From the IMG/VR virus record IMGVR_UViG_3300036851_000252, positions 1 through 53,777 of that record: a stretch of DNA of 53,777 nucleotides; one strand, written 5' to 3'. The position numbers were made by a program, and so were the translations under genes. This DNA is from a virus. Lineage: Duplodnaviria > Caudoviricetes. The number at the start of each line of letters is the position of its first letter. The stretch's first letter is position 1. The notes under the pieces are model-generated. The model made no database searches. It was not told the DNA's origin and saw only the letters and a list, made by a program, of their open reading frames with translations. This document shows, piece by piece, positions 1 to 53,777 of this stretch.

Positions 1-1
1 C

Positions 2-334
2 GGCAACGGCAATGCAGGCGCCAATGGAAACACAGGTGCCGCAGGTAACACAGGCAACAATGGCTCAGGTGCAACTGCAGGTAATCCAGGCAACGCAGGT
101 GCTAATGGCAATGCAGGAGCAGCAGGAAACACAGGCGCCGCAGGCAATGCAGGCAACAATGGATCAGGTGCAACCGGTGGTAACCCAGGTGGATCTGGTG
201 GTAGTGGTAATGCTGGATCGTCCGGATCACCCGGAAACTCTCCAGCTACTGTGTTACCCTTTAGTGCACACACAATTACGATTGGTTCTGGTGCAGCATC
301 AGGATCAGTTACGGTCAGTTGGTCGAAGCAATAA
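2..334 (+). CDS. Collagen-like (Gly-X-Y) fibre protein, 5'-partial
   Basis: Frame +2 reads GNAGANGNTGAAGNTGNNGSGATAGNPGNAG...SVTVSWSKQ* (TAA 332-334). The track ORF 12..353 is its out-of-frame shadow. Confidence 0.85.
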   Translation, partial: GNGNAGANGNTGAAGNTGNNGSGATAGNPGNAGANGNAGAAGNTGAAGNAGNNGSGATGGNPGGSGGSGNAGSSGSPGNSPATVLPFSAHTITIGSGAASGSVTVSWSKQ

Positions 335-377
335 TAAATACACGGCACAATAACATTTTTTTGGTTAGGAGTTTGAG

Positions 378-713
378 ATGGCAAATTTAGTAAGAGTGTT
401 TGATATTCATTTATATGTTGGATTAACAGAAGGCGCAGGCAAGTGCTATGAAATCGTTAAGTTCTTCAAAGAGAATAACATTCCATACACATTGTTAAAT
501 TATTCTGATCAGGTTGAGCATCACCAACATACTTTTAATGCACTTAGTTCTTGGAGATTTGGTCTAGATAATGAACAAACAGTGTTCACAGATTTTCCAA
601 TTGTAGTATGGAAGGAAGGATTTGATGATTTCACCTCATGTCCTCAATATTCGTTGTCATTGGAAGATTTGGTTACCCGTTCTGTAGTGACACGAAAAGA
701 CTTGATCAAATAA
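378..713 (+). CDS. Hypothetical protein, possible glutaredoxin-like fold
   Basis: AGGAG RBS; CYEIVKFFKENNIPYT and FPIV segments resemble the glutaredoxin fold, but there is no CxxC. Confidence 0.6.
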   Translation: MANLVRVFDIHLYVGLTEGAGKCYEIVKFFKENNIPYTLLNYSDQVEHHQHTFNALSSWRFGLDNEQTVFTDFPIVVWKEGFDDFTSCPQYSLSLEDLVTRSVVTRKDLIK

Positions 714-756
714 TCGATTTGTTAGATACTGATAATACAATAACTATAAGGTCAAT

Positions 757-1494
757 ATGTTCAATAGATTGCGATCCGTTATCAAAACGGACGAAATAGA
801 GTTCCTTTGTGATCCAAAAGATCATGGTATCATTCCTGAACCTGTGCCGTCGAACAGACATATGCCCGAATGGTTCAAGTATCTACCAGCTAAGGTTAAC
901 AAAGAAGAAAAGTTGGAGAATAGCACAATTAAGAGATGTGCTCCATTCTTAGATGCTCTAACTATTGGTTGGATAATTCCACTTTGTGCTGATGTTCAAA
1001 TTGTTACAAACGAAGATGCATCTGGTGTAGATTACAAATGGCTGTTTGATAAACCAGTAATTGAAAATCATTCAATGGCTCAGGTAGGAACGGATGCTCA
1101 TCCTAACGATCAGTTTCCTAAGCCTCCTATGAAGTTTTTGAACTACTGGATGATCAAAGTTCCCAAAGGTTACAGCGTATTATTCACCCCACCTCTTAAT
1201 CGCGCTGACCCTCGTTTTACCTGTTTTTCTGGTATTGTAGATGATGGATATCTTGGAACAGATTGTTTAGAGTACATCAATTTTCCCTTCTTCTTCCATG
1301 AGAAAAACTTTACTGGTGTGTTGAAAGCTGGCACTCCTCTTGTTCAAGTCATTCCTTTCAAAACAGATGACATGATCAAGAAATATTCAGTCAAGAAAGC
1401 ATCAACTAAAGACCTTGAGTTACGAGAACATACACGACGCCGTAGGCTTGCTCGTGAAAGCATTTATCGTAATTCACTGTGGAGAAAGAAATGA
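757..1494 (+). CDS. Conserved phage protein of the type found beside 2OG-Fe(II) oxygenases
   Basis: 245 aa; TIKRCAP, PKGYSVLF, GIVD and KAGTPLVQVIPF motifs. Confidence 0.7.
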   Translation: MFNRLRSVIKTDEIEFLCDPKDHGIIPEPVPSNRHMPEWFKYLPAKVNKEEKLENSTIKRCAPFLDALTIGWIIPLCADVQIVTNEDASGVDYKWLFDKPVIENHSMAQVGTDAHPNDQFPKPPMKFLNYWMIKVPKGYSVLFTPPLNRADPRFTCFSGIVDDGYLGTDCLEYINFPFFFHEKNFTGVLKAGTPLVQVIPFKTDDMIKKYSVKKASTKDLELREHTRRRRLARESIYRNSLWRKK

Positions 1495-2105
1495 GTAATT
1501 ACGTATTTTGTCCAATGCCAGACGTTAATGGAAAAGAGGAAAGCTATGCTTGGTGGGACAATGGTTTTTCTGACGAAGAAATTCAAAAAATCATAGCATA
1601 CGGTGATGAGTTGATAGCAAAAGAGGGCAAGGATGCAACAGTTGCAGCTGGCGATGTAGTGACAGAGATCAGACGATCTAAAGTAGCTTGGATTTCAAAC
1701 TCGGATGAAACTCAATGGTTATACGATCGCTTGGCATTTATCACACGAATGATAAATGCACAATTTTTTGATTTCGATTTATATGGATTTTCGGAAGATT
1801 TCCAATACACAGTATATCATGATACGGATCACGGGCATTATAATTGGCACGTTGACCGTGGTGTGCTCTCACCTGGTAGTGTACCTCGAAAGCTCTCATT
1901 GGTGATCTTATTGACAGATGATACTGAGTACGAAGGTGGAGATTTAGAGCTACAGTACGGTGCTGGATTGGCCCCAACTAAGGTAGATAAAGTTAAGGGC
2001 CGCGTGCACGCTTTTCCTTCTTGGGTCCTCCATCGTGTGACACCCGTCACTAAAGGCATTAGAAAGTCATTGGTTGTGTGGACAACCGGGCCAAAATTCA
2101 AGTAA
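1491..2105 (+). CDS. 2OG-Fe(II) oxygenase (prolyl-hydroxylase/PKHD-like)
   Basis: Y-x-W-H-x-D (HYNWHVD), RKLS, YEGGDL, HRVTPVTKGIRKSLVVW. Confidence 0.9.
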   Translation: MSNYVFCPMPDVNGKEESYAWWDNGFSDEEIQKIIAYGDELIAKEGKDATVAAGDVVTEIRRSKVAWISNSDETQWLYDRLAFITRMINAQFFDFDLYGFSEDFQYTVYHDTDHGHYNWHVDRGVLSPGSVPRKLSLVILLTDDTEYEGGDLELQYGAGLAPTKVDKVKGRVHAFPSWVLHRVTPVTKGIRKSLVVWTTGPKFK

Positions 2106-2165
2106 GACCATACGTCGTCTAGTGATAAATACTATATCCCGATTAGGGTAATATAGGATTTCACC

Positions 2166-4253
2166 ATGACACGACAGATTGATGCGAATACGCAGATTGA
2201 CTTTACTTCATTCAACTTCCCAGGTCTAACGGTTAAGGAACCAGCAGTTGCAGCTACGACTGGTCCAATTACTCTTGCCAACTCACAATCAATTGATGGT
2301 GAAGCAGTAGTAAATCCTAATCGCGTTCTGGTTAAGGATCAGGCAGATGCATCAGAGAATGGTGTTTATGTTGTTGTGGATGCAGGAGCATGGACAAGAG
2401 CCACAGACTTTGATGGTTCACCTTCAAATGAAGTTGTAAAGGACACGTTCGTATCTGTTACAGAAGGTACTGTTAACGGCGGGTCTGGTTGGATTGTAAC
2501 TTCACCAAATCCTATTGTTGTCGGCGTAGATGACATCAACTTTCAATTGTTCGTTTCTGGTGGTGGCGGTGGAAGCGGCTCTGTTACGTCTGTCGCAGCT
2601 TCTGGATCAACAGGCCTAAGTGTTGGTGGTTCACCAATCACAAGTACAGGTACGTTGACATTCACCTTGAGTAATGATCTTCAAGGTATGGCATCAGGAT
2701 TGACATCAGGTACTGGGTTTGTAAGACGAACAGGTCCAGCAACATATTCAGCATCGGCATTAATCTCAGGTGATGTAACAGGCGCTCTCGGATATACTCC
2801 ATACAACGCATCAAATCCTTCAGGATTCATTACAACCAACCAGACAATTACACTATCTGGGGATGCAACAGGCTCAGGTACAACATCTATTGCTGTTACA
2901 GTCGTAGATGACAGCCACCTTCATACAGTAACAACAATTTCAGCAACAGGTACACCAAACTCATCCACATTCTTACGTGGTGATGGCACATGGGCAACAC
3001 CAGCTGGTGGTGGAGGTGGTACTGTCACATCTGTTGCTGCATCACAGCCTGCCGCAGGTATTACGATTTCAGGCAGTCCAATTACAACATCTGGAACCCT
3101 AACATTTGCTCTTGCAAACGACCTTGCAGCTCTCGAAGCTCTTTCAGGCACAGGATACGTCCGTCGTACAGGCACAGATGCATTTACCACTGATGTATCA
3201 GTTCCAGCCGCATCAGTGTCAGGACTTGCTGCATCAGCAACAACAGATACAACAAACGCAGGTAACATTACATCAGGCACTCTTCCATCGGGAAGATTAT
3301 CAGGTACTTACAGTATCAGTATTTCTGGCAATGCTGCGACAGCAACATCAGCAACATCAGCTTCAAATGCAACTACAGCAGGTGGGTTTACACCGTCTGC
3401 AACTGCCGGCGTAGCAAGCCGTATTGTTGTTGCTGATGGTAGCGGGTACATTAACAATAGCTACTTTAACTCAACTGATAATAGCCAGGCTTCTGGTGTT
3501 ACAGCTGTCATGGTTAAGGCAGGTGATAATTATATCCGTTCAGGAACCGCTCAAGCAGTTGCAACATTCTTGAGCGGTTCAACAATGAATATTGCAGGTA
3601 ACGCCTCAACATCAAGTGATTCTTCAGCCTTGAATGGTCAGGCAGGTTCATTCTATCGAAACGCAAGCAACATTAACGCCGGCACAGTTCCAACAGCAAA
3701 TCTTGGTTCAGGCATAGCAAATAGCACCACGTTCCTGCGTGGTGATAATACTTGGCAGACAATTTCATCCGGTGGTGTAACATCCGTAACTGGTACAGCT
3801 AACCGTGTAACAGCATCACCAACAACTGGTGCTGTAGTTCTTACAACACCACAGGACATTCACTCAAGTGCATTGGTTCAATTCTCCGGCATCGGTCTTG
3901 GAACATCAGCCGCAGCTGGTGAAGTACGTGCAACAAACAACATTACAGCATTCTTCTCAGATATGAACTTGAAAACTGTGAAGGCTCCAATTACAAATGC
4001 TCTCGAGAAAGTTTGCAGCTTGGATGGTTTCTACTTCACGGCCAATGAAAAGGCTCAGGAATTGGGATATGACGGCAAAGAGGTGCACGTTGGTGTATCT
4101 GCTCAGGCAGTTCAAAAGATTCTTCCTGAAGTTATTAAGAGAGCACCAATCGACGATAAGTATATGACATTGGATTATGCGAAGTTGGTTCCATTGTTGA
4201 TTGAAGCTATCAAGGACCTTGAGAAGCAAGTTGCTGAATTGAGAAACAAGTGA
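2166..4253 (+). CDS. Tail fibre with C-terminal intramolecular chaperone (peptidase S74-like)
   Basis: Ser/Thr/Gly-rich; internal repeats (VTSVAAS..SPIT..GTLTF x2, TFLRGD.TW x2); C-terminal FSDMNLK...LDYAKLVPLLIEAIKDL. Confidence 0.9.
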   Translation: MTRQIDANTQIDFTSFNFPGLTVKEPAVAATTGPITLANSQSIDGEAVVNPNRVLVKDQADASENGVYVVVDAGAWTRATDFDGSPSNEVVKDTFVSVTEGTVNGGSGWIVTSPNPIVVGVDDINFQLFVSGGGGGSGSVTSVAASGSTGLSVGGSPITSTGTLTFTLSNDLQGMASGLTSGTGFVRRTGPATYSASALISGDVTGALGYTPYNASNPSGFITTNQTITLSGDATGSGTTSIAVTVVDDSHLHTVTTISATGTPNSSTFLRGDGTWATPAGGGGGTVTSVAASQPAAGITISGSPITTSGTLTFALANDLAALEALSGTGYVRRTGTDAFTTDVSVPAASVSGLAASATTDTTNAGNITSGTLPSGRLSGTYSISISGNAATATSATSASNATTAGGFTPSATAGVASRIVVADGSGYINNSYFNSTDNSQASGVTAVMVKAGDNYIRSGTAQAVATFLSGSTMNIAGNASTSSDSSALNGQAGSFYRNASNINAGTVPTANLGSGIANSTTFLRGDNTWQTISSGGVTSVTGTANRVTASPTTGAVVLTTPQDIHSSALVQFSGIGLGTSAAAGEVRATNNITAFFSDMNLKTVKAPITNALEKVCSLDGFYFTANEKAQELGYDGKEVHVGVSAQAVQKILPEVIKRAPIDDKYMTLDYAKLVPLLIEAIKDLEKQVAELRNK

Positions 4254-4254
4254 G

Positions 4255-4890
4255 ATGACATTACCAGCATCCGGTACAATTTCATGGTTAGATATTGCTA
4301 GAGAACTCGGTTCAGGCAATGCTATCAGTTTGTCTGGCGGCCCAATAGCCATTAACACACTGTATCGTGGTGGTACTAATATTCCAGCTCAAGTTACCAG
4401 CTATCCAACAATCCCATCAACTGGTGCAATTTCGGCTGATGACTTTTACAGCATGGGATACAATTTATCATTAGCAGGCAGTTACAATAGCTCCAGATCG
4501 GGAAGCTCAGCTACGATGATTACTGGTATCTGTTTGTATACCACAAACGGACCATCAACACCATCAGCAGGCTCAATTTTTAATTGTTCAACATCTGGCA
4601 CACAAAGTGATTCTACTTCACTTGGCGTATTCACTTCACCAACTGGTATCTTATTGAATGGTGGTCTTGAAGTAAACTTAACCAGTAGAACAGGCGTCAG
4701 TATTATTGGTGCGAATGATGGTGTCTGGCAGCGCATCGGTAGCAATGCTGTTACATCGTCAGTCATCTGGTATATTTCACGCAACACTTCAGGCACAAGT
4801 GTTGCTAGTGGCACTCTTCAGTTTCGACGTTCATATGACAACGTTCTCGTTGGTAGTACGACAATCAATTTCTCTGTTACAAAGACGTAA
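4255..4890 (+). CDS. Putative tail-fibre tip/adhesin protein
   Basis: N-terminus MTLPASGTISWLDIARELG is typical of proteins following S74 fibres; S/T/G-rich. Confidence 0.65.
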   Translation: MTLPASGTISWLDIARELGSGNAISLSGGPIAINTLYRGGTNIPAQVTSYPTIPSTGAISADDFYSMGYNLSLAGSYNSSRSGSSATMITGICLYTTNGPSTPSAGSIFNCSTSGTQSDSTSLGVFTSPTGILLNGGLEVNLTSRTGVSIIGANDGVWQRIGSNAVTSSVIWYISRNTSGTSVASGTLQFRRSYDNVLVGSTTINFSVTKT

Positions 4891-4913
4891 TTGATGTAGT
4901 ATAGTCCTGTAGT

Positions 4914-5486
4914 ATGGACGTAGATATAGACCTCAAAACAAACTTCGACCCACTTGATTATTTCAAGACAGCAATTCGTGCGTCGATGATCAAAACTGAC
5001 GAACTCGTAAAGCATCCAGCTGGCGTCTACTTTCAAGACGTCCCTGTTGATGCTATCACAGGGTTATGCGCTATTCCTTATGCTGAAGCAGAAGAATTGG
5101 GGTTATTGAAGATAGATTTCCTGCACTTATCTCTACTTGATAATTTCGATAGCAAGGATGAAATACGAACCCTACTCAAAACAGAACCCGATTGGTTTCT
5201 ACTTGAGAGTGCGTCGAATGTATCCAAGCTATTCCAGATTAGCAAGCACTACGATTTGGTCCAGAGGATCAAACCACGTAGTGTTCAGGATCTTGCGGAC
5301 CTCCTCGCATTAATGCGCCCAGGCAAGAGAAAGCTGCTTGATGCATACGTTAGAGATCGTGAGAACGTCAGGCATGCTCTCTATATGAAAGAAGAGGGTC
5401 AGTATTCATTCAAACGATCTCACGCTTTGGCATATGCACTCACGATCGTTCTGCAGTTACACCTAATTAGGGGTGGAATACTGTAA
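4914..5486 (+). CDS. Minimal DnaE (Pol III alpha)-like polymerase core
   Basis: DVDID, KHPAGVY, GLLKIDFL, LALMRPG, YSFKRSHALAYA in DnaE order within 190 aa. Confidence 0.85.
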   Translation: MDVDIDLKTNFDPLDYFKTAIRASMIKTDELVKHPAGVYFQDVPVDAITGLCAIPYAEAEELGLLKIDFLHLSLLDNFDSKDEIRTLLKTEPDWFLLESASNVSKLFQISKHYDLVQRIKPRSVQDLADLLALMRPGKRKLLDAYVRDRENVRHALYMKEEGQYSFKRSHALAYALTIVLQLHLIRGGIL

Positions 5487-5505
5487 GGTACTGATAAATA
5501 GGTCC

Positions 5506-6213
5506 ATGAAAGCAAAAGATCTTTGGACACAGTCCGATACAGACAAAATTAAGAATGCATTGAAGGTCCGCAAGGGAGCTTCATCCATGGTTCGTACCGC
5601 CGCTGCTCACGAAGACAAGAGCAAGTTTAATCCAAAGAAGGATCGTCGTAGTTTCAAAGATCAGTTCCGTAAAGGTATGTTTGAAACACAAGTCTTAACG
5701 AACGTCCGTCTAACAGATCATCAGAAATCTGTCATGGCAAATGTCATCGCTCGTGGCAATCAAAACACCACATTGATTGATTTAACAGCTAATGTTGATG
5801 ACATCAACAAGCAGAACATGTCTGGTGCTGTAAACACACTTGCAAAGATTGGCCTTATGGCAATCGATCCAAATAAGACCGTGACTGTTACGGATGAAGG
5901 CAATAACATCATGGCTCAAGAGAATCTTGTAGATGATGGCGGCCAACTAACACCTGATGGCCAGAAGTATCAGTTCATGTTTACCCGTGGCGAAGAAGGT
6001 AAAGATCAGCAAGATGTCGATCAGGAAATGGCACAGACAGATATGTCACAAGGTGCCGACGCTCTTGGAATGGGTGGCGATGCTGCTGGCGCAGCACCTG
6101 CTATGGATTCTATGGGCGGAGGTGGTTTCGGTGAATCATTCTCACTGATCAAGAACATGATTGATCAGCAAAATCTTGAAGTCTTAAAGAAGAAATTTAC
6201 TTCTCAGGCTTAA
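5506..6213 (+). CDS. Hypothetical late protein
   Basis: ATG 5 nt after TAAATA; long ORF. Confidence 0.7.
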   Translation: MKAKDLWTQSDTDKIKNALKVRKGASSMVRTAAAHEDKSKFNPKKDRRSFKDQFRKGMFETQVLTNVRLTDHQKSVMANVIARGNQNTTLIDLTANVDDINKQNMSGAVNTLAKIGLMAIDPNKTVTVTDEGNNIMAQENLVDDGGQLTPDGQKYQFMFTRGEEGKDQQDVDQEMAQTDMSQGADALGMGGDAAGAAPAMDSMGGGGFGESFSLIKNMIDQQNLEVLKKKFTSQA

Positions 6214-6661
6214 TTGTCTTTTTGTGGATTTCAACACCTGGTGGAAGTGCCTTGCGACGTCTGCGTCGAATACTTGCTACTTCTTCCATCTCATACTTTG
6301 GCAGTGGTCCAATAACTCTTGTCACAAATTCCGTATTATACGTTCTGTAGATTTTGCTTGTCTCTGGTGTCATGCCAAGACGTGAGAATTCAATTGATAA
6401 AGGATAGCGTTGTTTGTGAACATAGTACCACGTAGCTGCTGTTGTGATAATCTTCTCTTCGTCGACGTGCTCAGGCCCACAAAGATCAAGAACGAATGCC
6501 TTAATTGTCTTGTCGTCAGCATTATCAACGATAGTGAGAATGTGTTGGTTGCGGTGTTGAATCAGCGTAATAAAGGGGTGACCTTCTTCGAGATATGACG
6601 CTGGATGATCTTCAATGATCAAAGGACTTGGATTTCCGCGAACTCTTTTCTTCTGGGGCAT
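6197..6661 (-). CDS. Hypothetical protein
   Basis: 154 aa; GAGGA RBS and TAAATA upstream on the minus strand. Confidence 0.75.
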   Translation of the reverse strand: MPQKKRVRGNPSPLIIEDHPASYLEEGHPFITLIQHRNQHILTIVDNADDKTIKAFVLDLCGPEHVDEEKIITTAATWYYVHKQRYPLSIEFSRLGMTPETSKIYRTYNTEFVTRVIGPLPKYEMEEVASIRRRRRKALPPGVEIHKKTIKPEK

Positions 6662-6765
6662 GTGATTCCTCTTGTTCTCACAGGCTATATTTACAGTCAG
6701 GTTTACAAGTGGAACTCCATAAATATTGGTCTGTTAAAAGGGTACTGGGCTAAATAGAGGCACGT

Positions 6766-7602
6766 ATGGATAAAATGTCGTTAAAGGATTTCTTCACGAA
6801 AGCAAATGTGATGCCTGTTTCAGAGAAACTGGGCACAGGTGCATTGCTGAAGGAAATGTCAAACTTTGCTGTGCCAAGTACTTCTTCATCGTCAGCTATG
6901 CTTCAGTCTGTCAGAGCAAATCAAGGCCAGGGTCGATTCATGAAGATGCATCGCGTTGGTGGAGCTCCTGCAGAAGTTGAAGAAGAACAGGAATTGAAGA
7001 TTGATCAAGCCCGCAACATCTTTAATTCAATGGCTCGTAATCCAAACGTTGAACGACAACAGATCATTGACAAGATGATGCAGCATGCGGGAGTAACACA
7101 CTCTACGGCTGTTTCATATTACGAACGTCTTGCAAAAGAAGCTGGCTTAACAAATCAAGGCGGCGATGATGAGGATGACAATCCTATGCAAGCTGCAGTT
7201 TCAGATGACACGGCAGGTATGCCTACTGCAGATGTAGGTGAAGTTCCAGCTCAGAATGCAATGGACTTTGCAGCTGACGGTGGATCAGTGGAGCAAGGTC
7301 CTCAGGTACAACCTGAAGTACAGAATACAATCCCAGATGATGCTAACAAACAAGGTATCATTCGTCACGTGGATAAAGCACATCTGGTGTTCAAGCGTCA
7401 GACACCAGATGGAACATTTGAAGAGCTTTGGTCATACAATATTTCAACAGACATGAAGGATGAACTTTCAATCCGTAGAAAGATTCTAGCAGGTACTGAT
7501 ATCCCTTCACAAAAAACAACATCACCTGATGGGTCTCAAGCGTACACGCTTACCACAATGGGTAATGGCCAATTATTGCACATCACGGGACTGTCGCAGT
7601 AA
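6766..7602 (+). CDS. Hypothetical late protein
   Basis: 278 aa; TAAATA at 6751. Confidence 0.75.
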   Translation: MDKMSLKDFFTKANVMPVSEKLGTGALLKEMSNFAVPSTSSSSAMLQSVRANQGQGRFMKMHRVGGAPAEVEEEQELKIDQARNIFNSMARNPNVERQQIIDKMMQHAGVTHSTAVSYYERLAKEAGLTNQGGDDEDDNPMQAAVSDDTAGMPTADVGEVPAQNAMDFAADGGSVEQGPQVQPEVQNTIPDDANKQGIIRHVDKAHLVFKRQTPDGTFEELWSYNISTDMKDELSIRRKILAGTDIPSQKTTSPDGSQAYTLTTMGNGQLLHITGLSQ

Positions 7603-7654
7603 CTGTTGACACTAATGCTAGTTTAGTGTTAGACTTGGTCTCGTAGGAGCTATA

Positions 7655-7927
7655 ATGAATAACAACAATAATATACCTAACGGTCCTATGGACGTTGCGG
7701 GTGAATATACCCCAATCACGAAACAGAAGGTCCCTCAAGTTGAATCCAATCGATGGAATCAGATGAGCACCGCTGAACTATATGACCAGAAAGCTATCTT
7801 AGACTCAAGATACATTATGGCTGCTCAAATTGGTAATGCATCTTTGATGCAACAAATACAAATTGGTGTATCGCATTTAACTGCTCTCATCAATTCCAAA
7901 GCAGATAAGGATATAAGTCTAATATGA
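7655..7927 (+). CDS. Hypothetical protein
   Basis: AGGAG RBS, downstream of a TTGACA promoter. Confidence 0.7.
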   Translation: MNNNNNIPNGPMDVAGEYTPITKQKVPQVESNRWNQMSTAELYDQKAILDSRYIMAAQIGNASLMQQIQIGVSHLTALINSKADKDISLI

Positions 7928-8244
7928 GTCATCAATTCCAAGATGGTACAATGGCAGATGGATCAGAACCATCATTGATCAATACCCCAGTCAAGAATCT
8001 CGACGAACTAAAGAAGAAGCGTCGTAATATTTTGATGAGAGAAGCTCTGAAGCAAGAGATTCAAGAGTTGGCCGATAAATCAGTCGAATTCAAACGAACG
8101 ATTGATACAGCAAAGACAGAACTCAAGAAAGAAATCTTCCGCAAGAAGCTTCGTCGAAACAATAATAAAGTGTTCGAAATGATTGACGCTCTTAACAAGA
8201 TTCCAGCTGAGCAAGTTGAAGCTGCAAATGATAGCCAAGTCTAA
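7924..8244 (+). CDS. Hypothetical coiled-coil protein
   Basis: ATGA overlap with the previous gene. Confidence 0.7.
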   Translation: MSHQFQDGTMADGSEPSLINTPVKNLDELKKKRRNILMREALKQEIQELADKSVEFKRTIDTAKTELKKEIFRKKLRRNNNKVFEMIDALNKIPAEQVEAANDSQV

Positions 8245-8611
8245 ACTGTCTGAAGATACGCTAACTGGTGCATATCTCTTAGCTGAGGCCGAGCAACAAG
8301 ACTTTACCGATCTTGAGGTCATCACAACAGAACAGTATCGGTACGAACAAGCAATCGAGCTAGCATTCTCACGCGGATCCACGGTTGATTCGATAATGGA
8401 AGATGCAGGAACCCTGTTTCAAACCATCCCACATTGTGAGTTCATAGAGGTATTTGCCTCAAAAGTACGTGTTGTCATTAATGCAGACCGTATTGATGAT
8501 GATGTAATCCAACAATCAATTAGAATATTGACCCACGTAGAAGAATTCGTGCCTGGTAAAAGGATTACATTTGATGAACTCGAATATCAACTCGCTCACA
8601 AAAGCACATGA
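8228..8611 (+). CDS. Hypothetical protein
   Basis: ORF packed within the operon. Confidence 0.65.
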   Translation: MIAKSKLSEDTLTGAYLLAEAEQQDFTDLEVITTEQYRYEQAIELAFSRGSTVDSIMEDAGTLFQTIPHCEFIEVFASKVRVVINADRIDDDVIQQSIRILTHVEEFVPGKRITFDELEYQLAHKST

Positions 8612-9245
8612 CGCAATTCGATTACTGACCAAGATCCAGAATGCTGGATTTAAATCAGCAATCCTTGCTGGTGGTGCAATTCGAGATATGTACCATGGAG
8701 TTGCTGTCAGCGATTACGATATCTTTTTGTGGTGTCCTGATCTTAGCAATGAATGGGGTGGCTTCAAAACAATGCCACCATATGATGATATTGACTATCT
8801 AGCGAAGTTGGTAGGCATCAAACGGAACAGAAGTCCGTATATGTCAGCATTCACAGGTATCATCTCACAATACAAACCCACCACAAAGGGTGACTACACA
8901 ATTAATGAACACATTAGTTCTGTGTGGGACATCACAATGCCAAACGCTGATTATCAGTTGATATTTGTCAATGAACGCCCTGTTGATTACGTGTTAAAGT
9001 ACTTCGACATCGGCATCTGTAAGACATACTGTGACGGAAAGAAGATTCACTTCTCGGAAGATTTCACAACAGACGTCACTAACAACACACTAACAATTTG
9101 TGCACAGGATATGTCTAAAGCAATGTTCAATTACATTATTCGGCATCACTTGCCTCGCATAAAGAGAAAGTATCCTGGATATCGAGTAGTGGTAGCACCA
9201 CACAACCTAGTGTTTGTCAATCAACACAATAAGAAATACCTGTAA
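8574..9245 (+). CDS. Pol-beta-type nucleotidyltransferase (CCA/poly(A) polymerase head-like)
   Basis: LAGGAIRD...SDYDIF and FDIGIC motifs. Confidence 0.8.
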   Translation: MNSNINSLTKAHDAIRLLTKIQNAGFKSAILAGGAIRDMYHGVAVSDYDIFLWCPDLSNEWGGFKTMPPYDDIDYLAKLVGIKRNRSPYMSAFTGIISQYKPTTKGDYTINEHISSVWDITMPNADYQLIFVNERPVDYVLKYFDIGICKTYCDGKKIHFSEDFTTDVTNNTLTICAQDMSKAMFNYIIRHHLPRIKRKYPGYRVVVAPHNLVFVNQHNKKYL

Positions 9246-9252
9246 GGAATTC

Positions 9253-9870
9253 ATGCTTTTTGCAATCGCCGGCAGTCAAGGGACTGGAAAATCAACTCTT
9301 TTAAAAGCTCTAGCAGATGCTGGACATAACGTGATCGACCGTAAAGTTTCAAGATCAATCTTAGTAGATTGGGGCAAGACTTTGGATGAAGTGTACAAAG
9401 ATCTTCCATTGTGTCAACAGTTTCATAAAGAGATAGCATCTCGTAAGTGGAAAGATGAAGTTCATGCTATGGATTCAAAGGAAATTTGGTTCACAGAACG
9501 TACATATGCAGATTCATACACATATGCATTGTTCTCGCTTGGTAGATACAATGAATACTCAAATTGGTTAAACGACTACTGGACACTTTCCCTAGCCAAT
9601 AATCAGCTAGCGTACGCCCACATCTTCTTCCTACCAGCAGGCAAATTCGAGATTGAGAAAGATGGTGTCCGCGCACATAATACCCGCTATGGCCATATTG
9701 TGGATCAGGTCATGACAGACATAACTGTTGAAATGGCTAACATTTACACTGATAATTTGAACAATCATGCTATAACCTTTGTCAATGCTGTAGAAATGCA
9801 AACACGAGTGGGGTTAGTTAACCTCGTAGTGGACATGTATAAGAAACATGGCAAGTACAAAGCACAATAA
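9253..9870 (+). CDS. P-loop nucleotide kinase/ATPase (AAA_28/NadR-like)
   Basis: GSQGTGKST Walker A; TERTYADSY; DGVR. Confidence 0.8.
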   Translation: MLFAIAGSQGTGKSTLLKALADAGHNVIDRKVSRSILVDWGKTLDEVYKDLPLCQQFHKEIASRKWKDEVHAMDSKEIWFTERTYADSYTYALFSLGRYNEYSNWLNDYWTLSLANNQLAYAHIFFLPAGKFEIEKDGVRAHNTRYGHIVDQVMTDITVEMANIYTDNLNNHAITFVNAVEMQTRVGLVNLVVDMYKKHGKYKAQ

Positions 9871-9888
9871 GAATAACGGAGCCAGATA

Positions 9889-10965
9889 ATGAAGTTTAGA
9901 CACAACGATTACTCAAAGCACATGCCTCACTTGGATTTCAAGTATGACGGGGAATACTATCCTGAAGACGGTGCACTTCCAGATCCACAGATTGATCCAT
10001 TCATTCCTGGATCTAGAGTTGCTTTGAATAAGGTTGGTGTCTCAGGCGTTGATCTTCCAGTTCAGTTGAAGCGTCGTGACGGTGAAATTCAAACATTGCA
10101 CGCTCGCGTATCACTGTACGGTTCACTTGATAATCCAGAAGCAAAGGGATTGAACCTTAGTCGCTTCCCAATCCTGATGACAGAGACAATTGCAAATCAT
10201 TTGTCAATTGAGGGATTGAAGGATGTGTTGGTAGGATTGCGTGAGAAGCAGGGGTCTAACGATGTTTATTGCAAACTGGCGTTTAAGTATCCTTGGACAC
10301 AAGAAGCACTTCGCACACGCAAAGAGCTTCCAACTGATGCAGATCCAAAAGACATCTTTAAGACTGTAGAAGGTGTCAACTTGAGCCACGACAAGATGGT
10401 CGGACACATTTTCTACGATTGTATTCTTGAAGGTCAATTACATAAAGTACCAAAAACCTTCCGCAAGGTTGTACAATCAGATCAGGCTTCATATCAAACA
10501 CCTGTTACAGTAGAAGTAGATGAATTCAGATTCTTCTTGACAGTCAATTATGTTTACAGTAGCACTTGCCCATGCAGTTTTGAGCTCGCTCAAGACGCAA
10601 CACAGAAGCGTGGTGTGGCGGCAAATGGACACTCACAGCGCAGCATCGCCAAGCTGACTGTCCAGTTTGATCCCGATAAAGAGATTGTATGGATTGAGGA
10701 CGTTGTTGAAATGGCTCGTCGCCAAGTTCCAACAGAAGTTGTTATTATCTGCAAGCGTAGAGATGAACAGGCTTTTGCTGAATTGAACGGCAGCAACCTA
10801 CTTTTTACGGAAGATGCTGCTCGTCTTCTTTATCAGGGCTTTGACGAGTGGTTTAAAGCTGGGAAAATCTCAGATTTCTCAATCGTGACTGACCACATTG
10901 AATCATTACACCCATGGAATGCTACGGCGGTAGTTTCAAAAGGTGTTGCAGGTGGGTTGAGATAA
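9889..10965 (+). CDS. folE2: GTP cyclohydrolase IB (FolE2)
   Basis: KVGVSGV, KGLNLSRF, STCPCS, HSQRS, FTEDAAR, ESLHPWNA. Confidence 0.92.
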   Translation: MKFRHNDYSKHMPHLDFKYDGEYYPEDGALPDPQIDPFIPGSRVALNKVGVSGVDLPVQLKRRDGEIQTLHARVSLYGSLDNPEAKGLNLSRFPILMTETIANHLSIEGLKDVLVGLREKQGSNDVYCKLAFKYPWTQEALRTRKELPTDADPKDIFKTVEGVNLSHDKMVGHIFYDCILEGQLHKVPKTFRKVVQSDQASYQTPVTVEVDEFRFFLTVNYVYSSTCPCSFELAQDATQKRGVAANGHSQRSIAKLTVQFDPDKEIVWIEDVVEMARRQVPTEVVIICKRRDEQAFAELNGSNLLFTEDAARLLYQGFDEWFKAGKISDFSIVTDHIESLHPWNATAVVSKGVAGGLR

Positions 10966-10985
10966 GCAGTATACTCGTTCCACAA

Positions 10986-11321
10986 ATGGGTAATTGGGCA
11001 ACACAACATATTGAAAGGCTACAGAAGGGCGAAACCGTAAAGTTTCGCCCTCTTGGCCATTCTATGAAGCCAGTAATTGAATCAGGTCAATTGGTAACTG
11101 TTGAACCAGTTAATCCCACTACGCTGAAAGAAGGCGACATTGTTCTTTGTCGTGTGCGTGGTAACTCATACCTCCATTTTATCAAACAGATCTTAACGAT
11201 CAAAGATCCAAAAACAGGTGATCCATACACAGATTTCCAGATTGGAAACAATCGTGGTGGTCTTAATGGTTGGATATCGTCTGATATGATTTATGGTAAG
11301 TGTACTAAGGTGGAAGCATGA
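10986..11321 (+). CDS. S24/S26 peptidase-like protein
   Basis: GHSMKPVIESG, GDIVL, LHFIK, GNNRG. Confidence 0.7.
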   Translation: MGNWATQHIERLQKGETVKFRPLGHSMKPVIESGQLVTVEPVNPTTLKEGDIVLCRVRGNSYLHFIKQILTIKDPKTGDPYTDFQIGNNRGGLNGWISSDMIYGKCTKVEA

Positions 11322-12241
11322 AAGATAAGTTACTAGGTGGGTTGTATGGATTGTTGATTGGTGACGCTGCAGGCGTTCCATATGAATTTAAATCACCTGA
11401 CAAAATTCCTTCGTATGCTCCCATGTTCGATCTTGGCGTTCCATTAGATTACCAACGTTCGTTTGCTGATGTACCGATTGGTACGTGGAGTGACGATGGT
11501 GCACAAGCACTATGCTTGTTAGAATCATTGCTTGAAGCTGGAAAATATGATTACAACTCGTTTCTACAGAAGCTGCTGTTGTGGAGATCTATTGGTTACC
11601 TGACACCAGATAATGTTGTATTCGACATCGGAAACCAGACAAATCGTTATTTGAACGCCCGCCAGTTCAACGCTCATCTTGGTGATGAACGCGAAAGTGA
11701 TCGATGTGGTAACGGTTCCCTAATGCGTTGCTTGCCAATTGCATTGTTCTTCAGTGACATCAAACAAGCTAGTAACGCAGCTTACGATCAGTCAGAAGTA
11801 ACACATCCACAATTTGTTGGTACAATCTCTTGTGTATTGTACACACATATTGCTCTGAATCTTTTGAATGGGTTGGAGAAAGAAGATTCTATTGCTAAGG
11901 CGATTCAGTCCACAATGCATGTTTGTGCTGAACCTGATATCGCCCGACATCTACAAACTGTACTGGATGGTGATTTTATAGAACCTATTGGTTCTGGATA
12001 TGTCGTAGACTCATTGTGGTCTGCCATATACGCCTTTTCAAGAGGTGAGTCATACGAACAAGTAATTGGCGAAGCTATTAGGCTTGGCAATGATACAGAT
12101 ACTACAGCATGCATTGCTGGTGGATTGGCTGGAATCTACTACGGATACTCTAAGATTCCACAGTCGTATATTGATGCACTGCGTGGCAAACAAATCGTTG
12201 AACCACTAGCAGTTGAACTGTTGAAGCACAGAGGAGTTTAA
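11318..12241 (+). CDS. ADP-ribosylglycohydrolase (DraG/ARH family)
   Basis: GDAAG, WSDDGAQ, GNGSLMR, GNDTDTTACIAG. Confidence 0.93.
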   Translation: MKDKLLGGLYGLLIGDAAGVPYEFKSPDKIPSYAPMFDLGVPLDYQRSFADVPIGTWSDDGAQALCLLESLLEAGKYDYNSFLQKLLLWRSIGYLTPDNVVFDIGNQTNRYLNARQFNAHLGDERESDRCGNGSLMRCLPIALFFSDIKQASNAAYDQSEVTHPQFVGTISCVLYTHIALNLLNGLEKEDSIAKAIQSTMHVCAEPDIARHLQTVLDGDFIEPIGSGYVVDSLWSAIYAFSRGESYEQVIGEAIRLGNDTDTTACIAGGLAGIYYGYSKIPQSYIDALRGKQIVEPLAVELLKHRGV

Positions 12242-12242
12242 G

Positions 12243-12473
12243 ATGGGACACTACTCAGATTCATATGAAGCAGATGCAGATCGTTTGAACAAACAACAGG
12301 CAGCAACCAACAAAGCTGTTTTAACACGCATCAAGAAACACACGTCTAATATCCGAAAGGACATGTTCAGAGAATGTGATATCAGTCAGAGTGATGACCA
12401 AGAGAAGTTCTTCATCTACGCTGAAAAGAGTCTGACAGAATTCGAGTTCTGGATCGAGAAGGCACTCAAATAG
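12243..12473 (+). CDS. Hypothetical protein
   Basis: GAGGAG RBS. Confidence 0.65.
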   Translation: MGHYSDSYEADADRLNKQQAATNKAVLTRIKKHTSNIRKDMFRECDISQSDDQEKFFIYAEKSLTEFEFWIEKALK

Positions 12474-12482
12474 TAACCAACG

Positions 12483-12511
12483 TTGACATTTACCCTATAA
12501 AAGGGTAACAT
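12483..12511 (+). promoter_or_regulatory. Sigma70-like early promoter for RNA ligase, with a spacer palindrome
   Basis: TTGACA...TAACAT; TTACCCT-ataaa-AGGGTAA inverted repeat. Confidence 0.55.
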
Positions 12512-12537
12512 TTAAGCACAATATCAATAGGTGTTTT

Positions 12538-13731
12538 ATGTCTCCCTTTGCGCACAAACTTTTCAACGAACTCTCGGCTCTTGTTGCATCTGAAAACGAT
12601 GCATTCTACAAGCGCGACTACGAACGTGATGGTCGTCACTATCGCGTATTTGCGTACCGTCTAGCTTCGTACACTGAATTCTTGTTGCCATCAGCAATCG
12701 AATGTCGTGGTACGATGTTCGAGATCACCGATCCTGCTTATGAACCAGTCGGAATGAAGCGTCTGGTCTCTCTTCCAATGGAGAAGTTCTGGAATCTTCA
12801 CGAGAATCCAGCAACGATGAACTTGGATCTATCAACGATCATTTCTGTTGAAACGAAAGCTGACGGTTCGTTGATTTCAACGTACTTGCATATCAATTCG
12901 ATCAATGGCAACAACGACGCACCTCTTGGTGTGAAGTCGAAGACTTCGATCGATTCGGATCAGGTGCATGCTGTTTATGCATTCTTGAAGCTTCCAGAGA
13001 ACGCCAAGTTTGCTCAGGAACTTCATCGTCTTGCAGAGCGTAACTACACGGTGAACATGGAGTGGTGTGCTCCTGAGAATCGTATCGTTCTTGCATATCA
13101 GGAATCTTCGTTGACGGTGCTCAATATTCGTGACAATCTCACGGGTTTGTACATTCCGAAGCAAAGTGAAGAGCTGTTAGAATTCAACGAAGTCAAAAAT
13201 CGTTGGATCGAGTCCATTCCTTTTGAAAATCCTGTGCAGTTCATCAAGTCGATCAATCAAATGACTGATGTGGAAGGCTTTGTGGCGCTTCTGTCATCTG
13301 GTCAGCGTGTGAAGATCAAGACGGACTGGTACGCAGCTCTTCACAAGACGAAGGATTCTGTGAATTCAGATCGTCGTCTATACGAAGTGGTGCTTGCTGA
13401 GGGTGCGGATGATCTTCGTGCAATGTTCTTCAACGATCCATGGGTGCTCAATCGCATCACTTGGATGCAGGAGTACGTTGCCGAGAAGTACAACGCACTG
13501 TCCAAGCAGGTGGAGACGTTCTACGATGCAAACAAGGGCCTTGCTCGCAAGGACTTTGCAATTCTCGGTCAGAAGCTGCTCGACCGTCATGCATTCAAGC
13601 TTTGCATGGAGCGATATGTTGGCCGTGAAGTGTCTGTCAAAGATTACATGGCAGCAAAATGGAAAGAGTTCGGGATCAAGGATGATCCCGAGCCATCCAC
13701 CGACGATGTGCAGGTGGCTGTTAACGAGTGA
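12538..13731 (+). CDS. rnlA: T4 Rnl1-like RNA ligase 1
   Basis: ECRG, EKFWN, KADGSLI (motif I), NRIV, EGFV, KIKTDWY. Confidence 0.92.
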   Translation: MSPFAHKLFNELSALVASENDAFYKRDYERDGRHYRVFAYRLASYTEFLLPSAIECRGTMFEITDPAYEPVGMKRLVSLPMEKFWNLHENPATMNLDLSTIISVETKADGSLISTYLHINSINGNNDAPLGVKSKTSIDSDQVHAVYAFLKLPENAKFAQELHRLAERNYTVNMEWCAPENRIVLAYQESSLTVLNIRDNLTGLYIPKQSEELLEFNEVKNRWIESIPFENPVQFIKSINQMTDVEGFVALLSSGQRVKIKTDWYAALHKTKDSVNSDRRLYEVVLAEGADDLRAMFFNDPWVLNRITWMQEYVAEKYNALSKQVETFYDANKGLARKDFAILGQKLLDRHAFKLCMERYVGREVSVKDYMAAKWKEFGIKDDPEPSTDDVQVAVNE

Positions 13732-13737
13732 GGATGT

Positions 13738-14148
13738 ATGGATTTTAAGAGATTGACCATGATAAGTATAATTGTAGTTGGAGCGACGTTGTTAACGTAC
13801 AATGCACTGGATGCAGTTGTACCAACACCCAAGCCAAAAACAGCCGCACAAATTTGGATCGATGAAGCAACGATAGCGATCGATTCCATGCGACGATGTG
13901 TGTTCGAAGTCAACATAGACATCATGATGGCCGACGGTAGAGCTTGCCATCTCGCATACAAACAGTTTGATTATCTGGCAAAACGTAGTGAAGAGGTGTC
14001 ACTACAAGCCACAGCTGAAGAATACAAGATCATGCTTGGTCAAATCCAAACGTTAACAGGTGGTATGGTGGCAATTAACACCATTCTCGATATCGAGAAT
14101 GATCTGAAGAGATTGGATGAGAAGGAATTTCCTGGAGAAGTGAAATGA
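13738..14148 (+). CDS. Hypothetical protein with N-terminal membrane anchor
   Basis: Hydrophobic N-terminus; GAGGA RBS. Confidence 0.7.
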   Translation: MDFKRLTMISIIVVGATLLTYNALDAVVPTPKPKTAAQIWIDEATIAIDSMRRCVFEVNIDIMMADGRACHLAYKQFDYLAKRSEEVSLQATAEEYKIMLGQIQTLTGGMVAINTILDIENDLKRLDEKEFPGEVK

Positions 14149-14543
14149 CCAAATTCATTACCCGTGAGGAGCTGCTGAAACTCGATATTGACTATCTCAA
14201 TGAGGTTTTTGCTGTTGAAGATCACGATCATCCAATTATTGTAACGCCAAGTGATCGTGGAAGATCGTATCGATGGCAGTCAGATCCGTTGATTGACGAA
14301 ATGTTCAATCGTGGTATGATTGATCTGAACACCATCATGTCAGGCCAGTCAAACGCAGCTGTTGGTATTCATCCCAAAGTGAAACCAACTCGCATCATCA
14401 AGAATGATCCTCTCATTCGAGAGCTGTATCGTCGTCTTGGTTACAGTTTGTTCGGCTATTGGGAAGTGTTTTACTGGGAAGTAAACAACGACAATGCTGA
14501 CAAGTATGTCGATCAGAAACCAATCTATCAATATCCAAAGTAA
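14145..14543 (+). CDS. Hypothetical protein
   Basis: ATGA coupling; YRRLGYSLFGYWEVF. Confidence 0.75.
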   Translation: MTKFITREELLKLDIDYLNEVFAVEDHDHPIIVTPSDRGRSYRWQSDPLIDEMFNRGMIDLNTIMSGQSNAAVGIHPKVKPTRIIKNDPLIRELYRRLGYSLFGYWEVFYWEVNNDNADKYVDQKPIYQYPK

Positions 14544-14559
14544 TAGTTCGAGGTGATTT

Positions 14560-15033
14560 GTGAAGTATTTGATTGCAATTTGTCTTCTTGCTCTGTCGTC
14601 TGTCAGTCAAGCTGATGATCGTGATTACTATGTGGACATGAACATCGCTTCCCGTCATTTCTGTGGTTGTCCAGATGTGAACAACGAACGCAATTTTGGA
14701 GCTGGTCTCACAGTTGACTTCAAGAACAACTGGGAAGTCAAAACTGGCTTCTACAAGAATAGTTACAGCAAACAGTCTGCGTATGTTCTAGCCAATCGCT
14801 ACTGGGAATCGGATCTGCTCAGTGGTGATTGGAACTTAAGAGCTGGAGTTGCTGCCGGTTTGGTATACGGCTACAAAGACACGGGTGGATATTCAGAATC
14901 TATTTCATTCATGGAACATAAAATCCAACCTGCTATTTTGCCAAATATAACACTTGGATACAAAAATGCCCGAATCATGTTGGGTTTTGTAGGAATTGCG
15001 TGTACCCTACAGGCCGAATATAGATTTGACTGA
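14560..15033 (+). CDS. Small outer-membrane beta-barrel, PagP-like
   Basis: Signal peptide, NERNFGAG and FYKNSY motifs, C-terminal YRF. Confidence 0.65.
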   Translation: MKYLIAICLLALSSVSQADDRDYYVDMNIASRHFCGCPDVNNERNFGAGLTVDFKNNWEVKTGFYKNSYSKQSAYVLANRYWESDLLSGDWNLRAGVAAGLVYGYKDTGGYSESISFMEHKIQPAILPNITLGYKNARIMLGFVGIACTLQAEYRFD

Positions 15034-15041
15034 GGACTGAA

Positions 15042-16109
15042 ATGACCACACTCTATCTGCTTTTGTTGTTTCCACTAATTTGGCCTTTCATCGGGAAGGC
15101 CATTTGGAAGCATGACATTTCTCTCCCAGAAATGGGAATCAACATTGTGGTAGTTGCTCTACTGACGTGGGGTATGTTTGCAATTGGTCAGTATTCCATG
15201 ACATCAGATACAGAGATCCTGAATGGTCAGATCACGTTGAAGAATCGTGACCATGGTTCGTACACTAGAACTTACGATTGTCATTGTCGGACTGATTCCA
15301 AAGGTAATCGCAAATGCCAGACATGCAGAGAAAAGCATTACACCGTAAAGTGGTACCTCAATAGTACTGTTGGCACTATTTCGATTGACAGTGCTGATAG
15401 CACGTCACGAAGTGTGTATGACAGACCAAATCCACGTCGCTATGAGATCGCGTTCATTGGCGAACCATGCTCTTTGGAGCACGGATACACGAACTATGTT
15501 CAGGCAGTTCCTGAGAGTTTGTTTCGTACAATCAAAAGTGCCTCGTATGACAAGTACGTTCCAAAGTACCCACGGGTATTTGACTTCTATCGCGTCAATC
15601 GTGTTGTGAATATTAGCTCTGGGCTACCAGCCAACACGATTAAAGATCTGCAAGATGGTGCTTCGGGCATGCTCCGCACACTTGGTGCACAGAAGCAGGT
15701 CAATATCATCTTTGTGGTGACAAACATTGAAGATCCAGCTCTCCGATATGCTTTCGAAGGCAGTTGGCTTGGTGGCAAGAAGAACGATGTTGTGATCTTC
15801 TTAGGTGTCAAAGGTACCAAGATTGTATGGGCTGACACAATGACATTCGCTTTGAACAAAGGCAATGAGCTATTCCAAGTGAAGATGCGTGATGGTTTGC
15901 AGGACATCGGCACAGTTGATCCTGTGAAGATCCTGAACTTCACTCAGGACACTATCAGATCCGATTTCAAGCGTGTTTCAATGAGTGAGTTCAAATATCT
16001 CGAAGATGAAATCAGTCCACCAACGTGGGCAATCATTCTGATGGTTCTGATTTCAATCCTCGCGAGTGTTGGATTGTCCATTTGGTTTGCACGTGAAGAA
16101 GTGTGTTGA
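15042..16109 (+). CDS. Membrane protein with Cys-rich periplasmic domain
   Basis: Two N-terminal and one C-terminal TM segments; CHC...CQTC. Confidence 0.75.
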   Translation: MTTLYLLLLFPLIWPFIGKAIWKHDISLPEMGINIVVVALLTWGMFAIGQYSMTSDTEILNGQITLKNRDHGSYTRTYDCHCRTDSKGNRKCQTCREKHYTVKWYLNSTVGTISIDSADSTSRSVYDRPNPRRYEIAFIGEPCSLEHGYTNYVQAVPESLFRTIKSASYDKYVPKYPRVFDFYRVNRVVNISSGLPANTIKDLQDGASGMLRTLGAQKQVNIIFVVTNIEDPALRYAFEGSWLGGKKNDVVIFLGVKGTKIVWADTMTFALNKGNELFQVKMRDGLQDIGTVDPVKILNFTQDTIRSDFKRVSMSEFKYLEDEISPPTWAIILMVLISILASVGLSIWFAREEVC

Positions 16110-16164
16110 CATTTGGCTCAAGTTTTTGTACCCTATTCGTCCTCTTAATTAACAGGTGGAGTCT

Positions 16165-16722
16165 ATGAAGAATCAGAAAGGTTTTGCAGGTTGGGCTGTT
16201 CTTGGCATCGTTGCTGTTCTTGCTGTTGTTGGTATCGCCAACTACATCACTTATCGCAACAGTGGCGTCCGTATGGAGAACGACATCAAAGCTCGTTGGG
16301 AGAACAACGAGAACATTCTTGGTCAGTATTCACTCAAAGTGAAGGAAGCTGTTGGTGTCACGAAGCTCATGGCAACCGATCTCAAGGAAGTCATGCGCGG
16401 TGCTCTCGAAGGTCGCTATGGCGAAGACGGCAGCCAGGCTGTATTCCAGTTCATCAAGGAAGCGTATCCTGGTCAGGTTGACCCTGTCCTGTATCGTCAG
16501 GTTCAGCAGATCGTAGTTGCTGGTCGAACTGAATTTCAGAATAACCAGACAGCACTGGTTGACGCAAAGCGCGTCTATCAGAACCAGCTGGATTACTTCT
16601 GGAGTGGACTGTGGCTCGGCTTCGCTGGCTATCCAAAGATTGATCTGAGTAAGTACAAGATCATCACTTCGGAACATGCTCAGGAATCGTTCAAAACTGG
16701 TGTAGACAAAGGCGTCCTGTAA
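16165..16722 (+). CDS. LemA-like membrane-anchored protein
   Basis: N-terminal TM then a helical domain; TTGACA promoter at 16106. Confidence 0.65.
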   Translation: MKNQKGFAGWAVLGIVAVLAVVGIANYITYRNSGVRMENDIKARWENNENILGQYSLKVKEAVGVTKLMATDLKEVMRGALEGRYGEDGSQAVFQFIKEAYPGQVDPVLYRQVQQIVVAGRTEFQNNQTALVDAKRVYQNQLDYFWSGLWLGFAGYPKIDLSKYKIITSEHAQESFKTGVDKGVL

Positions 16723-16747
16723 TATCTAGACCAGATTCTGTCGATTA

Positions 16748-16785
16748 GAAAGGGGAAGTCCAAAAGACTTCCCCTTTCCCTTTTC
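16748..16785 (+). terminator. Intrinsic terminator
   Basis: AAAGGGGAAGTC-caaaa-GACTTCCCCTTT followed by a pyrimidine tract. Confidence 0.75.
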
Positions 16786-16838
16786 CCACCATAAATAGAA
16801 CACTAAACCCAATATCATACGTAGGAGTTGGTGTTCTT

Positions 16839-18134
16839 ATGGATAAACTAAACAGAATTCGTCTTATGGCTGGTCTTTGCATTGACCCTAAATCACTGAT
16901 TGAATCACGTGATGGAATGGGAGATATCGAGATTCCAGTAAACATTGCCAAGTCAGCAGTTCCTGCCGGCGCAGTAGGTGCTCCAAATGTCGGACAGCTA
17001 GTTGCAGCAACAGTCGAAGTTGACGGCGAAGAGAAAGAGATCGCAGGCGATGACGAAGTATCAGGTGATCCTGAGTCAGACGAAGATTGCTGCACATATG
17101 AAGTTGGCCAAGCTGTAACACATAACGGTGAGCCAATGGTGGTTGCAGTAGCAAATGCAGATGGTGACCATGTTGGTATCGTGCCAGTTGGCAGCGAAGA
17201 CGACATTTCTGCAATTGTAATTGTAAGTGCAGATGAACTTGAAGCAGGTGATGCACCTGCCGGCGAAGGTGAGGCAGGCGGTGAAGACGAGATCGCATCT
17301 GCTGAAGCTGACGCTGCAAAAGTTTTGGACGATCTTGGCGGTGGTGTATCAGCAGAAGCTGGAGACATTGAAGCCGACGACGAACAGAATGGAATGAGCA
17401 ACATTCCAGAAAGTGAAAACGAAGATGCTCTTCGTAATCAGATGGACGAGATCCACAGAAACATGGAAGCAGCAGGCCGTGGTGTATATCGCATCAAGGG
17501 CAAGGCTTCAACAGGCGCAACACTTACAGAGTTGAAGAAACAAAAACTTGCAGTTGCTTCTAAGCTCGAAGCAATCAACGCTGGTAAGAAGAAAGTTGAC
17601 GAAAAGGTTAACTACTATTACGACACAGTCGATCAGGACGAAGATCTTGATGTTGTGAACAACGCAGCAGATGGTGAAGCAAACAAAAACACAGTCTGGA
17701 AAGAAGTCACAATGAAGAAGGACAAGAATGAAGTTGCAAACCAACTTGATCATCTTGGTGCGGCTTCAGACGGTGAGCAGGTTAAGAAAGTTCGTGTTCC
17801 AGCTGCCGTAAAGACAGCATTGAAGGATGCAATCAAGGAAGTCGAAGAGCAGTTCGTTCGCTTGGGTGCAACAGATATTGATTCGCGCTTCTTCTACAAG
17901 AGTCTTGCAACAGCACTTGCAACATTGCTTCAGCACATTGAGATTGGTACAGTTGAAGAGATCAAGAAGGCACAGATCTTCTTCTCAGCTTTGATGAGCC
18001 CAATCATGCACAAAGTTCCAGCTGTGGTATCCAACTTTATTATCAAAGGTGGTTCAACTCCTTCATTGAAGGATTTCATGAAGCCTGTTGATCTTAAGTA
18101 TCCTATCACGGGACCACGCAACAACTTGAAGTAA
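16839..18134 (+). CDS. Acidic hypothetical late (putative internal virion) protein
   Basis: TAAATA at 16792; LNRIRLMAGL motif; 431 aa. Confidence 0.75.
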   Translation: MDKLNRIRLMAGLCIDPKSLIESRDGMGDIEIPVNIAKSAVPAGAVGAPNVGQLVAATVEVDGEEKEIAGDDEVSGDPESDEDCCTYEVGQAVTHNGEPMVVAVANADGDHVGIVPVGSEDDISAIVIVSADELEAGDAPAGEGEAGGEDEIASAEADAAKVLDDLGGGVSAEAGDIEADDEQNGMSNIPESENEDALRNQMDEIHRNMEAAGRGVYRIKGKASTGATLTELKKQKLAVASKLEAINAGKKKVDEKVNYYYDTVDQDEDLDVVNNAADGEANKNTVWKEVTMKKDKNEVANQLDHLGAASDGEQVKKVRVPAAVKTALKDAIKEVEEQFVRLGATDIDSRFFYKSLATALATLLQHIEIGTVEEIKKAQIFFSALMSPIMHKVPAVVSNFIIKGGSTPSLKDFMKPVDLKYPITGPRNNLK

Positions 18135-18144
18135 GGAAGTTATC

Positions 18145-18852
18145 ATGGCATTATCAGATAAAGTAGTTCTAGGTGTAAATTCATCAGGCGAAGATGGTAG
18201 TGTGGTAGTCGGCAATGCAGCGTTGGCTAGTGGCGACTACGGTGTTTCTGTAGGCAACAATGTCAATGCTCAAAACATCAATACTGTTGCTATCGGTCGA
18301 AATACAGGGGCAACAGGACCTAACTCTGTTGCACTTGGTGTCACATGCAATGGAACAGATACTGGCGAACTTGCTTATAACAATGGAACATTTACTTCTG
18401 GTTCATATGCAGGTCGTATTAGTTGGAATAAAATTTGGACACAGACGACAGATGATACACCAACTCTAATTGGTCTATCTAACAGTGATAGTCCTGTTAC
18501 AAACAATCCATCCGATACGTTCCACATTTTGGCGAGACACAATACGATTGCTTATGATATTGATGTATTGGCACGCTGTAATGAAGTTGTTGGATCTCCT
18601 TCAATACCATCTATAAATTGTTTTTGGAATCTTAAATTTGTGGTTGCTGTTGATGAAGAATGGAATGTTGTACGCTTGGTCGGCTCTGTTGTTAAAACAG
18701 TAATTGCAGCAGACGTTGACGCATCAACTTGGAATCTGGATGTTGATTTATCCGACTTGTATGCGATTAAGGTTATAGCGTACGGCGAAACCGATAAAAC
18801 CATTCGCTGGGTTGGTAATGTAAAAACAACTCGTTGTGGTTTTGATTTCTAA
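18145..18852 (+). CDS. Structural protein with YadA-head-like repeats
   Basis: SVVVG/GVSVG/TVAIG/SVALG repeats at a 14-aa period. Confidence 0.65.
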   Translation: MALSDKVVLGVNSSGEDGSVVVGNAALASGDYGVSVGNNVNAQNINTVAIGRNTGATGPNSVALGVTCNGTDTGELAYNNGTFTSGSYAGRISWNKIWTQTTDDTPTLIGLSNSDSPVTNNPSDTFHILARHNTIAYDIDVLARCNEVVGSPSIPSINCFWNLKFVVAVDEEWNVVRLVGSVVKTVIAADVDASTWNLDVDLSDLYAIKVIAYGETDKTIRWVGNVKTTRCGFDF

Positions 18853-18854
18853 CA

Positions 18855-19181
18855 ATGAAAGTATCTGACGTCATTCTTCTAACAGAGGCAGCTAAGAAAC
18901 CAAAAGCACGGAAGCCTCCAAAGCCACCAAAACCACGTCCTAGAAAGACGCTTTGGTTTCAGCACTCAGGCTTGTGGAAGTCAGATCTTGATAGACACTG
19001 CATGGGGCATGAGCTTCACCAGGAAGAAGAGGAAGAAACCGTATATTCTGTCGACAAAGACAGAAAGCATGCGTACGGTGCTTGGTATCCAAAGAAGAAG
19101 CGTGGTGTAACATTCGCAGCACCTCGACCATATCACTCACTTGTTCATCCAAGATTCAAATTGAAGAAATTTGGCGAATAA
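18855..19181 (+). CDS. Hypothetical basic protein
   Basis: N-terminus MKVSDVILLTEA. Confidence 0.7.
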   Translation: MKVSDVILLTEAAKKPKARKPPKPPKPRPRKTLWFQHSGLWKSDLDRHCMGHELHQEEEEETVYSVDKDRKHAYGAWYPKKKRGVTFAAPRPYHSLVHPRFKLKKFGE

Positions 19182-19316
19182 GGGATAACTTGTTGATTAG
19201 GCAGGTTGAAACCACAGGATCAATCGGTCCTATAAATAAGCGTTGTCAAACAGTGAATTGCTCTATATGATCCATCCACTGTCAATTACTTTTTAACTGA
19301 AAGGATTTAGATTCAA

Positions 19317-19448
19317 ATGTTCGCGATATCACATCAATCATGGTTACCTCAGCCGGGCTCATGCCTCGGAGGGTTAGGTGCCGTATCGATGTTTGAACGT
19401 GATCGCAGCTATAGAACCCAAAGCCTTTCAGGAGGTACCACTTTTTAA
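19317..19448 (+). CDS. Putative 43-aa attenuator leader peptide
   Basis: AAGGA upstream; MFAISHQSWLPQPGSCLGGLGAVSMFERDRSYRTQSLSGGTTF*; its 3' end contains one antiterminator arm. Confidence 0.6.
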   Translation: MFAISHQSWLPQPGSCLGGLGAVSMFERDRSYRTQSLSGGTTF

Positions 19449-19516
19449 GGTACCAGATCTCAAAAAGAGATAAATTCTGAAAGGCTCATCCGAAAGGACT
19501 GAGCCTTTTTCGTTTT
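19422..19516 (+). promoter_or_regulatory. Antiterminator/terminator switch (attenuator) ahead of the tRNA array
   Basis: AGCCTTTCAG (19422-31) pairs with CTGAAAGGCT (19477-86), which overlaps the terminator AAAGGCTCA-tccgaaaggac-TGAGCCTTT plus U-tract. Confidence 0.7.
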
Positions 19517-19746
19517 CTGAGGTGTTGATTTATCGCAAGTGGCTGCAAGCCTAGCCCGAAAATCAAACACGGAACTTGTACACGACGTAGCACTCTGTAC
19601 ACTCACCACGCCGGTATTCCGATAAGGAGCGGCTGAAACAACGCAGGGACCGCGTTGCATATCACATGCAACGTTATTGCGCCCCGCTCAAAAGCAATCA
19701 ATCGTGTTACTCCCGATTGTGAAAGATAGGAGTAGATTTTTACTAT

Positions 19747-19824
19747 GTGGTTCGTGATGGAATTGGTAGACATCCCTGACTGTGAATCAGGCACTTGCGG
19801 GTTCGAACCCCGTCGATCCACCCA
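19747..19824 (+). tRNA. tRNA-His(GTG)
   Basis: G-1, CCTGA-CTGTGAA-TCAGG, GTTCGAAC, CCA. Confidence 0.92.
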
Positions 19825-19917
19825 AATTTAAGTTTTGTGACCAACGATGTGAGCAAGTAATAATAGTTTCTGATGTTATGACGTATACGCTTTATACACA
19901 CAACTAGGAGATGATTT

Positions 19918-20271
19918 ATGAAAGCGTATATCGATGGATTTGCAAATGAGCAGGATGTATTGGAGCAATTCAATGCACCTGAAGAGTACAAGAAGGCGAA
20001 GATCTTATTCGCATGGTATAACTATGAGGACTACTCAGGTTCAGCATTCGTGCTGTTCAAACATGGACGTAAGTTATACGAGGCAAACGGATCCCACTGC
20101 TCTTGCAATGGATTAGAAGAGTGTTGGTCACCTGAGGAAACTTCGGTGGAAGCATTACTGCACCGTCTGGACAACGGAACAGGATATTGGTATGGAATGC
20201 CAGAAAAGGAATTACGTAAGGTACTCAAGTCCTTGTCTAAGCGAAAGCAGACGACAAAACTAAATCCCTAG
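19918..20271 (+). CDS. Conserved phage hypothetical protein
   Basis: AGGAG RBS; YEDYSG...GSHCSCNGLE. Confidence 0.8.
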   Translation: MKAYIDGFANEQDVLEQFNAPEEYKKAKILFAWYNYEDYSGSAFVLFKHGRKLYEANGSHCSCNGLEECWSPEETSVEALLHRLDNGTGYWYGMPEKELRKVLKSLSKRKQTTKLNP

Positions 20272-20327
20272 CCTGCTAGGGTCGCTTAGAGGATCTCTAT
20301 GGAAGGAGACTCCTCTAAGATGATTCT

Positions 20328-20404
20328 CGGATATTAGCTCAGTCTGGTAGAGTACACCGTTTGGGGCGGTGGTGTCGAAGGTTCAAATCCTTCATGTCCG
20401 ACCA
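20328..20404 (+). tRNA. tRNA-Pro(TGG)
   Basis: CACCG-TTTGGGG-CGGTG; C1-G72, A73, CCA. Confidence 0.92.
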
Positions 20405-20622
20405 ATTTTTGAATAGCAAAGCCAGTAAGGAAAGATGCACCGAAAGCTTAGTCCAGAAGCCATTTCAAACTAAGCCACTGGACAATATGCAGAGCCGCAA
20501 ACTTTGTACGGCGATAATGAACATGTAGTGAAGATCGCCTATCGAATTGTAGGGAGCTGACCGTCTCGTAAGAGCGATAGTGCTACCGCGTCCGACTGAA
20601 CGAAATGAAAATCAGTCAGTAT

Positions 20623-20700
20623 CTGAGTGAGCGCCACGCGGAAGGCGAGCTGGTCTGGAGCCAGACTATCGTGCAGGTTCGAATCCTGTCACTCAGACCA
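20623..20700 (+). tRNA. Atypical tRNA-Pro(TGG)-like
   Basis: CTGAGTG/CACTCAG-ACCA; canonical T arm; loop TCTGGAG (C33); A8. Confidence 0.65.
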
Positions 20701-20931
20701 ATTTAACTGGAGAAGGGATCATGAGATCACACTGATTTGAGAGAAGAGATAAAGTTTCTGGAAGGTCGTTTGCAAGAAGTAGAACAAGAGATTGCCTCTG
20801 CTACCAAACCAAAACCATCACCTGGCTTGAAATTGTACTTAGACAATTTGAGAGCGAGATCAGAAATAATCATGTCAAGTGTTGACATACTCAAAGGATT
20901 TCATAGATCATATCCAAACTATAAATGATTT

Positions 20932-21007
20932 CGGCAAGTAGCTTAGTGCTTAAAGCACCATCCTTCGCGGATGGATATCGGTGGTTCAAATCCATCCTTG
21001 CCGACCA
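20932..21007 (+). tRNA. Atypical tRNA-like RNA (loop CTTCGCG, nominal TCG)
   Basis: Full cloverleaf plus CCA; D-loop lacks GG; C37. Confidence 0.65.
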
Positions 21008-21016
21008 AGATTCTAT

Positions 21017-21091
21017 CGACAAGTAGCTCATCGTCAGAGCGCTGCCCACCAGGGGCAGAGGTAGGTGGGTTAGTACCATCCTTGTCGACCA
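21017..21091 (+). tRNA. Atypical tRNA-like RNA (loop CACCAGG)
   Basis: Cloverleaf plus CCA; D-loop ATCGTCA, T-loop GTTAGTA, no U33. Confidence 0.6.
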
Positions 21092-21097
21092 AATTAC

Positions 21098-21172
21098 GGG
21101 CATGTAGCTCATCGTCAGAGCGCTCTCCTCACCCGAGAGAGGTAGGTAGTTCAATTCTATCCTTGCCCACCA
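21098..21172 (+). tRNA. Atypical tRNA-like RNA (loop CTCACCC, nominal Val CAC)
   Basis: Cloverleaf plus CCA; same D arm as the previous copy; C37. Confidence 0.65.
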
Positions 21173-21176
21173 AAGT

Positions 21177-21334
21177 TTTCCGTTGCGTAGAATAGAGATA
21201 CATCGTCTGTAAAACGAGTGCCCTAAAAAGGCGTGGGGGTTCGAGTCCCTCCTTCCCAACCAATTTATACTTTTTGGGAAGTGGCGAAATGGTAGACGCG
21301 CTAAAATATCCTCTAGTCGACTTTTTCTCGGAAA
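21177..21334 (+). ncRNA. Y-RNA-like element 1, enclosing a circularly permuted tRNA-Tyr(GTA)
   Basis: Shared scaffold; internal order is anticodon arm, V arm, T arm, acceptor 3'+ACCA, linker, acceptor 5', D arm. Confidence 0.8.
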
Positions 21335-21337
21335 TTT

Positions 21338-21423
21338 GGGAGTGCGGTGAAGTTGGAGAGTCACGGCAGACTGTAAATCTGTTGCCTCGCGCTGAATAGG
21401 TTCGAATCCTATCACTCCCACCA
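21338..21423 (+). tRNA. tRNA-Tyr(GTA)
   Basis: GCAGA-CTGTAAA-TCTGT, long V arm, CCA. Confidence 0.93.
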
Positions 21424-21563
21424 ATTCTGTTGCGTAGTGTAAAGATACTTCACATCAACTGCTTGCCGTGTGGTTCGAATCCCACTATCTCCACTAGACG
21501 GAGATATAGTTCAGAGGTAGAACAGCAGTCTCAAAAAGACTTTATGCGACTTTTTCTCAGAAT
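21424..21563 (+). ncRNA. Y-RNA-like element 2 (YrlA-like permuted tRNA domain)
   Basis: Scaffold; ACTGCT/AGCAGT stem, T arm GTTCGAATC, closed acceptor TATCTCC-actagac-GGAGATA, D arm GTTC-agaggta-GAAC. Confidence 0.82.
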
Positions 21564-21576
21564 GTTTTTAAGGTTT

Positions 21577-21710
21577 GATCTCGTTGCGTAGTTAAGAGGT
21601 ACTTCATTGGTTCAATTCCAATATTTCCCGCAGAGCACATTACTAAGTGTGCTGTATGGGAAATACGCCGACTGGTCGGCATATTCTTTTAACGACTTTA
21701 TCTCGAGACC
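21577..21710 (+). ncRNA. Y-RNA-like element 3 (permuted tRNA domain, extended acceptor hairpin)
   Basis: Scaffold; ATTGG-TTCAATT-CCAAT, ATTTCCC...GGGAAAT, GCCGA-ctgg-TCGGC. Confidence 0.8.
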
Positions 21711-21716
21711 ATGTTT

Positions 21717-21790
21717 TCATCCTGCTGCGTAGGCCCGAGTTACTTCAATTGAAATGAAAAAACACTCAATGCCGATTTTGTCTCAGGTGA
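21717..21790 (+). ncRNA. Y-RNA-like element 4 (short)
   Basis: CCTG-CTGCGTAG-GCCCGAG-TTACTTCA...CTCAATGC-CGAT-TTTGTCT-CAGG. Confidence 0.7.
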
Positions 21791-21793
21791 TTT

Positions 21794-21870
21794 GCGGGTA
21801 GATCGGTCAAGGGGCGACCAGCTGGCTTCCACCCAGATAATGCGGAGTTCGACTCTCCCTACCCGCTCCA
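21794..21870 (+). tRNA. tRNA-Gly(TCC)
   Basis: GCGGGTA/TACCCGC-TCCA; loop CTTCCAC. Confidence 0.85.
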
Positions 21871-21878
21871 AATTTTAT

Positions 21879-21955
21879 GCTCATGTCATCTAATGGCCTA
21901 GGACACCTGATTCTCAGTCAGGGAAATGAGGGTTCGACTCCCTTCATGAGCGCCA
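21879..21955 (+). tRNA. tRNA-Glu(CTC)
   Basis: CCTGA-TTCTCAG-TCAGG, CCA. Confidence 0.9.
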
Positions 21956-22039
21956 ATTTAATCGGATCAAGAGCGAGACAGCTTGAATAAGTTCTTGATC
22001 GTATCGTGCTGAGCTGGGATAGTGAACGACGATTACATT

Positions 22040-22124
22040 GCCCCTGTGGTGGAATTGGTAGACACAGCAGACTTAAAATCTGTCGCCTTCGGGCATATCG
22101 GTTCGATTCCGGTCAGGGGCACCA
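22040..22124 (+). tRNA. tRNA-Leu(TAA)
   Basis: GCAGA-CTTAAAA-TCTGT, V arm, CCA. Confidence 0.93.
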
Positions 22125-22195
22125 AGAATCTTGCTTAGACGTTGCGTGGTATGTTAAGTGGAAATGTCAGAGAGTTGAGAAACTCTTACGAATTT

Positions 22196-22318
22196 TGTTT
22201 TGTTGCGTAGATAACAGATACTTCGGTAAATTCGCTTCGGCGATAGTAGGTTCAAATCCTATAAACACGGTAGTGATACTGTGCTTGTAAATCCTGTTTT
22301 CAACTTTGTCTCAAAACA
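22196..22318 (+). ncRNA. Y-RNA-like element 5 (retains a T arm)
   Basis: TGTTTTG/CAAAACA closing stem; scaffold; TCGC-ttcg-GCGA, GTAGG-TTCAAAT-CCTAT. Confidence 0.75.
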
Positions 22319-22322
22319 TTAT

Positions 22323-22397
22323 TGATCCTTCGTCTAACTGGCAGGACGGGAGACTTTGAATCTCTTAACCTAGGTTCGAACCCTAGAGGATCAGCCA
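22323..22397 (+). tRNA. tRNA-Gln(TTG)
   Basis: GGAGA-CTTTGAA-TCTCT, CCA. Confidence 0.92.
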
Positions 22398-22404
22398 AGA
22401 TTTT

Positions 22405-22482
22405 GTCGGTGTACTTTAACTGGCCTAGAACACCTGGTTTTCACCCAGGGAAATGTGGGTTCGAATCCCATCACCGACGCCA
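22405..22482 (+). tRNA. tRNA-Glu(TTC)
   Basis: CCTGG-TTTTCAC-CCAGG, CCA. Confidence 0.9.
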
Positions 22483-22592
22483 AATTCGTGGGAGGCGATC
22501 AAGGAAGTATTGGAGGCGTCATCCTCTGAGAAAACCGCCCCCGAGCTATGACGGCTCTCGGTAGCAGCAAGCTACCAACGATTGATTACTGT

Positions 22593-22672
22593 AGCGGAGT
22601 AGAGTAGAAGCAAAAACTCGTCAGCCTCATAAGCTGAAGGTCGTGGTCGAGCATTTCCCACCTCCGCAACCA
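22593..22672 (+). tRNA. Atypical tRNA-Met(CAT), initiator-like acceptor
   Basis: 1-72 mismatch, TCAGC-CTCATAA-GCTGA, ACCA; D-loop lacks GG, enlarged non-canonical T-loop. Confidence 0.65.
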
Positions 22673-22824
22673 ATTTGAGGAGAACTGTTTGAATAACAAA
22701 GATCTGGATAAGAAGTTGATTGAAGAGCAGAAGCGCAGAGATCAACAGAAGTACTGGGAAGACCAGAAATTGGAACAAGCTCGTCGTGAACGAGATTCAC
22801 AATCAATTGCAGGATTAGTATAAT

Positions 22825-22898
22825 ACCCACGCCGAGGGATGTCGGCACTGTTCTTGCGAAGGATGGTTGCGTAAGCTCGACTCTTACCGTGGGTGCCA
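22825..22898 (+). tRNA. Atypical tRNA-Arg(GCG)-like
   Basis: ACCCACG/CGTGGGT-GCCA; loop TTGCGAA; T-loop CTCGACT; D stem abuts the acceptor stem. Confidence 0.6.
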
Positions 22899-23067
22899 AA
22901 TAAACAGTGTCATGAAGTGGGTAACCGTCCGATATCAAAACCGCAAGGTTGAGAGTGATTCCTTCTGCCCGTAAGGGAAGTGAAGTCGAGTAGACGGCCT
23001 ATATGGTCACTTAATCGAACAATGCCGGATGATACGCGTGTTTATCCACGTGCCGGCTCCAATTTAT

Positions 23068-23145
23068 GTCCACGTAGTTCAGATGGATTAGAATGCAACG
23101 CTACGAACGTTGAGGTCGGGGGTTCAAGTCCCTCCGTGGATGCCA
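23068..23145 (+). tRNA. tRNA-Arg(ACG)
   Basis: CAACG-CTACGAA-CGTTG, CCA. Confidence 0.93.
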
Positions 23146-23163
23146 AATAGTAAATACTGTAAT

Positions 23164-23649
23164 ATGAAGCTCATGGAATTAGCCAATAACAAAGAAATCA
23201 TTCTAGTCTCAGGCAACCTTTGCTCTGGTAAGGGTCATTATTGTTCAACTGCATACCCAGAGTATAGCCAGATCGGCGTTTCGTCGATCGTTAGAGCATT
23301 GGCTAAGATGAACACCCGCAGTGAGCTTTCTACAACGAAAGATTTTGATACACGAATTGCTCAAAGATTGATTCAATTCATCGAGAAAGATTCCTACAAC
23401 AAGATCATTGTTGATGGTATTCGTCAGCTTTCAATCATGCAAGCTCTGCAGAACCATTTTGGTGACCAAATTAAAGACATCATTTGGTTAGATGTTCCTG
23501 ATGATGTTGCCAAAGAACGTTTCGCCAATCGTGCAGCAGCAAAAGACGATCAAACGTACGACGATGCTCGTGCGGGTGATAGAAACTTGGGTATTGAAGA
23601 TGTTGAGAGCTACATTCGTGCTAATCATAAGGTAGTTCCCAACAGTTGA
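23164..23649 (+). CDS. P-loop NMP-kinase-like protein
   Basis: SGNLCSGKG, IIVDGIR, WLDVP...ERF; ATG 7 nt after TAAATA. Confidence 0.8.
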   Translation: MKLMELANNKEIILVSGNLCSGKGHYCSTAYPEYSQIGVSSIVRALAKMNTRSELSTTKDFDTRIAQRLIQFIEKDSYNKIIVDGIRQLSIMQALQNHFGDQIKDIIWLDVPDDVAKERFANRAAAKDDQTYDDARAGDRNLGIEDVESYIRANHKVVPNS

Positions 23650-23680
23650 TTATAGACCGGACCTTATTGATTATGGACCG

Positions 23681-24541
23681 ATGTATAATGCAGTATTAAA
23701 ATCACAAATAGATCAATCAGTCAATTTCGTAGAAGAGGAACTCGTAGGATTCATAGAATCACGATACGTTCGCAAGGTAGATGATTATTTCATTTGCTAC
23801 CTATCTTCACAAACCGGATGCAATCGTGGATGCAAGTTCTGTCACTTGACAGCAACCAAGCAAATGGCATTCATGGATTCAGATTACCAATCGTTTATTG
23901 GACAAGCATGTCAGGTGTTCCGCCATTACAAACGCGAGAAGCCAGCAAAGTATGTTCATTACAACTTCATGGCTCGTGGCGAAGCTTTAGCAAACAAATT
24001 CATCATCAATGAAGCAGACAAGATTTTGGGAACTCTTGGTGAGCTTGCAATCAAAGACAAGTTGTATCCAAAGTTCAACATCTCAACGATCATGCCAAAG
24101 ACATTGAAGGTATCTCTTACAGACATCTTCAAGATGGTCACACCAACGATGTACTATTCGTTGTATAGTGTTGACGATGCATTTAGAAAAGAATGGTTAC
24201 CAGCAGCAATGCCAGTAGACACAGCTCTGGATCTTTTGATGGATTATCAGTACATGTCAAAGAAGATCATTAAGATCCACTTTGCCTTCATCAAAGGCCA
24301 GAACGATTCAAAAGAAAGTTTGCTTGAAATGTGCAATGAACTCAATAAGAGAAAGTTGCTTTGTGAGTTCAACCTCGTTCGATACAATCCATTCTCACCA
24401 ATTCAAGGTGAAGAATCTGATGATCAAACGATCTATGAGAACTTGGAGTTGCTGAGAGAGCACTTCAAAGGCGATGTACAAATGATTCCACGTGTCGGAT
24501 TCGATGTAAAAGCATCGTGCGGCATGTTTGTTGATAAGTGA
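23681..24541 (+). CDS. RlmN/Cfr-family radical-SAM RNA methyltransferase
   Basis: CYLSSQTGCNRGCKFC, FMARGEAL, NLVRYNP, VKASCG. Confidence 0.88.
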   Translation: MYNAVLKSQIDQSVNFVEEELVGFIESRYVRKVDDYFICYLSSQTGCNRGCKFCHLTATKQMAFMDSDYQSFIGQACQVFRHYKREKPAKYVHYNFMARGEALANKFIINEADKILGTLGELAIKDKLYPKFNISTIMPKTLKVSLTDIFKMVTPTMYYSLYSVDDAFRKEWLPAAMPVDTALDLLMDYQYMSKKIIKIHFAFIKGQNDSKESLLEMCNELNKRKLLCEFNLVRYNPFSPIQGEESDDQTIYENLELLREHFKGDVQMIPRVGFDVKASCGMFVDK

Positions 24542-24544
24542 TAT

Positions 24545-24620
24545 GCAACCGTAGCTCAGCTGGTAGAGCACTGGCCTGAAGAGCCGGGTGTCACTGGTTC
24601 AATTCCAGTCGGTTGCACCA
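24545..24620 (+). tRNA. tRNA-Phe(GAA)
   Basis: CTGGC-CTGAAGA-GCCGG, CCA. Confidence 0.92.
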
Positions 24621-24627
24621 AGATTAT

Positions 24628-24703
24628 GCTGTCGTAGCTGAGATGGTATTAGCGCCACGCTGAAAACGTGGAGACGTTCGTTCGATACGACCCGACGGCA
24701 CCA
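24628..24703 (+). tRNA. tRNA-Phe(GAA), second copy
   Basis: CCACG-CTGAAAA-CGTGG, CCA. Confidence 0.88.
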
Positions 24704-24885
24704 AGAATTGAGAGTAGGCCTACCGCTATATAAATTTTACGGCTGTGGTAAAGCGGTGTAATGGGTTCAAAGTCCAACCTCATGTTTTGTATTCACCGAA
24801 GCCACGTCTCGAATGAGAGTGACAAACGCGAAGCTAGAATCAACTAGTGATAGTATAGGACGCTATACAGTACGGTGTTAATTTT

Positions 24886-24960
24886 TGGTCCTTCGTCTAA
24901 TTGGTAGGACGCAACGCTCTGAACGTTGTAACCTAGGTTCGAACCCTAGAGGACCAGCCA
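24886..24960 (+). tRNA. tRNA-Gln(CTG)
   Basis: CAACG-CTCTGAA-CGTTG, CCA. Confidence 0.92.
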
Positions 24961-25687
24961 AATTTGTCTCGTGTTGGCATAACGTGAGGAACTGGTATAC
25001 TTAGCACCGGCATCGAAAGATGGACGCGCGCCATGTGTGGGTTCGACTCCCATCGAGCAAATGAATTTTGATTGTGGTTAGACAAGCTCGGCCGAGCGAG
25101 TGAGATGGGTTCGAAACCGGATCGCTTTAGTGAGTAAGCAGAAAGCTTGTGCAATTCAAGCACCTTACGTCGTCTAATACTTCAGGAACAAGGATGGGCT
25201 CTTGTCACAATCAATTAAATTGTGTATTGTAGGGTAATGAGAACTCTACGGTATTTGATACTACACAAAGATACATCAGGATTCTGGTGGTTGTTTGGCA
25301 TCTATCGACCAACTTTCTTCATCCATCTAACACATGGATGGAACAATACACGAAAGGTTGGTTGTTATCGTGATGCACAAAGTTTAGTATTGAAGAAGTT
25401 TGATTTTGAATTTGTTGTCGGTTGGAAAGGATAAAGGACACAGAAGCCAGCATTGGTGTCCGCTCACCAGAAATGGTCTCTCCCGGTGGGAGGTAAGCAG
25501 CACTGGACTGATTGATTATAGTGCACGATATGCCCTTGAGAAGTGTCGGGAGACACTGCGAGAGAACTGCACACCCGCCGCACGCGAAGCATTTGCGGTC
25601 CTCACCTAGAGTGGGATAAATGTAAGAGGGTAGGGTTTTGGTGGGGGAGCTTGCTCCCCCATCGTTTTTATAGGATAATCACTTTTT

Positions 25688-25766
25688 GGCTCACGGGACT
25701 GCTTAGTGTGGTCGCTCGCCTGTCACGCGAGATAACAGATGGGAGCATAACCCATGTGGGTCGCCA
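25688..25766 (+). tRNA. Atypical tRNA-Asp(GTC)
   Basis: CTCGC-CTGTCAC-GCGAG, GCCA end; T-loop AGCATAA instead of TTCRANY. Confidence 0.7.
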
Positions 25767-25781
25767 AATTTGTAAGGAATA

Positions 25782-26054
25782 ATGATGTCGGCACCAAAAG
25801 TTAGACCACCTTGGATTGAATATCTGTTGTACGATATTCGTACCGATTCCGATCCAGCAATCAACAAATACATTGCATTGTTCGAGAAGGTGTTCGAGAA
25901 GCGAAAAGCAAATCAGTTAACGGAAGATCAAATCCGTGGAATCCTCACACCAATTAGAGATTTCATTGTAGAAGATGCTCGGGCAAAGCATCACGCCTAC
26001 AAATTGATCACGGCGACGATCGAATATATCATCGATCCAGAGAAGAAAATTTAA
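25782..26054 (+). CDS. Hypothetical protein
   Basis: TAAGGA RBS. Confidence 0.7.
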   Translation: MMSAPKVRPPWIEYLLYDIRTDSDPAINKYIALFEKVFEKRKANQLTEDQIRGILTPIRDFIVEDARAKHHAYKLITATIEYIIDPEKKI

Positions 26055-26058
26055 CCAA

Positions 26059-26133
26059 GCAGGTATAATTCAGTGGTAGAATGTCTCGTTGCCAACGAGA
26101 ATGTCGCGAGTTCGAGCCTCGCTACCTGCTCCA
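26059..26133 (+). tRNA. tRNA-Gly(GCC)
   Basis: TCTCG-TTGCCAA-CGAGA, TCCA. Confidence 0.92.
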
Positions 26134-26148
26134 ATTGAGATATGTACA

Positions 26149-26652
26149 ATGAGCAACGTATACAGAGGAACTGGCTATATCCAGTATGATCCTCATCGTG
26201 GAAGCATGAAAAGCCGCACACAAGGATGGTGCATTGTCAATGTCGATCGCGAATTGACACGCTATTATCGTTGGTGGCTCGATAAGGAGATCTTGAATCC
26301 ACTTGGCCTTCCAAAGGGAGGTCTCGATCAACCAGCTTGGGATGCACACATCTCAATCGTTCGCGGTGAGAGATTATATCCTGACAAGGAACATCTATGG
26401 AAGAAGTATCAGGGTAAGAAGGTTGATTTCTGGTACGAGCACCCCTTTTGGTACGATATCGGCCGTGATAATAAGCAGCCTGGATATTTTTTTACAGTTG
26501 ACGTACAGTCAGCAGACTTAATGAATATTCGCCTCGAGTTGGGGTTGAAGGCTGATTGGAATTTCCACTTGACGTTCGGCAGAACGTATCAGTACGCAAA
26601 GGATCCTAACTACGGCGCGACTTGGATGCAAAAAGAGGCAATGATCACATGA
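26149..26652 (+). CDS. 2H phosphoesterase-family protein
   Basis: Two H-x-S/T motifs: AHISIV and FHLTFG. Confidence 0.7.
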   Translation: MSNVYRGTGYIQYDPHRGSMKSRTQGWCIVNVDRELTRYYRWWLDKEILNPLGLPKGGLDQPAWDAHISIVRGERLYPDKEHLWKKYQGKKVDFWYEHPFWYDIGRDNKQPGYFFTVDVQSADLMNIRLELGLKADWNFHLTFGRTYQYAKDPNYGATWMQKEAMIT

Positions 26653-27095
26653 GACATATTACCGCTGCTGAACAGATGGACCGCGAAAGACCAACCACAC
26701 TTGTTACTAACTTTGGTACGTATGATTGGAATGCAGGTACAAGACCTGCAACAAACATTAGCAGCGTAATGATTTACGAAGAAGCGATCCGCCGCTATGG
26801 GGATTCAGATCTTTATTTGGACCCAACACCAGCATGGCCAATGAAGGCAGGAACTGGTGGCTCCCTACACCACAAGCGCAAAAATGAAACTGGCTTCTTG
26901 TTGGACTTAAGCAAATTCTGGAAAATATTTGAGACAGTTCGTGCTGAAGCATATGCAGGTGCGGTCTTCCCACAGAAACCAACACCACAAGACATTTTGA
27001 ATAAGATTCGCGCTAATGTTACACCAAAAGTCCAATTGCAAGTTGAACAAATTTCAGCTTATGACGATGCAATGAAACTTGTATCGAAGGATTAA
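26649..27095 (+). CDS. Hypothetical protein (C-terminal YDDAM tag)
   Basis: ATGA coupling. Confidence 0.7.
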   Translation: MRHITAAEQMDRERPTTLVTNFGTYDWNAGTRPATNISSVMIYEEAIRRYGDSDLYLDPTPAWPMKAGTGGSLHHKRKNETGFLLDLSKFWKIFETVRAEAYAGAVFPQKPTPQDILNKIRANVTPKVQLQVEQISAYDDAMKLVSKD

Positions 27096-27096
27096 C

Positions 27097-27633
27097 ATGG
27101 CTCAGAAGAGAATGCTTGATGTGTTTCAAAAGAACCAAGCGTATGAAGAATTCAATGACGACCACCTTTACTATATTGTGAAGGCTGCTGGTAATGTTGA
27201 AGTTCGAGCTTGTAAGCGAACCGATATTGATCGTGTGTTGGGAATGTACAAGTACATTCGCACAGTAATGTCATCGTTTACGCCCTTGACTGCTAAGTGG
27301 GCATGGCCAAAGAAATATCCTCTTGTTGCTGACATAACCGGTGGTGAGCTAACACATCTCTTTCCTCACAATGAATGGGAACGTACTTCTTATTCATTAG
27401 GCGGAACTGCTTGTGCTTTCATTTCAGAAATGTCTTTTGATGAGTTGAAAGATTGGTTCAATTTTCTATTTTGGGACACATCAACTGAGTACATGGTAAA
27501 GCATGGTTTACCAACACGAGAAGATTGCAAGGTTTGGGAACGTTTCATTTGGGATGAAAAGCATCTTTCAACTGAGCAGAAAGAGTATCTGATTGAGATG
27601 ATTTCTGAATATATGGATCCAATACCACTATGA
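27097..27633 (+). CDS. Hypothetical protein
   Basis: AAGGA RBS. Confidence 0.7.
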   Translation: MAQKRMLDVFQKNQAYEEFNDDHLYYIVKAAGNVEVRACKRTDIDRVLGMYKYIRTVMSSFTPLTAKWAWPKKYPLVADITGGELTHLFPHNEWERTSYSLGGTACAFISEMSFDELKDWFNFLFWDTSTEYMVKHGLPTREDCKVWERFIWDEKHLSTEQKEYLIEMISEYMDPIPL

Positions 27634-27890
27634 GCAGAGGATTTTCAAAACACTTTGCTAATCTGGCCAAACAGCCAGCTATTGTTCTGGAAACAGGTGC
27701 GCATCCTTCCAATGCAGTTGGAAAACACTGTGTTGCAGAGAAGATGGGATATGATTTTCATCACAATTTGTATTGGTCTGTTCGTACTAAACAAATGGAG
27801 CATCCACGCTCATGTGTGATGTGTGAGCACGAAAAGAAGAATTCACCAGAAGCACGATATGATCGCGCGATGTCAGTTATAGATGCGTAG
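27630..27890 (+). CDS. Hypothetical protein (C-terminal YDRAM tag)
   Basis: ATGA coupling; the stop codon lies inside tRNA-Trp. Confidence 0.7.
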   Translation: MSRGFSKHFANLAKQPAIVLETGAHPSNAVGKHCVAEKMGYDFHHNLYWSVRTKQMEHPRSCVMCEHEKKNSPEARYDRAMSVIDA

Positions 27891-27956
27891 CTCAATTGGA
27901 AGAGTCACGGTCTCCAAAACCGTTGGTTGGGGGTTCGAGTCCCTCCGCATCTGCCA
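27881..27956 (+). tRNA. tRNA-Trp(CCA)
   Basis: ACGGT-CTCCAAA-ACCGT, GCCA. Confidence 0.92.
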
Positions 27957-27967
27957 AAAGGAAAGAT

Positions 27968-28228
27968 ATGAACATTAGAGAAGCATTAGAAAAATATCAT
28001 GCCTATTATGATCCAATCACACTTCGTGCCAAGAGGAAGATTTGGCCAGACTGTGGGGATTACTTATATCTCATCACCAGAGATCTTGAATATCGTGGTA
28101 GTAAATACCTCAACGTTGCTAGATTTGAGGATACGCCTACAGTCGTAGACTGGTTAGAAGAGAACTACGAATTTGAGGAAATGGCTCGAGATTCAATGAT
28201 TCCTATTCTTAAGTTGAGGAATACATGA
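27968..28228 (+). CDS. Hypothetical protein
   Basis: AAGGA RBS. Confidence 0.65.
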   Translation: MNIREALEKYHAYYDPITLRAKRKIWPDCGDYLYLITRDLEYRGSKYLNVARFEDTPTVVDWLEENYEFEEMARDSMIPILKLRNT

Positions 28229-28485
28229 ACATTGAAGAAGCATTTAAACCACAGATTGCAGCACAGGACCAAAGAATGCGTCCATGGGTGCACAATCCGG
28301 ATGCATTTGAGGTAACAAGAATCTACCTCATGCTTCGTTATGAAATTGATGGTAGACCAACGTGCGATGTTGTATATGAACACAACACACCAGAAGGTTA
28401 TCAGAGATTGAAGGATAACTTTGAATTCATAACTGTAATCGATCTACTTCCAGTATTCAGACGAAAGATTTGCCCCATCAGCTGA
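28225..28485 (+). CDS. Hypothetical protein
   Basis: GAGGA RBS, ATGA coupling. Confidence 0.65.
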   Translation: MNIEEAFKPQIAAQDQRMRPWVHNPDAFEVTRIYLMLRYEIDGRPTCDVVYEHNTPEGYQRLKDNFEFITVIDLLPVFRRKICPIS

Positions 28486-28548
28486 CGGGTACAGCGGCCT
28501 GCCTCCAAAGCAAGCGCTCAGGGAGTTCAATTCTCTCGTGGGGTGCCA
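28472..28548 (+). tRNA. tRNA-Trp(CCA), second divergent copy
   Basis: CCTGC-CTCCAAA-GCAAG (C.A mismatch), C8, GCCA. Confidence 0.78.
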
Positions 28549-28736
28549 AATTTAATGGAGATTTACATGAAAACACTATATGATTCTATTGAGAACAAGG
28601 ATGCCTTCGTTGAGGTCATATATAATGCTGTAGCCAATCAACTTAGCAAGATGACCAATGAAGAGATTTACCAATTGACACAAGATTGGAAAAACAATCA
28701 TCCAGCTGAAAGTGAACTCGAATAAAGAGGTATTAC

Positions 28737-29006
28737 ATGTCCGACGAAGATGACAAGAAAATCGTAATCAAATTTGCTCCAGGTGCTCTTGAAGCTCTGG
28801 AAGAGAATATGGATCCGCAAGAACTTCAAGAGTTCCTCAACACGTTGAAAGCCAAAGTTGAAGACGGTTCAATCTTTGAAGAATCAACTGAAGTGGATTG
28901 GGAAGAACTGGAGGAAGAAGATCCAGAGACATACGAACGTCTTACACAGTCGTTGGACGAAGTCGCTGATGAAACAGATGCACAGCGCAAGAAAAAGCTT
29001 AACTAA
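28737..29006 (+). CDS. Acidic hypothetical protein
   Basis: GAGG RBS. Confidence 0.7.
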   Translation: MSDEDDKKIVIKFAPGALEALEENMDPQELQEFLNTLKAKVEDGSIFEESTEVDWEELEEEDPETYERLTQSLDEVADETDAQRKKKLN

Positions 29007-29099
29007 GCTCCCATGGTGTAACGGTTAGCACACTGCGCTTATATCGCAGCTTTGCCTCCAGATTAGAGGACAGTGTCGGTTCGAATCCGGCTGGGAGTA
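29007..29099 (+). tRNA. tRNA-Ile(TAT) with long variable arm
   Basis: CTGCG-CTTATAT-CGCAG, about 25-nt V region, canonical D and T arms, CCA not encoded. Confidence 0.82.
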
Positions 29100-29110
29100 C
29101 AAAGGAATGT

Positions 29111-29365
29111 ATGAAAAAGTTTAACGTAGTCCCTTCAACGACATTAGAACTTGAGTCTGTCACATGTGACCGTTGTAAACGCGTGGATACGGACATATAT
29201 GATATACAGGAATATTTTAACCTCAATCAAGATGTTGGATATGCTGGCATACTTGGTGATGGAAACAAAATTCGTTTAGATTTATGTCAATATTGCTTCA
29301 AAGAAATCTTTGAAGGAGTATACCGAATCGAAGGTAATTACATTTGGAGGAGTTCAAATGAGTGA
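29111..29365 (+). CDS. Zn-finger hypothetical protein
   Basis: CDRC...DLCQYC. Confidence 0.7.
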   Translation: MKKFNVVPSTTLELESVTCDRCKRVDTDIYDIQEYFNLNQDVGYAGILGDGNKIRLDLCQYCFKEIFEGVYRIEGNYIWRSSNE

Positions 29366-29777
29366 ACCAAAACAAGTTATCGTGATGCGCAAAGATCTGA
29401 ACATGCGTAAAGGCAAGATGGTTGCCCAAGGTGCACATGCTTCAATGAAAGTGTTGTTAGATCTAATGTATGAGATGAAGTCATCTGATATGTTAAACCA
29501 AGGGCCTGCTGTATCTCGAACATTTGCAACATTGCAAGATAGTCCGGTAAACCATTGGTTAACAGGTCGTTTCACCAAAATTTGTGTGTCTGTCGATAGT
29601 GAAGTACAATTACTAGAGATAGTTGGCAAAGCTAAAGATGCTGGCCTATTGCACGCATTGATTACCGATGCTGGTCTAACAGAATTCGATGGTGTACCAA
29701 CTAGAACGTGTGCTGCTATTGGTCCTGCTGATCCAGAAGACATCGATAAGATCACTGGTCATTTGAAATTATTGTAA
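29358..29777 (+). CDS. pth2: Peptidyl-tRNA hydrolase, PTH2 family
   Basis: KQVIVMRKDLNMRKGKMVAQGAHA, DAGLTE, IGP...IDKITGHLKLL. Confidence 0.95.
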   Translation: MSEPKQVIVMRKDLNMRKGKMVAQGAHASMKVLLDLMYEMKSSDMLNQGPAVSRTFATLQDSPVNHWLTGRFTKICVSVDSEVQLLEIVGKAKDAGLLHALITDAGLTEFDGVPTRTCAAIGPADPEDIDKITGHLKLL

Positions 29778-29815
29778 TAGTTGATCTCAGAGGTCAACTA
29801 TCGTCCATAAAATAT

Positions 29816-29892
29816 GCCTCTATAGCTCAGTGGACTAGAGCGGACGGTTTCTACCCGTCGGGTCGGGAGTTCGAATCTCTCTAGGGGTGCCA
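29816..29892 (+). tRNA. tRNA-Arg(TCT)
   Basis: GACGG-TTTCTAC-CCGTC, CCA. Confidence 0.93.
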
Positions 29893-30101
29893 ATTACCCT
29901 TGATCCATTAATGGATTAAGGTATGCTAACTGAATGAGATTAGTTGCCCGTATTCCTCAATGGTTAAGACAGCTAGTCAATAGTCCAGTGGTACCTTGCC
30001 TGTAAGGGTGCAGTATCCAATCTGCTTAATTGTTAGACGACTGAACGGTGTCGGCGAACCTGGCAAGTGAGTGGAAAGCTCACATGAATTGAAGGAACAG
30101 G

Positions 30102-30380
30102 ATGAAGAAGTTTATTCACGTAAACCAGCAAGTGATTCGCCATAATAATAAGTATGGTAACTCGTTGCCTGCCTGTAGAGTGCAACAAGGTACGAAAGTA
30201 CGATATTGTTCAGAAGTTATCATCAACGGCACAAGCCAGATGGTGTACCGACCTGAAACTCCACTGCCATGTGGGGCTAAGCTCTGGATTGAAACAGAAG
30301 CTGATATTGTGCTGGTGAAAGAAGTTCCGTATAAACGAATTGCTGGTCGAATGAAGAAACTGGTAAAGGATAGCAAATGA
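30102..30380 (+). CDS. Conserved phage hypothetical protein
   Basis: IHVNQQVIRHN...PLPCGAKLWIET. Confidence 0.75.
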   Translation: MKKFIHVNQQVIRHNNKYGNSLPACRVQQGTKVRYCSEVIINGTSQMVYRPETPLPCGAKLWIETEADIVLVKEVPYKRIAGRMKKLVKDSK

Positions 30381-30634
30381 CACTTTCAAAGAAAGAGAAG
30401 CTTGTTCTTGTAGAGTTCTTAGAAGAACTCAGCTTGTATCAAGGTAACCAAGTTTGCAATGACTGGAACTTTCCTGATGACTGGTCAAGAGAAGAACAAA
30501 TTAAGCTCGTGAAGGAATTTCACGACTACAATGGCGATCCACAAGAGTTCAACGAAAAGTACTTGAACATACACGACTATGCAGTAGTTGGGTTGCTGGC
30601 TCACAAATTACGTGAAGAAATAGAAAAGGAATAA
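30377..30634 (+). CDS. Hypothetical protein
   Basis: ATGA coupling. Confidence 0.7.
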   Translation: MTLSKKEKLVLVEFLEELSLYQGNQVCNDWNFPDDWSREEQIKLVKEFHDYNGDPQEFNEKYLNIHDYAVVGLLAHKLREEIEKE

Positions 30635-30638
30635 CAAT

Positions 30639-31085
30639 ATGACATTACTCGACACAATTAAGGCTGCACAGTTGCAGGCCCGTAAAGTTCGCAATCCAGT
30701 TGCAACAGCATTGCTCACAACTTTGATCGGCGAAGCAGTTAATGTCGGTAAAAGTAACGGCAATCGCGACACAACCGACAGTGAAGTGATGGCTGTCATC
30801 AAGAAGTTCATCGCAAACGCAACAGAGACGATGGCAGCCGTTAAGGACCTGCCTCAAGAAGTTACCAAAGCTATGACTGAAATTGCTATTCTGCAGTCAT
30901 TCCTTCCACAACAGTTGTCTGCTATGGATCTTGAAGCCGCAATTGATGCATCGATTGTACTCAACAGCGCGGTTTCAATCAAAGATATGGGCAAAGTCAT
31001 GAAGTCTCTGAAAGAGAAGTATGATGGTCAGTTCGATGGTGGCGCCGCTTCTGCAATCATCAAGAAGAAGCTTGGAGTTCAGTGA
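30639..31085 (+). CDS. GatB/YqeY-domain protein
   Basis: EIAILQSFLPQQLS, KDMGKVM, FDGG. Confidence 0.92.
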   Translation: MTLLDTIKAAQLQARKVRNPVATALLTTLIGEAVNVGKSNGNRDTTDSEVMAVIKKFIANATETMAAVKDLPQEVTKAMTEIAILQSFLPQQLSAMDLEAAIDASIVLNSAVSIKDMGKVMKSLKEKYDGQFDGGAASAIIKKKLGVQ

Positions 31086-31414
31086 TGTCTGACGATGCAC
31101 CATTAGTTGTCACAACACCTGCAGATAGTTTGATACAGGTGTTGCCTGCGCCAGAACATGGCCGCCGCATGGAAACAGGTCCATTACAATTTGGTGATGA
31201 TTGGCCTGGTGTTTTCCTGCGTGGAGATCACGCATTGCCAGCCGCGTTCTATTTGAGTATGTTCCTTGAAGCACATCCCCCTAAGGAAGGTGACGATCCT
31301 ATCACCCGACACTATGTGGAGTCGCTGTTGAAAGATTTGATTAGCTGTGATGCGACAGGTGTCACAACTGATTTCGTGACTAAGGCTAAACCAGCAGGAA
31401 ATGGTGGATGGTAA
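31082..31414 (+). CDS. Hypothetical protein
   Basis: RMETGPLQFGDDWPGVFLRGD. Confidence 0.7.
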   Translation: MMSDDAPLVVTTPADSLIQVLPAPEHGRRMETGPLQFGDDWPGVFLRGDHALPAAFYLSMFLEAHPPKEGDDPITRHYVESLLKDLISCDATGVTTDFVTKAKPAGNGGW

Positions 31415-31415
31415 C

Positions 31416-31676
31416 ATGAAAATTGAAGAACTAAAAGCTATTAACAAGCTCGTCGAAGAACTTCGGGCATACCGACATGTCGGTGCATTAATGAAAGCAG
31501 GAACATTCATCACAATGTCATATTGGTTTGAACCAACTGGAAAAACAGTCAAGGAAGGCGGCGGTCAGACACACATAACATTGAATGCTGTTGATGCTGG
31601 TCAGATGAAGTTCATGTTTGAATCGCGTGTTGATGCTACGCTTGCAAAATTGAAGCAGTACGGAATTGAAGAATAG
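31416..31676 (+). CDS. Hypothetical protein
   Basis: Operon packing. Confidence 0.6.
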   Translation: MKIEELKAINKLVEELRAYRHVGALMKAGTFITMSYWFEPTGKTVKEGGGQTHITLNAVDAGQMKFMFESRVDATLAKLKQYGIEE

Positions 31677-32115
31677 TTGTAAGTTCTGTGATAGAACAAT
31701 TTTGAATAAGGGATCTCAGAAAGCTCACCAAATGAGCTGTAAGAAGAATCCTCGTAGAGTCAAACATTACCACAGTCCAGATAGTGGTGCACAGGAGGGA
31801 TGTGAGTCTTGGAGTAAAGGGAAGAAAGTAGGCACACATCCCAAATGGAAGAAGCTATTTCCGTTGGATAAGGTGTTAGTAGCGAACAGTACATATTCTC
31901 GGGTTTGTATTAGACGCAGAATCTTAGAAGAAAAACTGATTTCATACGAGTGTAAATTGTGTGGTCTGGGACCAAGTTGGCATGGAAAAACAATGCCGTT
32001 GATTTTGGATCATGAAAATGGTATAAATAACGACAATAGATTAGAGAATTTGAGATTTGTCTGTAGTAATTGTGATTCAACATTACCAACTTACAAGTCT
32101 CGAAATCGCAAATAG
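31666..32115 (+). CDS. HNH endonuclease (free-standing, next to a tRNA)
   Basis: CKLCG...LDHENGINNDNRLENLRFVCSNC. Confidence 0.88.
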   Translation: MKNSCKFCDRTILNKGSQKAHQMSCKKNPRRVKHYHSPDSGAQEGCESWSKGKKVGTHPKWKKLFPLDKVLVANSTYSRVCIRRRILEEKLISYECKLCGLGPSWHGKTMPLILDHENGINNDNRLENLRFVCSNCDSTLPTYKSRNRK

Positions 32116-32120
32116 ACTAT

Positions 32121-32210
32121 GGAAGCGTACTCAAGTGGTTTACGAGACTGGTCTTGAAAACCAGCGGCCCCTCACGGGGCCCGTGAGTTCGAATCTCACC
32201 GCTTCCGCCA
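32121..32210 (+). tRNA. tRNA-Ser(TGA)
   Basis: CTGGT-CTTGAAA-ACCAG, V arm, GCCA. Confidence 0.93.
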
Positions 32211-32759
32211 AATTTAAGCATATGATTAGCAATGGATTGTTAATCGCGTGAACAGAAGTCCGGGCTGAAATTATGGTATAGGCACTGGTGGAGTAACGGT
32301 GAGCATCGGTAACTCACTATGCTTAATTGATTTGTTGAGGCAGTAAGTATGAATGACAAGATCGCAAAACGTAGGATCAAACCATCTCGGGCAACAGTTC
32401 TGAAATTACTTGCAGAAGCTCATCGTTTGCTTGATCGTGCAGGTGAGTTACTACTAGATGCTCGTGCTAAGCACGAAGCAGAAGTTGAGCGCCGAAAGAA
32501 AGCTGAATCGGATGCTGCTGATTGAACTTCACAAATCGAAAGCAACTGGTCAGATAACGCCTGAACTTTCATCCTTACTGCTTGCAGAAACGAATCAGAT
32601 TGTGCGTGAGCTCAAAAGCAACGATCCGCCGTCCTCTGTTGCAAGAGCTATGGCCAATCTCCATCGTGGATTGTTGTATAGCTTTGATCCTCAGTTGATT
32701 GTCAATACCCAACAGGCTAAACTACTGGTTCGTACTATCGTAATGAACTGTGTGTAACC

Positions 32760-33380
32760 ATGTTGGCATATCCATCCATCCCACGTTGGCAAGAAGGTCG
32801 AGGTTTCGGCAAGCCTTGCATTGCCTTCTACAAATACGACGGATCGAATATTCGATTTGAATGGTCACCAAAGCGTATGTGGCATAAGTTTGGTTCCAGA
32901 ACTCAATTGCTCGACCGCAGCCATCCAATTCTTGGAGAGTCAGTTGACCTCTTCTTGGATGAGTATCGTGACATGTCAAAGATCATTCCTGAAGTGGTGT
33001 GTGAATACTACAAACAGAAAGTAGAGCGCATCGTTGCGTTTGCTGAGTTTTGGGGAGCAAATAGTTTTGCTGGAACCCACGAACCAACAGATCCTAAACT
33101 TCTAACACTGTTCGATGTGTCAGTGTACAAGAAGGGATTTCTTCCCGCACGAACATTCATGAAGCTGTTTCCTAAGAAAGAATACAACTGGGCTGCCCGA
33201 GTTGTTTATGAAGGAAATATGAATCAACCTTTTATTGACGCTGTTCGTCATGGACAATATGAGCTCGATGAGGGTGTCATTTGTAAGGGTCTAGATTGGT
33301 CAGCAAAGATCAAGACCTTTGATTACTTGAATAGGTTGAAGAATAAATATGGAGACGAGTGGGAAAAGTATGGAGAGTGA
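32760..33380 (+). CDS. Small RNA-ligase-like nucleotidyltransferase
   Basis: KYDGSN (motif I), FAEFWG, LFDV, EGVICK, KIKT. Confidence 0.8.
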   Translation: MLAYPSIPRWQEGRGFGKPCIAFYKYDGSNIRFEWSPKRMWHKFGSRTQLLDRSHPILGESVDLFLDEYRDMSKIIPEVVCEYYKQKVERIVAFAEFWGANSFAGTHEPTDPKLLTLFDVSVYKKGFLPARTFMKLFPKKEYNWAARVVYEGNMNQPFIDAVRHGQYELDEGVICKGLDWSAKIKTFDYLNRLKNKYGDEWEKYGE

Positions 33381-33581
33381 AATTCAATTCTGGACACCTA
33401 AAGAAGGTGAAGAGTTCACACTTCGTTTTGTAGATGTTCCTTCTCGGTGGAAAGCCAAGAATGGTCAGATGCAGTGTGGACTGTGTGGCAAATTCATGCG
33501 CAGAGAATCAGATTTTTGGGGCATCAGTTGGAGATGCATTGATATGTCCTTCGATGACTACTACGGAGCTTGGGAGCACCG

Positions 33582-33842
33582 ATGAACGCATTAGATGAAT
33601 TCGACAATAAGTATCCGATCACGGATATCCGTGAAGATGGTTCTGGCATGACAGTATGGACTGCACCAGGTATTGGCACACAGTATGATGTACGAGGACG
33701 TGTAATTGGTCGTATCATGTGTCCTTACATTCCAGTTAACATTGTACCTGTACCAAAAGGTCAGCAATGGTGGATACCAGCTGGTGTTCGAAGACAGGAA
33801 CAGATTTCTGATTACGATAGAGCGATGGAAATAGTTGAGTAA
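33582..33842 (+). CDS. Hypothetical protein (CPYIP motif, YDRAM tag)
   Basis: GGGAG RBS. Confidence 0.7.
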   Translation: MNALDEFDNKYPITDIREDGSGMTVWTAPGIGTQYDVRGRVIGRIMCPYIPVNIVPVPKGQQWWIPAGVRRQEQISDYDRAMEIVE

Positions 33843-33845
33843 AAT

Positions 33846-33933
33846 GGAAGGTTGCCGGAGAGGCTGAACGGCGCTGTCTCGAAAACAGATGGGTGTAAAA
33901 GCCACAAAGGTTCAAATCCTTTACCTTCCGCCA
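33846..33933 (+). tRNA. tRNA-Ser(CGA)
   Basis: CTGT-CTCGAAA-ACAG, V arm, GCCA. Confidence 0.9.
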
Positions 33934-33955
33934 CGATTGAATAAGAACAACGACA

Positions 33956-34117
33956 ATGGTAATGCAAGATGCGTTTGATGACTATCAAAGACTGTTAGAC
34001 GAAATAGCTGAAGAAATTCGCAAAGAGATCGACAAACAGATCATCGAAGAAATCATTGAGAATATGAAAAAGATCGATCACGATAATTACGACAGAGCAA
34101 TGAAAGGAATTTTATGA
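33956..34117 (+). CDS. 53-aa protein absent from the ORF track (YDRAM tag)
   Basis: MVMQDAFDDYQRLLDEIAEEIRKEIDKQIIEEIIENMKKIDHDNYDRAMKGIL*; ATGA overlap with thioredoxin. Confidence 0.7.
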   Translation: MVMQDAFDDYQRLLDEIAEEIRKEIDKQIIEEIIENMKKIDHDNYDRAMKGIL

Positions 34118-34578
34118 TCCATGTAACGGATGAGACGTTTGAACAGTTATCAGAGGTTGGGTTTGTAGTTGTAGATTTTTGGGCTCCATGGTGTGGCCCT
34201 TGCAAATCACTGATGCCAGTGCTTGAAAAAGTAAGCGCAGATCGCAACTTGACCGTCCTATCTGTCAACATCGATGAAGTTGAAGGTGTAACAAAACAGT
34301 TCGGTGTTAGAAACATCCCAACTCTCGTTGTACTTCAAGACGGAAAAGAAGTAGCTCGTAAGATGGGCTCTCAAACAGTTAAAGCCTTAAATGACTGGTT
34401 GGATACATTCCCATCACAGGCTGAACGTGAAGTTGCAACAGACTTAGAATTCTTACAGTACTTCTTTTCAGCAGCAGATTTTGGTCCAGCAGATGGTGAT
34501 GTTCGTCTGATCATTGAAGAACAATTCACTATCGATACTGGTAAAGAAGTCCCAGCTGGTTACAAAACTGAGTCTTAA
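34114..34578 (+). CDS. trxA: Thioredoxin with C-terminal extension
   Basis: VVDFWAPWCGPCK, IPTL. Confidence 0.93.
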   Translation: MIHVTDETFEQLSEVGFVVVDFWAPWCGPCKSLMPVLEKVSADRNLTVLSVNIDEVEGVTKQFGVRNIPTLVVLQDGKEVARKMGSQTVKALNDWLDTFPSQAEREVATDLEFLQYFFSAADFGPADGDVRLIIEEQFTIDTGKEVPAGYKTES

Positions 34579-34906
34579 TTCGCACATACATATAGACTGA
34601 ACTAGTCTAGGAGAATTTAATGGCCAAAGCCAAAAAAGCAAAGAAATCAAAGAATACAACTGTTGCACCAACAGTTATCACTTGTTCAAATTGTAAGGCC
34701 ATGGTAAACGTTGCAGTAGATGCAGTCGCCGAGGCAGGCGATACTGGGCATACAAAATGGAAGCTTGTCCGCCGCCGCGGAAGATTGAAACTGATTGCTG
34801 TTGCAGAATAATCTACTCGACACATGGATGTCGTCGTAGTGCAGGTGTAAAGCCTGTCGTGTGTCGCATCTTATGGGTGCGTTAAGTCCGAGCGGTTTCG
34901 GCTATT

Positions 34907-34991
34907 CGGGATGTGGTGGAATTGGCAGACACACTTGCCTTAGGAGCAAGCGCCTAACAGCGTAGGGGTTCGAGTCCCCTTTTCCCGACCA
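34907..34991 (+). tRNA. tRNA-Leu(TAG)
   Basis: CTTGC-CTTAGGA-GCAAG, V arm, CCA. Confidence 0.88.
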
Positions 34992-35136
34992 ATGTTGACT
35001 TTAACCCCAAATGTAGGAGAATGAATGGACTTCATAGCTGGATTTGCTTTTGGTATTCTGACAACACTAGCTGTGGTTGGTTTCTTGATTTATCGAGTAG
35101 CCAAATTTGTTCTTAACTATCTTGGGGAAGAGTAGT

Positions 35137-35355
35137 ATGCCAATTAAAGCCCAATCAGTATCGTGGACATTCACACCTGATGAAGTGAAAGAAATTCTGA
35201 AGGAACACTTCTACAAGCAAGAACCTTCCACACGAGAGAGTCGTTTTGAAATTTCCTTCAACATCGGCACAAGCTACGATCATTTTGAGCGTGCTGGTTC
35301 TGCAAATCTGACCAACGTAACTGTGACAGTTCGTCATACTAATGGTCCAGGCTAA
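35137..35355 (+). CDS. Hypothetical protein
   Basis: Operon packing. Confidence 0.6.
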   Translation: MPIKAQSVSWTFTPDEVKEILKEHFYKQEPSTRESRFEISFNIGTSYDHFERAGSANLTNVTVTVRHTNGPG

Positions 35356-35675
35356 TGACCATTGTTTCCAACATTTTGTGGTACTGCAAACAAGCAGATG
35401 ATCACCATCCAGAACGTACACAGTATTCGGTTCTTGCCGCCGCTGTGTCTGAAATGGGCGAACTCGCCGAAGAAGTTGCTATCGAACAGGGTGACTTGTC
35501 CAAACAGACAGGCCCAGATGGAGTCATCGGTGAAGCTGTGGACGTCATTGCAGCGGTTGTTGATTTGATTTACCTCACAAATCCGAACATCACTGAGAAA
35601 GAGTTGTCCGAGATGGTGAACGCAAAATGCTGCAAGTGGATTCGAAAAATCCAAGAGAGAAAGAAACCCGAATAA
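35355..35675 (+). CDS. MazG-like NTP pyrophosphohydrolase
   Basis: SEMGELAEE...GEAVDV. Confidence 0.8.
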   Translation: MTIVSNILWYCKQADDHHPERTQYSVLAAAVSEMGELAEEVAIEQGDLSKQTGPDGVIGEAVDVIAAVVDLIYLTNPNITEKELSEMVNAKCCKWIRKIQERKKPE

Positions 35676-35730
35676 TTCATTAGGGTCTCAATCCCAGACC
35701 ATAAATAGTGTATCTTTACGAGGATACACT

Positions 35731-36753
35731 ATGACCATTAAGTTCAACGATACATGGCCGCTTAAGGCTTTACAGGAAGCCAGCGTTAAGCTGGATGCAC
35801 TTTTCGAAGCAGCATCTGAATCAGAGCGAGCACCTATCAAAGCACAGCAACAGTATGTTCGTGCACTTATTGAAACCAAAGGTCCAAGACAGAGACCAGA
35901 CAACACAGTCGTACACGTACGTAAGCTTGCTGGTCTAACAGAACGTTTCGACGACGATGAACACGATCGTTTTGCTGATCCAGATTCAGCTTTTGGCGCA
36001 TCTGGTCGCAAAGACATTGATCCTGACAAGATTGTCGCTGGTGCCGAAGACGGTGTTACAAAATTCCCAGGCGTTCGTCCACCACATGTGGGCAGCGGTA
36101 AAGGTCCAGCACCAAAGCCAGCTATGTCCCGTCGACAAGCTGCAAAGAACATCGATCCAGAAATTGCTCGCCAGTTAGCGGGCGAAGACGGTGACGATGC
36201 AGATGATGAAGCTCTAGCAGCTCAGACAGCAGCTCCAGCAGGTGATGCAGGTTCTGTTGCAGATGCTCCACTTGACGGTGCAGCTCCAGTATTAGATCCA
36301 TCAGCAGCAGCTGCAGCTCCAACCAATGCAATGGCACGTGGCGAGAAGGCAAAGAAGGCAGCTGAATATTTGATTCTTAACAAGGGTGCATCACGCGGCG
36401 AATTCATGAAGTTTGCAGCTCGCGAACTTGGAATGTCAGGCGCATACGCAAACACATTCTTCTATGCTCTCAAGAAGAGATTGACAGGTAAGACACCTCC
36501 TGAAGCAGCAGCAACAGCTGATGCTGCAGTTGCACCAGATGCTCCTCCAATGGAGACATGGACAGTTCGCAACGATAAGAACCTGGCTCTTGCAGACGGT
36601 TCTGGATACGATATTCCTGTATGGACACCATACGATCGTGAGAGTGCATTCGAACCAAAGATTTTTGAAAACGAAAGATATGCTCAGAAGGCTGTTGAAG
36701 CCATTCAGAAGTATGGCTTTCACAAGGTGAAGGTTATCAAGGAAACATTCTAA
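35731..36753 (+). CDS. Hypothetical late (putative internal virion) protein
   Basis: TAAATA at 35702, GAGGA RBS, VRKLAGLTE motif. Confidence 0.75.
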   Translation: MTIKFNDTWPLKALQEASVKLDALFEAASESERAPIKAQQQYVRALIETKGPRQRPDNTVVHVRKLAGLTERFDDDEHDRFADPDSAFGASGRKDIDPDKIVAGAEDGVTKFPGVRPPHVGSGKGPAPKPAMSRRQAAKNIDPEIARQLAGEDGDDADDEALAAQTAAPAGDAGSVADAPLDGAAPVLDPSAAAAAPTNAMARGEKAKKAAEYLILNKGASRGEFMKFAARELGMSGAYANTFFYALKKRLTGKTPPEAAATADAAVAPDAPPMETWTVRNDKNLALADGSGYDIPVWTPYDRESAFEPKIFENERYAQKAVEAIQKYGFHKVKVIKETF

Positions 36754-36968
36754 TGAAAATCAAGGACATTATCCCATTAACAGAAGCAAGAAATCGTGCA
36801 ACACTTATCCCTGGTAAAGGCATGGCACTTATGAGTGCTGGTCCTGGCCACGAGAAAGAGAATCCATTTGACTCAGACACCAAGCACTATGCCAAGAAGG
36901 CAGTGAAGGCTGTCAAGAAGGCATTTGGTGGTAAGAAGGAAGAGAAAGATGCTTCTCAACCAGCTTAA
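36753..36968 (+). CDS. Hypothetical protein
   Basis: N-terminus MKIKDIIPLTEA. Confidence 0.7.
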   Translation: MKIKDIIPLTEARNRATLIPGKGMALMSAGPGHEKENPFDSDTKHYAKKAVKAVKKAFGGKKEEKDASQPA

Positions 36969-37518
36969 GACTCCATCATACGTAGCCCTTAGTAGCTTGG
37001 AAGAAATGTATGTTGAACTTGCAACAGAGTTTAATGCATTTGTTGACCACGTGTCTCAGTTGAACGAAGCTGTAACAGCTCCGTACGATGATGATATTGA
37101 ACTTCAGATCGATGAGATTTCAAAGAGACTTGAAGCAGCTAAGTTAGGCTTGAAGATCGCAAAGAGACTTCAAGATCCGAAAGAAAAGAAGAAGCACACG
37201 CTTCGTATTCTTAGCAACATGAAACAGATCAAGCGTAGCATGAAGAGTGTTACAAACTTGATGGCACAGTTCTCAAGAGCCGAAGATGACTTTAGTGATG
37301 AAGTGTTTGGTCAGGAACCTAAGTTTGCAAATAACTCACCTGTCCAGCAACAGATGAAACCAGACTTTCGTGGAATGAGTGCAGAACAGGAAGAAGAATC
37401 AGGCCAGACCTGTGGTATTTGTGATCAGAAAGCAGATCATTTACACAAGACAAGAACAGCAGCTGGTGACGTCCAAGGATGTGACCACTGTGTATATGGT
37501 GGGTCCTGCAAAGGCTAG
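36949..37518 (+). CDS. Hypothetical protein with C-terminal Zn finger
   Basis: CGIC...CDHC. Confidence 0.7.
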   Translation: MLLNQLKTPSYVALSSLEEMYVELATEFNAFVDHVSQLNEAVTAPYDDDIELQIDEISKRLEAAKLGLKIAKRLQDPKEKKKHTLRILSNMKQIKRSMKSVTNLMAQFSRAEDDFSDEVFGQEPKFANNSPVQQQMKPDFRGMSAEQEEESGQTCGICDQKADHLHKTRTAAGDVQGCDHCVYGGSCKG

Positions 37519-37589
37519 AACGTAGTTGACTAATTAGGTTAAGTAATAGACGATACGTAAAGCCCTACATAATAGGGCTTTACTTTTAT

Positions 37590-37679
37590 GGATGGTTGGC
37601 AGAGTGGCCGATCGCACTTCTTTGCTAAAGAAGCGACTCCGAAAGGGGTCCGAAGGTTCGAATCCTTCACCATCCGCCA
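37590..37679 (+). tRNA. tRNA-Ser(GCT)
   Basis: CTTCT-TTGCTAA-AGAAG, V arm, GCCA. Confidence 0.92.
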
Positions 37680-37688
37680 AGATTTAAT

Positions 37689-37764
37689 GACGACGTGGCT
37701 GAGAGGCTTAGGCGGCTCCCTGCAAAGGAGTTCCACGGGGGTTCGAATCCCTCCGTCGTCTCCA
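37689..37764 (+). tRNA. tRNA-Cys(GCA)
   Basis: GCTCC-CTGCAAA-GGAGT, TCCA. Confidence 0.92.
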
Positions 37765-37771
37765 ATTCGAT

Positions 37772-37849
37772 GGTGGTATGGCGGAGAGGCCAATCGCGAC
37801 AGTTTCATAAGCTGTAAAGTCGCTGGTTCGAATCCAGCTACCACCACCA
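37772..37849 (+). tRNA. tRNA-Met/Ile2(CAT)
   Basis: ACAGT-TTCATAA-GCTGT, ACCA. Confidence 0.9.
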
Positions 37850-37868
37850 GATTTATAAGGCATCCGAT

Positions 37869-38126
37869 ATGACAACAGAAATTGAATTTGCTCCGTTGCT
37901 AACGAAACATAACGCCACAATGGATGCTCTCCGGAAGCGCGAGAGCGAAACACTTCAAGAGTTTTGGAATCATGTTAACCCAGCTCTCACAGGCAAGCTA
38001 ACTGGTCCAGATGTGAACTGGACAGAGTTCCACTCTAAGCGAAATGTTCTATTCTCAAAATGGAAAGCTATCAAGGAATTGCAAGTATCAGAAATTCAAA
38101 TCCTGTTGGAGCTGGTTGCCAAATGA
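37869..38126 (+). CDS. Hypothetical protein
   Basis: TAAGG RBS. Confidence 0.65.
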   Translation: MTTEIEFAPLLTKHNATMDALRKRESETLQEFWNHVNPALTGKLTGPDVNWTEFHSKRNVLFSKWKAIKELQVSEIQILLELVAK

Positions 38127-38518
38127 GCATAATGTCAAAACCAAGAAGTGATTCGCGTGTTCTTTCGTGGATGCTCCTAGAGGGTACCATAGCAATCGCT
38201 AATGATCCAAAGTGTCCTCAAAATGATCATCGTGAGATCTATTTGAACTCTACATATCGATTGATCGAGAGTATCAAGTACGATCAGTTTGCTAGAATGC
38301 ACTACACACAGCTCGACAGCGATGGTGATATGGATATTGAACCTGCCTTTGATAAATGCAAGGGTAAGTTGACACGAGAACAGTGTTGTGATAAGCTTCA
38401 GTCTGTGTTGAAAGACGTCTACAAGGAAACAGCAACCAAGACGGATAAGAAATGGTTAGTTTCAAAGTGCACCAGATTCATCAAAGAGCTGAAGAAGGCG
38501 AAGCAGCATGAAGGTTAA
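38123..38518 (+). CDS. Hypothetical protein
   Basis: ATGA coupling. Confidence 0.65.
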   Translation: MSIMSKPRSDSRVLSWMLLEGTIAIANDPKCPQNDHREIYLNSTYRLIESIKYDQFARMHYTQLDSDGDMDIEPAFDKCKGKLTREQCCDKLQSVLKDVYKETATKTDKKWLVSKCTRFIKELKKAKQHEG

Positions 38519-38789
38519 ACAACTAATCGAAGCATTACTGAAAGCTGATCCTGAACTGGATGTTTGTACCTTTTCTGATCAAGGAGTCGTAAGATTATCA
38601 GCTCACGATCACGAGGTTGCTGTGTATGAGGGCGAATATGAAACGGATAACTATCCAAAGTTAAATGTTTTATATAGATGTGGACAATATGTTGGCCTTG
38701 GTAATCCAGCAAATTGGGATGATTTAGCCCCCTGCGACGTTGTGAATCCTGTTAAAGAGCTGGTAGATTTTGACGATCTGGAAGATTGA
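38508..38789 (+). CDS. Hypothetical protein
   Basis: MKVKQLIEALLKADPELDV, a common phage N-terminus. Confidence 0.7.
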   Translation: MKVKQLIEALLKADPELDVCTFSDQGVVRLSAHDHEVAVYEGEYETDNYPKLNVLYRCGQYVGLGNPANWDDLAPCDVVNPVKELVDFDDLED

Positions 38790-38791
38790 TT

Positions 38792-38865
38792 GCGGAATTG
38801 GCCCATTGGTTGGGTTTCAGCCTTCCAAGCTGACCAAAGGAGTTCGATTCTCCTATTCCGCTCCA
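38792..38865 (+). tRNA. tRNA-Gly(TCC), second copy
   Basis: TCAGC-CTTCCAA-GCTGA, TCCA. Confidence 0.85.
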
Positions 38866-38883
38866 AATATCATAAATAGTTGT

Positions 38884-39075
38884 ATGAAAGTACTGCAATT
38901 GCTCGAAGGTAACAAAAGACCAAAGATCACATACCGTGAAAATGGTGATGGATCTTGGACAGCTCGCGTTGAAACAGAAGGTGGTGTAACCGCTTTTTCA
39001 CGCAAGAAAAGAGCAGATTTAGAGAAGTTCATCAACGGTCGGTACTTTAGCAAATCTACCAAGTACGACGACTAA
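38884..39075 (+). CDS. Small late protein
   Basis: ATG 5 nt after TAAATA; MKVLQLLEG. Confidence 0.7.
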   Translation: MKVLQLLEGNKRPKITYRENGDGSWTARVETEGGVTAFSRKKRADLEKFINGRYFSKSTKYDD

Positions 39076-39082
39076 GATTTAT

Positions 39083-39167
39083 GGCCTCGTGGGGGAATTG
39101 GTAGACCCGTTGGTCTAAGAAGCCAATGACGAAAGTCGTCTCGGTTCGAGTCCGAGCGAGGCCACCA
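39083..39167 (+). tRNA. tRNA-Leu(AAG)
   Basis: TTGGT-CTAAGAA-GCCAA, Leu-type D and V arms, ACCA. Confidence 0.88.
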
Positions 39168-39188
39168 AATTCTTGTTGGAAGGTTTAC

Positions 39189-39359
39189 ATGTACGTTTGT
39201 GTATGCTATCGTGTATCAGACGAAGTTCTCAAAGAACACATTGCAAAAGGGTTTACAAAAGAACAATTAGCTGAAAAGCTTCATTGTATGACCAATTGTG
39301 CTTCGTGTGAAGGAACTATCGAAAGCATGATTGAGGAATACAAAGATGGCAATGGTTGA
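39189..39359 (+). CDS. BFD-like [2Fe-2S] protein
   Basis: MYVCVC...NCASC. Confidence 0.8.
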   Translation: MYVCVCYRVSDEVLKEHIAKGFTKEQLAEKLHCMTNCASCEGTIESMIEEYKDGNG

Positions 39360-39564
39360 ACGAATTGTACGTAACGCAATCGTATGCGTACTATGTAAGG
39401 AAGAGATTGAAAGCGTCCATAGGCACGATTTCAAGTGGTGCAAGTGCGGTAAGGTTGCCGTTGATGGTGGTAAGGACTATCGTCGTCGTTGTGGTGAGAG
39501 TTTCAACTATATTGATATTTCTGACGTCTACGAAGAAAACGTCAGAATGTCGTGGGAGGTATGA
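39346..39564 (+). CDS. Conserved Zn-binding phage protein
   Basis: CVLC...HDFKWCKCGKVAVDGG. Confidence 0.8.
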   Translation: MAMVERIVRNAIVCVLCKEEIESVHRHDFKWCKCGKVAVDGGKDYRRRCGESFNYIDISDVYEENVRMSWEV

Positions 39565-40250
39565 GTATGTTTGATGTTGTACTACCGCTGAAAGAACAAG
39601 CTATGCTGACAACACTGCTCACGCAGCCACATCGATATTACCACAATATCAATCATATCAATGATTTGTTGATTGAGTTGGACGATTGGGCTCCCCGCGC
39701 TGGTTACGCTGACAACGTCAAGAGACTTGTGACATACGGGATTTGGTATCATGATGCCATTTACAACACGTACAGTGCGCCAGGCTCAAACGAGCGGTTG
39801 AGTGCTCGTCTGTTTGAGCAACAGCATCCTGAGTTCGAACCATTCGAGCTCAATTGCGTAGTTGAGATGATTGAGGCTACTGCAAAACATACATCTCAAC
39901 AGGATATGCGCGAAGGCAGCAAAGATCGTTACATCGACATTCATAATGCTGTGATGCTGGATTGTGATCTTGCTGGATTTGGGCATTCGTGGGAAGTCTA
40001 CGAAATGAATGGTGAAAACATTCGCCAAGAGTACTACAAAACCTCCGATGCAGATTTCTACGCCGGCCGTTACCAGTTTTTGATGAAAATGCATCAACGA
40101 ATGAAGTTGTTCGGTTCGATTTACTACACTCGCCATTTCCAGGCGAGGTATGATGCTCAGTCGAAAGAGAATATTGAAAACGACATCATCATAATCGAAG
40201 ACATTTTAGAGATTCCTGCTGAGAAGTCGATTCTGACATGGAAACCGTAA
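39561..40250 (+). CDS. HD-superfamily phosphohydrolase
   Basis: RYYHNINHI, WYHDAIY, NERLSA, LDCDLA, IRQEY. Confidence 0.88.
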   Translation: MSMFDVVLPLKEQAMLTTLLTQPHRYYHNINHINDLLIELDDWAPRAGYADNVKRLVTYGIWYHDAIYNTYSAPGSNERLSARLFEQQHPEFEPFELNCVVEMIEATAKHTSQQDMREGSKDRYIDIHNAVMLDCDLAGFGHSWEVYEMNGENIRQEYYKTSDADFYAGRYQFLMKMHQRMKLFGSIYYTRHFQARYDAQSKENIENDIIIIEDILEIPAEKSILTWKP

Positions 40251-40480
40251 TCACAGTTTGGGAAAAGTGGTATGACGATACGTGGAATTTCAATCACATT
40301 TCCGACGGATATGATCCAACGCTGACAGCTCCTGTGCCAATGTGTGAAAACCAAAAGAAGAGTTGGAAACCCTGCAAGTGGCGTTCTAGGAAGGCATCCT
40401 TGATCGACAATGTTGTGATCGAAAACATTACAGGGTAAGATGTTTATATCTTACTGACAAGATTTCAAATCGCATAATTT

Positions 40481-40565
40481 GGCCGAGTGGTGGAATTGGT
40501 AGACACACCTGACTCAAAATCAGACGCTTAATCGCGTGTGGGTTCGATTCCCACCTCGGCCACCA
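40481..40565 (+). tRNA. tRNA-Leu(CAA)
   Basis: CTGA-CTCAAAA-TCAG, V arm, ACCA. Confidence 0.92.
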
Positions 40566-40567
40566 AA

Positions 40568-41350
40568 TTAAATGAGCGGATCAGTAATTACCAACTGACC
40601 ACCACCAGGTCCATAACGAACCATCAGGTTTGAACCATGCATATCGATGTGGCCTTTTTCTTTAGCGAATATTGGATCTTGGCTCAATCTCTTAATCGCA
40701 TGAAGCGCATACTTCAACAACGGATCCTTGACGCGTGTCATGTCACCTTGCAATGATTGCTGAAGCAATCTAACAAGTGCTGATGTAACGGTGAATGATT
40801 TATCCAATGTTTTAAGCAATGGACCTTGTGGAATTGTGTCCAGTTTGAACATTGGACGACTCTTACGACCTTCAGGAGAAGCTTTGCCTTGTCGATGACC
40901 GAAGTGGTCTCTCAAGTCTGCGTTGACTTCAGATTCAAAATCGTGAAAGGCACGATTGCCTATTGCTAACATAACTTCTGGTTCAACTGCATCTGCTTTT
41001 GTTAGCTTTTCAATTTCAGCGACGTACATGTCTTTGTCATCGTCGTCACGGGTATTGTTGTAGATTCTGATATCGTATACGCGAGGGAAATAAGGATTTG
41101 AAGATGCTAGTTTGCCAACTGTTTTGATGTAGCGCAGATAGCCATCAGTCTCAGCATTGCCCACTACACCTGTTTTGATAACACTGTTAGGATGTTTCTT
41201 GCGTTGAGCTGCCATTCCGTACGAACCTTTGCCCAAGTATTGAAGATTGTCGCTACCTTTTATGCTCTTTTGAGCATGAGTAAGGCGCGCAGGACTTGCG
41301 TAGATGTTCTTCTGGCGAATTTGAGGGTCAATGAGTTCAAACAGCTTCAT
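40568..41350 (-). CDS. Protein-kinase-like protein
   Basis: LGKGSYG, VIK, IEKL, DMHGSNLM, ITDP; TAAATA 5 nt upstream. Confidence 0.8.
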   Translation of the reverse strand: MKLFELIDPQIRQKNIYASPARLTHAQKSIKGSDNLQYLGKGSYGMAAQRKKHPNSVIKTGVVGNAETDGYLRYIKTVGKLASSNPYFPRVYDIRIYNNTRDDDDKDMYVAEIEKLTKADAVEPEVMLAIGNRAFHDFESEVNADLRDHFGHRQGKASPEGRKSRPMFKLDTIPQGPLLKTLDKSFTVTSALVRLLQQSLQGDMTRVKDPLLKYALHAIKRLSQDPIFAKEKGHIDMHGSNLMVRYGPGGGQLVITDPLI

Positions 41351-41522
41351 ACAGTTATTTATCTGTTGATTTCCCCTTTTGTAATGATTTATATATACCC
41401 GTGCAATGCCTTCGGGATTGCTGGTGGAGGAAGACCGGCGTCAAAACCGGTCGTCCCTTTTACTAAACGGACGCCTGTATAGGGTCCATTTTACAATTCT
41501 TGCTTGCTTAAGGAGATACGGT

Positions 41523-42053
41523 ATGAGTAATGATGTTGAACGTTTATTCGCGCTTCTGTCGCGCAACACTATTGGTTTCGAAAATCTATTTTACGAGTTT
41601 CTAGCTCGTCCAACAGTAACCTTCCCACACTACAATGTGATTAATGAGAACGATTATTCCTACATTGTAGAAGTTGCAGTTGCTGGGTATGCCGCATCCG
41701 ATATAGATGTGTTCCTGGGATCTAATTATCAAGGTGGTGCCAGAAGGAACATGTTGACTATCAGTACAAAAACACAAGGATCCACTGAACAACAGGAAGA
41801 TCCTAAAACCAAATCACCTCATGCAAATCCGACGTTTGTTCATCGTGGTATTGCTAAAAGAGATTTTAATCTCACCTTTGCACTTCCTGAATACTTCGAA
41901 GTGAAAAGTGCTGAATTCCACAATGGGTTGCTCGTTGTTAGATTGCTGAGAAATACTCCAGCACCTGAGCAACCAAAAAGGATCCCTATCACTCACTGGA
42001 ATAATATCCCAGTGGGAGAATGTCGCCCCGTTGGCCCAGGTATTACAGTGTAG
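41523..42053 (+). CDS. Small heat-shock protein (Hsp20/IbpA-like)
   Basis: FPHYNV, EVAVAGY, HRGIAKRDF, NGLLVV; AAGGAG RBS. Confidence 0.92.
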   Translation: MSNDVERLFALLSRNTIGFENLFYEFLARPTVTFPHYNVINENDYSYIVEVAVAGYAASDIDVFLGSNYQGGARRNMLTISTKTQGSTEQQEDPKTKSPHANPTFVHRGIAKRDFNLTFALPEYFEVKSAEFHNGLLVVRLLRNTPAPEQPKRIPITHWNNIPVGECRPVGPGITV

Positions 42054-42054
42054 T

Positions 42055-42088
42055 AAAAAGGGCGCTGGAAACAGCGCCCTTTTCTTTC
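42055..42088 (+). terminator. Intrinsic terminator
   Basis: AAAAAGGGCGCTG-gaaa-CAGCGCCCTTTTT. Confidence 0.85.
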
Positions 42089-42147
42089 GATTGGTAACCA
42101 TGTAGAATTCTTGTATAAGTACCCAATATCTATAAGGGTACACTACA

Positions 42148-43347
42148 ATGAAGAAAACATACATGAATATCAAAAGCAAGCTAATTGCAAAAATCAACAA
42201 CCTCTATCTTGCAATTAGAAATTACTTCGAACAGCGTTGGGTCAAGCGTCTCGTTCAAGAGCTAACATCAGACATTACAGACGATGCTGCTCGCAGAATT
42301 TACATACAGCTGCTGAACAATAACATCGAACAATTGAGAATTGATAGTTATGGTTCGACCACACATATCATTTCAAACCGTCGTGATCGAATTGCATTTT
42401 TTGCAAAGACCATCAAGAAGGCAATTGAAGTTACACTCCCAATAAGAGGGCTTGTTGGTATTCAACCAATGTCTGGTCCGGTCGGTCTTGTATATGCATT
42501 GCGCTATCGTGAAACAGATCCAACCAACGAATCACCTGTTAAGCACATGACATTGGATGTTATGAGTGAAGCAGTGGCTGCTGATACCCGTAATCTTCAA
42601 GCCTCATATACGATTGAGGCGATGCAAGACATGAAAACACTTCATGGCATTGATGTTGAAAAGGAACTATCAGACGCTCTTGGTATCGAATTCGGTATTG
42701 AAGCTCAAAATGAAATTCTCAAAGATGTAGTACAGTTGGCGGAGAAATCAGGAAATGTAGTTGAGTTGAAACCAAACAGAGTATTGTTTTTAGCTGAAGA
42801 TGCATTGCATATTGCACTTGCAAGAGTCGCAAATGAAATCGCTCGTAAGACACGACGCGGTACTGGCAATTTCATTGTAACAAGTCCTTTGGGTGTTACC
42901 ATACTGCAAACAACACGAGGTCCATGGCAATTCAGACCTGTGAAACAATCTGGCACCTATGTTGGTGGTGTAACCTATGTTGGTGACATTATTGGTGTCA
43001 CACTGGCAGCTGAGCAGGTAATATACAAGGTATATTCGTCACTTTCATCATTGTCCCTGTTTCCTGATAATGCAGGTGTTGATTTCTTAGTTGGATTCAA
43101 AGGTAACAACGGTGAAGTTGATTCTGGTTACTTTTGGGCACCATACATCACTGCAATGACGCGTGGTGTTATGGTAAATCCTAATACATTCCAACCACAG
43201 GTTGGTTTCTACACAAGATATGGTAAAGTATTCACAAAGCCTACTGAAGACCCTGCTTCAAAGGTTTCAGCAAACTATTATGGATTAGTTAAAGTAATTT
43301 CAACCGAATCATCGCAGGCTGAAGAGACTACGGTCAACCCAGCTTGA
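42148..43347 (+). CDS. T4 gp23/gp24-like capsid protein paralog
   Basis: GIQPMSGPVGLVYALR, YTIEAMQD, IARKTRRGTGNF, YFWAPY, TFQPQVGFYTRYG. Confidence 0.88.
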   Translation: MKKTYMNIKSKLIAKINNLYLAIRNYFEQRWVKRLVQELTSDITDDAARRIYIQLLNNNIEQLRIDSYGSTTHIISNRRDRIAFFAKTIKKAIEVTLPIRGLVGIQPMSGPVGLVYALRYRETDPTNESPVKHMTLDVMSEAVAADTRNLQASYTIEAMQDMKTLHGIDVEKELSDALGIEFGIEAQNEILKDVVQLAEKSGNVVELKPNRVLFLAEDALHIALARVANEIARKTRRGTGNFIVTSPLGVTILQTTRGPWQFRPVKQSGTYVGGVTYVGDIIGVTLAAEQVIYKVYSSLSSLSLFPDNAGVDFLVGFKGNNGEVDSGYFWAPYITAMTRGVMVNPNTFQPQVGFYTRYGKVFTKPTEDPASKVSANYYGLVKVISTESSQAEETTVNPA

Positions 43348-43651
43348 GGAAGTTCGCGACATGCCGGAGACCTGTAGGAGACGATTGTGCAAGCATTCAT
43401 TGATTTTCTAAATCATGGTCTAACGAAAGACGAACGTTTTGCGTTAGGCGTATGTTGCTTCTTAGTGATATACGCTATACTGTGGCATTTAGATAACCAA
43501 ATGAATAAGCACAATCGTCGTTAGTACTACTGATACGAGTAAGCGGCATGCAACACAAACAGACCATAGACGAAGTCTCAGTTAGATGGTCGGGTAGTGG
43601 CTTAGAGGAATGATGATTTAGAAACAGAATCGCGGCTATGAGTTGAATATT

Positions 43652-43984
43652 ATGGAAAGAAAATACAGAGGTTGTAAAATAGAGGCTTTGTTCGATCAGC
43701 CAAGAGGTTGGCGTGCTGCAAAGTGGTCTGAACTTGAATGTGGACAATCTATTGTTGTGGAATCTAAAGATGGATGTGTTCACACACATACGTGTTATCG
43801 AGCTCCCAAGCCAAAGAACATGTCACCGCTTCAGTACTACAAGAAGTACAAGGTAGTGCCTGATCGATATGAATATGTGCATAATGGACGGTATTACTGC
43901 AATCCAGCACATTGCTCGCAATCATGGAAGAACAAGAAGGAACGGGATAAGCATTTGAATGGTGCATACTCCCTGTTAGATTAA
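43652..43984 (+). CDS. Hypothetical protein
   Basis: ORF packed within the operon. Confidence 0.6.
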   Translation: MERKYRGCKIEALFDQPRGWRAAKWSELECGQSIVVESKDGCVHTHTCYRAPKPKNMSPLQYYKKYKVVPDRYEYVHNGRYYCNPAHCSQSWKNKKERDKHLNGAYSLLD

Positions 43985-43985
43985 T

Positions 43986-44222
43986 ATGAGAAAAATTGAA
44001 CTGGCAAGGGATGATCTGGGTGCAAAGGTGTTAGCCGATGGAAAGCCAATTACTATTGGTTGGACCAAAGAACTTATTGAAGATCTTGGTGGTGTGTGCA
44101 ACCTTGATGTTGGCTTAGAGATAGCTTCAGTAATGGAAGAAGTCATGAAGCAAAATACAGATCTCTCTGACGATGAACGGGCAGAAGTAATGCGCCAATT
44201 TTTGCATTTGGAGAAAGAGTAA
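43986..44222 (+). CDS. Small protein with a gp23-like segment
   Basis: WTKELIEDL....LDV..EI aligns without gaps to YTIEAMQDM....IDV..EL of the capsid paralog. Confidence 0.65.
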   Translation: MRKIELARDDLGAKVLADGKPITIGWTKELIEDLGGVCNLDVGLEIASVMEEVMKQNTDLSDDERAEVMRQFLHLEKE

Positions 44223-44413
44223 TGTGTGCAATTAGCGTAATACACGACTATGGTCGCAGCATTCCAGATACTGAGTGGAATCGCGAGTCACTTGAAGCAT
44301 TCAAGAAGCTCGTGGATGAAGCAAAAAAGTTCGATGAAGCAACAAAGCAACCACATTGTGAAGATCCAGAAAAGTTGAAGTGGGTTGAAGTGGTAGAGAG
44401 CAAACTTGAATGA
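44222..44413 (+). CDS. Hypothetical protein
   Basis: MCAIS...D..T.QPHCEDPEK. Confidence 0.65.
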   Translation: MCAISVIHDYGRSIPDTEWNRESLEAFKKLVDEAKKFDEATKQPHCEDPEKLKWVEVVESKLE

Positions 44414-44612
44414 ACAAGCCATGGATTGTGTTTGAAGTTCATCCATATGGAAAGGACAAAAACGACAAAGTCCATAGCAAGCATGAATTTGAAAGTGACG
44501 CTATTGATACAGCGTAGAAATTGAACAGCAACACTCAACCAGAAGGTCCGCAGTATATTGTTGCTCAACAACGCAACCGCGATAAATAACAGTTTAACAC
44601 AAGGAGACGACG

Positions 44613-45308
44613 ATGAAACTTAATATCGAAATCAGAGCCGCAGAAGGCGGAGACGATAGCAAGCTTTTCGTTGGCGACTTAGCAAGTGCGTACATCAGAA
44701 TGGCTAACAAAGCTGGCTGAAAGTGTACCGTTCTTGAGAAGAAGCCAAGCGAGAAAGGCTTCTTTCAAATAGTCCTTCAAATCGAAGGCAACAATCTACA
44801 ACAACTGCACCATGAAGCTGGTGGACACCGTATACAACGCGTGCCTCCAACAGAACGGCATGGACGTGTGCAAACAAGCACAGTTACTGTTGCTGTGATT
44901 GATCCAAACAAGAACGTAGAGCATCCAAGTTTGAAACGTGATGAAAACGATTTCAAACTTGAGTGGTACTCAGGTTCTGGTTCGGGTGGTCAACACAGAA
45001 ATAAACATCAGAACAGTTGTAGAATAACCCATATTCCAACAGGAGTAGTGAAAACCGCACAAACGAGAAATCGCCAGTCCAGTGAGAAAGAGGCAAGGCA
45101 ATCCTTGTTAACCCACTTGGATAGCATGTACCATCAAGCTAAGCGAACCACATTTGATTCAGACCGTAAGGGTCAAGTAGGGTCAGGCATGCGTGGAGAT
45201 AAGATCCGCACATACCGTTTCCAAGATGATCGTGTTGAAGACCATCAGACAGGAAGAGGAGCTTCGTGTAAGAAGGTAATGGGTGGCAATTTTGAGAATT
45301 TGTGGTAA
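44613..45308 (+). CDS. RF1-like peptide chain release factor lacking domain 1, in-frame TGA at 44718-44720 (readthrough or pseudogene)
   Basis: AAGGAG RBS; IEIRAAEGGDDS...AG*K...EAGGHRIQRVPPTE..GRVQTS, GSGGQHRNK, KIRTY, all in one frame. Confidence 0.85.
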
Positions 45309-45328
45309 TCAATGACGAGGATAAAAAT

Positions 45329-45559
45329 ATGCCGCGCAAATACGTATACACAGATCAGAAATCAGGCAAACAGTTGTTTGAAACAATTGTTGCCAACTAC
45401 GTGTCATCAGAAGATGTAGACAAGCAGATGTTTGAAAAGACAAAGCGTGATCCACGTTTGGATCCGTTCATCGAACGTAAAATCACTGTCGTTGGTGAGA
45501 CAGAAGTTAAACAAGGCGGTCGGTTCGACAAGAACAAGAAGACTAAAGGATTTGTATGA
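45329..45559 (+). CDS. Hypothetical protein
   Basis: GAGGA RBS. Confidence 0.65.
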   Translation: MPRKYVYTDQKSGKQLFETIVANYVSSEDVDKQMFEKTKRDPRLDPFIERKITVVGETEVKQGGRFDKNKKTKGFV

Positions 45560-45759
45560 AAGAAATTCCAATTTCAGCTGCAAAAGATATTGCTCACAAA
45601 TATGGCTATGATCAAATTGTAGTTATTGGTCGCAAGACTGGTGACAATGGTGGTGAACATGTCACAACGTACGGTGTAGATAAAGAGCACTGTGGCGTTG
45701 CTGCTCAGATTGGTGATTTTCTGAAATACAAAGTCATGGGATGGAAAAAGGAAAGCTAA
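45556..45759 (+). CDS. Hypothetical protein
   Basis: ATGA coupling. Confidence 0.65.
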   Translation: MKEIPISAAKDIAHKYGYDQIVVIGRKTGDNGGEHVTTYGVDKEHCGVAAQIGDFLKYKVMGWKKES

Positions 45760-46121
45760 TGTATATTTCACGTGCTCTTATAATCAAAACTCCTTGGACA
45801 GATCTTATCCTGAAGGGTGAGAAGACATGGGAGATCCGTGGCAGCAAAACAAATATTCGTGGTACGATCGGTATTATTGAATCAGGTACTGGTACGATCG
45901 TTGGAGCAGTAGATCTGATCGATTGTATCGGTCCATTGTCTGTTGAAGAGATGAATAAACACGGAAAGAAACATCAGCTAATAACACCAATGTACGCTGA
46001 CGAGATGCCATATCCTAAAACATATGCTTGGGTTGTTGACGGTCCCGTTAAGTTTAAGAAGCCCGTCCCGTATAACCATCCCATGGGCGCGGTGATCTGG
46101 GTTAATTTGGATAACACATGA
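45759..46121 (+). CDS. ASCH-domain protein
   Basis: PWTDLILKGEKTWEIR, YAWV. Confidence 0.88.
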   Translation: MYISRALIIKTPWTDLILKGEKTWEIRGSKTNIRGTIGIIESGTGTIVGAVDLIDCIGPLSVEEMNKHGKKHQLITPMYADEMPYPKTYAWVVDGPVKFKKPVPYNHPMGAVIWVNLDNT

Positions 46122-46354
46122 CTGAACCATCACATGATCTTGTTGGCCTAATGTTCGGTGGCACTAGCGATGAAGCTGAAGTAGTTCGGTGGTGCCGCAA
46201 TTGCGGCGCTGTTGTAATCGACCTTGAATATGATGGTCGTACCGCAGCAGGTGCCATCATGAAGATGCGTGTACCAACACTGACACAGGATACACACTGT
46301 CGTAGTCCAGATAAGTTGGAACATTACAGACAAACTGGAAAGAACCGTAAATAA
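46118..46354 (+). CDS. Hypothetical protein
   Basis: VVRWCRNCGAVV. Confidence 0.65.
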   Translation: MTEPSHDLVGLMFGGTSDEAEVVRWCRNCGAVVIDLEYDGRTAAGAIMKMRVPTLTQDTHCRSPDKLEHYRQTGKNRK

Positions 46355-46357
46355 TTT

Positions 46358-46430
46358 GCCCCTATAACTCAGTGGCCAGAGTACGTCGCTTCGAACGACG
46401 GAGTCGGGAGTTCAAGTCTCTCTAGGGGTG
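46358..46430 (+). tRNA. tRNA-Arg(TCG), CCA not encoded
   Basis: CGTCG-CTTCGAA-CGACG; canonical D and T arms. Confidence 0.88.
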
Positions 46431-46449
46431 CTAACAAGGAGAATGATAG

Positions 46450-46767
46450 ATGGGTTGGATTGGTGTAGACTTAGATGGCACACTAGCTGTGTATGATAGT
46501 TGGAAAGGTGGAGAGATTGGTGAGCCAGTTCCTGCCATGGCGTTTCGAGTCAGAAAATGGTTAGCAGATGGAAAAGAGGTTCGCATCATGACAGCTCGTG
46601 CTTCAGTTCCTGAATTGATTCCGGCTATTGAAACATGGTGCGAGACGCACTTCGGCAAGAAGCTTCCTGTTACGAATGTCAAAGACTTTTCAATGATTGA
46701 ACTTTGGGACGATCGTGCTATCCAGGTTGAGCCAAATACTGGACGTAGGATGGATGGAAAAGACTAA
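46450..46767 (+). CDS. Small HAD-family phosphatase (PNKP 3'-phosphatase-like)
   Basis: VDLDGTLA, MTAR, K, WDDRA. Confidence 0.82.
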   Translation: MGWIGVDLDGTLAVYDSWKGGEIGEPVPAMAFRVRKWLADGKEVRIMTARASVPELIPAIETWCETHFGKKLPVTNVKDFSMIELWDDRAIQVEPNTGRRMDGKD

Positions 46768-46823
46768 ATAGTGATGAATAAGAGAAACCACGCATTTGTG
46801 GTGGCTTTTTGGGGAACATACTG

Positions 46824-47144
46824 ATGGCAACGAATATCAATCTTACATGGATTAACCCAACCAGCCGCATTAACAACGATCCGTTGAATCCATCAGAATT
46901 CACGACAACTATAGAACACATGGATCCAGGTGAAGGTAACTGGACTGTTATCGCATCAGATATCGACAGCAGTGTTACAGCATATGCATTTTTGAATGCT
47001 GCTACTGGACTTCACAAATTCCGCATATATGCGGTAGATATCAGTGATGTGCGTGTGAGTCATTTTGCTATGGTCAATGCTACAATTCATGAACCACGTC
47101 CATCATCAAGAGCCGCAGTAAGCGCGACAATTGTTACTACGTAA
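46824..47144 (+). CDS. Fibronectin-III-like small late protein
   Basis: LTWINP...FRIYAVD beta-sandwich pattern; TAAATA at 46765. Confidence 0.6.
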   Translation: MATNINLTWINPTSRINNDPLNPSEFTTTIEHMDPGEGNWTVIASDIDSSVTAYAFLNAATGLHKFRIYAVDISDVRVSHFAMVNATIHEPRPSSRAAVSATIVTT

Positions 47145-47158
47145 CCCTATTAAAATTG

Positions 47159-47186
47159 TTGCCATCTTAAACTAACCATATATACT
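47159..47186 (+). promoter_or_regulatory. Sigma70-like promoter for the Y-RNA-like/Ro60 unit
   Basis: TTGCCA-16nt-TATACT; predicted start coincides with element 6. Confidence 0.6.
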
Positions 47187-47191
47187 ATGGC

Positions 47192-47266
47192 TTGCTGTTG
47201 CGTAGGGAAGGGTTACTTCATACTTTTTGTATAAAACAAGCTCTCTTTTCGACTTTGACTCAGCAA
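47192..47266 (+). ncRNA. Y-RNA-like element 6 (short)
   Basis: TTGCTG-TTGCGTAG-GGAAGGG-TTACTTCA...CTCTTTT-CGAC-TTTGACT-CAGCAA. Confidence 0.8.
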
Positions 47267-47400
47267 CTTATTTTAGGCGCCGAAAGGCTAGGGAATTACA
47301 ACCCCGAATCAACCAAGTTGTAAGACTAGATGTGACGATCAACTGTGAAGTTCTGCAGTCAGAACGGAGTTGGTTACATCGAACGAATATACAAATATAC

Positions 47401-47482
47401 GTCCGTTGCGTAGTGAACAGATACTTCATATTAAAGCCTCACGGCTTTGCCAAAAAAGACTGTTTGCGAATTTGACTCGGCC
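47401..47482 (+). ncRNA. Y-RNA-like element 7 (short)
   Basis: GTCCG-TTGCGTAG-TGAACAG-ATACTTCA...CTGTTTG-CGAA-TTTGACT-CGGCC. Confidence 0.8.
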
Positions 47483-47580
47483 ATATATGAAAGAATTCTG
47501 TAGATGCACTCGCATCTCCGAACATGTCATATGCCTGTCATTGCATCGGTCGTAATAACCAAAGATGATAGGAGAACGAT

Positions 47581-49140
47581 ATGACAAAGTTGAATCAGAA
47601 GGGCGTATCGCGCCGCGCTACAGCACCAGTTGCAGTTAGCTACAATGGAAATCCACAGTTTGCACAGACAGAAGCTTTTGCTCTGTATGATCTTGTTGTG
47701 TCTCATTTCTTCGGAAAGGACACATTCTATGAATCAAACGATGAGCGCTTGAAGCGTCTTGAGACATTAGTTGCCGGCGTTGTTTCAACAGGCAACTTGC
47801 ACTTCATCGCAAACACAATTGTCAATGCTCGTCATGTGATGAACATGCGTTCTATGCCTCTTGTCCTTGCAGTACATTTTGCGAAGGCTCTTCGTGATCA
47901 GAACAAGCAGTACCCACACCTTCGTGAAGTCATTCGTGACGTAATCGGTCGTGCCGATCAGATCACTGATTTGTACGCTGTAGCTCTTGGTGTCTTCGGT
48001 TCGAAGAACAAGATTCCACTTGCTATCAAGCGTGGTGTTGCCGATGCGTTCAACAAGTTCAACGAGTACCAGTTCGCTAAGTACAACTCAAAGGCTGCTG
48101 TGAAGCTTAAGGACGTTCTTCGTATCGTCCACCCAAAGGGTTCAACTGAAGAGCAGGGTGCGTTGTTCAAGCGTATCATGACAGACACAATGGCTGTGGC
48201 TGACACGTGGGAAGCAAAGCTTTCACAGAACGGTCAGCTTGATGAGAAGGAAAAGAAGTCAAAGGCCGACCTTTGGGGCGATATGCTTGCAAAGGGCAAG
48301 GGGTTTGGTTACATGGCATTGCTTCGTAACCTTCGCAACATGTGGGAAGCTCCAATCACAGATGCAAACAAGGCAATCGTTTACGAGCGTCTTGCAGATC
48401 CAGCTGAAGTGAAGAAGAGCAAGCAGTTCCCATTCCGTTTCGTCAATGCAATGACAAACGTTGCTCAGTTTGGTGACTCGAAGTTGAAGCGTGCATTGTC
48501 TCGCGCCGTTGATGCCAGCCTTGGTAACTTGCCACAGCTTGGCAACGGTGTTTGGATCATCATCGACTGCTCAGGCAGCATGGGTGGTGAGCGTTTCGAG
48601 AACGCATCATTGTTTGCCGCAGCCCTTGCAAAGGCCAACGCTGATGCTAAGAACGTTGCAGTAACAATGTTCAGCGACAACGCTAAGCACGTTACGTTCA
48701 ATGGAGACAATCCTGTGTTGACGATTCAGGAAGGCTTCAAGAAGGAAATCTATGGTGGTGGCACCAACCTTCAGGCAGCTTTGGAATTGAAGAGCAAGCT
48801 TGGCTTTGAGCCAGACACTGTTATCGTGATCAGCGATATGCAGGTCAATGCATTGTCAGGCAGCCGCTATGGATCACGTGTAAACGTTGGTTCATTGTTC
48901 AAGTCAGGTACTGTCAAGGTTGCTATTAACGTAGCAGGCTATGCCAACACACCACTTACCGATCTTGATGGCTGGTATCAGTTGACGGGTTGGTCGGATC
49001 GTATCTTTGACTTCATCCCAGCAATGCGTGAGAAGCAGAGTGTCGTTCAGACATTGTCAACCCGTTATGAGGGTATCCCTAAGAGGGTAAAGACGGTTGA
49101 GGTCGAGGAAGTCGACGAAGTTGAAAAGGAAGCTGAATAA
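47581..49140 (+). CDS. rsr: Ro60/Rsr TROVE-domain RNA-binding protein with vWA domain
   Basis: DTFYE, KLKDVLRIVHPK, TWE, GYMALLRNLRN, SKQFPFRF, DCSGSM, GGTN, ISDMQ. Confidence 0.93.
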   Translation: MTKLNQKGVSRRATAPVAVSYNGNPQFAQTEAFALYDLVVSHFFGKDTFYESNDERLKRLETLVAGVVSTGNLHFIANTIVNARHVMNMRSMPLVLAVHFAKALRDQNKQYPHLREVIRDVIGRADQITDLYAVALGVFGSKNKIPLAIKRGVADAFNKFNEYQFAKYNSKAAVKLKDVLRIVHPKGSTEEQGALFKRIMTDTMAVADTWEAKLSQNGQLDEKEKKSKADLWGDMLAKGKGFGYMALLRNLRNMWEAPITDANKAIVYERLADPAEVKKSKQFPFRFVNAMTNVAQFGDSKLKRALSRAVDASLGNLPQLGNGVWIIIDCSGSMGGERFENASLFAAALAKANADAKNVAVTMFSDNAKHVTFNGDNPVLTIQEGFKKEIYGGGTNLQAALELKSKLGFEPDTVIVISDMQVNALSGSRYGSRVNVGSLFKSGTVKVAINVAGYANTPLTDLDGWYQLTGWSDRIFDFIPAMREKQSVVQTLSTRYEGIPKRVKTVEVEEVDEVEKEAE

Positions 49141-49150
49141 GCTGTAAACT

Positions 49151-49178
49151 AGGGGCCTGAAAAGGCCCCTTTTTATTG
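49151..49178 (+). terminator. Intrinsic terminator after Ro60
   Basis: AGGGGCCT-gaaa-AGGCCCCT-TTTT. Confidence 0.85.
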
Positions 49179-49333
49179 GAGACGCTTATGTCACTTACAG
49201 AGATCGTCGCTTGCATTCCAGCAGCATTTGGTGCTCTACTCTTCATTGGTTTCTTGTGTGCTGAATTTACACGGCCAGATGAAACAGAAATTTATGATGA
49301 GTATCGTCTGTGGGTCACAAAAGGGATCCACAA

Positions 49334-49537
49334 ATGAAAAATCCAAAAACATTAACACCACAAGAACGTCTTGCTCGTATCGCAGAAATTATCGTCAATG
49401 TAGACGATCGCTGTATGGCATACGATGGTGCTGTCGGCGACACACTCGAAGAAATGACCAAAGATGAGATTCGTGAGATCTATCAAATGGCGATCGGCAA
49501 AAAGATCAAATATACTGTCGATTATAAGGAGCAATAA
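49334..49537 (+). CDS. Hypothetical protein
   Basis: VDDRCMAYDG. Confidence 0.65.
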   Translation: MKNPKTLTPQERLARIAEIIVNVDDRCMAYDGAVGDTLEEMTKDEIREIYQMAIGKKIKYTVDYKEQ

Positions 49538-49540
49538 GAA

Positions 49541-49810
49541 ATGAACATCATCGAGAAATTAGGAATTGATTTGCCGGCTGTGACTACTATGGTAGATGAG
49601 TACAACCAGTACTTGATTCAATACACCGTCAAGATGCAGGAATTGTTAGGAGATAAACTTCCATCAGTTGTAATTAACAATCTCACCGATGACGAACTTG
49701 CTGAATTGGTAGCCTTATTGCCACCTGATATGTTCTATCGAAATGAACTAAAGTTCATGTTGAAGATTCGCAAAGAGCGACAACAAAATGAATACAAGTT
49801 AGGTATCTAA
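49541..49810 (+). CDS. Hypothetical protein
   Basis: AAGGAG RBS. Confidence 0.65.
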   Translation: MNIIEKLGIDLPAVTTMVDEYNQYLIQYTVKMQELLGDKLPSVVINNLTDDELAELVALLPPDMFYRNELKFMLKIRKERQQNEYKLGI

Positions 49811-50296
49811 ATGGATATCATTAAGCCACCAAACAAGATTCGCATCTACGAAAATGAACCATCTGTTTTCTTGGCTGGTTCAATCGAGATGGGAGTAGCT
49901 AGACATTGGCAGGATGAGTTCACTGCTGAGCTTCAGATCCTTTTCCCTGATGAGGGGGTGATCTTGAATCCACGGCGCGTGGAGTGGGATTCATCGTGGG
50001 AGCAGAAAGAAGATAATCCAAAGTTTGCTGAGCAAGTAAACTGGGAATTAGATGCTCTAGATCGTTGTGGCCATATTGTAATGTATTTTGATCCTAACAC
50101 CAAGAGTCCAATTTCATTATTAGAACTTGGGCTGTATGCCAGCAGTGGTAAACTACTTGTTTGCTGTCCAGAAGGATTCTGGCGAAAGGGAAATGTGGAT
50201 ATTGTATGCACCCGATACAATATACCAAAGGTTTCATCATTGAAGGAAGCAGCAATTTACATTGCTACGAGAACATATCCGCACATCTATGCTTAA
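49811..50296 (+). CDS. Nucleoside 2-deoxyribosyltransferase-like protein
   Basis: VFLAGSI, LNPRR, QVNWELDAL, SPISLLELG. Confidence 0.88.
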   Translation: MDIIKPPNKIRIYENEPSVFLAGSIEMGVARHWQDEFTAELQILFPDEGVILNPRRVEWDSSWEQKEDNPKFAEQVNWELDALDRCGHIVMYFDPNTKSPISLLELGLYASSGKLLVCCPEGFWRKGNVDIVCTRYNIPKVSSLKEAAIYIATRTYPHIYA

Positions 50297-51071
50297 GTTG
50301 AACCAACACACAGATTTGATTTGGTCAATCACAAGCGAAAAGAAAGAAGTAATCGCACGTACATTCATTCGCTTTCAAGAATTCTATGAGAATCCTGTTT
50401 TCAAAGGTAAGAAAGGATTCACAGTAGCAGACATTGAACAGTGGTGGACTAAAAAGTGTGAAGATGAGAAAGAGGCAGAAGATTACTACTCATATTGGTC
50501 GGGTTTCAATATTCCCGGTTGGGTTATTTTTGAATTCCTGAAGACCAAGTCTTTTCATCCGTTAACAGAACTGGAACAAGAGATGATCGATTTGCTTGAA
50601 GTGATTCCAGCAAAAGATCTGGCTAACGGCATTATACTTGGCGTTGGCGACGACACCGATGATGTGTTCGATCATGAATTTGCTCATGGCCTGTATAGCA
50701 CCAACAAAGCGTACAACCATCGGCAGTTAGACAACTTGTGGGACCTTGAGAAGTACCACCCAAAAGTGTATGCCAAGTTCAAACAAGAACTATTGGATCT
50801 TGGATACCACGAATCTGTAATACAGGATGAAATTCATGCATACTGTTCAACATACGTATGGTATCTGACAAAGGAGTACTCAGAGATCTTTGGTTCAGAT
50901 GTAGATAAGATCACATCTGGCTTTGTACGAACTTTTGAGTTCTACAAGAGTCAGAATGTACCTACTCTGTTAAAGGAATCCTTAGCGAACCGAGTTAGCT
51001 TGGCCGATAGAGTACGCGCGATTTTTCCAACCCTTCTCAAATACCTTAAGAGATGGTTTGTTCGCAATTAG
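50289..51071 (+). CDS. Hypothetical zincin-like protein
   Basis: RFQEFYE, HEFAH. Confidence 0.7.
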   Translation: MLKLNQHTDLIWSITSEKKEVIARTFIRFQEFYENPVFKGKKGFTVADIEQWWTKKCEDEKEAEDYYSYWSGFNIPGWVIFEFLKTKSFHPLTELEQEMIDLLEVIPAKDLANGIILGVGDDTDDVFDHEFAHGLYSTNKAYNHRQLDNLWDLEKYHPKVYAKFKQELLDLGYHESVIQDEIHAYCSTYVWYLTKEYSEIFGSDVDKITSGFVRTFEFYKSQNVPTLLKESLANRVSLADRVRAIFPTLLKYLKRWFVRN

Positions 51072-51554
51072 TCTCTGATAGAAACCATAGGCTTCATTAC
51101 AGTAAGCAGTGATTAGTTTCTGCTCCTGATCACCATCGCCAATTGCATTTAGTGTTGCGAAAGAAGCATTACCGAGCATACCATCAACTGTTAAGCGCAA
51201 ACTAAATGCTTTGTTCATTGCTTCCTGAAGAAGAATATGTGCACGCTTTGCTCCCATGTTGACTGACAAGTCGAACACCTTTGTAGCAATCGTTTGATCG
51301 TTGATCATACCGTACTTGTACTTGTCCCACCAAGCTGTTTTGTATACTCTCTTAGCATCTTCGACGGACATGTTCTTGATGTCTTCACGATCGATATCAC
51401 CGTCGTGATCGAAGTCGCCTACTGTTAGTGGCATCTCCTGAAGGAAGCGGAGGCTGACACCATAATTAGTTGCACCACCTGGATCGTTAGGGTTGTTAAC
51501 GTAACCGCCTTCATGTTTAAGTAAAAGATTTATTGCTTTGTCAAAAGTGGACAT
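50982..51554 (-). CDS. GH108 lysozyme/endolysin
   Basis: HEGGYVNNPNDPGGATNYGV, VDGMLG, GWKNR; late motif upstream. Confidence 0.92.
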   Translation of the reverse strand: MSTFDKAINLLLKHEGGYVNNPNDPGGATNYGVSLRFLQEMPLTVGDFDHDGDIDREDIKNMSVEDAKRVYKTAWWDKYKYGMINDQTIATKVFDLSVNMGAKRAHILLQEAMNKAFSLRLTVDGMLGNASFATLNAIGDGDQEQKLITAYCNEAYGFYQRLIANKPSLKVFEKGWKNRAYSIGQANSVR

Positions 51555-51611
51555 GGTAGGATATCTCCTATAGATTAGGTTACTATTTACCAGAACACCA
51601 AGGAAACCCTC

Positions 51612-52007
51612 ATGTCAAGACCCAGAAAGACCATTTGGATCACACTCCAATTCGAAGGCATTCACAAATACCCAGCTGCTTTAGAGAATCCAGCTCTTAA
51701 AGACGTAGACTTCCTTGGTTATCCACATCGCCACCAATTCCACGTGAAAGCAGAACTTGAAGTGTTCCACGATGATCGTGACTTAGAATTCATTCTGGTG
51801 AAGAGAGATCTGCAGAAGTCAATCCTGTCAGGCATTCTTCAGCTAGATCACAAGAGTTGTGAGATGATCTCTGACGACATCGCCAACTACCTCAAAGCAA
51901 AATATCCAAAGCGTTGGATCTGCATTGATGTATCAGAAGATGGTGAAAATGGATGCCATTGCGAGTATCCAGTTCAGAAGTTCTTTGGTGATGGCGGTGC
52001 AATGTGA
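51612..52007 (+). CDS. QueD/PTPS-like T-fold protein
   Basis: EGIHKYP, HRHQFH, DRDLEF, SCEMI, VSEDGENG. Confidence 0.75.
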   Translation: MSRPRKTIWITLQFEGIHKYPAALENPALKDVDFLGYPHRHQFHVKAELEVFHDDRDLEFILVKRDLQKSILSGILQLDHKSCEMISDDIANYLKAKYPKRWICIDVSEDGENGCHCEYPVQKFFGDGGAM

Positions 52008-52234
52008 GCTCAAGTTCAGGGTTCATTCGTTTTACTGATCCTCTCGATCGTGAACAGTTCCTCCTGCAGATCAATGCTGTATTGGGTGTCGATCATTTGT
52101 TCACTGAAGCCACAGACAAATGCATGTTGTTGTATCAAGATCTACATGACACATACATGCATGAGGTTCGTTGTATAGCACATAACTTTAGAGGTGAAAT
52201 TATTGACAATTTCACCTACGAACCTTTGGTATGA
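52004..52234 (+). CDS. Hypothetical protein
   Basis: GTGA coupling. Confidence 0.55.
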   Translation: MSSSSGFIRFTDPLDREQFLLQINAVLGVDHLFTEATDKCMLLYQDLHDTYMHEVRCIAHNFRGEIIDNFTYEPLV

Positions 52235-52292
52235 CCGTATATCCCTAACTACGTTTGATGGATAGTCGAAGGGAAAGTCTTAAGGGGACACA

Positions 52293-52613
52293 ATGAAGAA
52301 GCAGAAAGTTCTAACACCTGAACAAGAAGAACAATTGGAATTCAAAAAGAATTTACGTCGATTAAACAATGGTTGGGAACTCCATTGTTGGCGAATGTCC
52401 TCGCCTCACAACTATTGGTTGACAGGCAAGCAATCAAATTCTGAACATCATCTTGATCGAAAAGCCGGTTTCAAGCTGGTACAGTATGTTGAAGGGAAGC
52501 AGTTTCGCAAGTATGAAAGCGAAGAGACAGTGCCATACTACAGTCTTAGACCAAGTCGCAAACCTGCGTTTGACTCTTATCAAGCACAAGAGACAATTTG
52601 GAGACGATATTAA
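52293..52613 (+). CDS. Hypothetical protein
   Basis: AGGGG RBS. Confidence 0.65.
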   Translation: MKKQKVLTPEQEEQLEFKKNLRRLNNGWELHCWRMSSPHNYWLTGKQSNSEHHLDRKAGFKLVQYVEGKQFRKYESEETVPYYSLRPSRKPAFDSYQAQETIWRRY

Positions 52614-53440
52614 TGGATAAGACAATTCCAACGAAAGAAAAACCAGCATTTGGCATCATTGCACCAACTGCATATCTTGACAGATACTCAAACCAGTCAA
52701 ATTTCCATCTTGTATTGGCACATCTGGTTGACACAGATTTCACATACATGGAATTCTACCGTGAGATGTCCCAACGTGGTGATTTTATTATCATGGACAA
52801 TGGTGCATTCGAACTTGGTGAAAGCTACGCACCAGATAAGTTGATTGAACTTGGCCTCATGTGCCAAGCCGATGCCATTGTTCTTCCTGACTATCCATTC
52901 CAACCAGCAAAGAAGACAGTTGAAGCTGCTGAAGCTCTTGGCAACCAAGTCAAAGATGCAGGGTTCAAAACATTCTTTTGTCCTCAGAGCGAAGTAGGCC
53001 AACTTGAAGATTGGATCAAGGCGTACACATGGGCTTCTGCAACACCATGGATTGACATCATCGGTATGAGCATTCTTGGCATTCCAAATGCTCTACCACA
53101 TCTGCCACGCGCTTATGCTCGTGTCGTTATGACACAGCTTCTGATTGATCGTGCATTGTTCAATCATTCAAAGTACCACCACTATCTTGGTTTGAACGCT
53201 GGTCCAAATCTTGAGATCCCTGCGTTGATCAACATGAGAGCATTAAACAGCTGTGATAGTTCGGGTCCAGTATGGGCTGGCATTTGCGGTCAGATGTACA
53301 CTCCGGCAGCAGATTCGTTCCAGATGTCACGAAAGATTGACAAACATGTAGACTTCAGTTATCCTATGACATCAAACGAATACGTCCACTCGGCAATTCA
53401 GACGAACGTGGACATGACATTATCACTATTTGGACAATAA
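52613..53440 (+). CDS. TGT/DpdA-like TIM-barrel transglycosylase
   Basis: IMDNGAFE, VLPD, PQ, HYLG, SCDSS in TGT-like order. Confidence 0.65.
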   Translation: MDKTIPTKEKPAFGIIAPTAYLDRYSNQSNFHLVLAHLVDTDFTYMEFYREMSQRGDFIIMDNGAFELGESYAPDKLIELGLMCQADAIVLPDYPFQPAKKTVEAAEALGNQVKDAGFKTFFCPQSEVGQLEDWIKAYTWASATPWIDIIGMSILGIPNALPHLPRAYARVVMTQLLIDRALFNHSKYHHYLGLNAGPNLEIPALINMRALNSCDSSGPVWAGICGQMYTPAADSFQMSRKIDKHVDFSYPMTSNEYVHSAIQTNVDMTLSLFGQ

Positions 53441-53777
53441 ATGTTTTTAGATCCAGTTAAAGCCATCCAAGATGGATGGATTAAGTTTCCCGAATGGATG
53501 AATGCAGAATTCAAAGGCAAGTGTGTTCAACCTAACGCAATTGATTTCACGTTGGATCACATCTATCATGTTAGCTACAACAACACTTTTGAAATCAGCG
53601 AAACAGACAAAAAGATGAGAGGCAGTCATGAAATTGCAGCGTTGCCAATCGCTGGGGCTGCAAAGTTGAATGGGCAGCTCGGTTGGGCTCTGCATGATAA
53701 CCAGATGTATGATTGTCTATCCGACTTCTATGTAGAGCTTCCTGAAGGTGTAGCCGCAATGATGGTTACACGTTCAA
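53441..53777 (+). CDS. dUTPase/dCTP deaminase-like protein, 3'-partial
   Basis: MFLDPVK...VQPNAIDFTL...ELPEGVAAMMVTRS, open to the window end; not in the ORF track. Confidence 0.8.
   Translation, partial: MFLDPVKAIQDGWIKFPEWMNAEFKGKCVQPNAIDFTLDHIYHVSYNNTFEISETDKKMRGSHEIAALPIAGAAKLNGQLGWALHDNQMYDCLSDFYVELPEGVAAMMVTRS

What the first reader, a model, noticed from the sequence alone, without database searches (positions are those of the whole stretch)
19231..19516. Leader-peptide attenuator at the head of the tRNA array: a possible general tRNA-damage sensor
Seen: a 43-codon ORF (19317-19448) uses 18 of 20 amino acids and 32 different codons, including ATA, AGA, TTA and all four Gly codons. Its 3' end holds AGCCTTTCAG, a perfect 10-bp complement of CTGAAAGGCT (19477-86). 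That segment is also the 5' arm of a terminator (AAAGGCTCA-tccgaaaggac-TGAGCCTTT-TTCGTTTT), so the two helices are mutually exclusive. Two small hairpins (GGTACC/GGTACC, ATCTC/GAGAT) compact the antiterminator loop. Known: this is trp/his attenuator logic, but those leaders are enriched in one amino acid. Inference: a ribosome reaching the ORF end blocks the antiterminator and transcription stops, while stalling at almost any depleted tRNA allows read-through into the tRNA/Y-RNA array. I do not know of a described phage equivalent.
Basis: partly seen in the sequence, partly recalled or inferred. Interest (0 to 1): 0.85.

Follow-up and report, generated by a model that had tools for sequence, protein, structure and literature searches.

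The report
Translation-sensing terminator switch before phage tRNAs
A short reading frame followed by a switchable transcription stop signal sits just before this giant phage's tRNA genes, and the same layout recurs before tRNA clusters in another distant giant phage, which suggests that these phages make more tRNA when translation runs slowly.

Summary
The 10-nt complement to the terminator's 5' arm is beyond chance (3 of 20,000 shuffles). The ORF's amino-acid and codon diversity is not unusual (24% and 10% of 41 comparable ORFs).

The RNA has four segments sharing an AAAGGCU/AGCCUUU core. These can form three mutually exclusive helices: 1:2, 2:3 and 3:4. Segment 1 contains the ORF's Shine-Dalgarno sequence.

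No alignable relative of the window was found. However, a distant 379-kb phage, G001 (proteins 30-50% identical), carries three modules of the same design:
- one before the tRNA-His that heads its main array;
- one 13 nt before a dense tRNA-Lys cluster;
- one before a homologue of the window's 117-aa gene plus tRNAs.

Their peptides are unrelated. In G001 they are enriched in amino acids whose tRNAs lie downstream (combined p about 0.001). The window's leader shows no such enrichment.

Best reading (0.6): a ribosome-mediated transcription attenuator gating entry into the tRNA array. The "general tRNA-damage" part is unproven, and all evidence is computational.

The parts
19231..19238 (+). It matches the T4 late-promoter consensus (recalled, not from a call). 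Its status is open.
   Evidence: There are only 2 copies in the window, and 36 of 100 shuffles reach 2. The other copy (32022) lies inside a coding frame. Similar (T/C)ATAAATA motifs lie upstream of the G001 modules and the X1 array head. Enrichment was not tested.
19243..19271 (+). Sigma-70-like promoter match TTGTCA-17-TATGAT (10 of 12). It would start the transcript near 19278.
   Evidence: Such matches are not enriched over shuffles in this phage (12 vs 8.9, 33 vs 36.8 and 34 vs 39.6), so this is weak evidence. The G001 head module has TTGACA-17-TATAGT at the same relative place.
19297..19307 (+). Segment 1 (CTGAAAGGATT). It contains the Shine-Dalgarno AAGGA (19301-19305), 11 nt before the ATG, and pairs with segment 2 (anti-antiterminator).
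   Evidence: The 1:2 helix is in the MFE of the full leader and forms as soon as segment 2 is transcribed. The 1:2 domain has z -2.79. The findpath barrier from 1:2 to 2:3 is about 14 kcal/mol.
19317..19448 (+). Leader ORF1, 43 codons: MFAISHQSWLPQPGSCLGGLGAVSMFERDRSYRTQSLSGGTTF.
   Evidence: There is no homologue among 5.8 bn or 1.84 bn proteins. Its codon score matches spurious ORFs. Of its 43 codons, 36 are readable by tRNAs encoded in the window.
19422..19431 (+). Segment 2 (AGCCTTTCAG), codons 36-39 of ORF1. It pairs either with segment 1 or with segment 3.
19434..19471 (+). Two small hairpins (GGTACC-9-GGTACC and ATCTC-5-GAGAT) in the loop of the 2:3 helix. The ORF1 stop codon lies in the first loop.
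   Evidence: The two substitutions in a near-identical freshwater relative (19442 and 19443, both T>A) fall in the first hairpin's loop.
19477..19486 (+). Segment 3 (CTGAAAGGCT). It pairs with segment 2 (antiterminator) or, through 19480-19488, with segment 4 (terminator).
   Evidence: duplex -16.7 kcal/mol, z -3.05 against shuffles.
19480..19517 (+). Intrinsic terminator: hairpin 19480-19508 (GAAA loop, dG -16.4) followed by TTCGTTTT.
19518..19747 (+). A 230-nt spacer between the terminator and the first tRNA.
   Evidence: It has no promoter-like match of 9/12 or better, no + strand ORF of 30 aa or more, no unusual structure (z -0.85) and no Rfam match.
19748..19824 (+). tRNA-His (GTG), the first of 31 tRNA genes. 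This is the gene that read-through would reach first.
19378..19473 (+). Alternative ORF2 in another frame: 31 codons, GTG start, GGAGG 5 nt upstream. It ends 3 nt before segment 3.
   Evidence: Its geometry does not match the G001 modules, so ORF1 is preferred, but ORF2 is not excluded.

Best explanation
This is a ribosome-mediated (leader-peptide) transcription attenuator that gates RNA polymerase entry into the phage's tRNA array.

Proposed sequence of events:
1. Transcripts enter from the promoter-like site at 19243-19271 or from the upstream genes.
2. If no ribosome is on the leader, segment 2 pairs with segment 1, which also hides the Shine-Dalgarno sequence. Segments 3 and 4 then form the terminator, and transcription stops at about 19517.
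3. If a ribosome has loaded but lags in the 43-codon ORF, segment 1 is unavailable and segment 2 is free. Segment 2 captures segment 3 as it emerges, the terminator cannot form, and polymerase runs on into tRNA-His and beyond.
4. If the ribosome keeps pace and reaches the end of the ORF, it sits on or within the 2:3 element, and the terminator forms.

The output of phage tRNA would therefore rise when translation is slow, as when charged tRNA is short.

Shown: the sequence elements, their non-random complementarity, the alternative folds in silico, and recurrence of the design before tRNA clusters in a second phage.

Inferred: that the ORF is translated, that the terminator works, and that read-through responds to translation speed.
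For: (1) Anatomy.
- There are three mutually exclusive helices. The terminator state is -76.3 kcal/mol and the antiterminator state -71.6.
- MFE snapshots of the growing transcript switch from 1:2, to 2:3 (at 19486-19498), to 1:2 plus 3:4.

(2) Non-randomness.
- 3 of 20,000 shuffles reach the complement; 0 of 4 other terminators have one.
- Only 1 of 9 terminator-like hairpins on the window's + strand has a significant upstream complement.

(3) Footprint-constrained folding.
- No ribosome gives terminator probability 1.0.
- A footprint on codons 1-4, which covers segment 1, gives antiterminator probability 0.94-1.0.
- A footprint on codons 34-43 gives terminator probability 1.0.

(4) No promoter-like site of 9/12 or better lies between the terminator and tRNA-His.

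(5) Recurrence in G001, a 378,912-bp phage with 56 tRNAs. Its Gp23-like, TROVE and 117-aa proteins are 40%, 30% and 47% identical to the window's.
- Head module: promoter-like TTGACA-17-TATAGT, AAGGA, a 35-codon ORF and a terminator 33 nt before the tRNA-His that heads its main array. The SD region again pairs with segment 2, and segment 2 pairs with the terminator arm (8 nt perfect; 196 of 20,000 shuffles).
- Second-array module: a 27-codon ORF plus terminator 13 nt before tRNA-Lys, leaving no room for a promoter.
- Internal module: a 25/26-codon ORF plus terminator before the homologue of the window's 117-aa gene and tRNA-Val.
- All of these toggle in the same way as the window's leader.

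(6) Association with tRNA genes in G001. Of 37 hairpins with dG -14 or lower, 4 have a significant antiterminator. Three of those 4 lie 700 nt or less upstream of a tRNA, against 2 of 33 others (Fisher p 0.005). At looser cut-offs p is 0.0034 and 0.015.

(7) The peptides are unrelated. A 1-nt deletion between L002 and L005 shifts the leader's last codons yet keeps it open, while the terminator stem shows compensatory changes. This suggests the act of translation matters, not the peptide.

(8) In G001 the leaders are enriched in amino acids whose tRNAs lie within 5 kb downstream.
- Counts are 21/34, 13/25 and 14/26, with empirical p 0.006, 0.10 and 0.016 (combined 0.0008).
- The ORF frame gives 52-62%, against 24-38% in the other two frames.

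(9) In the window, 36 of 43 leader codons are readable by the array's own tRNAs. The figure is 59% in the phage's genes. This places the ORF in the top 3.3% of 209 ORFs and the top 1.7% of 1,527 stop-free windows.
Against: - There is no experimental or transcript-end evidence. The RNA runs that were laid gave no cover of the leader.
- The window's own leader has no alignable relative except reads about 99% identical, so there is no covariation test for it.
- ORF1's codon-usage score (-0.12) sits with spurious ORFs (mean -0.13). Only 1 of 168 gene fragments scores as low.
- Its SD spacing of 11 nt is longer than in the phage's genes listed.
- A second ORF with a better SD overlaps it.
- The window's leader is not enriched for the amino acids of the nearest tRNAs (22/42, p 0.29), and another frame does as well.
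- With a ribosome mid-ORF, equilibrium folding still allows 1:2 and hence termination, unless pairing across a ribosome is assumed impossible.
- In the G001 head module the terminator wins at equilibrium in every footprint state, so the switch would have to be kinetic.
- The SD-to-segment-2 pairing is partly expected. Terminator arms that begin AAAGG resemble an SD.
- The G001 scan also gave 7 significant hairpins not near tRNAs, mostly weak ones. The tRNA-distance and cluster definitions were chosen after seeing the data.
- XacN1 shows no such module (0 of 4 hairpins). X1 and BUDD are equivocal (z -1.67 and -1.31).
Confidence: 0.6

Rival explanations
1. The switch is real but is operated by something other than a translating ribosome. 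Candidates are a phage or host RNA-binding protein, a small RNA or tRNA, a metabolite, or simply polymerase speed. The ORF would be incidental.
For: - The three-helix architecture needs only some factor that masks segment 1 or segment 2.
- ORF1 looks non-coding by codon usage.
- It has no homologues.
- It has a long SD spacing.
- The window's leader shows no frame-specific match to the nearby tRNAs.
Against: - All four modules carry an SD-led ORF. It runs from just after or through segment 1 to segment 2, with the stop codon overlapping segment 2 or beginning about 15-19 nt after it.
- In G001 the match to downstream tRNAs is specific to the ORF frame.
- No Rfam family, including T-box, matches.
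- The leader sequences are not conserved between modules, which argues against a common ligand- or protein-binding fold.
Confidence: 0.17
2. This is an ordinary self-contained unit: a small gene or a roughly 240-nt small RNA with its own promoter and a constitutive terminator. The terminator also ends the upstream structural operon. The tRNA array would be transcribed from an unrecognised phage promoter downstream, and the alternative pairing would have no regulatory role.
For: - A promoter-like site and a strong terminator bracket the unit.
- The region is highly structured (z -4.63).
- There are 230 nt of room for an unrecognised promoter before tRNA-His. The sigma-70 scan is uninformative in this phage.
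- In L002/L005 a promoter-like site follows the terminator.
Against: - The antiterminator complement is far beyond chance and is absent from other terminators.
- In G001 the terminators end 33 and 13 nt before the first tRNA, so those tRNAs can hardly be made without read-through.
- The peptide is neither conserved nor gene-like.
Confidence: 0.15
3. The resemblance is chance: a terminator that happens to have an upstream complement and an open frame.
For: - About 3 chance inverted repeats of 10 bp are expected per 54 kb, and several perfect 10-bp ones exist elsewhere in the window.
- The ORF's diversity is ordinary.
Against: - 3 of 20,000 shuffles reach the complement.
- All three copies of the 8-mer in the window lie within 190 nt.
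- The design recurs before tRNA clusters in a second phage.
Confidence: 0.05

Closest known systems
Classical leader-peptide attenuators of amino-acid biosynthetic operons (trp, his, pheA/pheL and others). The logic is recalled from established knowledge; pheL appeared in a search listing (PMC3082878).
   Same: A short SD-led ORF, four segments forming 1:2, 2:3 and 3:4, an intrinsic terminator ahead of the regulated genes, and termination both when the leader is translated quickly and when it is not translated at all.
   Different: - The regulated products are tRNAs, not enzymes.
- The element is in a phage.
- The window's leader has no run of one codon.
- Segment 1 is the Shine-Dalgarno region rather than part of the ORF.
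- The leader is long (43 codons).
Leader-peptide or T-box control of aminoacyl-tRNA synthetase genes: the hisS/hisZ His-leader in bacilli (PMC2965389, passages seen) and the pheST leader (recalled).
   Same: The translation apparatus is itself regulated by sensing the charged-tRNA supply through a leader.
   Different: Those elements regulate synthetases and use runs of the cognate codon or a T-box. No T-box or other Rfam match is found here.
bmrB-bmrCD of Bacillus subtilis (PMC4191407, abstract and section headings seen).
   Same: A longer leader ORF holding three alternative stem-loops and an intrinsic terminator. Read-through requires translation of the leader and responds to a general slowing of protein synthesis. 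A section heading reports that rare codons affect the decision.
   Different: It controls a drug exporter in a bacterium and is triggered by antibiotics. Here the target is a phage tRNA array and the trigger is unknown.
toiL uORF of E. coli topAI-yjhQ (PMC12121999, abstract seen), and the ermC leader as described in PMC2965389 (passage seen).
   Same: These are 'multipurpose' leaders with no amino-acid specificity. They report translation stress through ribosome stalling at various positions and RNA refolding.
   Different: They act through ribosome-binding-site occlusion and Rho-dependent termination (toiL) or translation (ermC). They do not use an intrinsic terminator ahead of RNA genes.

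Membership tests
Ribosome-mediated (leader-peptide) transcription attenuator | Short ORF with a ribosome-binding site in the leader transcript | tested here: met
   The ATG is at 19317, the ORF has 43 codons, and AAGGA lies 11 nt upstream. This is met at sequence level only, and the spacing is long.
Ribosome-mediated (leader-peptide) transcription attenuator | Intrinsic terminator between the leader ORF and the regulated genes | tested here: met
   The hairpin at 19480-19508 (dG -16.4) is followed by a T-tract. tRNA-His lies 230 nt downstream, with no promoter-like match between them.
Ribosome-mediated (leader-peptide) transcription attenuator | Antiterminator helix mutually exclusive with the terminator, with its 5' strand placed where a ribosome finishing the ORF blocks it | tested here: met
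   There is a 10-bp perfect 2:3 helix, reached by 3 of 20,000 shuffles. Segment 2 is codons 36-39. Footprints on codons 34-43 give terminator probability 1.0.
Ribosome-mediated (leader-peptide) transcription attenuator | Anti-antiterminator (1:2) that gives termination when the leader is not translated | tested here: met
   The 1:2 helix is in the MFE. The barrier to the 2:3 state is about 14 kcal/mol. This is in silico only.
Ribosome-mediated (leader-peptide) transcription attenuator | Regulatory codons: enrichment of the codons whose supply is sensed | tested here: inconclusive
   In the window, 22/42 codons match amino acids of tRNAs within 5 kb (p 0.29), but 36/43 codons are readable by the whole array's tRNAs (top 2-3%). 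The G001 modules give p 0.006, 0.10 and 0.016.
Ribosome-mediated (leader-peptide) transcription attenuator | Read-through depends on translation of the leader | not testable with these tools
   This needs coupled transcription-translation assays or reporters.
Ribosome-mediated (leader-peptide) transcription attenuator | Conservation of the ORF and of the alternative helices in relatives | tested here: inconclusive
   No alignable relative of the window's leader was found. The architecture, but not the sequence, recurs in G001. L002 versus L005 shows compensatory terminator changes.
T-box riboswitch | Match to the T-box covariance model (Stem I, specifier, T-box bulge) | tested here: not met
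   No T-box hit at the gathering threshold or at E up to 10.
Any described RNA family (Rfam 15) | Score at or above the gathering threshold | tested here: not met
   The best match was BTnc231 at 26.8 bits against a threshold of 80.4.
Conserved small protein gene | Homologous peptides elsewhere and gene-like codon usage | tested here: not met
   The word-based search found no candidate. phmmer found only 2 long multi-stretch proteins, which I judge unrelated. The codon score matches spurious ORFs.

The most novel reading that the evidence does not exclude
Jumbo phages gate each tRNA cluster with its own leader-peptide attenuator, and the leader's codons sample the very tRNAs encoded downstream. 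Phage tRNA synthesis would then be feedback-controlled by the cell's current decoding capacity. It would be switched up when host tRNAs are depleted or cleaved, for example by anticodon nucleases, and throttled when supply is adequate. The window's 43-codon, 18-amino-acid leader would be the broad-spectrum version at the head of a 31-tRNA array.
Probability: 0.35. Interest if true: 0.88.

Novelty: new variant of a known kind. Interest (0 to 1): 0.72.

Why it matters
Phage tRNA arrays are currently discussed as codon compensation and as a counter to tRNA-cleaving defences (search listings and abstract openings of PMC10264068 and PMC11464382). How their expression is controlled is not described in any paper found by six full-text searches.

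An attenuator that reads translation speed and answers by making tRNA would have several consequences:
- It would be a new regulated target for a textbook mechanism.
- It would explain how a phage can carry dozens of tRNA genes without paying for them constantly.
- It would give a direct, testable link between tRNA-targeting immunity and phage gene expression.
- It would supply compact natural sensors of particular tRNA pools.

Tried and rejected
Searches for relatives of the window's leader:
- blastn against GenBank phages found only tRNA-His matches.
- Four neighbouring proteins in IMG/VR gave none.
- Two leader DNA patterns and one tRNA-His pattern in IMG/VR gave none.
- The 235-aa protein in JGI metagenomes gave none.
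- The 117-aa protein there gave only L002/L003, at 50-56% identity.
- The genome-contig scan never ran.

Sequencing runs:
- Two freshwater DNA runs, probably one data set, hold 151-nt pieces covering 19326-19476 and 19512-19649, with 3 differences.
- The two soil RNA runs covered only 19754-20293 (tRNA-like pieces and the 117-aa gene). They gave no cover of the leader, which says nothing either way.

Peptide homology: none.

Rfam: nothing.

TATAAATA as a late promoter: not enriched, and the second copy is inside a gene.

Repeated promoter motif by k-mer counting: only tRNA motifs were found.

Generality in cultured phages:
- X1 and BUDD have a 39-codon ORF plus terminator at the array head, but the antiterminator is not significant (z -1.67 and -1.31).
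- XacN1's array region gave 0 of 4 hairpins.
- GenBank has no relative of G001's head region.

ORF2 (19378-19473) was considered as the real leader. It was set aside because its geometry differs from the G001 modules, but it is not excluded.

'Uses 18 of 20 amino acids' was rejected as a sign of design.

Supplementary files of papers were not consulted.
Full report
CONTEXT. The window is an entire IMG/VR record of 53,777 bp, estimated to be 17% of a genome. It comes from a T4-related jumbo phage. Its genes include:
- a Gp23-like capsid protein (42148-43347);
- T4-type RNA ligase 1 (12538-13731);
- Pth2 (29310-29777);
- an RF-1-domain protein (44841-45308);
- YqeY, a second RNA-ligase-like protein and a 2H phosphoesterase-like protein;
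- a TROVE/Ro60-like protein (47581-49140).

All 31 tRNA genes lie on the + strand between 19748 and 46431, and the first is tRNA-His. The nearest GenBank phages are only about 35% identical in protein (XacN1, Aeromonas and Xanthomonas phages).

THE OBSERVATION.
- the 43-codon ORF at 19317-19448, with 18 amino acids and 32 codons;
- the perfect 10-nt complement between 19422-19431 and 19477-19486;
- the terminator at 19480-19508 plus its T-tract;
- the two small hairpins.

The complementarity is not chance.
- 3 of 20,000 shuffles of the 200 nt upstream give 10 nt or more.
- None of 4 other strong terminators of the window has even 6 nt.
- In an independent scan, only this one of 9 terminator-like hairpins on the + strand has a significant upstream partner (z -3.05).
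- The pair heads the list of 28 inverted repeats in the window.

The ORF's diversity is ordinary. Of 41 length-matched ATG-ORFs, 24% use 18 or more amino acids and 10% use 32 or more codons.

There is a third copy of the motif, CTGAAAGGAT at 19297-19306. It includes the ORF's Shine-Dalgarno AAGGA and pairs with the same segment 2. All three occurrences of the 8-mer in the window, in either orientation, lie within 190 nt. The leader therefore has the complete four-segment set.
- The full transcript folds as 1:2 plus 3:4 (-76.3 kcal/mol).
- Forcing 2:3 costs only 4.7 kcal/mol.
- MFE snapshots of the growing chain go from 1:2, to 2:3 while segment 4 is still unmade (19486-19498), to 1:2 plus 3:4.
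- The estimated barrier from the 1:2 state to the 2:3 state is about 14 kcal/mol. An untranslated leader should therefore stay in 1:2 and terminate. This is an inference from a heuristic path search.
- The ORF interior is not unusually structured (z -1.05; 27 of 200 shuffles fold as well). The excess structure comes from the 1:2 helix, the small hairpins and the terminator.

RIBOSOME LOGIC. I held 30 nt unpaired around a P-site stepped along the ORF.
- A ribosome on codons 1-4 covers segment 1, and the antiterminator wins (probability 0.94-1.0).
- A ribosome on codons 34-43 makes the terminator win (probability 1.0).
- Mid-ORF positions give termination only because the model lets 1:2 pair across the ribosome.

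If such pairing is sterically excluded, which is an assumption, any stall before about codon 31 gives read-through. No sigma-70-like match of 9/12 or better lies between the terminator and tRNA-His. However, promoter-like matches are no commoner than in shuffles anywhere in this phage. Both the 19243-19271 'promoter' and this absence are therefore weak evidence.

IS THE ORF A GENE? Probably not in the usual sense.
- Its codon-usage score (-0.12) equals the mean of 63 spurious ORFs (-0.13). Only 1 of 168 gene fragments scores as low.
- It has no Lys or Asn, which is true of 11 of 675 gene windows.
- No similar peptide was found among 5.8 billion clustered proteins.
- phmmer over 1.84 billion representatives found only two long proteins hit in several stretches, which I judge unrelated.

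This fits a leader peptide whose sequence is unimportant. It fits an untranslated frame equally well. A second frame (19378-19473, GTG start, GGAGG 5 nt upstream) overlaps it.

RELATIVES. No sequence alignable with the leader was found in GenBank phages, IMG/VR or JGI metagenomes. Two freshwater runs hold 151-nt pieces with three differences. Two of these (19442 and 19443, both T>A) lie in a hairpin loop and are uninformative.

A SECOND PHAGE WITH THE SAME DESIGN. The 117-aa protein encoded just after tRNA-His led to L002/L003 and then to G001. G001 is a 378,912-bp IMG/VR record, 94% complete, with 56 tRNAs. Its Gp23-like, TROVE and 117-aa homologues are 40%, 30% and 47% identical to the window's. 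It contains three modules.

(a) Head of the main array (G001 39140-39377).
- It has TTGACA-17-TATAGT, AAGGA 6 nt before the ATG, a 35-codon ORF and a 14-bp terminator.
- 33 nt later comes tRNA-His, the first tRNA of the array, as in the window.
- GCGCCCUU in the ORF's 3' part pairs with AAGGGCGC of the terminator arm (196 of 20,000 shuffles reach 8 nt).
- The SD region UUAAGG pairs with CCUUGA of segment 2.
- The snapshots toggle as in the window.

(b) G001 minus strand, 302144-302006.
- It has GGAG, a GTG start, a 27-codon ORF and a terminator that ends 13 nt before tRNA-Lys.
- tRNA-Lys is the first tRNA of a dense cluster: Lys, Lys, Leu, Leu, Trp, Tyr, Met x3, Arg.
- A 14-bp antiterminator appears transiently in the snapshots.

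(c) G001 58296-58438 (equivalent to L002 708-839).
- It has a 25/26-codon ORF whose end pairs over 12-13 bp with the terminator arm (230 of 20,000 shuffles reach the 8-nt perfect core).
- It precedes the 111-aa homologue and tRNA-Val.
- Between L002 and L005 the terminator's upper stem is replaced by compensating pairs.
- A 1-nt deletion shifts the last leader codons, yet the frame stays open.

The four peptides share no similarity.

HOW SPECIFIC IS THIS? Scanning all of G001 on both strands gave 166 terminator-like hairpins, 10 of which have an upstream complement at z -2.5 or lower.
- Among the 37 with dG -14 or lower, 4 are significant. Three of those 4 lie 700 nt or less upstream of a tRNA on the same strand, against 2 of 33 others (Fisher p 0.005).
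- At cut-offs of -12 and -9, p is 0.0034 and 0.015.
- The head module's z was -3.07 with 200 shuffles and -2.76 with 150.
- The 7 significant hairpins away from tRNAs are mostly weak, and several have the complement 110 nt or more upstream. They are probably noise, but they show the false-positive rate of the test.
- The thresholds were set after seeing the data.

DO THE LEADERS MATCH THEIR tRNAs? I counted leader codons, start excluded, whose amino acid has a tRNA within 5 kb downstream. The null was all stop-free windows of the same length in the same genome.
- G001 head: 21/34 (p 0.006).
- G001 internal: 13/25 (p 0.10).
- G001 second array: 14/26 (p 0.016).
- Combined p is 0.0008. It stays at 0.0007-0.0014 for limits of 3-10 kb and is 0.011 for 2 kb.
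- Each G001 leader matches its own cluster better than the other two G001 clusters.
- The same nucleotides read in the other two frames give 24-38%, against 52-62% in the ORF frame.

The window's leader shows no such enrichment (22/42, p 0.29), and another frame does as well. It does use codons that the whole array can read: 36 of 43, against 59% in the phage's genes. That puts it in the top 3.3% of 209 ORFs and the top 1.7% of 1,527 windows. The array encodes no tRNA for Lys, Asn, Thr or Ala. The leader has no Lys or Asn codons but does have 3 Thr and 2 Ala. These comparisons are post hoc and should be repeated with definitions fixed in advance.

LIMITS OF GENERALITY.
- Xanthomonas phages X1 and BUDD have a fast-evolving 39-codon ORF and a terminator with compensatory changes at the head of their array, but no significant antiterminator (z -1.67 and -1.31).
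- XacN1's array region has 4 terminator-like hairpins, and none has a partner.

COMPARISON WITH KNOWN SYSTEMS. The logic is that of trp/his-type attenuators (established knowledge). The closest relatives in behaviour are leaders that report general translation slowdown:
- bmrB-bmrCD, which has three alternative stem-loops and an intrinsic terminator and requires leader translation (PMC4191407, abstract);
- toiL, described as 'a multipurpose uORF' (PMC12121999, abstract);
- ermC, as characterised in PMC2965389 (passage).

Leader or T-box control of synthetase genes is the nearest case in which the translation apparatus is the target. No Rfam family, T-box included, matches. Six full-text searches found no description of an attenuator ahead of phage tRNA genes. 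Subscription-only papers and supplements were not searchable.

VERDICT. The attenuator reading is the best-supported explanation (0.6), mainly because the design recurs at equivalent places in a second, distant phage. The 'general tRNA-damage sensor' refinement is unproven for this leader. The kind of mechanism is known. The regulated target (tRNA genes) and the setting (jumbo phages) appear to be new.

Noticed in passing
window 21460-21629 and 47581-49140: A tRNA-like element with a 48-nt insertion (Rfam tRNA, 30.8 bits) overlaps a sub-threshold YrlA (Y RNA-like) match (24.7 bits against a threshold of 69). The window also encodes a TROVE/Ro60-like protein with a VWA domain. Together these suggest a phage Ro-Y RNA pair.
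   Followed up: partly
window 12538-13731, 23110-23649, 26089-26652, 29310-29777, 30639-31085, 32760-33380, 44841-45308: Genes for RNA repair and translation rescue are interleaved with the tRNA array. They include T4 Rnl1, a P-loop kinase-like protein (weak), a 2H phosphoesterase-like protein (weak), Pth2, YqeY, an RNA-ligase-like protein (weak) and an RF-1-domain (ArfB-like) protein.
   Followed up: partly
window 19748-46431: The 31 tRNAs cover 16 amino acids. None is for Lys, Asn, Thr or Ala. The leader ORF also lacks Lys and Asn codons.
   Followed up: partly
window 19918-20271; L002 1000-1335; G001 58585-58923: A conserved Cys-containing protein of about 115 aa (PHROG 8792; also PHROG 21421, labelled 'integrase', with no Pfam hit) sits inside tRNA arrays in both phages. 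It also occurs in phiKZ-like, Bacillus and other phages. Contigs from two soil RNA libraries cover close relatives of it. This shows presence in the library, not proven transcription.
   Followed up: partly
G001 39140-39377 (+), 58296-58438 (+), 302144-302006 (-): There are three attenuator-like modules before tRNA clusters in a second jumbo phage. Their leaders are enriched in amino acids of the downstream tRNAs, and two terminators end 33 and 13 nt before the first tRNA.
   Followed up: yes
L002 655-1002 vs L005 2661-3005: Two phage variants about 96% identical differ in the leader module. A 1-nt deletion shifts the ORF's last codons, and a block of compensating changes lies in the terminator's upper stem. 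A 41-codon hydrophobic ORF present upstream in L002 is missing in L005.
   Followed up: partly
window 31666-32115: An ORF with an HNH-endonuclease-like C-terminus (my reading of the translation; no family search was run) ends 5 nt before tRNA-Ser (32121). G001 has a 217-aa ORF, which by eye resembles a GIY-YIG homing endonuclease (not searched), between its first two tRNA-His genes.
   Followed up: no
G001 268404-268479 (-): ARAGORN calls a tRNA with anticodon CTA (amber-reading; labelled Pyl) in G001. XacN1's record annotates two 'tRNA-Sup' genes in its array.
   Followed up: no
window 19378-19473: An overlapping 31-codon GTG frame has a strong GGAGG 5 nt upstream and ends 3 nt before segment 3. 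If translated, a ribosome at its stop would cover the terminator's 5' arm and would favour read-through, the opposite logic to ORF1.
   Followed up: partly

Follow-up and report, generated by a model that had tools for sequence, protein, structure and literature searches.

What does a phage gain from a tRNA island crowded with RNA-repair and translation genes, and do these genes work as one machine? The question is raised by a 53.8-kb piece of an uncultivated jumbo phage, about 17% complete, the whole of which was analysed and is here called the window. A preliminary description had read the locus as a single module that senses damage, replaces, repairs and recycles, and that is directed against abortive defences. 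Its inventory of parts proved essentially right: nearly every part that it named was found in place (Table 1), the CCA-like enzyme and the attenuator as weak candidates. As to how the parts belong together, we consider it reasonably probable that the island is a mosaic for translation maintenance, not one integrated system or co-inherited machine, and that at least two real functional cores lie within it: a Ro60 ribonucleoprotein and a UGA-gated RF1-type release factor. The two cores themselves are strongly supported.

Table 1 Positions of the features discussed, numbered from the first base of the window
Feature	Position	Strand	Basis and remarks
Candidate minimal nucleotidyltransferase (CCA-like; weak)	8571..9245	+	GGAIRD...DYD motif
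Rnl1 (T4-type RNA ligase 1)	12538..13731	+	PF09511 78.1 bits; T4_Rnl1_C 65.7 bits
Attenuator-like leader before tRNA array	19243..19512	+	Promoter-like site, 43-codon ORF, three complementary 8-mers, terminator hairpin
Array of 31 tRNA genes	19748..46431	+	ARAGORN
Y-like RNA 1, with tRNA-like module	21177..21334	+	Motif, duplex test; full-length YrlA match just 15.8 bits
Y-like RNA 2, with tRNA-like module	21424..21563	+	Motif, duplex test; begins immediately 3' of tRNA-Tyr
Y-like RNA 3, with T-arm-like hairpin	21579..21708	+	Motif, duplex test; fold z = -3.98
Y-like RNA 4, short form	21721..21787	+	Motif, duplex test; tRNA-Gly 6 nt downstream
Y-like RNA 5, with T-arm-like hairpin	22196..22318	+	Motif, duplex test; fold z = -2.67; tRNA-Gln 4 nt downstream
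P-loop kinase (candidate 5'-kinase)	23164..23649	+	AAA_18/17/33 about 24-26 bits, below cut-off; GNLCSGKG P-loop
RlmN/Cfr-like radical-SAM RNA methyltransferase without N-terminal domain	23681..24541	+	TIGR00048 64.9 bits; phrog_27142 E = 2e-95; CNRGCKFC motif
2H phosphoesterase	26089..26652	+	PF22547 2H-SAK 22.5 bits, below cut-off; phrog_12204 E = 4.9e-40; HISIV and HLTFG
Pth2 (peptidyl-tRNA hydrolase)	29310..29777	+	PF01981 113.5 bits
YqeY-like protein	30639..31085	+	PF09424 78 bits
Small Rnl2-type RNA ligase, 206 aa, nucleotidyltransferase domain only	32760..33380	+	PF09414 24.8 bits; phrog_548 RNA ligase; KYDGS
Predicted phosphohydrolase	39552..40250	+	phrog_19425 E = 9.9e-33
RF1-like release factor without domain 1	44613..45308	+	In-frame UGA at codon 36 (TGA 44718-44720); prfA 215 bits
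ASCH-domain protein	45741..46121	+	PF04266 38.7 bits
Mini-HAD phosphatase, 105 aa	46450..46767	+	VDLDGTL motif; homologue in G002 island
Y-like RNA 6, short form	47192..47266	+	Motif, duplex test; upstream of Ro60
Y-like RNA 7, short form	47403..47480	+	Motif, duplex test; Ro60 100 nt downstream
Ro60 (TROVE + vWA, DCSGS MIDAS motif)	47581..49140	+	PF05731 76.5 bits; VWA_2 43.5 bits

Judged from sequence, it is a supported reading that the gene content fits the toolkit expected for translation upkeep and RNA repair. The small ligase falls below the PF09414 cut-off of 27, and its Atlas model resembles the N-terminal domain of Rnl2 (TM 0.76). The RlmN/Cfr-like enzyme aligns with positions 79-342 of 355 in TIGR00048 at a score far under the model cut-off, the kinase has weak adenylate-kinase matches, and the 2H phosphoesterase carries two HxS/T motifs. 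For the mini-HAD, Atlas leads, to be taken as leads only, point to PNK 3'-phosphatase-type clusters at 0.91-0.94. Sequence searches returned no solved relatives for the 2H protein, the small ligase or the kinase, and the predicted phosphohydrolase has no Pfam or NCBIfam match. As for the supposed CCA-like nucleotidyltransferase, the motif is there and the family match is not: the ORF has no Pfam match, and PF01743, for which the cut-off is 23, reaches just 11.5 bits. No RtcB match was found in the window, as had been noted. Also inside the island are a thioredoxin, an Hsp20, a capsid-protein paralogue, an HNH-like protein and many ORFs without a known family.

Of the 31 tRNA genes, 27 are recovered by Rfam above gathering. 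An additional tRNA-like Rfam match lies at 22593-22669 (37.4 bits) and four further tRNA-like modules are located within Y-like RNAs, so that the earlier count of about 34 tRNA or tRNA-like genes is fair. The layout of the leader before the array fits an attenuator: a promoter-like TTGTCA-17-TATGAT at 19243-19271, the leader ORF at 19317-19448, CTGAAAGG at 19297 and 19477 and its complement at 19424 (no further copies occur in the window), and a terminal hairpin with a U-tract at about 19480-19512, the leader fold having z = -3.99. The nine codons preceding the middle 8-mer specify Glu, Arg, Asp, Arg, Ser, Tyr, Arg, Thr and Gln. As a functional attenuator it is a weak candidate.

The first core consists of Ro60 and its small RNAs. 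The seven Y-like RNAs that had been proposed correspond to exactly seven copies of TGCGTAG-N8-TAC in the window, all on the + strand, a number reached in 0/100 shuffles (mean 1.34). All seven have two stems, one terminal and one inner, and an internal loop (5' GUUGCGUAG, 3' CGNNUUUNNCUC); four also carry the tRNA-like module, which in Y-like RNA 2 aligns with the T-arm, closed acceptor hairpin and D-arm of Rfam YrlA (positions 23-85, 24.7 bits where gathering requires 69). Duplex covariation was assessed in ten copies, seven from the window and three from L004, a locus whose Ro60 is 54% identical, by comparing own with swapped partners. The P1 duplex gave -5.47 vs -0.71 kcal/mol (0/5000 permutations) and the P2 duplex -4.96 vs -3.42 kcal/mol (19/5000). 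Five of the seven RNAs sit between tRNAs with gaps of 0-6 nt; for example, the first is flanked by tRNA-Val and tRNA-Tyr at 4 and 3 nt.

A 15-base 5' Y-RNA motif matches 66 IMG/VR stretches, and within the few kb retrieved per stretch a Ro60 homologue is encoded in 19 of them; for comparison, 100 of 50,697 GenBank phage records have a Ro60 homologue. In these 19 stretches all 25 motifs lie upstream of Ro60 on the same strand, 24 of them at a distance of 79-1061 nt. The Ro60 genes of G002, G005 and G009 showed no YrlA next to them. The evidence supports Ro60 and the Y RNAs as a real, conserved pair. Bacterial and phage Ro60 (Rsr) with YrlA-type Y RNAs, as described in the available portions of Chen et al. 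2014 (PMC4201824) and of the account of the Thermus phage phiLo Ro60-Yrl (PMC12135203), share with it the TROVE and vWA protein, Y RNAs that closely precede its gene on the same strand, a 5'-3' stem around a conserved internal loop, and a tRNA-like module in some copies. Here, however, the loop motif is UGCGUAG instead of GNCGAAN0-1G, the Rfam YrlA score is low, there are seven Y copies instead of one to a few, five of them lie 25 kb from Ro60 in the tRNA array, flush with tRNA ends, and the window has neither RtcB nor RtcR. These five would be excised from the tRNA precursor by tRNA-processing enzymes, and the Y-like RNAs would bind Ro60, tethering or gating it like known Y RNAs.

The second core is the release factor, whose ORF contains the in-frame TGA that had been pointed out. 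It matches the RF1 model (prfA) over positions 107-334 of 347, and the UGA aligns with the Trp of 'GW' in solved RF1. A single in-frame stop is what would be expected of a pseudogene or of a code-4 genome, and a dead gene, an assembly error or phage-wide use of UGA for Trp could each be imagined; this explanation is already contradicted by the data, and we regard it as exceedingly improbable. Exactly one in-frame stop, TGA at the Trp-36 codon, is found in 80/80 independent contigs (the best 80 of 253 relatives), and the TGA columns have zero entropy across 81 sequences, whereas neighbouring third positions vary by about 1.4 bits. Coding periodicity continues in the same frame on both flanks (0.62/0.47/1.42 bits upstream, 1.06/0.80/1.39 downstream). 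Elsewhere TGA is an ordinary stop that terminates 23 of the 69 window ORFs; reading it as sense lowers, rather than raises, mean ORF length, and crude ORF statistics give no sign of recoding. PPT is kept in 79/81 and GGQ in 81/81 sequences; just 2/81 have an ATG in frame among the 28 codons that follow the TGA. Among the best 80 of 253 relatives, the UGA is followed by A 59 times, by G 16 times, by C 5 times and never by U. GenBank huge-phage homologues (37-40% identical) have the same form, all four being without domain 1 and with 1-2 in-frame TGAs.

Full-length release factor would need readthrough of the UGA at Trp-36. The most likely reader is Trp-tRNA, by which the ancestral Trp would be put back; six complete relatives yielded no opal-suppressor tRNA, and the anticodon stem is weakened in just two of eight phage tRNA-Trp genes. 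Since the complete protein would arise only by readthrough, probably by Trp-tRNA, its level should track Trp-tRNA decoding against RF2 termination. The prfB programmed frameshift likewise has, early in the gene for a release factor, an invariant in-frame UGA specific to RF2, according to the available part of PMC12421855, which found no regulated recoding in bacterial prfA. In the phage gene, in contrast, reading stays in one frame, and a slippery or SD-like motif is lacking. The phage product is RF1-type, and therefore control would lie with another factor (RF2) and Trp-tRNA, unlike prfB self-regulation.

The surroundings of the gene were tallied at 81 release-factor loci from 47 lineages for five families: a CX5R PTPase-type phosphatase (near the gene in 25 lineages), a metallophosphatase (17), an AAA_33 kinase (10), Pth2 (7) and DUF2828+DUF7788. 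At least one of them is present in 30/47 lineages. The commonest neighbour families of the relatives do not occur in this window, where small ORFs without a known family directly adjoin the release factor. The association with phosphatases, a kinase and Pth2 in relatives is similar to that of the bacterial PrfH-RtcB pair for rescue and repair; the relatives' phosphatases and kinase could have protein rather than RNA substrates. The phage factor is gated by UGA, and no such gating is known for PrfH. Its sequence is also far more RF1-like (215 bits) than PrfH-like (61 bits, where the cut-off is 166.65). The RtcB2-PrfH module, as the available part of PMC9304027 presents it, likewise has a class-I release-factor homologue with GGQ kept and domain 1 absent, adjoining RNA-repair-type enzymes; the phage factor differs in retaining the PxT codon-reading motif and in its partners, which are phosphatases, a kinase and ATP-dependent ligases, with no adjacent RtcB. 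Because this RF1-type motif is retained, a PrfH-like role on damaged ribosomes is not implied by the sequence.

T4 Pnkp and Rnl1 repair nuclease-cut tRNA. The present phage similarly combines an Rnl1 with the T4-type C-terminal domain, an HAD DxDxT phosphatase motif and a P-loop kinase. Unlike in T4, two small proteins encoded 23 kb apart supply the kinase and the phosphatase, the set is enlarged by a 2H esterase and a second ligase, and Rnl1 lies outside the tRNA island.

Could all of these parts nevertheless form one co-regulated system against tRNA-cutting abortive-infection nucleases? In such a system stalled ribosomes would be sensed by the leader and lost tRNAs made good by those of the array, while damage would be detected by Ro60 with the Y RNAs and mended by the ligases and healing enzymes. 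All the genes share a strand and an array, healing-type enzymes recur beside the release factor, and the leader directly before the tRNAs is arranged like a translation-coupled attenuator. In the nearest complete relative (G002), Ro60, 2H, HAD, small ligase, Pth2 and release factor occur within about 18 kb around one tRNA island, in 7% of the genome. Yet co-inheritance, which the preliminary description had itself named as a test, is largely lacking. Among 11 complete genomes carrying the release factor, Ro60 is encoded by 3, Rnl1 by 4, RtcB by 3, Pth2 by 6 and a PF09414 ligase by 9, and homologues of the small ligase, 2H and HAD of the window are present in one of six genomes searched locally. 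What does favour integration is that Rnl1 occurs in 3/3 Ro60-bearing complete relatives vs 1/8 of those without Ro60, and that RtcB is confined to relatives without Rnl1. Even in L004, neighbours differ in order and identity, and the 10 kb upstream of its Ro60 contain no release factor. The search for a promoter motif common to the parts was negative, TATAAATA occurring 2 times against 2.4 expected; the search for defence-system or anti-defence families gave no match, and any tie to host defences is putative. Integration of all parts is, in our judgement, quite unlikely.

Neither do we find it easy to believe, and hold it fairly unlikely, that there is no functional coupling at all, jumbo-phage tRNA islands being permissive sites which gather unrelated accessory genes and the translation and RNA flavour being common phage cargo. 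Gene content does turn over heavily between relatives, the island does house the thioredoxin and other miscellaneous ORFs listed above, and large phages in general encode many tRNAs, tmRNA, suppressor tRNAs and release factors (PMC7162821; bioRxiv 10.1101/2021.08.26.457843, both as far as available). Many tRNAs with a release factor are common to the window, huge-phage translation sets and the 'code-change modules' of recoded phages; unlike the latter phages, those studied here appear standard-code. The available portions of the same two sources make no mention of a domain-1-less release factor or its in-frame UGA. Against a lack of coupling stand the tight tie of the Y-RNA motif to Ro60, the recurrence of the same functional classes beside the release factor through non-homologous proteins, and the clustering of six parts in G002.

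In the mosaic that we favour, the release factor would free peptides from ribosomes under conditions that the phage creates or meets, acting beside end-healing enzymes (2H, HAD and kinase) and ATP-dependent ligases. Rnl1 and the small Rnl2-type ligase would mend cut tRNA or rRNA, and Pth2 would recycle dropped peptidyl-tRNA. The tRNA array, Ro60 with its small RNAs, the RNA-repair enzymes and the interrupted release factor point to phage upkeep of the host protein-making machinery: an island of genes that would keep the host translation apparatus running during infection.

The most interesting element of the window is the invariant UGA in a gene for an RF1-type release factor that lacks domain 1. 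Preceded by a good ribosome-binding site, the ORF begins at 44613 and extends to 45308, with a single in-frame TGA at 44718-44720. When this codon is read through, the product matches the RF1 model over positions 107-334 with 215 bits (prfA cut-off, 400), compared with 122 bits for RF2 and 61.2 bits for PrfH (TIGR03072; cut-off, 166.65). Since the RF1 match begins at model position 107, the factor is without domain 1; residues 4-215 align with solved RF1, and domains 2-4 are present. The PPT (PxT) motif is kept in 79 and the GGQ motif in all of 81 aligned sequences. Among GenBank phages, a cultured close relative of the factor is absent, the best match being 40% identical. The homologues in four published genomes of uncultured huge phages (L269-L272; 630-735 kb, 37-40% identical) all start at the same point, also without domain 1.

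In alignments with solved RF1 structures, the window TGA falls on the Trp of 'GW'. The best 80 of 253 relatives were read (55-62% identity, many on contigs of 320-520 kb), and 80/80 carry one in-frame stop, which is TGA at the same codon. In the 81 aligned sequences, the three TGA columns are invariant, while nearby third codon positions stand at about 1.4 bits; coding periodicity is kept in the same frame on both sides of the TGA, and an in-frame ATG within 28 codons past it occurs in only two. The base 3' of the TGA is A in 59 cases, G in 16, C in 5, and never U. The homologues of L269-L272 contain one or two in-frame TGAs each: in three of them a TGA stands at a common 'SI*L/I' position, and in one a TGA occupies the GW Trp position. 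Because standard-code gene callers split or truncate such a gene, it is probably mis-annotated wherever it is present.

An in-frame TGA could also reflect genome-wide recoding, which was rejected on crude ORF statistics. TGA is the ordinary stop of 23 of the 69 window ORFs, and reading TGA or TAG as sense lengthened no ORFs in the window, six complete relatives or two huge-phage regions. Five of six relatives with 40-56 tRNAs each (G001, G002, G005, G006, G009 and G010; tmRNA in 6/6) encode one or two CUA-anticodon (amber-suppressor) tRNAs, yet on crude ORF statistics these genomes give no sign of recoding. No tRNA(UCA) was found in the six complete relatives. Synthesis of the release factor would require UGA readthrough, and the ancestral Trp would be regained if Trp-tRNA decoded this codon as a near-cognate; tRNA-Trp(CCA) is encoded in every genome examined, twice in the window. 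A weakened tRNA-Trp anticodon stem is reported to promote UGA reading (PMC13092985). The idea, taken from the same paper, that UGA is read by a tRNA-Trp whose anticodon stem has 4 bp was considered and set aside, as a stem mismatch is found in only two of eight phage tRNA-Trp genes (that of G002, the nearest complete relative, and the second copy of the window), the other six being canonical. As the factor is of the RF1 type, control of the gate would lie with RF2 and tRNA and not with its own product.

Two known systems invite comparison. The likeness to prfB-type programmed recoding lies in a conserved early in-frame UGA in a release-factor gene; however, prfB needs a +1 frameshift, whereas here the reading frame of the conserved protein is unchanged past the UGA. 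A survey of prfB reports no regulated recoding in bacterial prfA (PMC12421855), and a literature search covering passages of articles returned no description of a gated phage release factor. PrfH, in turn, has an adjacent RtcB ligase, whereas the window has no RtcB match, just as the preliminary description had stated. RtcB is present in three of 11 complete or near-complete relatives that carry the release factor, each time more than 100 kb from its gene (by arithmetic from coordinates).

The surroundings of the release factor were tallied within ±8 kb, for + strand ORFs, at 81 loci in 47 lineages. A CX5R PTPase-type phosphatase was present in 25 lineages, and 52/52 of its members have the motif. 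In 23 lineages there was a 76-aa protein of unknown kind, in 17 a calcineurin-like phosphatase (never without the PTPase), and in 10 a kinase of the AAA_33 family; Pth2, HD_4 and DUF2828+DUF7788 proteins were found in seven each. At least one of the PTPase, metallophosphatase, kinase, DUF2828+DUF7788 protein and Pth2 accompanies the gene in 30/47 lineages, and these counts are lower bounds, since many loci have short flanks. The window contains no members of the commonest neighbour families; HAD, ASCH and Ro60 lie nearby instead. What recurs is a functional neighbourhood in which the genes themselves change and are in part non-homologous, and not a conserved module. As a separate matter, the DUF2828+DUF7788 protein was tried as a stand-in for Ro60; the BLASTP match reached only E = 0.06, and no such claim is made.

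Features of the window (family scores in bits)
Feature	Position	Evidence
Candidate 'CCA-like' enzyme	8571-9245	GGAIRD...DYD motif; PF01743 11.5
Promoter-like site	19243-19271	
Leader ORF	19317-19448	43 codons
31 tRNAs	19748-46431	ARAGORN; all + strand
Extra tRNA-like match	22593-22669	Rfam
P-loop kinase	23164-23649	weak adenylate-kinase-like matches only
Hsp20	41406-42053	strong family match; inside tRNA island
Gp23-type major-capsid-protein paralogue	42148-43347	180.7; inside tRNA island
Mini-HAD, 105 aa	46450-46767	VDLDGTL motif
Rnl1 ligase		strong; family match and T4-type C-terminal domain
Small ligase, 206 aa		KYDGS motif; Atlas model vs Rnl2 N-terminal domain, TM 0.76
2H esterase		two HxS/T motifs
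Ro60		TROVE 76.5; vWA
Pth2		113.5
YqeY		78
ASCH		38.7
Thioredoxin		strong family match
RlmN/Cfr-like radical-SAM enzyme		64.9; PHROG E = 2e-95; CxxxCxxC motif; weaker but consistent

In common with T4-type heal-and-seal tRNA repair, the window encodes an Rnl1 ligase. T4 Pnkp is bifunctional, with a kinase fused to a DxDxT phosphatase, whereas the kinase and HAD of the window are separate genes. Solved structures searched by sequence with the ligase, kinase, HAD and 2H proteins gave nothing significant. The parts list of the preliminary description holds, apart from the predicted attenuator and a weak call, the CCA-like nucleotidyltransferase. For the latter, the GGxxRD...DxD motif is present in the ORF at 8571-9245, and the score against PF01743, the head domain of CCA-adding or class II nucleotidyltransferases, is below the cut-off of 23. 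Another ORF considered for this role (16839-18134, 431 aa) was rejected as an acidic low-complexity protein without a family. Just upstream of Rnl1, at 9889-12241, two further enzymes are encoded: a GTP cyclohydrolase of the FolE2 type, scoring 176.9 bits, and an ADP-ribosylglycohydrolase, scoring 216.5 bits.

The second core of the window comprises Ro60 and its Y-like RNAs. The TROVE domain exceeds the Pfam cut-off of 23 bits and was confirmed in six frames; the C-terminal vWA domain (VWA_2, 43.5 bits) has the DxSxS MIDAS motif as DCSGS. The pattern TGCGTAG-N8-TAC occurs seven times in the window, always on the + strand. Five copies (1-5) are embedded in the tRNA array, separated from the flanking tRNAs by 0-6 nt, and copies 6 and 7 are found on the Ro60 strand, 100-390 nt upstream of that gene. 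In L004, a related viral contig (the same contig as L242), a Y-like copy is likewise placed after a tRNA-Gly. The ends of the array copies would be set by tRNA-processing enzymes. An 82-aa ORF listed at 47227-47475, overlapping copies 6 and 7, probably does not represent a gene.

Bases just 5' of the motif pair with those right after the 3' motif CGNNUUUNNCUC, and five variable bases after GCGUAG pair with those preceding it. Covariation was tested by swapping partners among 10 copies (seven from the window, three from L004) in 5000 permutations. The terminal stem (P1) averages -5.47 kcal/mol with its own partner vs -0.71 when swapped, with no permutation as good; for the inner stem (P2), the averages are -4.96 vs -3.42 (19/5000 permutations). 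Copies 1, 2, 3 and 5 have a T-arm-like hairpin, and copy 2 was aligned with the T-arm, closed acceptor hairpin and D-arm of Rfam YrlA. The best match to YrlA (RF02553), confined to the tRNA-like module, is 24.7 bits vs a gathering score of 69, which none of the window's Y RNAs reaches. All seven copies carry GUUGCGUAG, with CGUA in place of the CGAA of YrlA, and so depart from the GNCGAAN0-1G motif that YrlA-type Y RNAs carry close to the 5' end (PMC4201824). The GUUGCGUAG motif is absent from G002, and no YrlA was detected near the Ro60 genes of G002, G005 and G009 at E <= 0.5.

The 15-base 5' motif matched 66 IMG/VR stretches, which by rough arithmetic is about the number of exact matches expected by chance in a collection of that size, so only the Ro60-linked subset is taken as evidence. 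A strict 3'-motif filter kept 5/66 loci, was too narrow, and was replaced by a count of Ro60 co-occurrence. With a few kb fetched for each stretch, 19 of the 66 encode a Ro60 homologue, some only 28% identical to that of the window; in these, 25/25 motifs lie upstream of Ro60 on its strand, 24 of them at 79-1061 nt. Only 100 of 50,697 GenBank phage records have a Ro60 homologue. The Y RNAs are therefore a genuine phage family tied to Ro60; binding by Ro60 itself is predicted. Earlier work has already described phage Ro60 accompanied by Y-like RNAs on its upstream side (PMC4201824; PMC12135203).

Ahead of the tRNA array, a 254-nt leader stretch ends in a strong hairpin followed by a U-tract (folding z = -3.99 vs shuffles). 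Window-wide, CTGAAAGG occurs three times including the complement, always in the leader: at 19297, at 19424 (complement; within the leader ORF) and at 19477, where it overlaps the 5' arm of the terminator. The ORF, terminator and mutually exclusive pairings are all readable in the sequence of this single window, and the geometry, just before the first tRNA (19748), is that of a translation-coupled attenuator. A translation-coupled transcription attenuator is thus a plausible prediction for the leader.

The window is an entire IMG/VR virus record, 53,777 bases long. It is classified as linear, with a completeness of about 17%, from which the full genome is probably larger than 300 kb. A check of sequencing runs listed a single one, of DNA and perhaps the origin of the record, and none of RNA. 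GC is 0.41-0.47 across the entire window, nearly all long ORFs are on the + strand, and GenBank phages contained no near-identical DNA to the region. Of the ARAGORN tRNAs, 27 are also above Rfam gathering. The tRNA-Ile call (anticodon TAT) at 29007-29100 is unusual, being 94 nt with a long extra arm and no terminal CCA; a degenerate copy at 21020-21093, not called by ARAGORN, is 76% identical to the adjoining tRNA-Val (21098-21172). The capsid paralogue and Hsp20 are distant from every other structural gene of the window, and their homologues in relatives (about 31% identical) are located elsewhere in the genomes. The sole sizeable minus-strand gene of the island (40568-41350) has a C-terminal match, over 30 residues only, to a PHROG of T7 gp0.7-type protein kinase (E = 4.6e-10). 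A 340-aa protein without a family (35731-36753) has an Ala/Pro-rich repetitive middle with repeated GCAGC-type codons. PADLOC gave no hits on 10 proteins, and the T4 late-promoter motif is not enriched in the window.

It was earlier proposed that the tRNAs, Y-like RNAs, Ro60 and the RNA-repair and translation enzymes form one integrated system for sensing, replacing, repairing and recycling. Among the 11 complete or near-complete genomes with the release factor, Ro60 is present in three, Rnl1 in four (including all three with Ro60), RtcB in three, Pth2 in six, and a PF09414 ligase in nine. Homologues of the small ligase, 2H and HAD proteins occur only in G002 among six genomes searched. There, a cluster at the edge of the tRNA island contains Ro60 at 48 kb, 2H at 52 kb, HAD at 57 kb, the ligase at 61 kb, a deoxyribosyltransferase-like gene and Pth2 both at 63 kb, and the release factor at 66 kb. 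The full set is thus not co-inherited in the 11 genomes, and the proposal is partly supported: the gene content is consistent with maintenance and repair of the translation machinery, as are two cores, one of Ro60 and the Y RNAs and the other of the gated release factor and its healing-type neighbours. Rnl1 (G002, G004, G005, G009) and RtcB (G003, G006, G007) never occur together, and four of the 11 have neither; within this clade of phages, the two may serve as alternatives to each other for sealing.

We tentatively put forward a fuller reading, which we consider possible but rather unlikely. A large clade of uncultivated jumbo phages would encode a domain-1-less RF1 made only when an invariant UGA, standing where the ancestral Trp codon was, is read through. 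Such a gate would signal how termination or decoding is faring in the infected cell (RF2 vs Trp-tRNA) and turn on a ribosome-release factor working with ATP-dependent heal-and-seal enzymes and Pth2, as a phage counterpart of the bacterial PrfH-RtcB rescue-and-repair pair. Taken one by one, the repair of tRNA by phages, Ro60/Y-RNA particles, the repair of ribosomes by PrfH-RtcB and the recoding switch of prfB are known already. They become jointly testable through a stop codon that does not vary across 80 or more divergent phage contigs and is found in 4/4 published huge phages checked, a release-factor gene repeatedly found beside end-healing enzymes, and Y RNAs placed within a tRNA array. Should the gate function in this way, viruses would have a novel means of reading the state of the host translation machinery, and regulated recoding would be seen for the first time in an RF1-type gene.

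What the first reader, a model, noticed from the sequence alone, without database searches (positions are those of the whole stretch)
21177..47482. Seven-copy covarying ncRNA scaffold linked to phage Ro60: candidate new Y-RNA family with swappable modules
Seen: copies at 21177, 21424, 21577, 21717, 22196, 47192 and 47401 share [stem]G-YTGCGTA-G[N7]-NTACWTC ... [N7']C-RAH-TTTNNCT-C[stem']. Both stems differ in every copy yet stay complementary, e.g. GTGTAAAG/CTTTATGC, GTTAAGAG/CTTTTAAC, GTGAACAG/CTGTTTGC, GGGAAGGG/CTCTTTTC, with outer stems TTTCCG/CGGAAA, ATTCTG/CAGAAT, TGTTTTG/CAAAACA, TTGCTG/CAGCAA. Two copies lie between a promoter and the Ro60 gene. The inserts vary: a full permuted tRNA, T-acceptor-D domains, a T arm, or one hairpin. 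Known: bacterial YrlA RNAs combine a Ro-binding stem (GNCGAAN0-1G) with a tRNA-like domain whose acceptor stem is closed. Inference: a divergent, expanded Y-RNA repertoire (GCGUAG variant plus an extra UACUUC motif) giving one Ro60 several effector or decoy modules.
Basis: partly seen in the sequence, partly recalled or inferred. Interest (0 to 1): 0.92.

Follow-up and report, generated by a model that had tools for sequence, protein, structure and literature searches.

The report
Phage Y RNAs inside tRNA array
Seven small structured RNAs in this phage fragment share one conserved stem and look like partners of the phage's Ro60 protein (Y RNAs), a known kind of RNA seen here in unusually many copies, mostly packed between tRNA genes.

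Summary
Seven + strand elements (21177-21334, 21424-21563, 21578-21709, 21719-21789, 22197-22317, 47192-47266, 47400-47483) share a 5' module (YUGCGUAG-N7-NUACWUC) and a 3' module (C-RAH-UUUNNCU-C). Their two stems covary: the cognate pairing beats all other 5039 permutations.

A covariance model built from them (R1) hits all 16 loci that were fetched only by Ro60 protein similarity. It also hits 7 of 9 named Ro60 phages, including CcrColossus and Bacillus phage G. In two Nocardia genomes it hits only beside TROVE genes.

The elements are therefore Ro60-linked Y RNAs, but not a family apart from what is known. Some R1 members carry the canonical GGCGAAG. Sub-threshold Rfam YrlA matches fall inside R1 hits. 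UUAC fits the published YUAY/UA element.

Less documented features:
- Rfam YrlA never reaches its cut-off on these elements.
- They form arrays of 3-8 copies.
- They abut tRNAs within 0-5 nt, and can lie 26 to more than 90 kb from Ro60.
- The heads range from a complete circularly permuted tRNA-Tyr mimic with an encoded ACCA (copy 1) to single hairpins.

Ro60 binding and expression are untested.

The parts
21177..21334 (+). Y-like RNA copy 1. Outer stem 21177-21182 / 21329-21334; UUGCGUAG 21183-21190; inner stem 21190-21197 / 21311-21318; AUACAUC 21198-21204. The head is a circularly permuted, complete class II tRNA-Tyr mimic.
   Evidence: (89.9 bits); ARAGORN after in-silico un-permutation.
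21203..21299 (+). Head of copy 1. Anticodon-like hairpin 21203-21217, with loop CUGUAAA identical to the anticodon loop of the phage's own tRNA-Tyr. V-arm hairpin 21220-21232; T arm 21235-21251; acceptor 3' strand 21252-21258; ACCA 21259-21262; linker 21263-21274; acceptor 5' strand 21275-21281; D arm 21284-21299.
   Evidence: MFE fold. 87 of 96 junction choices give an ARAGORN call, and 36 of the 40 printed are tRNA-Tyr(gta). 25 rotations give tRNA-Tyr(gta), with the anticodon 7 nt 3' of the junction. Weak match to Rfam tmRNA_permuted across acceptor-CCA-linker-acceptor (14 bits).
21424..21563 (+). Y-like RNA copy 2. Scaffold plus a YrlA-type head: anticodon-like stem, T arm, acceptor closed by a 7-nt loop, D arm.
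   Evidence: 92.9 bits. Rfam YrlA local match 21460-21527, model positions 23-85, 24.7 bits against a cut-off of 69.
21578..21709 (+). Y-like RNA copy 3. Scaffold plus T arm, a 7-8 bp acceptor-like stem carrying an extra hairpin, and a GC hairpin in place of the D arm.
   Evidence: 72.6 bits; z = -4.6.
21719..21789 (+). Y-like RNA copy 4 (CUGCGUAG variant). The inner stem has an internal loop. The head is one 4-bp hairpin with a 7-nt loop, whose 5' strand is the UUC of the UACUUC motif.
   Evidence: (43 bits).
22197..22317 (+). Y-like RNA copy 5. Scaffold plus a UUCG hairpin, a T arm and a 7-bp hairpin with a GNRA-type loop.
   Evidence: 82 bits; z = -2.6.
47192..47266 (+). Y-like RNA copy 6. 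Scaffold plus one short hairpin (YrlB-like). It starts a few nt after a promoter-like site.
   Evidence: (62.7 bits).
47400..47483 (+). Y-like RNA copy 7. Scaffold plus one 7-bp hairpin (YrlB-like), 98 nt upstream of the Ro60 start codon.
   Evidence: (59.5 bits).
47581..49140 (+). Ro60 homologue, 519 aa, TROVE plus vWA domains.
   Evidence: Pfam TROVE 3e-21, VWA_2 5e-11. Closest solved structure is Thermus phage phiLo Ro60, 9KOP/9L5Y, E 1e-19 over residues 20-484.
47159..47186 (+). Sigma-70-like promoter match (TTGCCA-16-TATACT) just upstream of copy 6.
   Evidence: Consensus match only; the number of such sites in the region is at chance level.
49151..49170 (+). Terminator-like GC hairpin with a T tail, directly after Ro60.
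   Evidence: 8 pairs, 6 of them GC.
21098..22397 (+). tRNA genes that abut copies 1-5: Val 21098-21172, Tyr 21338-21423, Gly 21794-21870, Gln 22323-22397. Gaps to the Y elements are 4, 3, 0, 3 and 5 nt.
   Evidence: ARAGORN; gap table. The same arrangement is seen in relatives L057, L114, L067 and L111.

Best explanation
The seven elements are phage-encoded Y RNAs, that is, non-coding partners of the phage Ro60 protein. They belong to a divergent, phage-rich branch of the YrlA/YrlB kind.

Structure. In each RNA the 5' and 3' ends pair into a two-tier stem: a 6-bp outer helix, a conserved asymmetric internal loop (UUGC(GUA) opposite (GAC)UUUNNCU), and an 8-bp inner helix followed by UUACUUC. 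This stem is inferred to be the Ro60-binding platform. The distal head is free to vary.
- Copy 1: a complete circularly permuted tRNA-Tyr mimic with anticodon-like loop, V arm and an encoded ACCA.
- Copy 2: a YrlA-type closed tRNA mimic.
- Copies 3 and 5: partial mimics with a T arm.
- Copies 4, 6 and 7: single hairpins, like YrlB.

Synthesis and processing (inferred). Copies 1-5 are made as part of the tRNA-array transcript. They would be released by the RNase P and 3'-end cuts that mature the abutting tRNAs. Copies 6-7 are made with the Ro60 mRNA from a promoter-like site.

Function (inferred). By analogy with Rsr/Y RNA/PNPase complexes, each head would gate the phage Ro60 ring or tether it to a different tRNA-binding host or phage factor. 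This is likely part of RNA quality control or repair, together with the phage Rnl1 and a kinase-like protein.

What is shown and what is inferred. Shown: the structure, its covariation and its co-occurrence with Ro60. Inferred: Ro60 binding, processing and effector recruitment.
For: 1. Real structured RNA.
- Cognate strand pairing is best of 5040 permutations.
- In a MAFFT alignment of 24 elements from 11 sources (the window and 10 loci), 94.6% of cells pair against 60.0 +/- 1.9% shuffled and 40-47% slid. All 14 pairs show compensatory changes.
- In 44 non-training hits, 96.6% pair against 52.3% shuffled (this alignment was fitted to the model).

2. Link to Ro60.
- R1 hits 16 of 16 loci fetched by Ro60 protein only, mostly just upstream on the same strand.
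- Of the 111 loci fetched by the 5' motif, 11 hold Ro60. All 11 have R1 hits, and none of the 91 R1-negative loci holds Ro60.
- Four more R1-positive loci have TROVE elsewhere on the contig.
- Both complete jumbo-phage genomes with R1 hits (2 of 2) have TROVE.
- 7 of 9 named Ro60 phages have 3-8 R1 hits beside Ro60.
- In two Nocardia genomes (8.0 and 7.1 Mb) all R1 hits at E <= 0.001 lie beside TROVE genes.

3. Kinship with YrlA.
- The head of copy 2 aligns to YrlA model positions 23-85.
- YrlA scores 48.2 and 42.3 bits inside R1 hits in Nocardia and CcrColossus.
- Family members carry GGCGAAG, UGCGAAG or GGCGUAG at the 5' motif.
- UUAC sits at nt 22-25 from the first outer-stem base, as does the published YUAY (PMC4201824, section 6).

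4. Processing context. Gaps to tRNAs are 0-5 nt in the window, and relatives show the same arrangement.

5. RNA-repair context. T4-type Rnl1 lies at 12538-13731 and a kinase-like P-loop protein at 23110-23649.
Against: - No expression or binding data exist.
- Rfam YrlA never reaches its 69-bit cut-off in the window, in 18 viral loci, or in five named phage genomes. Rfam metazoan Y_RNA is not listed at E <= 10.
- None of the seven copies carries an exact GNCGAAN0-1G.
- Five copies lie 25-26 kb from Ro60, outside the 4-kb criterion of Chen 2014. In two complete jumbo phages the R1 hits lie more than 90 kb from TROVE.
- R1 finds nothing in the upstream region where the phiLo paper places its Ro60-bound Yrl1 and Yrl2. 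It gives only two weak partial hits (14.6 and 12.8 bits) downstream of that Ro60.
- No R1 hit lies beside Ro60 in Vibrio phage pv27, and there is none in halovirus HGTV-1.
- Which conserved motif contacts Ro60 is unresolved. Infernal aligns the terminal stem of YrlA to the inner stem of R1, whereas motif similarity points to UUGCGUAG.
- Elements for alignment A2 were chosen with a script that required complementarity, so the counts on A2 are somewhat favoured.
Confidence: 0.8

Rival explanations
1. The elements are structured spacers or degenerate tRNA-derived elements of phage tRNA arrays, for example processing punctuation or decayed tRNA dimers. On this view they have no functional tie to Ro60 and merely occur in the same large phages.
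For: Five of the seven sit in the tRNA array, 0-14 nt from neighbouring genes and 25-26 kb from Ro60. In complete genomes G001 and G007 all hits lie in tRNA regions more than 90 kb from TROVE. The heads are tRNA-derived.
Against: The conserved part is the non-tRNA scaffold. Hairpin-only copies lie directly upstream of Ro60 here and in relatives. 16 of 16 Ro60-fetched loci have hits. In about 15 Mb of Nocardia sequence the hits lie only beside TROVE. Arrays fill the gaps next to Ro60 in seven named phages.
Confidence: 0.07
2. Copies 6 and 7 are chiefly a cis-acting leader of the Ro60 mRNA. Ro60 would bind its own 5' UTR to autoregulate, and no stable trans-acting RNAs would be made.
For: Both lie between a promoter-like site and the Ro60 start codon, with a terminator only after Ro60. 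The same layout is seen in L002, L116 and others.
Against: The same scaffold occurs 25 kb away among tRNAs, and more than 90 kb away in complete genomes. In M. smegmatis, Y RNAs upstream of rsr are processed from a precursor into stable RNAs (passage of PMC4201824). The two roles are not exclusive.
Confidence: 0.05
3. The scaffold is the binding site of another protein that travels with Ro60 in these phages, such as an RNA ligase, a kinase, a nucleotidyltransferase or a host factor. Ro60 itself would not bind it.
For: Binding is untested. RNA-repair genes co-occur in the window. The canonical Ro motif is not exactly present. The most conserved motif, UUACUUC, has no proven Ro60 role.
Against: The one gene consistently adjacent across very different phages and Nocardia is TROVE. 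The stem-loop-stem layout with a CG(A/U)AG-type 5' motif near paired termini matches known Ro60 sites (PMC4201824, section 6).
Confidence: 0.05
4. The elements are a selfish repeat (MITE-like) or a chance repeat with no RNA-level function.
For: Multiple dispersed copies with conserved terminal motifs.
Against: All copies lie on one strand, there are no target-site duplications, and the stems change by compensatory substitutions. Between copies only about 25 nt of the 5' motif are alike by BLAST. The family is conserved across phages whose Ro60 proteins are only 25-54% identical.
Confidence: 0.01

Closest known systems
YrlA (Rfam RF02553), the tRNA-like bacterial and phage Y RNA (Chen et al. 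2014, PMC4201824; structure preprint 10.1101/312249)
   Same: - Encoded on the same strand as Ro60.
- The termini pair into a stem with a conserved CG(A/U)AG-type 5' motif and a YUAY/UA element about 22-25 nt in.
- The head has T and D arms and a closed acceptor; copy 2 aligns to model positions 23-85.
- Sub-threshold YrlA hits coincide with R1 hits.
   Different: - It never reaches the Rfam cut-off (best 24.7 bits in the window).
- The 5' motif is UUGCGUAG, not GNCGAAN0-1G.
- There is an extra conserved outer tier, or a longer inner helix.
- It occurs as 3-8 copies per locus and often inside tRNA arrays far from Ro60.
- Many members keep a 7-nt anticodon-like loop (24 of 68), and copy 1 keeps an encoded ACCA. 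The preprint describes S. Typhimurium YrlA as lacking an anticodon loop and a free CCA end.
YrlB / Yrn2: the second, hairpin-type Y RNAs of Salmonella, M. smegmatis and Deinococcus (PMC4201824)
   Same: Copies 4, 6 and 7 are the Ro-type stem plus one small hairpin, encoded beside tRNA-like siblings. Copies 6 and 7 lie directly upstream of Ro60.
   Different: No sequence comparison was possible, because no model is held. Here the hairpin-only and tRNA-like forms share one identical scaffold.
Thermus phage phiLo Yrl1/Yrl2 with phiRo60 (PMC12135203)
   Same: Phage Ro60 with adjacent Y-like RNAs. The phiLo Ro60 is the closest solved structure to the window's Ro60.
   Different: Those RNAs were picked by a CGAA motif upstream of the gene. 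R1 finds nothing there (best hit in the upstream gap 3.4 bits, E 8.6), but gives two weak partial matches (inner stem + GUACUUC + CGACUUU) just downstream of the phiLo Ro60.
Metazoan Y RNAs (Rfam RF00019)
   Same: Terminal stem with a conserved, bulged Ro60 site and a variable distal loop; several paralogues per genome.
   Different: No Rfam match at E <= 10. Metazoan Y RNAs have no tRNA-like head.
M. smegmatis YrlA, and permuted tRNA or two-piece tmRNA genes
   Same: Copy 1 has a 7-bp acceptor stem followed by ACCA, a linker and the 5' acceptor strand. This is the layout that RNase P cleaves in M. smegmatis YrlA (passage of PMC4201824). It also gives a weak tmRNA_permuted match.
   Different: Copy 1 additionally keeps an anticodon arm and a class II V arm, so that it un-permutes to a full tRNA-Tyr. 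Cleavage was not tested.

Membership tests
YrlA-type Y RNA (Chen 2014 criteria / Rfam RF02553) | Encoded within about 4 kb of a Ro60 (TROVE) gene on the same strand | tested here: inconclusive
   Met for copies 6 and 7, which lie 98-389 nt upstream on the same strand. Not met for copies 1-5, which are on the same strand but 25.3-26.4 kb upstream.
YrlA-type Y RNA (Chen 2014 criteria / Rfam RF02553) | GNCGAAN0-1G motif near the 5' end | tested here: not met
   All seven copies have (U/C)UGCGUAG, which matches at N, C, G, A and G but has U at two fixed positions. Other members of the same CM family carry GGCGAAG (L004:2635-2703), UGCGAAG or GGCGUAG at that place.
YrlA-type Y RNA (Chen 2014 criteria / Rfam RF02553) | Score at or above the Rfam gathering cut-off (69 bits) | tested here: not met
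   Best score in the window is 24.7 bits (copy 2) and 15.8 bits (copy 1). There are no cut-off hits in 18 related loci or in five named phage genomes.
YrlA-type Y RNA (Chen 2014 criteria / Rfam RF02553) | tRNA-like domain with T arm, D arm and acceptor-like stem | tested here: met
   Met by copies 1 and 2. Copies 3 and 5 have a T arm only. Copies 4, 6 and 7 have none and resemble YrlB.
YrlA-type Y RNA (Chen 2014 criteria / Rfam RF02553) | Conserved YUAY / UA element about nt 22-25, after the Ro-site stem | tested here: met
   (A/U/G)UAC lies at nt 22-25 counted from the first outer-stem base in all seven copies. UUACUUC is the best conserved block across the 68 aligned elements. The equivalence with the published element is inferred from position, not shown.
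Y RNA in general | 5' and 3' ends pair into a stem that carries the Ro60 site | tested here: met
   Two covarying helices: 14 of 14 pairs show compensatory change.
Y RNA in general | Bound and stabilised by Ro60 | not testable with these tools
   No tool here predicts RNA-protein complexes, and no RNA run holds the locus.
Metazoan Y_RNA (RF00019) | Match to the Rfam model | tested here: not met
   Not listed at E <= 10 over 21000-22700 and 47100-47600.
Ro60 / Rsr protein | TROVE (HEAT-repeat ring) plus vWA domain | tested here: met
   Pfam TROVE 76.5 bits, VWA_2 43.5 bits; phiLo Ro60 structures at E 1e-19.

The most novel reading that the evidence does not exclude
Large phages carry a library of Ro60-docked, circularly permuted tRNA mimics, made and cut out together with the phage's own tRNAs. 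Many heads keep an anticodon-like loop; 9 of 24 detected loops read GUN (Asn, Tyr, His type). Copy 1 could be opened by RNase P and 3' trimming into a two-piece tRNA-Tyr mimic with a free CCA end. The Ro60 particle would use these heads either as decoys or sensors for host tRNA-targeting nucleases and modification enzymes, or as guides for a tRNA surveillance and repair platform working with the phage Rnl1 and kinase. Copy 1 would also be a living example of the proposed origin of Y RNAs from dimeric tRNA transcripts.
Probability: 0.15. Interest if true: 0.85.

Novelty: new variant of a known kind. Interest (0 to 1): 0.5.

Why it matters
What Ro60 and Y RNAs do in bacteria and phages is still poorly understood, and the effector that reads the tRNA-like head of YrlA is unknown.

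- The curated Rfam model misses a large, phage-rich branch of these RNAs.
- Phage Ro60 genes come with arrays of 3-8 Y RNAs on one conserved scaffold.
- These RNAs are interleaved with tRNA genes.
- Some heads are complete permuted tRNAs.

The R1-type elements occur in cultured phage-host pairs: CcrColossus with Caulobacter, RHph_Y65 with Rhizobium, and Streptomyces, Gordonia and crAss001 phages. Binding, processing and knock-out tests are therefore directly feasible. The finding also bears on the proposal that Y RNAs arose from tRNA dimers.

Tried and rejected
- Extra copies. TTGCGTAG at 39854 and 41296 and the 3' motif at 24959 were rejected because they lack the partner motifs and give no R1 hit.
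- DNA relatives. blastn of the Ro60 region against named phages found no match.
- Selection script. My first script for 3' partners (threshold 11 of 14 pairs) gave many false partners among the chance-fetched loci. Only elements with the conserved 3' motif were kept for alignment. That choice was by eye, and 44 and then 24 of the 93 rows were used.
- First MAFFT alignment. The 44-sequence alignment (A1) misaligned the 3' modules of short or variant elements and was dropped.
- Folding energies. MFE z-scores are weak for the short copies (-0.1 to -1.0), so energy alone does not support the fold. Covariation does.
- Un-permutation of other elements. Most ARAGORN calls there place the anticodon at the artificial junction and were discounted. 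Only calls with the anticodon at least 6 nt 3' of the junction were read as intact hairpins.
- Mapping of motifs onto YrlA was left unresolved. Two alignments are possible.
- Sequencing runs. No RNA holder is listed for 20900-22500.
- Complex prediction was not used, because it takes no RNA.
- The Annual Review PMC10870794 is not held.
- Supplements are closed. The supplemental tables of Chen 2014, which list the 22 phages and their coordinates, may already contain some of these loci. I could not see them.
- Print searches. 'y rna / ro60 / bacteriophage / trna-like' and 'trove / phage / trna / y rna' returned no paper describing this scaffold or Y-RNA arrays inside phage tRNA clusters. I read only listings, abstracts and the passages or sections cited.
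- The report uses recounted numbers (7, 8, 6, 4, 3, 4, 4).

Full report
WHAT IS THERE

The window is a 53.8-kb fragment of an uncultured virus record, about 17% complete by the record's estimate. It encodes a T4-type major capsid protein. ARAGORN tRNA genes on the + strand.

- YTGCGTAG occurs 9 times, all on +, against 1.72 expected; 0 of 100 shuffles reach 9.
- Seven of these continue exactly as TGCGTAG-N8-TACWTC.
- Each of the seven is followed, 18-105 nt later, by C[GA]A[ACT]TTTNNCTC. That motif occurs 8 times on + and never on -.
- The two other TTGCGTAG sites lie in ORFs without the further motifs.

STRUCTURE

At fixed offsets from the motifs, each copy forms a 6-bp outer helix and an 8-bp inner helix.
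- Pairing each copy's 5' strands with its own 3' strands gives 87 pairs. Among all 5040 permutations of partners, only the identity reaches that number.
- In a MAFFT alignment of 24 elements from the window and ten related loci, 94.6% of cells pair, against 60.0% shuffled and 40-47% slid. All 14 pairs show compensatory changes.
- Those elements had been picked with a script that required complementarity, so a second set was also used. This set comprises 44 hits of the covariance model R1, none from the training set, in loci fetched by other means. It gives 96.6% paired against 52.3% shuffled. That alignment is fitted to the model.
- MFE folds recover both helices. They often add G-C and U-A pairs between GUAG and CGAC, leaving an asymmetric loop of UUGC opposite UUUNNCU.
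- R1 with filters off finds exactly seven hits in the window (43-93 bits). The next hit scores 11 bits.

LINK TO RO60

The gene at 47581-49140 is a TROVE plus vWA protein. Its nearest solved structure is the Ro60 of Thermus phage phiLo.

Loci fetched by Ro60 protein.
- Sixteen viral loci were fetched by similarity to this protein alone, at 26-54% identity.
- All 16 have R1 hits, mostly within a few hundred nt upstream on the same strand. The weakest is L008, 22 bits.

Loci fetched by the 5' motif.
- A 14-base pattern is mostly matched by chance in a collection of this size, and 111 loci were returned.
- Twenty of them have R1 hits.
- Eleven of the 20 hold Ro60 within the locus.
- Four more have TROVE elsewhere on the contig.
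- Four are fragments, 9-64% complete, without TROVE. One could not be searched.
- None of the 91 R1-negative loci holds Ro60.

Cellular genomes.
- A more specific pattern scan of 185,579 species' genomes gave nine loci.
- In two Nocardia assemblies, arrays of two to three elements sit directly upstream of a Ro60 homologue.
- Across those two whole genomes, every R1 hit at E <= 0.001 is beside a TROVE gene. Only 150 of about 270-300 first-look candidates were scored.

Named phages.
- R1 gives 7 hits in Rhizobium phage RHph_Y65, filling the unannotated gap between a tRNA-Leu gene and TROVE.
- It gives 8 hits in Caulobacter phage CcrColossus, 6 in Bacillus phage G, 4 in Streptomyces phage BRock, 3 in Gordonia phage Rabbitrun and 4 in Xylella phage Usme.
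- It gives 4 hits in crAss001, there downstream of Ro60.
- It gives no hit in the Ro60 loci of Vibrio phage pv27 or halovirus HGTV-1. A whole-record search found two weak hits (28.5 and 23.6 bits) elsewhere in pv27, about 20-26 kb from its Ro60, and none in HGTV-1.
- No ncRNA is annotated at any of these places.

The link is one of co-occurrence, not always of adjacency.
- In the window, five copies lie 25-26 kb from Ro60.
- In two complete jumbo-phage genomes (345 and 360 kb), the 6 and 5 hits lie in tRNA regions more than 90 kb from the single TROVE gene.

RELATION TO KNOWN Y RNAs

Chen et al. 2014 (PMC4201824; abstract, section 6 and passages read) report the following.
- YrlA-like RNAs lie within 4 kb of Ro60 in 254 bacteria and 22 phages.
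- These RNAs carry a GNCGAAN0-1G motif, a conserved YUAY at nt 22-25, and a tRNA-like domain.
- A second, hairpin-type Y RNA exists in each species studied.

A passage of PMC12135203 names mycobacteriophages, CcrColossus and Bacillus phage G among the phages with such RNAs.

Rfam results.
- The Rfam YrlA model does not reach its 69-bit cut-off in the window, in 18 related loci, or in five named phage genomes.
- Its sub-threshold matches nevertheless coincide with R1 hits. Copy 2's head aligns to model positions 23-85 at 24.7 bits. A Nocardia element scores 48.2 bits. A CcrColossus element scores 42.3 bits.

Motif comparison.
- Within the R1 family the 5' motif varies as G-(U/G)-(U/G)-G-(C/U)-G-(U/A)-A-G. 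It includes exact GGCGAAG (L004:2635-2703), UGCGAAG and GGCGUAG. The window's UUGCGUAG is therefore plausibly a variant of the canonical motif.
- (A/U)UAC lies at nt 22-25 from the first outer-stem base, like the published YUAY. Its UA may be the conserved 23UA24 kink seen in the YrlA crystal structure (passage of 10.1101/312249).
- UUACUUC is the best conserved block of the whole family.
- One ambiguity remains. Infernal aligns the terminal stem of YrlA to the inner stem of R1, which would make R1's outer tier an addition. Motif similarity and nucleotide numbering favour the other register.

I therefore file the elements as a divergent branch of the YrlA/YrlB kind, not as a separate family.

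THE HEADS

Copy 2 is a YrlA-type mimic: anticodon-like stem, T arm, acceptor closed by a 7-nt loop, and D arm.

Copy 1 is different.
- After the scaffold come a 4-bp hairpin with the loop CUGUAAA (identical to the anticodon loop of the phage's own tRNA-Tyr), a second hairpin, a T arm, a 7-nt acceptor 3' strand, ACCA, a 12-nt linker, the acceptor 5' strand and a D arm.
- When the two halves are swapped in silico, ARAGORN makes a call for 87 of 96 junction choices. Of the 40 printed, 36 are tRNA-Tyr(gta). The anticodon lies 7 nt 3' of the junction.

Other copies. Copies 3 and 5 keep a T arm plus other hairpins. Copies 4, 6 and 7 keep one hairpin.

Across 68 aligned family members.
- 24 have, directly after UAC, a 4-5-bp stem with a 7-nt loop that has U at loop position 2 and a purine at position 6. 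The stem often starts with the UUC of the motif.
- The middle triplets are GUU in 6, GUA in 2 and GUG in 1, with 15 others.
- Chen 2014 called a stem-loop at this place 'V'. Whether it acts as a variable arm or as an anticodon-arm mimic cannot be decided here.
- Copy 1's layout (acceptor, CCA, spacer, acceptor) fits the published idea that YrlA arose from dimeric tRNA transcripts (passage of 10.1101/312249).

HOW IT PROBABLY WORKS

Shown.
- A conserved, covarying two-tier stem with variable heads.
- Strict co-occurrence with Ro60.
- Tight packing against tRNAs. Gaps are 4, 3, 0, 3 and 5 nt in the window, and relatives show the same arrangement.
- A promoter-like site before copy 6 and a terminator-like hairpin after Ro60.

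Inferred.
- Copies 1-5 are released from the tRNA-array transcript by the enzymes that mature the flanking tRNAs.
- Copies 6-7 are cut from the Ro60 transcript, as reported for M. smegmatis (passage of PMC4201824).
- The stem docks on Ro60.
- The heads recruit or mimic tRNA-binding partners. This would resemble the way Y RNA tethers Rsr to PNPase in Deinococcus and Salmonella, and the way phiLo Yrl RNAs bridge Ro60 and host PNPase in vitro (PMC12135203).
- The window also encodes a T4-type RNA ligase 1, a kinase-like P-loop protein, and weak RNA-ligase and 2H-phosphoesterase matches. This agrees with the RNA-repair setting proposed for phage TROVE proteins (passage of PMC7824862).

AGAINST, AND OPEN POINTS

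- There is no evidence of expression or binding.
- No window copy has an exact canonical motif.
- Rfam membership fails.
- Five copies fail the 4-kb criterion.
- R1 finds nothing in the upstream region where the phiLo paper places its experimentally bound Yrl1 and Yrl2. Two weak partial matches lie downstream of that gene.
- The supplements of Chen 2014 could not be read, so some of these loci may already be listed there.

VERDICT

The finding is a real, strongly supported structured-RNA family and very probably a set of Ro60 partners. It is a variant of a known kind. The parts that look new or under-described are:
- the scaffold that the curated Rfam model misses;
- the large arrays;
- the interleaving with tRNA genes, far from Ro60;
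- heads that are complete permuted tRNAs.

Noticed in passing
window 21500-21629: Rfam calls a 'tRNA' here (30.8 bits, just over the cut-off). It is a chimera of the acceptor 5' strand and D arm of Y copy 2 with the T arm of Y copy 3. In L067, ARAGORN likewise calls a tRNA-Ser inside a Y element (1861-1930). Automatic annotation of such phages may therefore list false tRNAs.
   Followed up: partly
L156 (Thermus phage phiLo, MH673673) 655-712 and 860-902, minus strand: Two R1-like elements (inner stem + GUACUUC + C(G/A)ACUUUCC, with outer stems, but a 5' loop of AGGCC(C)A/U instead of UUGCGUA) lie immediately downstream of the phiLo Ro60 gene on its strand. One overlaps the annotated CDS phiLo_25. 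The published Yrl1 and Yrl2 are described as upstream and were chosen by CGAA motifs. I could not tell whether they are the same sequences.
   Followed up: partly
A2 + A3 alignments (68 family members); window copies 1 and 4: The hairpin right after UAC often has a 7-nt anticodon-like loop. CUGUUAA (Asn-type) recurs in six elements from different loci. GUN triplets (the queuosine-type tRNAs Asn, Tyr, His) make up 9 of 24 detected loops. The rows are related, so this is not an independent count. The window also encodes a FolE2-type GTP cyclohydrolase (9889-10965) and a weak radical-SAM match (23681-24541).
   Followed up: partly
window 12538-13731, 23110-23649, 26089-26652, 32760-33380, 11318-12241: RNA-repair-type genes lie near the tRNA array: T4 RNA ligase 1 (Rnl1, both domains), a kinase-like P-loop protein, a weak 2H-phosphoesterase match, a weak RNA-ligase match, and an ADP-ribosylglycohydrolase.
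   Followed up: no
window 24959-25070: An orphan 3' motif (CAAATTTGTCTC) directly follows tRNA-Gln. About 70 nt further on is an orphan T-arm-like sequence (GGGTTCGACTCCC at about 25039) that is not part of any called tRNA or R1 hit. It may be a decayed tRNA-like or Y-like element.
   Followed up: no
window 22593-22669: Rfam tRNA match of 37.4 bits in the permissive search. It is not called by ARAGORN and is absent from the gathering-mode list of the whole window.
   Followed up: no
L003, L004, L006, L041, L108, L116, L148 and others: Phage Ro60 genes are very often embedded in or next to tRNA gene arrays, as in Streptomyces phage BRock, Rhizobium phage RHph_Y65 and Bacillus phage G. Small 'hypothetical protein' CDSs annotated upstream of Ro60 in Gordonia phage Rabbitrun (gp93, gp94) overlap R1 hits and may be mis-annotations.
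   Followed up: partly
L135/L141 (330-kb contig of a MAG labelled Pseudobdellovibrionaceae): Strong R1 hits (87.9, 70.3 and 60.2 bits) next to tRNAs on a 330-kb contig. This could be a jumbo phage binned into a bacterial MAG. No Ro60 lies within the two 8-kb loci, and the whole contig was not searched.
   Followed up: no

Follow-up and report, generated by a model that had tools for sequence, protein, structure and literature searches.

A putative YrlA-type Y RNA gene with a permuted, tRNA-like head in a T4-like jumbo phage encoding Ro60

The window, by which we mean the whole stretch of 53,777 nucleotides that was analysed (IMG/VR record IMGVR_UViG_3300036851_000252, Caudoviricetes), carries seven small Y-RNA modules, as identified by a search for their paired handle and by comparison of the paralogues. 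One of them, M1 (21177-21334), is the subject of this study, and its elements are collected in Table 1 with the other six modules and the Ro60 gene. By reading of the sequence, the acceptor stem of M1 consists of seven Watson-Crick pairs and an A15-U48 pair is possible in the head. The anticodon-like stem has four pairs plus an A.G mismatch and is thus not a 5-bp stem. An ordinary tRNA-Tyr follows directly downstream, as had been noticed from the letters of the sequence before any database search (hereafter the sequence-only reading).

Table 1. Features of the M1 locus, its paralogues and the Ro60 gene in the window
Feature	Position	Strand	Description
P1 5′ strand of M1 handle	21177-21182	+	6 bp with 21329-21334
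M1 5′ motif, UUGCGUAG plus 2 nt	21183-21192	+	Presumed Ro60-contact strand; variant of YrlA GNCGAAN0-1G
P2 5′ strand of M1	21193-21197	+	5 bp with 21311-21315
M1 junction AUACA, YUAY-type	21198-21202	+	UACUUC in paralogues; common to all modules
M1 anticodon-arm-like hairpin	21203-21217	+	4-bp stem UCGU/ACGA, 7-nt loop CUGUAAA; GTA at 21209-21211
M1 class II variable arm	21219-21233	+	GCC / 7-nt loop / GGC, plus a U.G pair
M1 T arm	21235-21251	+	From sequence reading and ARAGORN circular call
M1 acceptor 3′ strand, discriminator A, encoded CCA	21252-21262	+	Strand 21252-21258, A21259, CCA 21260-21262
M1 AU-rich linker closing the acceptor stem	21263-21274	+	12 nt; presumed RNase P leader, U at -1
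M1 acceptor 5′ strand, U8-G9, Leu-type D arm	21275-21299	+	Acceptor 5′ strand 21275-21281; U8 at 21282; D arm 21284-21299 with A14, G18, G19 and A21 present
M1 G26 and junction CUAAAAUAUC	21300-21310	+	Identical junction in L173
M1 P2 3′ strand, conserved 3′ motif CGACUUUUUCU, P1 3′ strand	21311-21334	+	From paralogue comparison
Ordinary tRNA-Tyr(gta)	21338-21423	+	ARAGORN; Rfam tRNA 49.5 bits; starts 3 nt past the M1 end
Paralogue M2	21424-21563	+	Classical YrlA layout, handle running directly into head; no hairpin, no CCA
Paralogue M3	21579-21708	+	T arm, long closed acceptor-like stem, no D arm
Paralogue M4	21721-21787	+	Handle only
Paralogue M5	22196-22318	+	T arm and capped 7-bp stem
Paralogue M6	47192-47266	+	Handle only; 315 nt 5′ of the Ro60 ORF
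Paralogue M7	47403-47480	+	Handle only; 101 nt 5′ of the Ro60 ORF
Ro60 orthologue	47581-49140	+	519 aa, TROVE and vWA

The sequence-only reading had described a complete, circularly permuted tRNA with an internal CCA, and every element that it named is found in M1 (21203-21299). In circular topology, ARAGORN called a tRNA in all three M1 slices tried, including an 86-nt tRNA-Tyr(gta) for slice 21203-21300, and this call together with the reading of all arms confirms the complete permuted cloverleaf with its internal A-CCA. Linear ARAGORN found no tRNA in the M1 slices and none at 21177-21334 in its scan of the window. Circular calls were made in 0 of 1000 dinucleotide-shuffled copies of M1 and in 1 of 2000 random, tRNA-free 98-nt slices of the window, that one slice being module M2. 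The amino-acid label that ARAGORN attaches to M1 varies with the slice ends; the native GTA loop was used in 237 of the 776 sub-slices that gave a call, and the remainder use loops made at artificial junctions. The minimum-free-energy fold contains the hairpins of the sequence-only reading, but its D arm is drawn with 5 bp in a shifted register and its acceptor stem gains an eighth pair. In the ensemble, pair probabilities reach ~0.8 in the anticodon-like stem, 0.94-1.0 in the acceptor stem, and 0.69-0.87 in P2. Fold stability is no greater than that of shuffled sequences (z = 0.01) and does not single out the region, and a promoter scan returned 7 sites against 5.2 expected, no excess over chance.

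That this permuted tRNA lies inside a Y-like RNA, as also proposed earlier, is borne out by a handle common to the six paralogues and by the Ro60 gene in the window. The P1 helices of the seven modules are 3-7 bp long and different in sequence in each, with the same flanking motifs; over the 17 modules having both motifs, P1 is 3-8 bp and all sequences differ, while decoy motif pairs give 0-2 bp. P2 covaries among the paralogues (UAGAG/CUCUA, UAAAG/CUUUA, AACAG/CUGUU), and the window has 11 copies of TGCGTAG where 3.8 are expected, a number reached in 0 of 100 shuffles. The 5′ motif of M1, UGCGUAG, agrees at five of seven positions with the GNCGAAN0-1G motif, which the account in PMC4201824 defines for YrlA together with a conserved YUAY at the junction, and departs from it at two. 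Against the Rfam YrlA model (RF02553), M1 scores 15.8 bits, below the gathering score of 69, and Rfam at gathering thresholds identifies no YrlA in the window; M2, with a P1 of 6 bp, reaches 24.7 bits over its head, and 27.8 bits with the clade model R1 described below. M1 is on the Ro60 strand but 26 kb from the Ro60 gene, and so falls outside the 4-kb RNA-to-Ro60 reporting rule given in Chen et al. 2014 (PMC4201824). We consider it very likely that M1, in this uncultured T4-like jumbo phage with a Ro60 gene of its own, is a YrlA-type Y RNA gene.

YrlA-class Y RNAs have been described as tRNA mimics that have neither an anticodon loop nor a free CCA end. It had been stated that M1 departs from YrlA in keeping an anticodon loop, which stands in comparison with Salmonella YrlA only and fails for the phage clade of YrlA-type modules. 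In a sample of 62 such modules, chosen without reference to the hairpin, 46 carry an anticodon-arm-like hairpin by a strict test, so the arm is typical of the clade rather than unique to M1, and its GUA is no mark of tyrosine. The loops of these 46 modules have U33 in 42 and a purine at position 37 in 44, whereas positions 34-35 vary freely, giving 21 different triplets; in a second clade sample, U33 and R37 were each kept in 21 of 21. Phage mimics thus usually keep a covarying arm with an anticodon-loop signature (U33, purine 37) in which the triplet is free. Typical clade members have a 5-nt (A/U)GGUC variable loop and no class II variable arm. Across the clade, the 5′ motif varies between GCGAAG, GUGUAG, GUGCAG, and GCGCAG. 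An encoded A-CCA with an AU-rich linker on a 7-bp acceptor stem was present in none of the 62.

The clade structure shows 94.5% pairing against 69.4% in shuffles and covariation at all seven acceptor pairs and at two hairpin pairs, and clade members score 30-45 bits (E 2e-7 to 4e-3) with the Rfam YrlA model. R1, a covariance model of the clade built without M1, matches M1 end to end (32.0 bits, E 3e-6). The junction at the position of M1 21300-21310 reads CUAAAAUC in G002 and most clade members, and CGACTTTTTCTC, from the 3′ motif region of M1, is identical in an unrelated contig (L218). In both handle and head, M1 as judged by its sequence matches this large phage clade of YrlA-type Y RNAs.

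R1 also scores the true tandem tRNA junctions of the window at 38.7 and 34.9 bits, at or above the level of M1, so the head alone cannot separate a Y RNA from adjacent tRNAs, and only the flanks can do so. An origin of M1 from a tandem array, as the sequence-only reading had suggested, fits the published "dimeric tRNA transcript" model cited in bioRxiv 10.1101/312249. In one clade member (L176), the 5′ two-thirds are read as a whole tRNA by the Rfam tRNA model (31.3 bits), which gives direct sequence support for the published tRNA-dimer origin of YrlA RNAs. The like scores of M1 and true tandem junctions also speak for M1 as a dead remnant, a functionless junction of two decayed tandem tRNA genes, and tandem Phe-Phe tRNAs (24545-24703) and a tRNA-like remnant (21011-21097) do occur in the same array; Chen et al. 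discarded such matches as possible false positives (PMC4201824). However, the flanks of M1 are a covarying handle with conserved motifs rather than missing tRNA parts, and another phage has a homologue of the same layout immediately 5′ of its Ro60 gene. Further evidence against decay comes from a 246-nt contig from another study, which is ~94% identical and covers 21126-21370 with 15 differences. Among the 13 of these changes that were listed, six form three compensated pairs (in the T stem, 21237-21249, G-C to A-U; at acceptor 7-66, 21252-21281; and at acceptor 1-72, 21258-21275), and three are in the 12-nt linker; no pair is broken by any of them, and the ACCA has no listed change. In 200000 random sets of 13 changes, three or more compensated pairs never arose. 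We therefore regard the dead remnant as highly improbable. No other close relative was found, and with 0 changes in the 15 nt of the hairpin at ~6% divergence, this contig is too alike to put the hairpin to the test.

The closest homologue of M1 (L173) is in a complete 50-kb phage, where it is the third of four modules and the one mentioned above as directly upstream of a Ro60 ORF. It has in common with M1 the hairpin stem, the 3′ junction, the 7-bp acceptor stem, an NCCA, and the linker start AUUUAU, and reads CCGAAG at the position of the 5′ motif. The same hairpin stem also occurs in G002, with loop CUCUUAA and triplet CUU, where L173 has loop CUGUUAA and triplet GUU. The sequence-only reading had named a lack of conservation of the anticodon and the CCA in homologues as counting against its claims, and the result is divided: the anticodon is not conserved, whereas both the close relative and L173 retain the CCA, which none of the 62 sampled clade members has. 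The handle motifs of the window are also present 5′ of the Ro60 genes of L061, L126, L127, and the phage CcrColossus, and Ro60 is encoded by four of five module-carrying contigs in one set and by four of five in another. The two module contigs that have no Ro60 match are fragments, with CheckV completeness of 10% and 26%.

A pattern for the 5′ motif only gave at least 120 loci, and the 3′ motif lay downstream in three among the matches listed (L029, L123, and L038, the last of which was taken as a chance match) as well as in the multi-module contig L061. A viral scan for a T loop, NCCA, and AUUUA gave no new M1-like module among the matches listed; of the 130 listed, 105 are in ordinary tRNAs and 25 elsewhere, mostly resembling tmRNA 3′ ends, and one (L378) looks like a permuted tmRNA. 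Two metagenome scans, with an architecture pattern and with a 21-mer, had 0 matches, and a 16-mer from the D-arm junction had five, all of them by chance in coding DNA. In a collection of named phages the query matched through its tRNA-Tyr part only, and no Ro60 in named phages was more than 31% identical. A neighbouring 286-aa ORF used as a protein query found no close relatives.

A73, CCA, and a long variable arm are features of bacterial tRNA-Tyr. M1 has all three, and its D arm, T arm, and acceptor stem are nearest to tRNA-Leu. The phage's own tRNA-Leu(tag) is closest to the body of M1, and tRNA-Leu contigs align to M1 in permuted order, with the D-arm side matched up to 21301. The tyrosine identity first given to M1 is not supported, given this Leu-like body, the short mismatched stem, and a triplet that differs in both L173 and G002 and comes in 21 kinds among 46 clade modules. 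On the evidence of its sequence, M1 is not a tRNA-Tyr gene, and its head reads as a Leu-like class II tRNA joined to the anticodon-like hairpin that is standard in the clade.

If M1 were nonetheless a real split or permuted tRNA-Tyr gene, it would have to mature in two pieces, or by handle excision and ligation, for example by the phage's Rnl1 ligase, which is encoded at 12538-13731. Against this are not only the body, the stem, and the triplet but also the normal tRNA-Tyr 3 nt downstream and the flanks, which are a handle common to six non-tRNA modules and to RNAs adjoining Ro60 genes. In addition, no bacterial or phage enzyme is known to cut at positions 26/27, and according to 10.1101/312249 no counterpart of the splicing endonucleases has been reported in bacteria. 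In its favour, M1 has the full set of tRNA elements, including GUA, A73, CCA, and a long variable arm, and permuted tRNA genes that mature by way of a circular intermediate are found in algae and one archaeon (10.1101/312249). We hold a split tRNA-Tyr gene to be extremely improbable. With a complete tRNA in rotated order as its head, M1 probably imitates a tRNA and is carried by Ro60, rather than serving as a functional tRNA for tyrosine.

Determinants of RNase P recognition include a 7-bp acceptor stem stacked on a 5-bp T stem, a U at -1, and a 3′ ACCA. By sequence reading, M1 has all of these, and a few clade members, M1 included, encode both a CCA end and an apparent RNase P site. We think it probable overall that M1 is a handle-bearing Y RNA that matures to a two-piece tRNA mimic held by Ro60. 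The 5′ and 3′ ends of M1 pair into the two-helix handle, which would bind the phage Ro60, and host RNase P would cut between 21274 and 21275. 3′ exonucleases may then trim back to the CCA at 21262, as reported for Mycobacterium smegmatis YrlA. The resulting nicked mimic, with predicted halves of 86 and 60 nt and its CCA end free, would stay on Ro60 and could engage a tRNA-handling factor of host or phage. Processing of the linker to a two-piece RNA, which the sequence-only reading had anticipated, has a direct precedent in M. smegmatis YrlA, which is cut by RNase P and bears CCA (PMC4201824). For the steps of RNase P cleavage and CCA maturation in M1 we put the chances at about even, while aminoacylation of the product seems unlikely.

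A further possibility adds a function to the Y RNA reading and does not replace it. Here the hairpin would be an anticodon-loop decoy or sensor that mimics the anticodon arm of one particular tRNA, and through it the Ro60 particle would titrate, detect, or divert a host anticodon-loop nuclease or modification enzyme; the varying triplet would reflect different targets in each phage. The retention of U33 and purine 37 in a covarying stem while positions 34-35 vary is consistent with this, but loop positions under no constraint would equally give a varying triplet. The phage has a T4 Rnl1-type RNA ligase, a 2H phosphoesterase, and a P-loop kinase-like gene beside ~31 tRNAs; however, these RNA repair genes do not adjoin M1, and the analysis identified no nuclease partner. 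According to PMC11482910, a defence system is countered by Bas63 gp130, a phage Ro60-like protein, but the ppl system in that report is proposed to act on DNA. Taken together, we view the decoy function as a tentative idea with low probability.

Equally speculative is the broader proposal that M1, L173, and CcrColossus module 1 represent a phage Y RNA subclass whose maturation would give a tRNA that is complete apart from a nick, with a CCA end encoded in the genome, a 7-bp acceptor stem, and a true anticodon arm. Such a tRNA might be aminoacylated or act as anticodon-specific bait while tethered to Ro60. The "V" stem-loop of YrlA RNAs more broadly would then be an anticodon arm that is conserved as such, with a triplet matched to a target. 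M1 combines the anticodon-like arm with a class II variable arm, so the former cannot simply be equated with what the 2014 description calls the "variable arm". Enzymes that read anticodon loops or CCA ends are candidate Y RNA effectors, and if the nicked-tRNA reading is true, phage Ro60 particles would join directly in the contest between phage and host over tRNAs.

Several known systems resemble M1 in part. In the two-piece permuted tmRNA of alpha-proteobacteria and cyanobacteria, the order is T arm, acceptor 3′ strand, CCA, linker, and acceptor 5′ strand, and removal of the linker gives a chargeable RNA. The gene order of M1 is the same, and the tmRNA model RF04321 touches 21235-21281, but M1 differs in its full D arm and anticodon-like arm. 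We rejected M1 as a permuted tmRNA, as RF04321 scores 14-16 bits against a gathering score of 47 and M1 has neither a tag frame nor pseudoknots; ARAGORN identified no tmRNA in the window. The permuted tRNA genes of red algae and one archaeon likewise place the 3′ part first and have an acceptor stem that starts as a closed loop, and they mature to decoding tRNAs via splicing endonuclease and a circular intermediate, as outlined in 10.1101/312249. M1, by contrast, is broken at 26/27, next to a hairpin that is left intact, and its flanks make up a Y RNA handle.

Among Y RNAs, the YrlA of M. smegmatis shares with M1 the permuted-tRNA head and the 7-bp acceptor-like stem. According to the description in PMC4201824, RNase P cleaves it within the closing loop, CCA is at the end of its 5′ half, and the halves are 82 and 65 nt long, near the 86 and 60 nt predicted for M1. 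There, CA is reported to be added after cleavage, while M1 has the full A-CCA in its DNA. M1 also has both an anticodon-like hairpin and a class II variable arm; the "V" stem-loop of M. smegmatis YrlA was compared by its description. Salmonella Typhimurium YrlA (RF02553), as presented in 10.1101/312249, resembles M1 in its end-paired handle, in a T arm that precedes the D arm, and in a closed acceptor stem, but its handle continues as the anticodon stem, the anticodon loop and CCA are absent, and the acceptor stem has 6 bp.

The Caulobacter phage CcrColossus (JX100810.1) has a Y RNA cluster that resembles the modules of the window; for Y RNAs in this phage, PMC12135203 refers to Chen 2014. Five modules 5′ of the TROVE gene gp139 have GCGUAG, UACUUCG, and U-rich 3′ motifs, as in the window, although the Ro60 of CcrColossus is only 28.5% identical to that encoded here. 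All of its modules adjoin the Ro60 gene, whereas M1 sits in a tRNA array. Genome annotators label parts of such modules as tRNA genes, and the 5′ part of CcrColossus module 1 is annotated as tRNA-Gln in GenBank. Module 5 has a Leu-type D arm. Module 1 resembles M1 in its anticodon-like hairpin and in its acceptor stem of 7 bp. It likewise encodes an ACCA, and the linker behind this is 30 nt long with a hairpin of its own, against 12 nt in M1. As CcrColossus is culturable on Caulobacter, these ideas are testable at the bench.

M1, a Y-like RNA module lying in the tRNA array of the phage, carries a rotated tRNA as its head. The sequence-only reading had described a permuted tRNA here, and each of the elements it listed was found in the sequence at the coordinates it had assigned. 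As linear DNA the M1 interval gave no tRNA with ARAGORN; with circular topology a tRNA was called in all three M1 slices tried, and for the slice 21203-21300 this was tRNA-Tyr(gta), 86 nt long, in which the acceptor stem has 7 bp, the D stem 3 bp and the anticodon stem 4+1, and a variable arm is present. Dinucleotide shuffling abolished the call in all 1000 copies; among 2000 tRNA-free slices drawn at random from the window a single one was called, and this was a neighbouring Y-like module. The amino-acid label varies with the cut of the slice, because the native GTA loop is used in only 237 of the 776 M1 sub-slices that give a call. Universal tRNA positions readable in M1 are U8, A14, G18, G19, A21, G53, T54, T55, C56, A58 and C61, together with an A15-U48 pair, C32, U33, A37 and A73 followed by CCA. 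In the thermodynamic fold the hairpins appear, the D arm is shifted in register, and stability is no greater than that of shuffles.

The acceptor and T stems of M1 are under purifying selection. Among the sequencing runs listed, the complete stretch is present only in the probable source run, and none of those runs is an RNA run. A 246-nt soil metagenome contig from a different study spans 21126-21370 with 15 differences (~6% divergence), of which 13 were listed and classified. Three base pairs have changed on both sides (see table), and each half of the change at 21258+21275 recurs at a contig end in one more run. Of the other listed differences, the linker has three and the T loop one; beside P2 (the inner helix of the handle formed by the module ends) the A.G of M1 is swapped to G.A, and one more change lies upstream of P1 (the outer helix). 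No pair is broken by the 13 listed differences, and ACCA, hairpin, variable arm and D arm are free of them, the unchanged 15-nt hairpin being uninformative alone because divergence is only 6%. Random placement of 13 changes gave three compensated pairs in 0 of 200000 trials. The swapped mismatch, 21192/21316, may be a conserved non-canonical pair within the presumed Ro60 site.

The handle recurs through the window and ties M1 genomically to Ro60. The window contains 11 copies of TGCGTAG where 3.8 are expected. In seven plus-strand copies the motif leads into a short helix strand and UAC(U/A)UC, with the complementary strand and a CGACUUUNNCUC-like sequence 60-150 nt further 3'. The flanks immediately outside these motifs pair as P1, with 3-8 bp and a distinct sequence in each of 17 modules (from the window and relatives, both motifs present); about 40 decoy motif pairs from the same relaxed expressions gave a P1 of 0-2 bp only. 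That one handle bears widely differing heads in M2-M7 suggests exchange of heads with tRNA genes of the array. These motifs are also found upstream of Ro60 genes in the contigs L126 (Ro60 54-58% identical), L127 (48-50%) and L061 (32%), and lie within the tRNA arrays of G002, a complete 345-kb phage with a 47% identical Ro60.

Handle modules, selected genes and compensated base pairs of the window
Feature	Position	Strand	Remark
M1	21177-21334	+	rotated tRNA head
M2	21424-21563	+	full YrlA-type head
M3	21579-21708	+	T arm + capped stem
M4	21721-21787	+	no head
M5	22196-22318	+	T arm + capped stem
M6	47192-47266	+	no head; 315 nt upstream of Ro60 start
M7	47403-47480	+	no head; 101 nt upstream of Ro60 start
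Ro60 orthologue	47581-49140	+	TROVE + vWA domains
T4 Rnl1-type RNA ligase	12538-13731		with its C-terminal domain
P-loop kinase-like ORF	23110-23649		scores under Pfam cut-offs
2H phosphoesterase	26089-26652		match also under cut-off
GTP cyclohydrolase I	9889-10965		FolE2-type
Radical-SAM	23681-24541		weak match
T-stem pair	21237+21249		G-C -> A-U in relative
Acceptor pair 7-66	21252+21281		G-C -> A-U in relative
Acceptor pair 1-72	21258+21275		U-A -> G-C in relative

The IMG/VR virus record comprises 53777 bases, the entire window, with a completeness estimate of 17%, and encodes a T4-type major capsid gene. ARAGORN called 31 tRNA genes in the window, every one on the plus strand, and no tmRNA. 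Its tRNA-Ile(tat) at 29007-29100 is 94 nt long, with a long additional segment between anticodon arm and T arm and a 3' end of TAC, not CCA. A decayed tRNA-like copy at 21011-21097, given no ARAGORN call, lies directly 5' of tRNA-Val (21098-21172) and resembles it in acceptor stem and D arm, but has a broken T loop and an A at anticodon-loop position 33. The window also holds an RNA repair set of Rnl1-type ligase, kinase-like ORF and 2H phosphoesterase, and the FolE2-type cyclohydrolase and weak radical-SAM match could be parts of one 7-deazaguanine pathway.

M1 belongs to a clade of YrlA-type phage RNAs. A G002 module has a hairpin stem identical to that of M1, with loop CUCUUAA, and 36 viral loci matched a pattern built from this stem, of which visual inspection put ~26 down as Y-like modules and ~10 as coding DNA or genuine tRNA-Ser genes. 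The Rfam YrlA model gives such modules 30-45 bits (E 2e-7 to 4e-3), not reaching its gathering score of 69, and aligns the hairpin as an insertion 3' of the conserved CUAC. Against circularity, a hairpin-independent sample was drawn with the D arm and 3' junction only, giving 66 distinct matches, 62 of which have the T arm 5' of the D arm. A strict hairpin (stem 4-5 bp, loop 7 nt, 3-6 nt ahead of the T stem) is present in 46 of these 62, and most of the remaining 16 have a weaker stem there by eye. Among the 46 loops U33 occurs in 42, purine 37 in 44, A38 in 42 and U36 in 33, while positions 34 and 35 are unconstrained (21 distinct triplets); in 41 the spacer leading to the T stem reads (G)AGGUC or UGGUC, as is usual for a variable loop of class I. 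In another sample, stem fixed and loop free, U33 and R37 each occur in 21/21. In the hairpin-independent sample (loci L238-L317), U36 followed by A37 and A38 is the pattern of ANN-codon-reading tRNAs with t6A37. Aligning 53 of 57 non-redundant modules (L241, L244, L280 and L290, tandem-tRNA-like or unrelated DNA, were excluded) gave 94.5% rotated cloverleaf pairing, against 69.4% for shuffles and 33-49% for slid partners. In this alignment the two loop-proximal hairpin pairs show 23 and 16 double changes and the acceptor pairs covary 7/7 in tRNA register; D stem pairing carries no information, since the search pattern fixed it.

Could M1 simply be a junction of tandem tRNA genes? R1, a covariance model of the clade built without M1, matched M1 over its full length at 32.0 bits, and also matched a Phe-Phe junction at 38.7 bits and a tRNA-Arg/decayed tRNA junction at 34.9 bits. 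This is the pitfall remarked on by Chen et al., who discarded YrlA matches overlapping tandem tRNA genes (PMC4201824). What sets M1 apart from a tandem junction is its flanks, which form the handle instead of supplying the missing tRNA parts.

As a Y-like RNA, M1 has the clade's handle, YUAY-type junction, hairpin and 3' junction CUAAAAU, and departs from it in three ways. First, the clade's 5-nt loop gives way to a class II variable arm as a second hairpin; since M1 has both hairpin and variable arm, the clade hairpin is the counterpart of the anticodon arm. Second, M1 is Leu-like in its T arm, acceptor stem and D arm: the nearest of the window's tRNAs to the M1 body is tRNA-Leu(tag) at 34907-34991, and genuine tRNA-Leu contigs of other metagenomes align to M1 in permuted order. 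Third, A-CCA and a 12-nt AU-rich linker close the 7-bp acceptor stem. NCCA follows the acceptor strand in 0 of the 62 sampled clade modules, and encoded NCCA with a linker on a 7-bp stem is seen again in L173, a complete 50-kb phage, and in module 1 of the Caulobacter phage CcrColossus.

The M1-like module of L173 is the third of four immediately upstream of the Ro60 ORF and has the canonical handle motif CCGAAG. Features in common with M1 are the hairpin context (UUACAUCGUCUGU, then a base that varies, then AAACGAG), the 7-bp stem, the junction CUAAAAUAUC and the linker start AUUUAU, with GCCA in place of ACCA. The row of four Y-like modules (705-205, minus strand) consists of two short, one standard and one with the encoded GCCA. 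CcrColossus (L237 355-1150; JX100810.1) has a cluster of five Y-like modules upstream of its TROVE gene; module 1 combines a 7-bp stem with ACCA and a linker of 30 nt, compared with 12 nt in M1, and its 5' part is the GenBank tRNA-Gln at record 109217-109284. Class II-type D arms are found in modules 4 and 5. On the plus strand of a 98.7-kb viral contig (L378, ~200-300), a T arm, acceptor strand, ACCA, 25-nt linker and complementary acceptor strand probably represent a permuted (two-piece) tmRNA gene.

RNase P substrate features include a 12-bp acceptor-T stack, U at -1 and a 3' RCCA. From such features and the precedent of M. smegmatis YrlA, RNase P would be predicted to cut M1 at 21274/21275, with 3' trimming back to the CCA end at 21262, leaving halves of ~86 and ~60 nt joined via acceptor stem and handle. 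The outer ends could come from ordinary tRNA processing, since M1 lies between a tRNA-Val ending at 21172 and a tRNA-Tyr starting at 21338; in a promoter scan, sites were no commoner than chance. An anticodon-loop-reading enzyme is a reasonable, if improbable, candidate effector of the M1 head, because the U33/R37 frame is kept with the triplet free, and because the phage has RNA repair genes and a phage Ro60-like protein is reported to counter a defence system (PMC11482910).

On origin, the Rfam tRNA model takes the 5' two-thirds of the clade member L176 for an entire tRNA, scoring 31.3 bits (gathering score 29), with the P1 strand as acceptor strand, UA at positions 8-9, a degenerate D arm, the hairpin as anticodon arm, then UGGUC and a T arm. 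This agrees with the "dimeric tRNA transcript" model credited to Sim and Wolin 2018 (bioRxiv 10.1101/312249).

In the accessible parts of the YrlA literature we found no interpretation of the "V" stem-loop as an anticodon arm with a U33/R37 signature, no genomically encoded NCCA with linker, no class II head, and no set of seven Y RNA paralogues scattered through a tRNA array; these four features may be partly known. Already in print are YrlA-type Y RNAs, their occurrence in phages and their likeness to permuted tRNAs (PMC4201824; 10.1101/312249), a YrlA that is cut by RNase P and carries CCA in one species, M. smegmatis (PMC4201824), and the idea of an origin from tRNA dimers (10.1101/312249). 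The hairpin that we read as an anticodon arm was, in contrast, regarded as a variable region by Chen et al. 2014 (PMC4201824, section 6).
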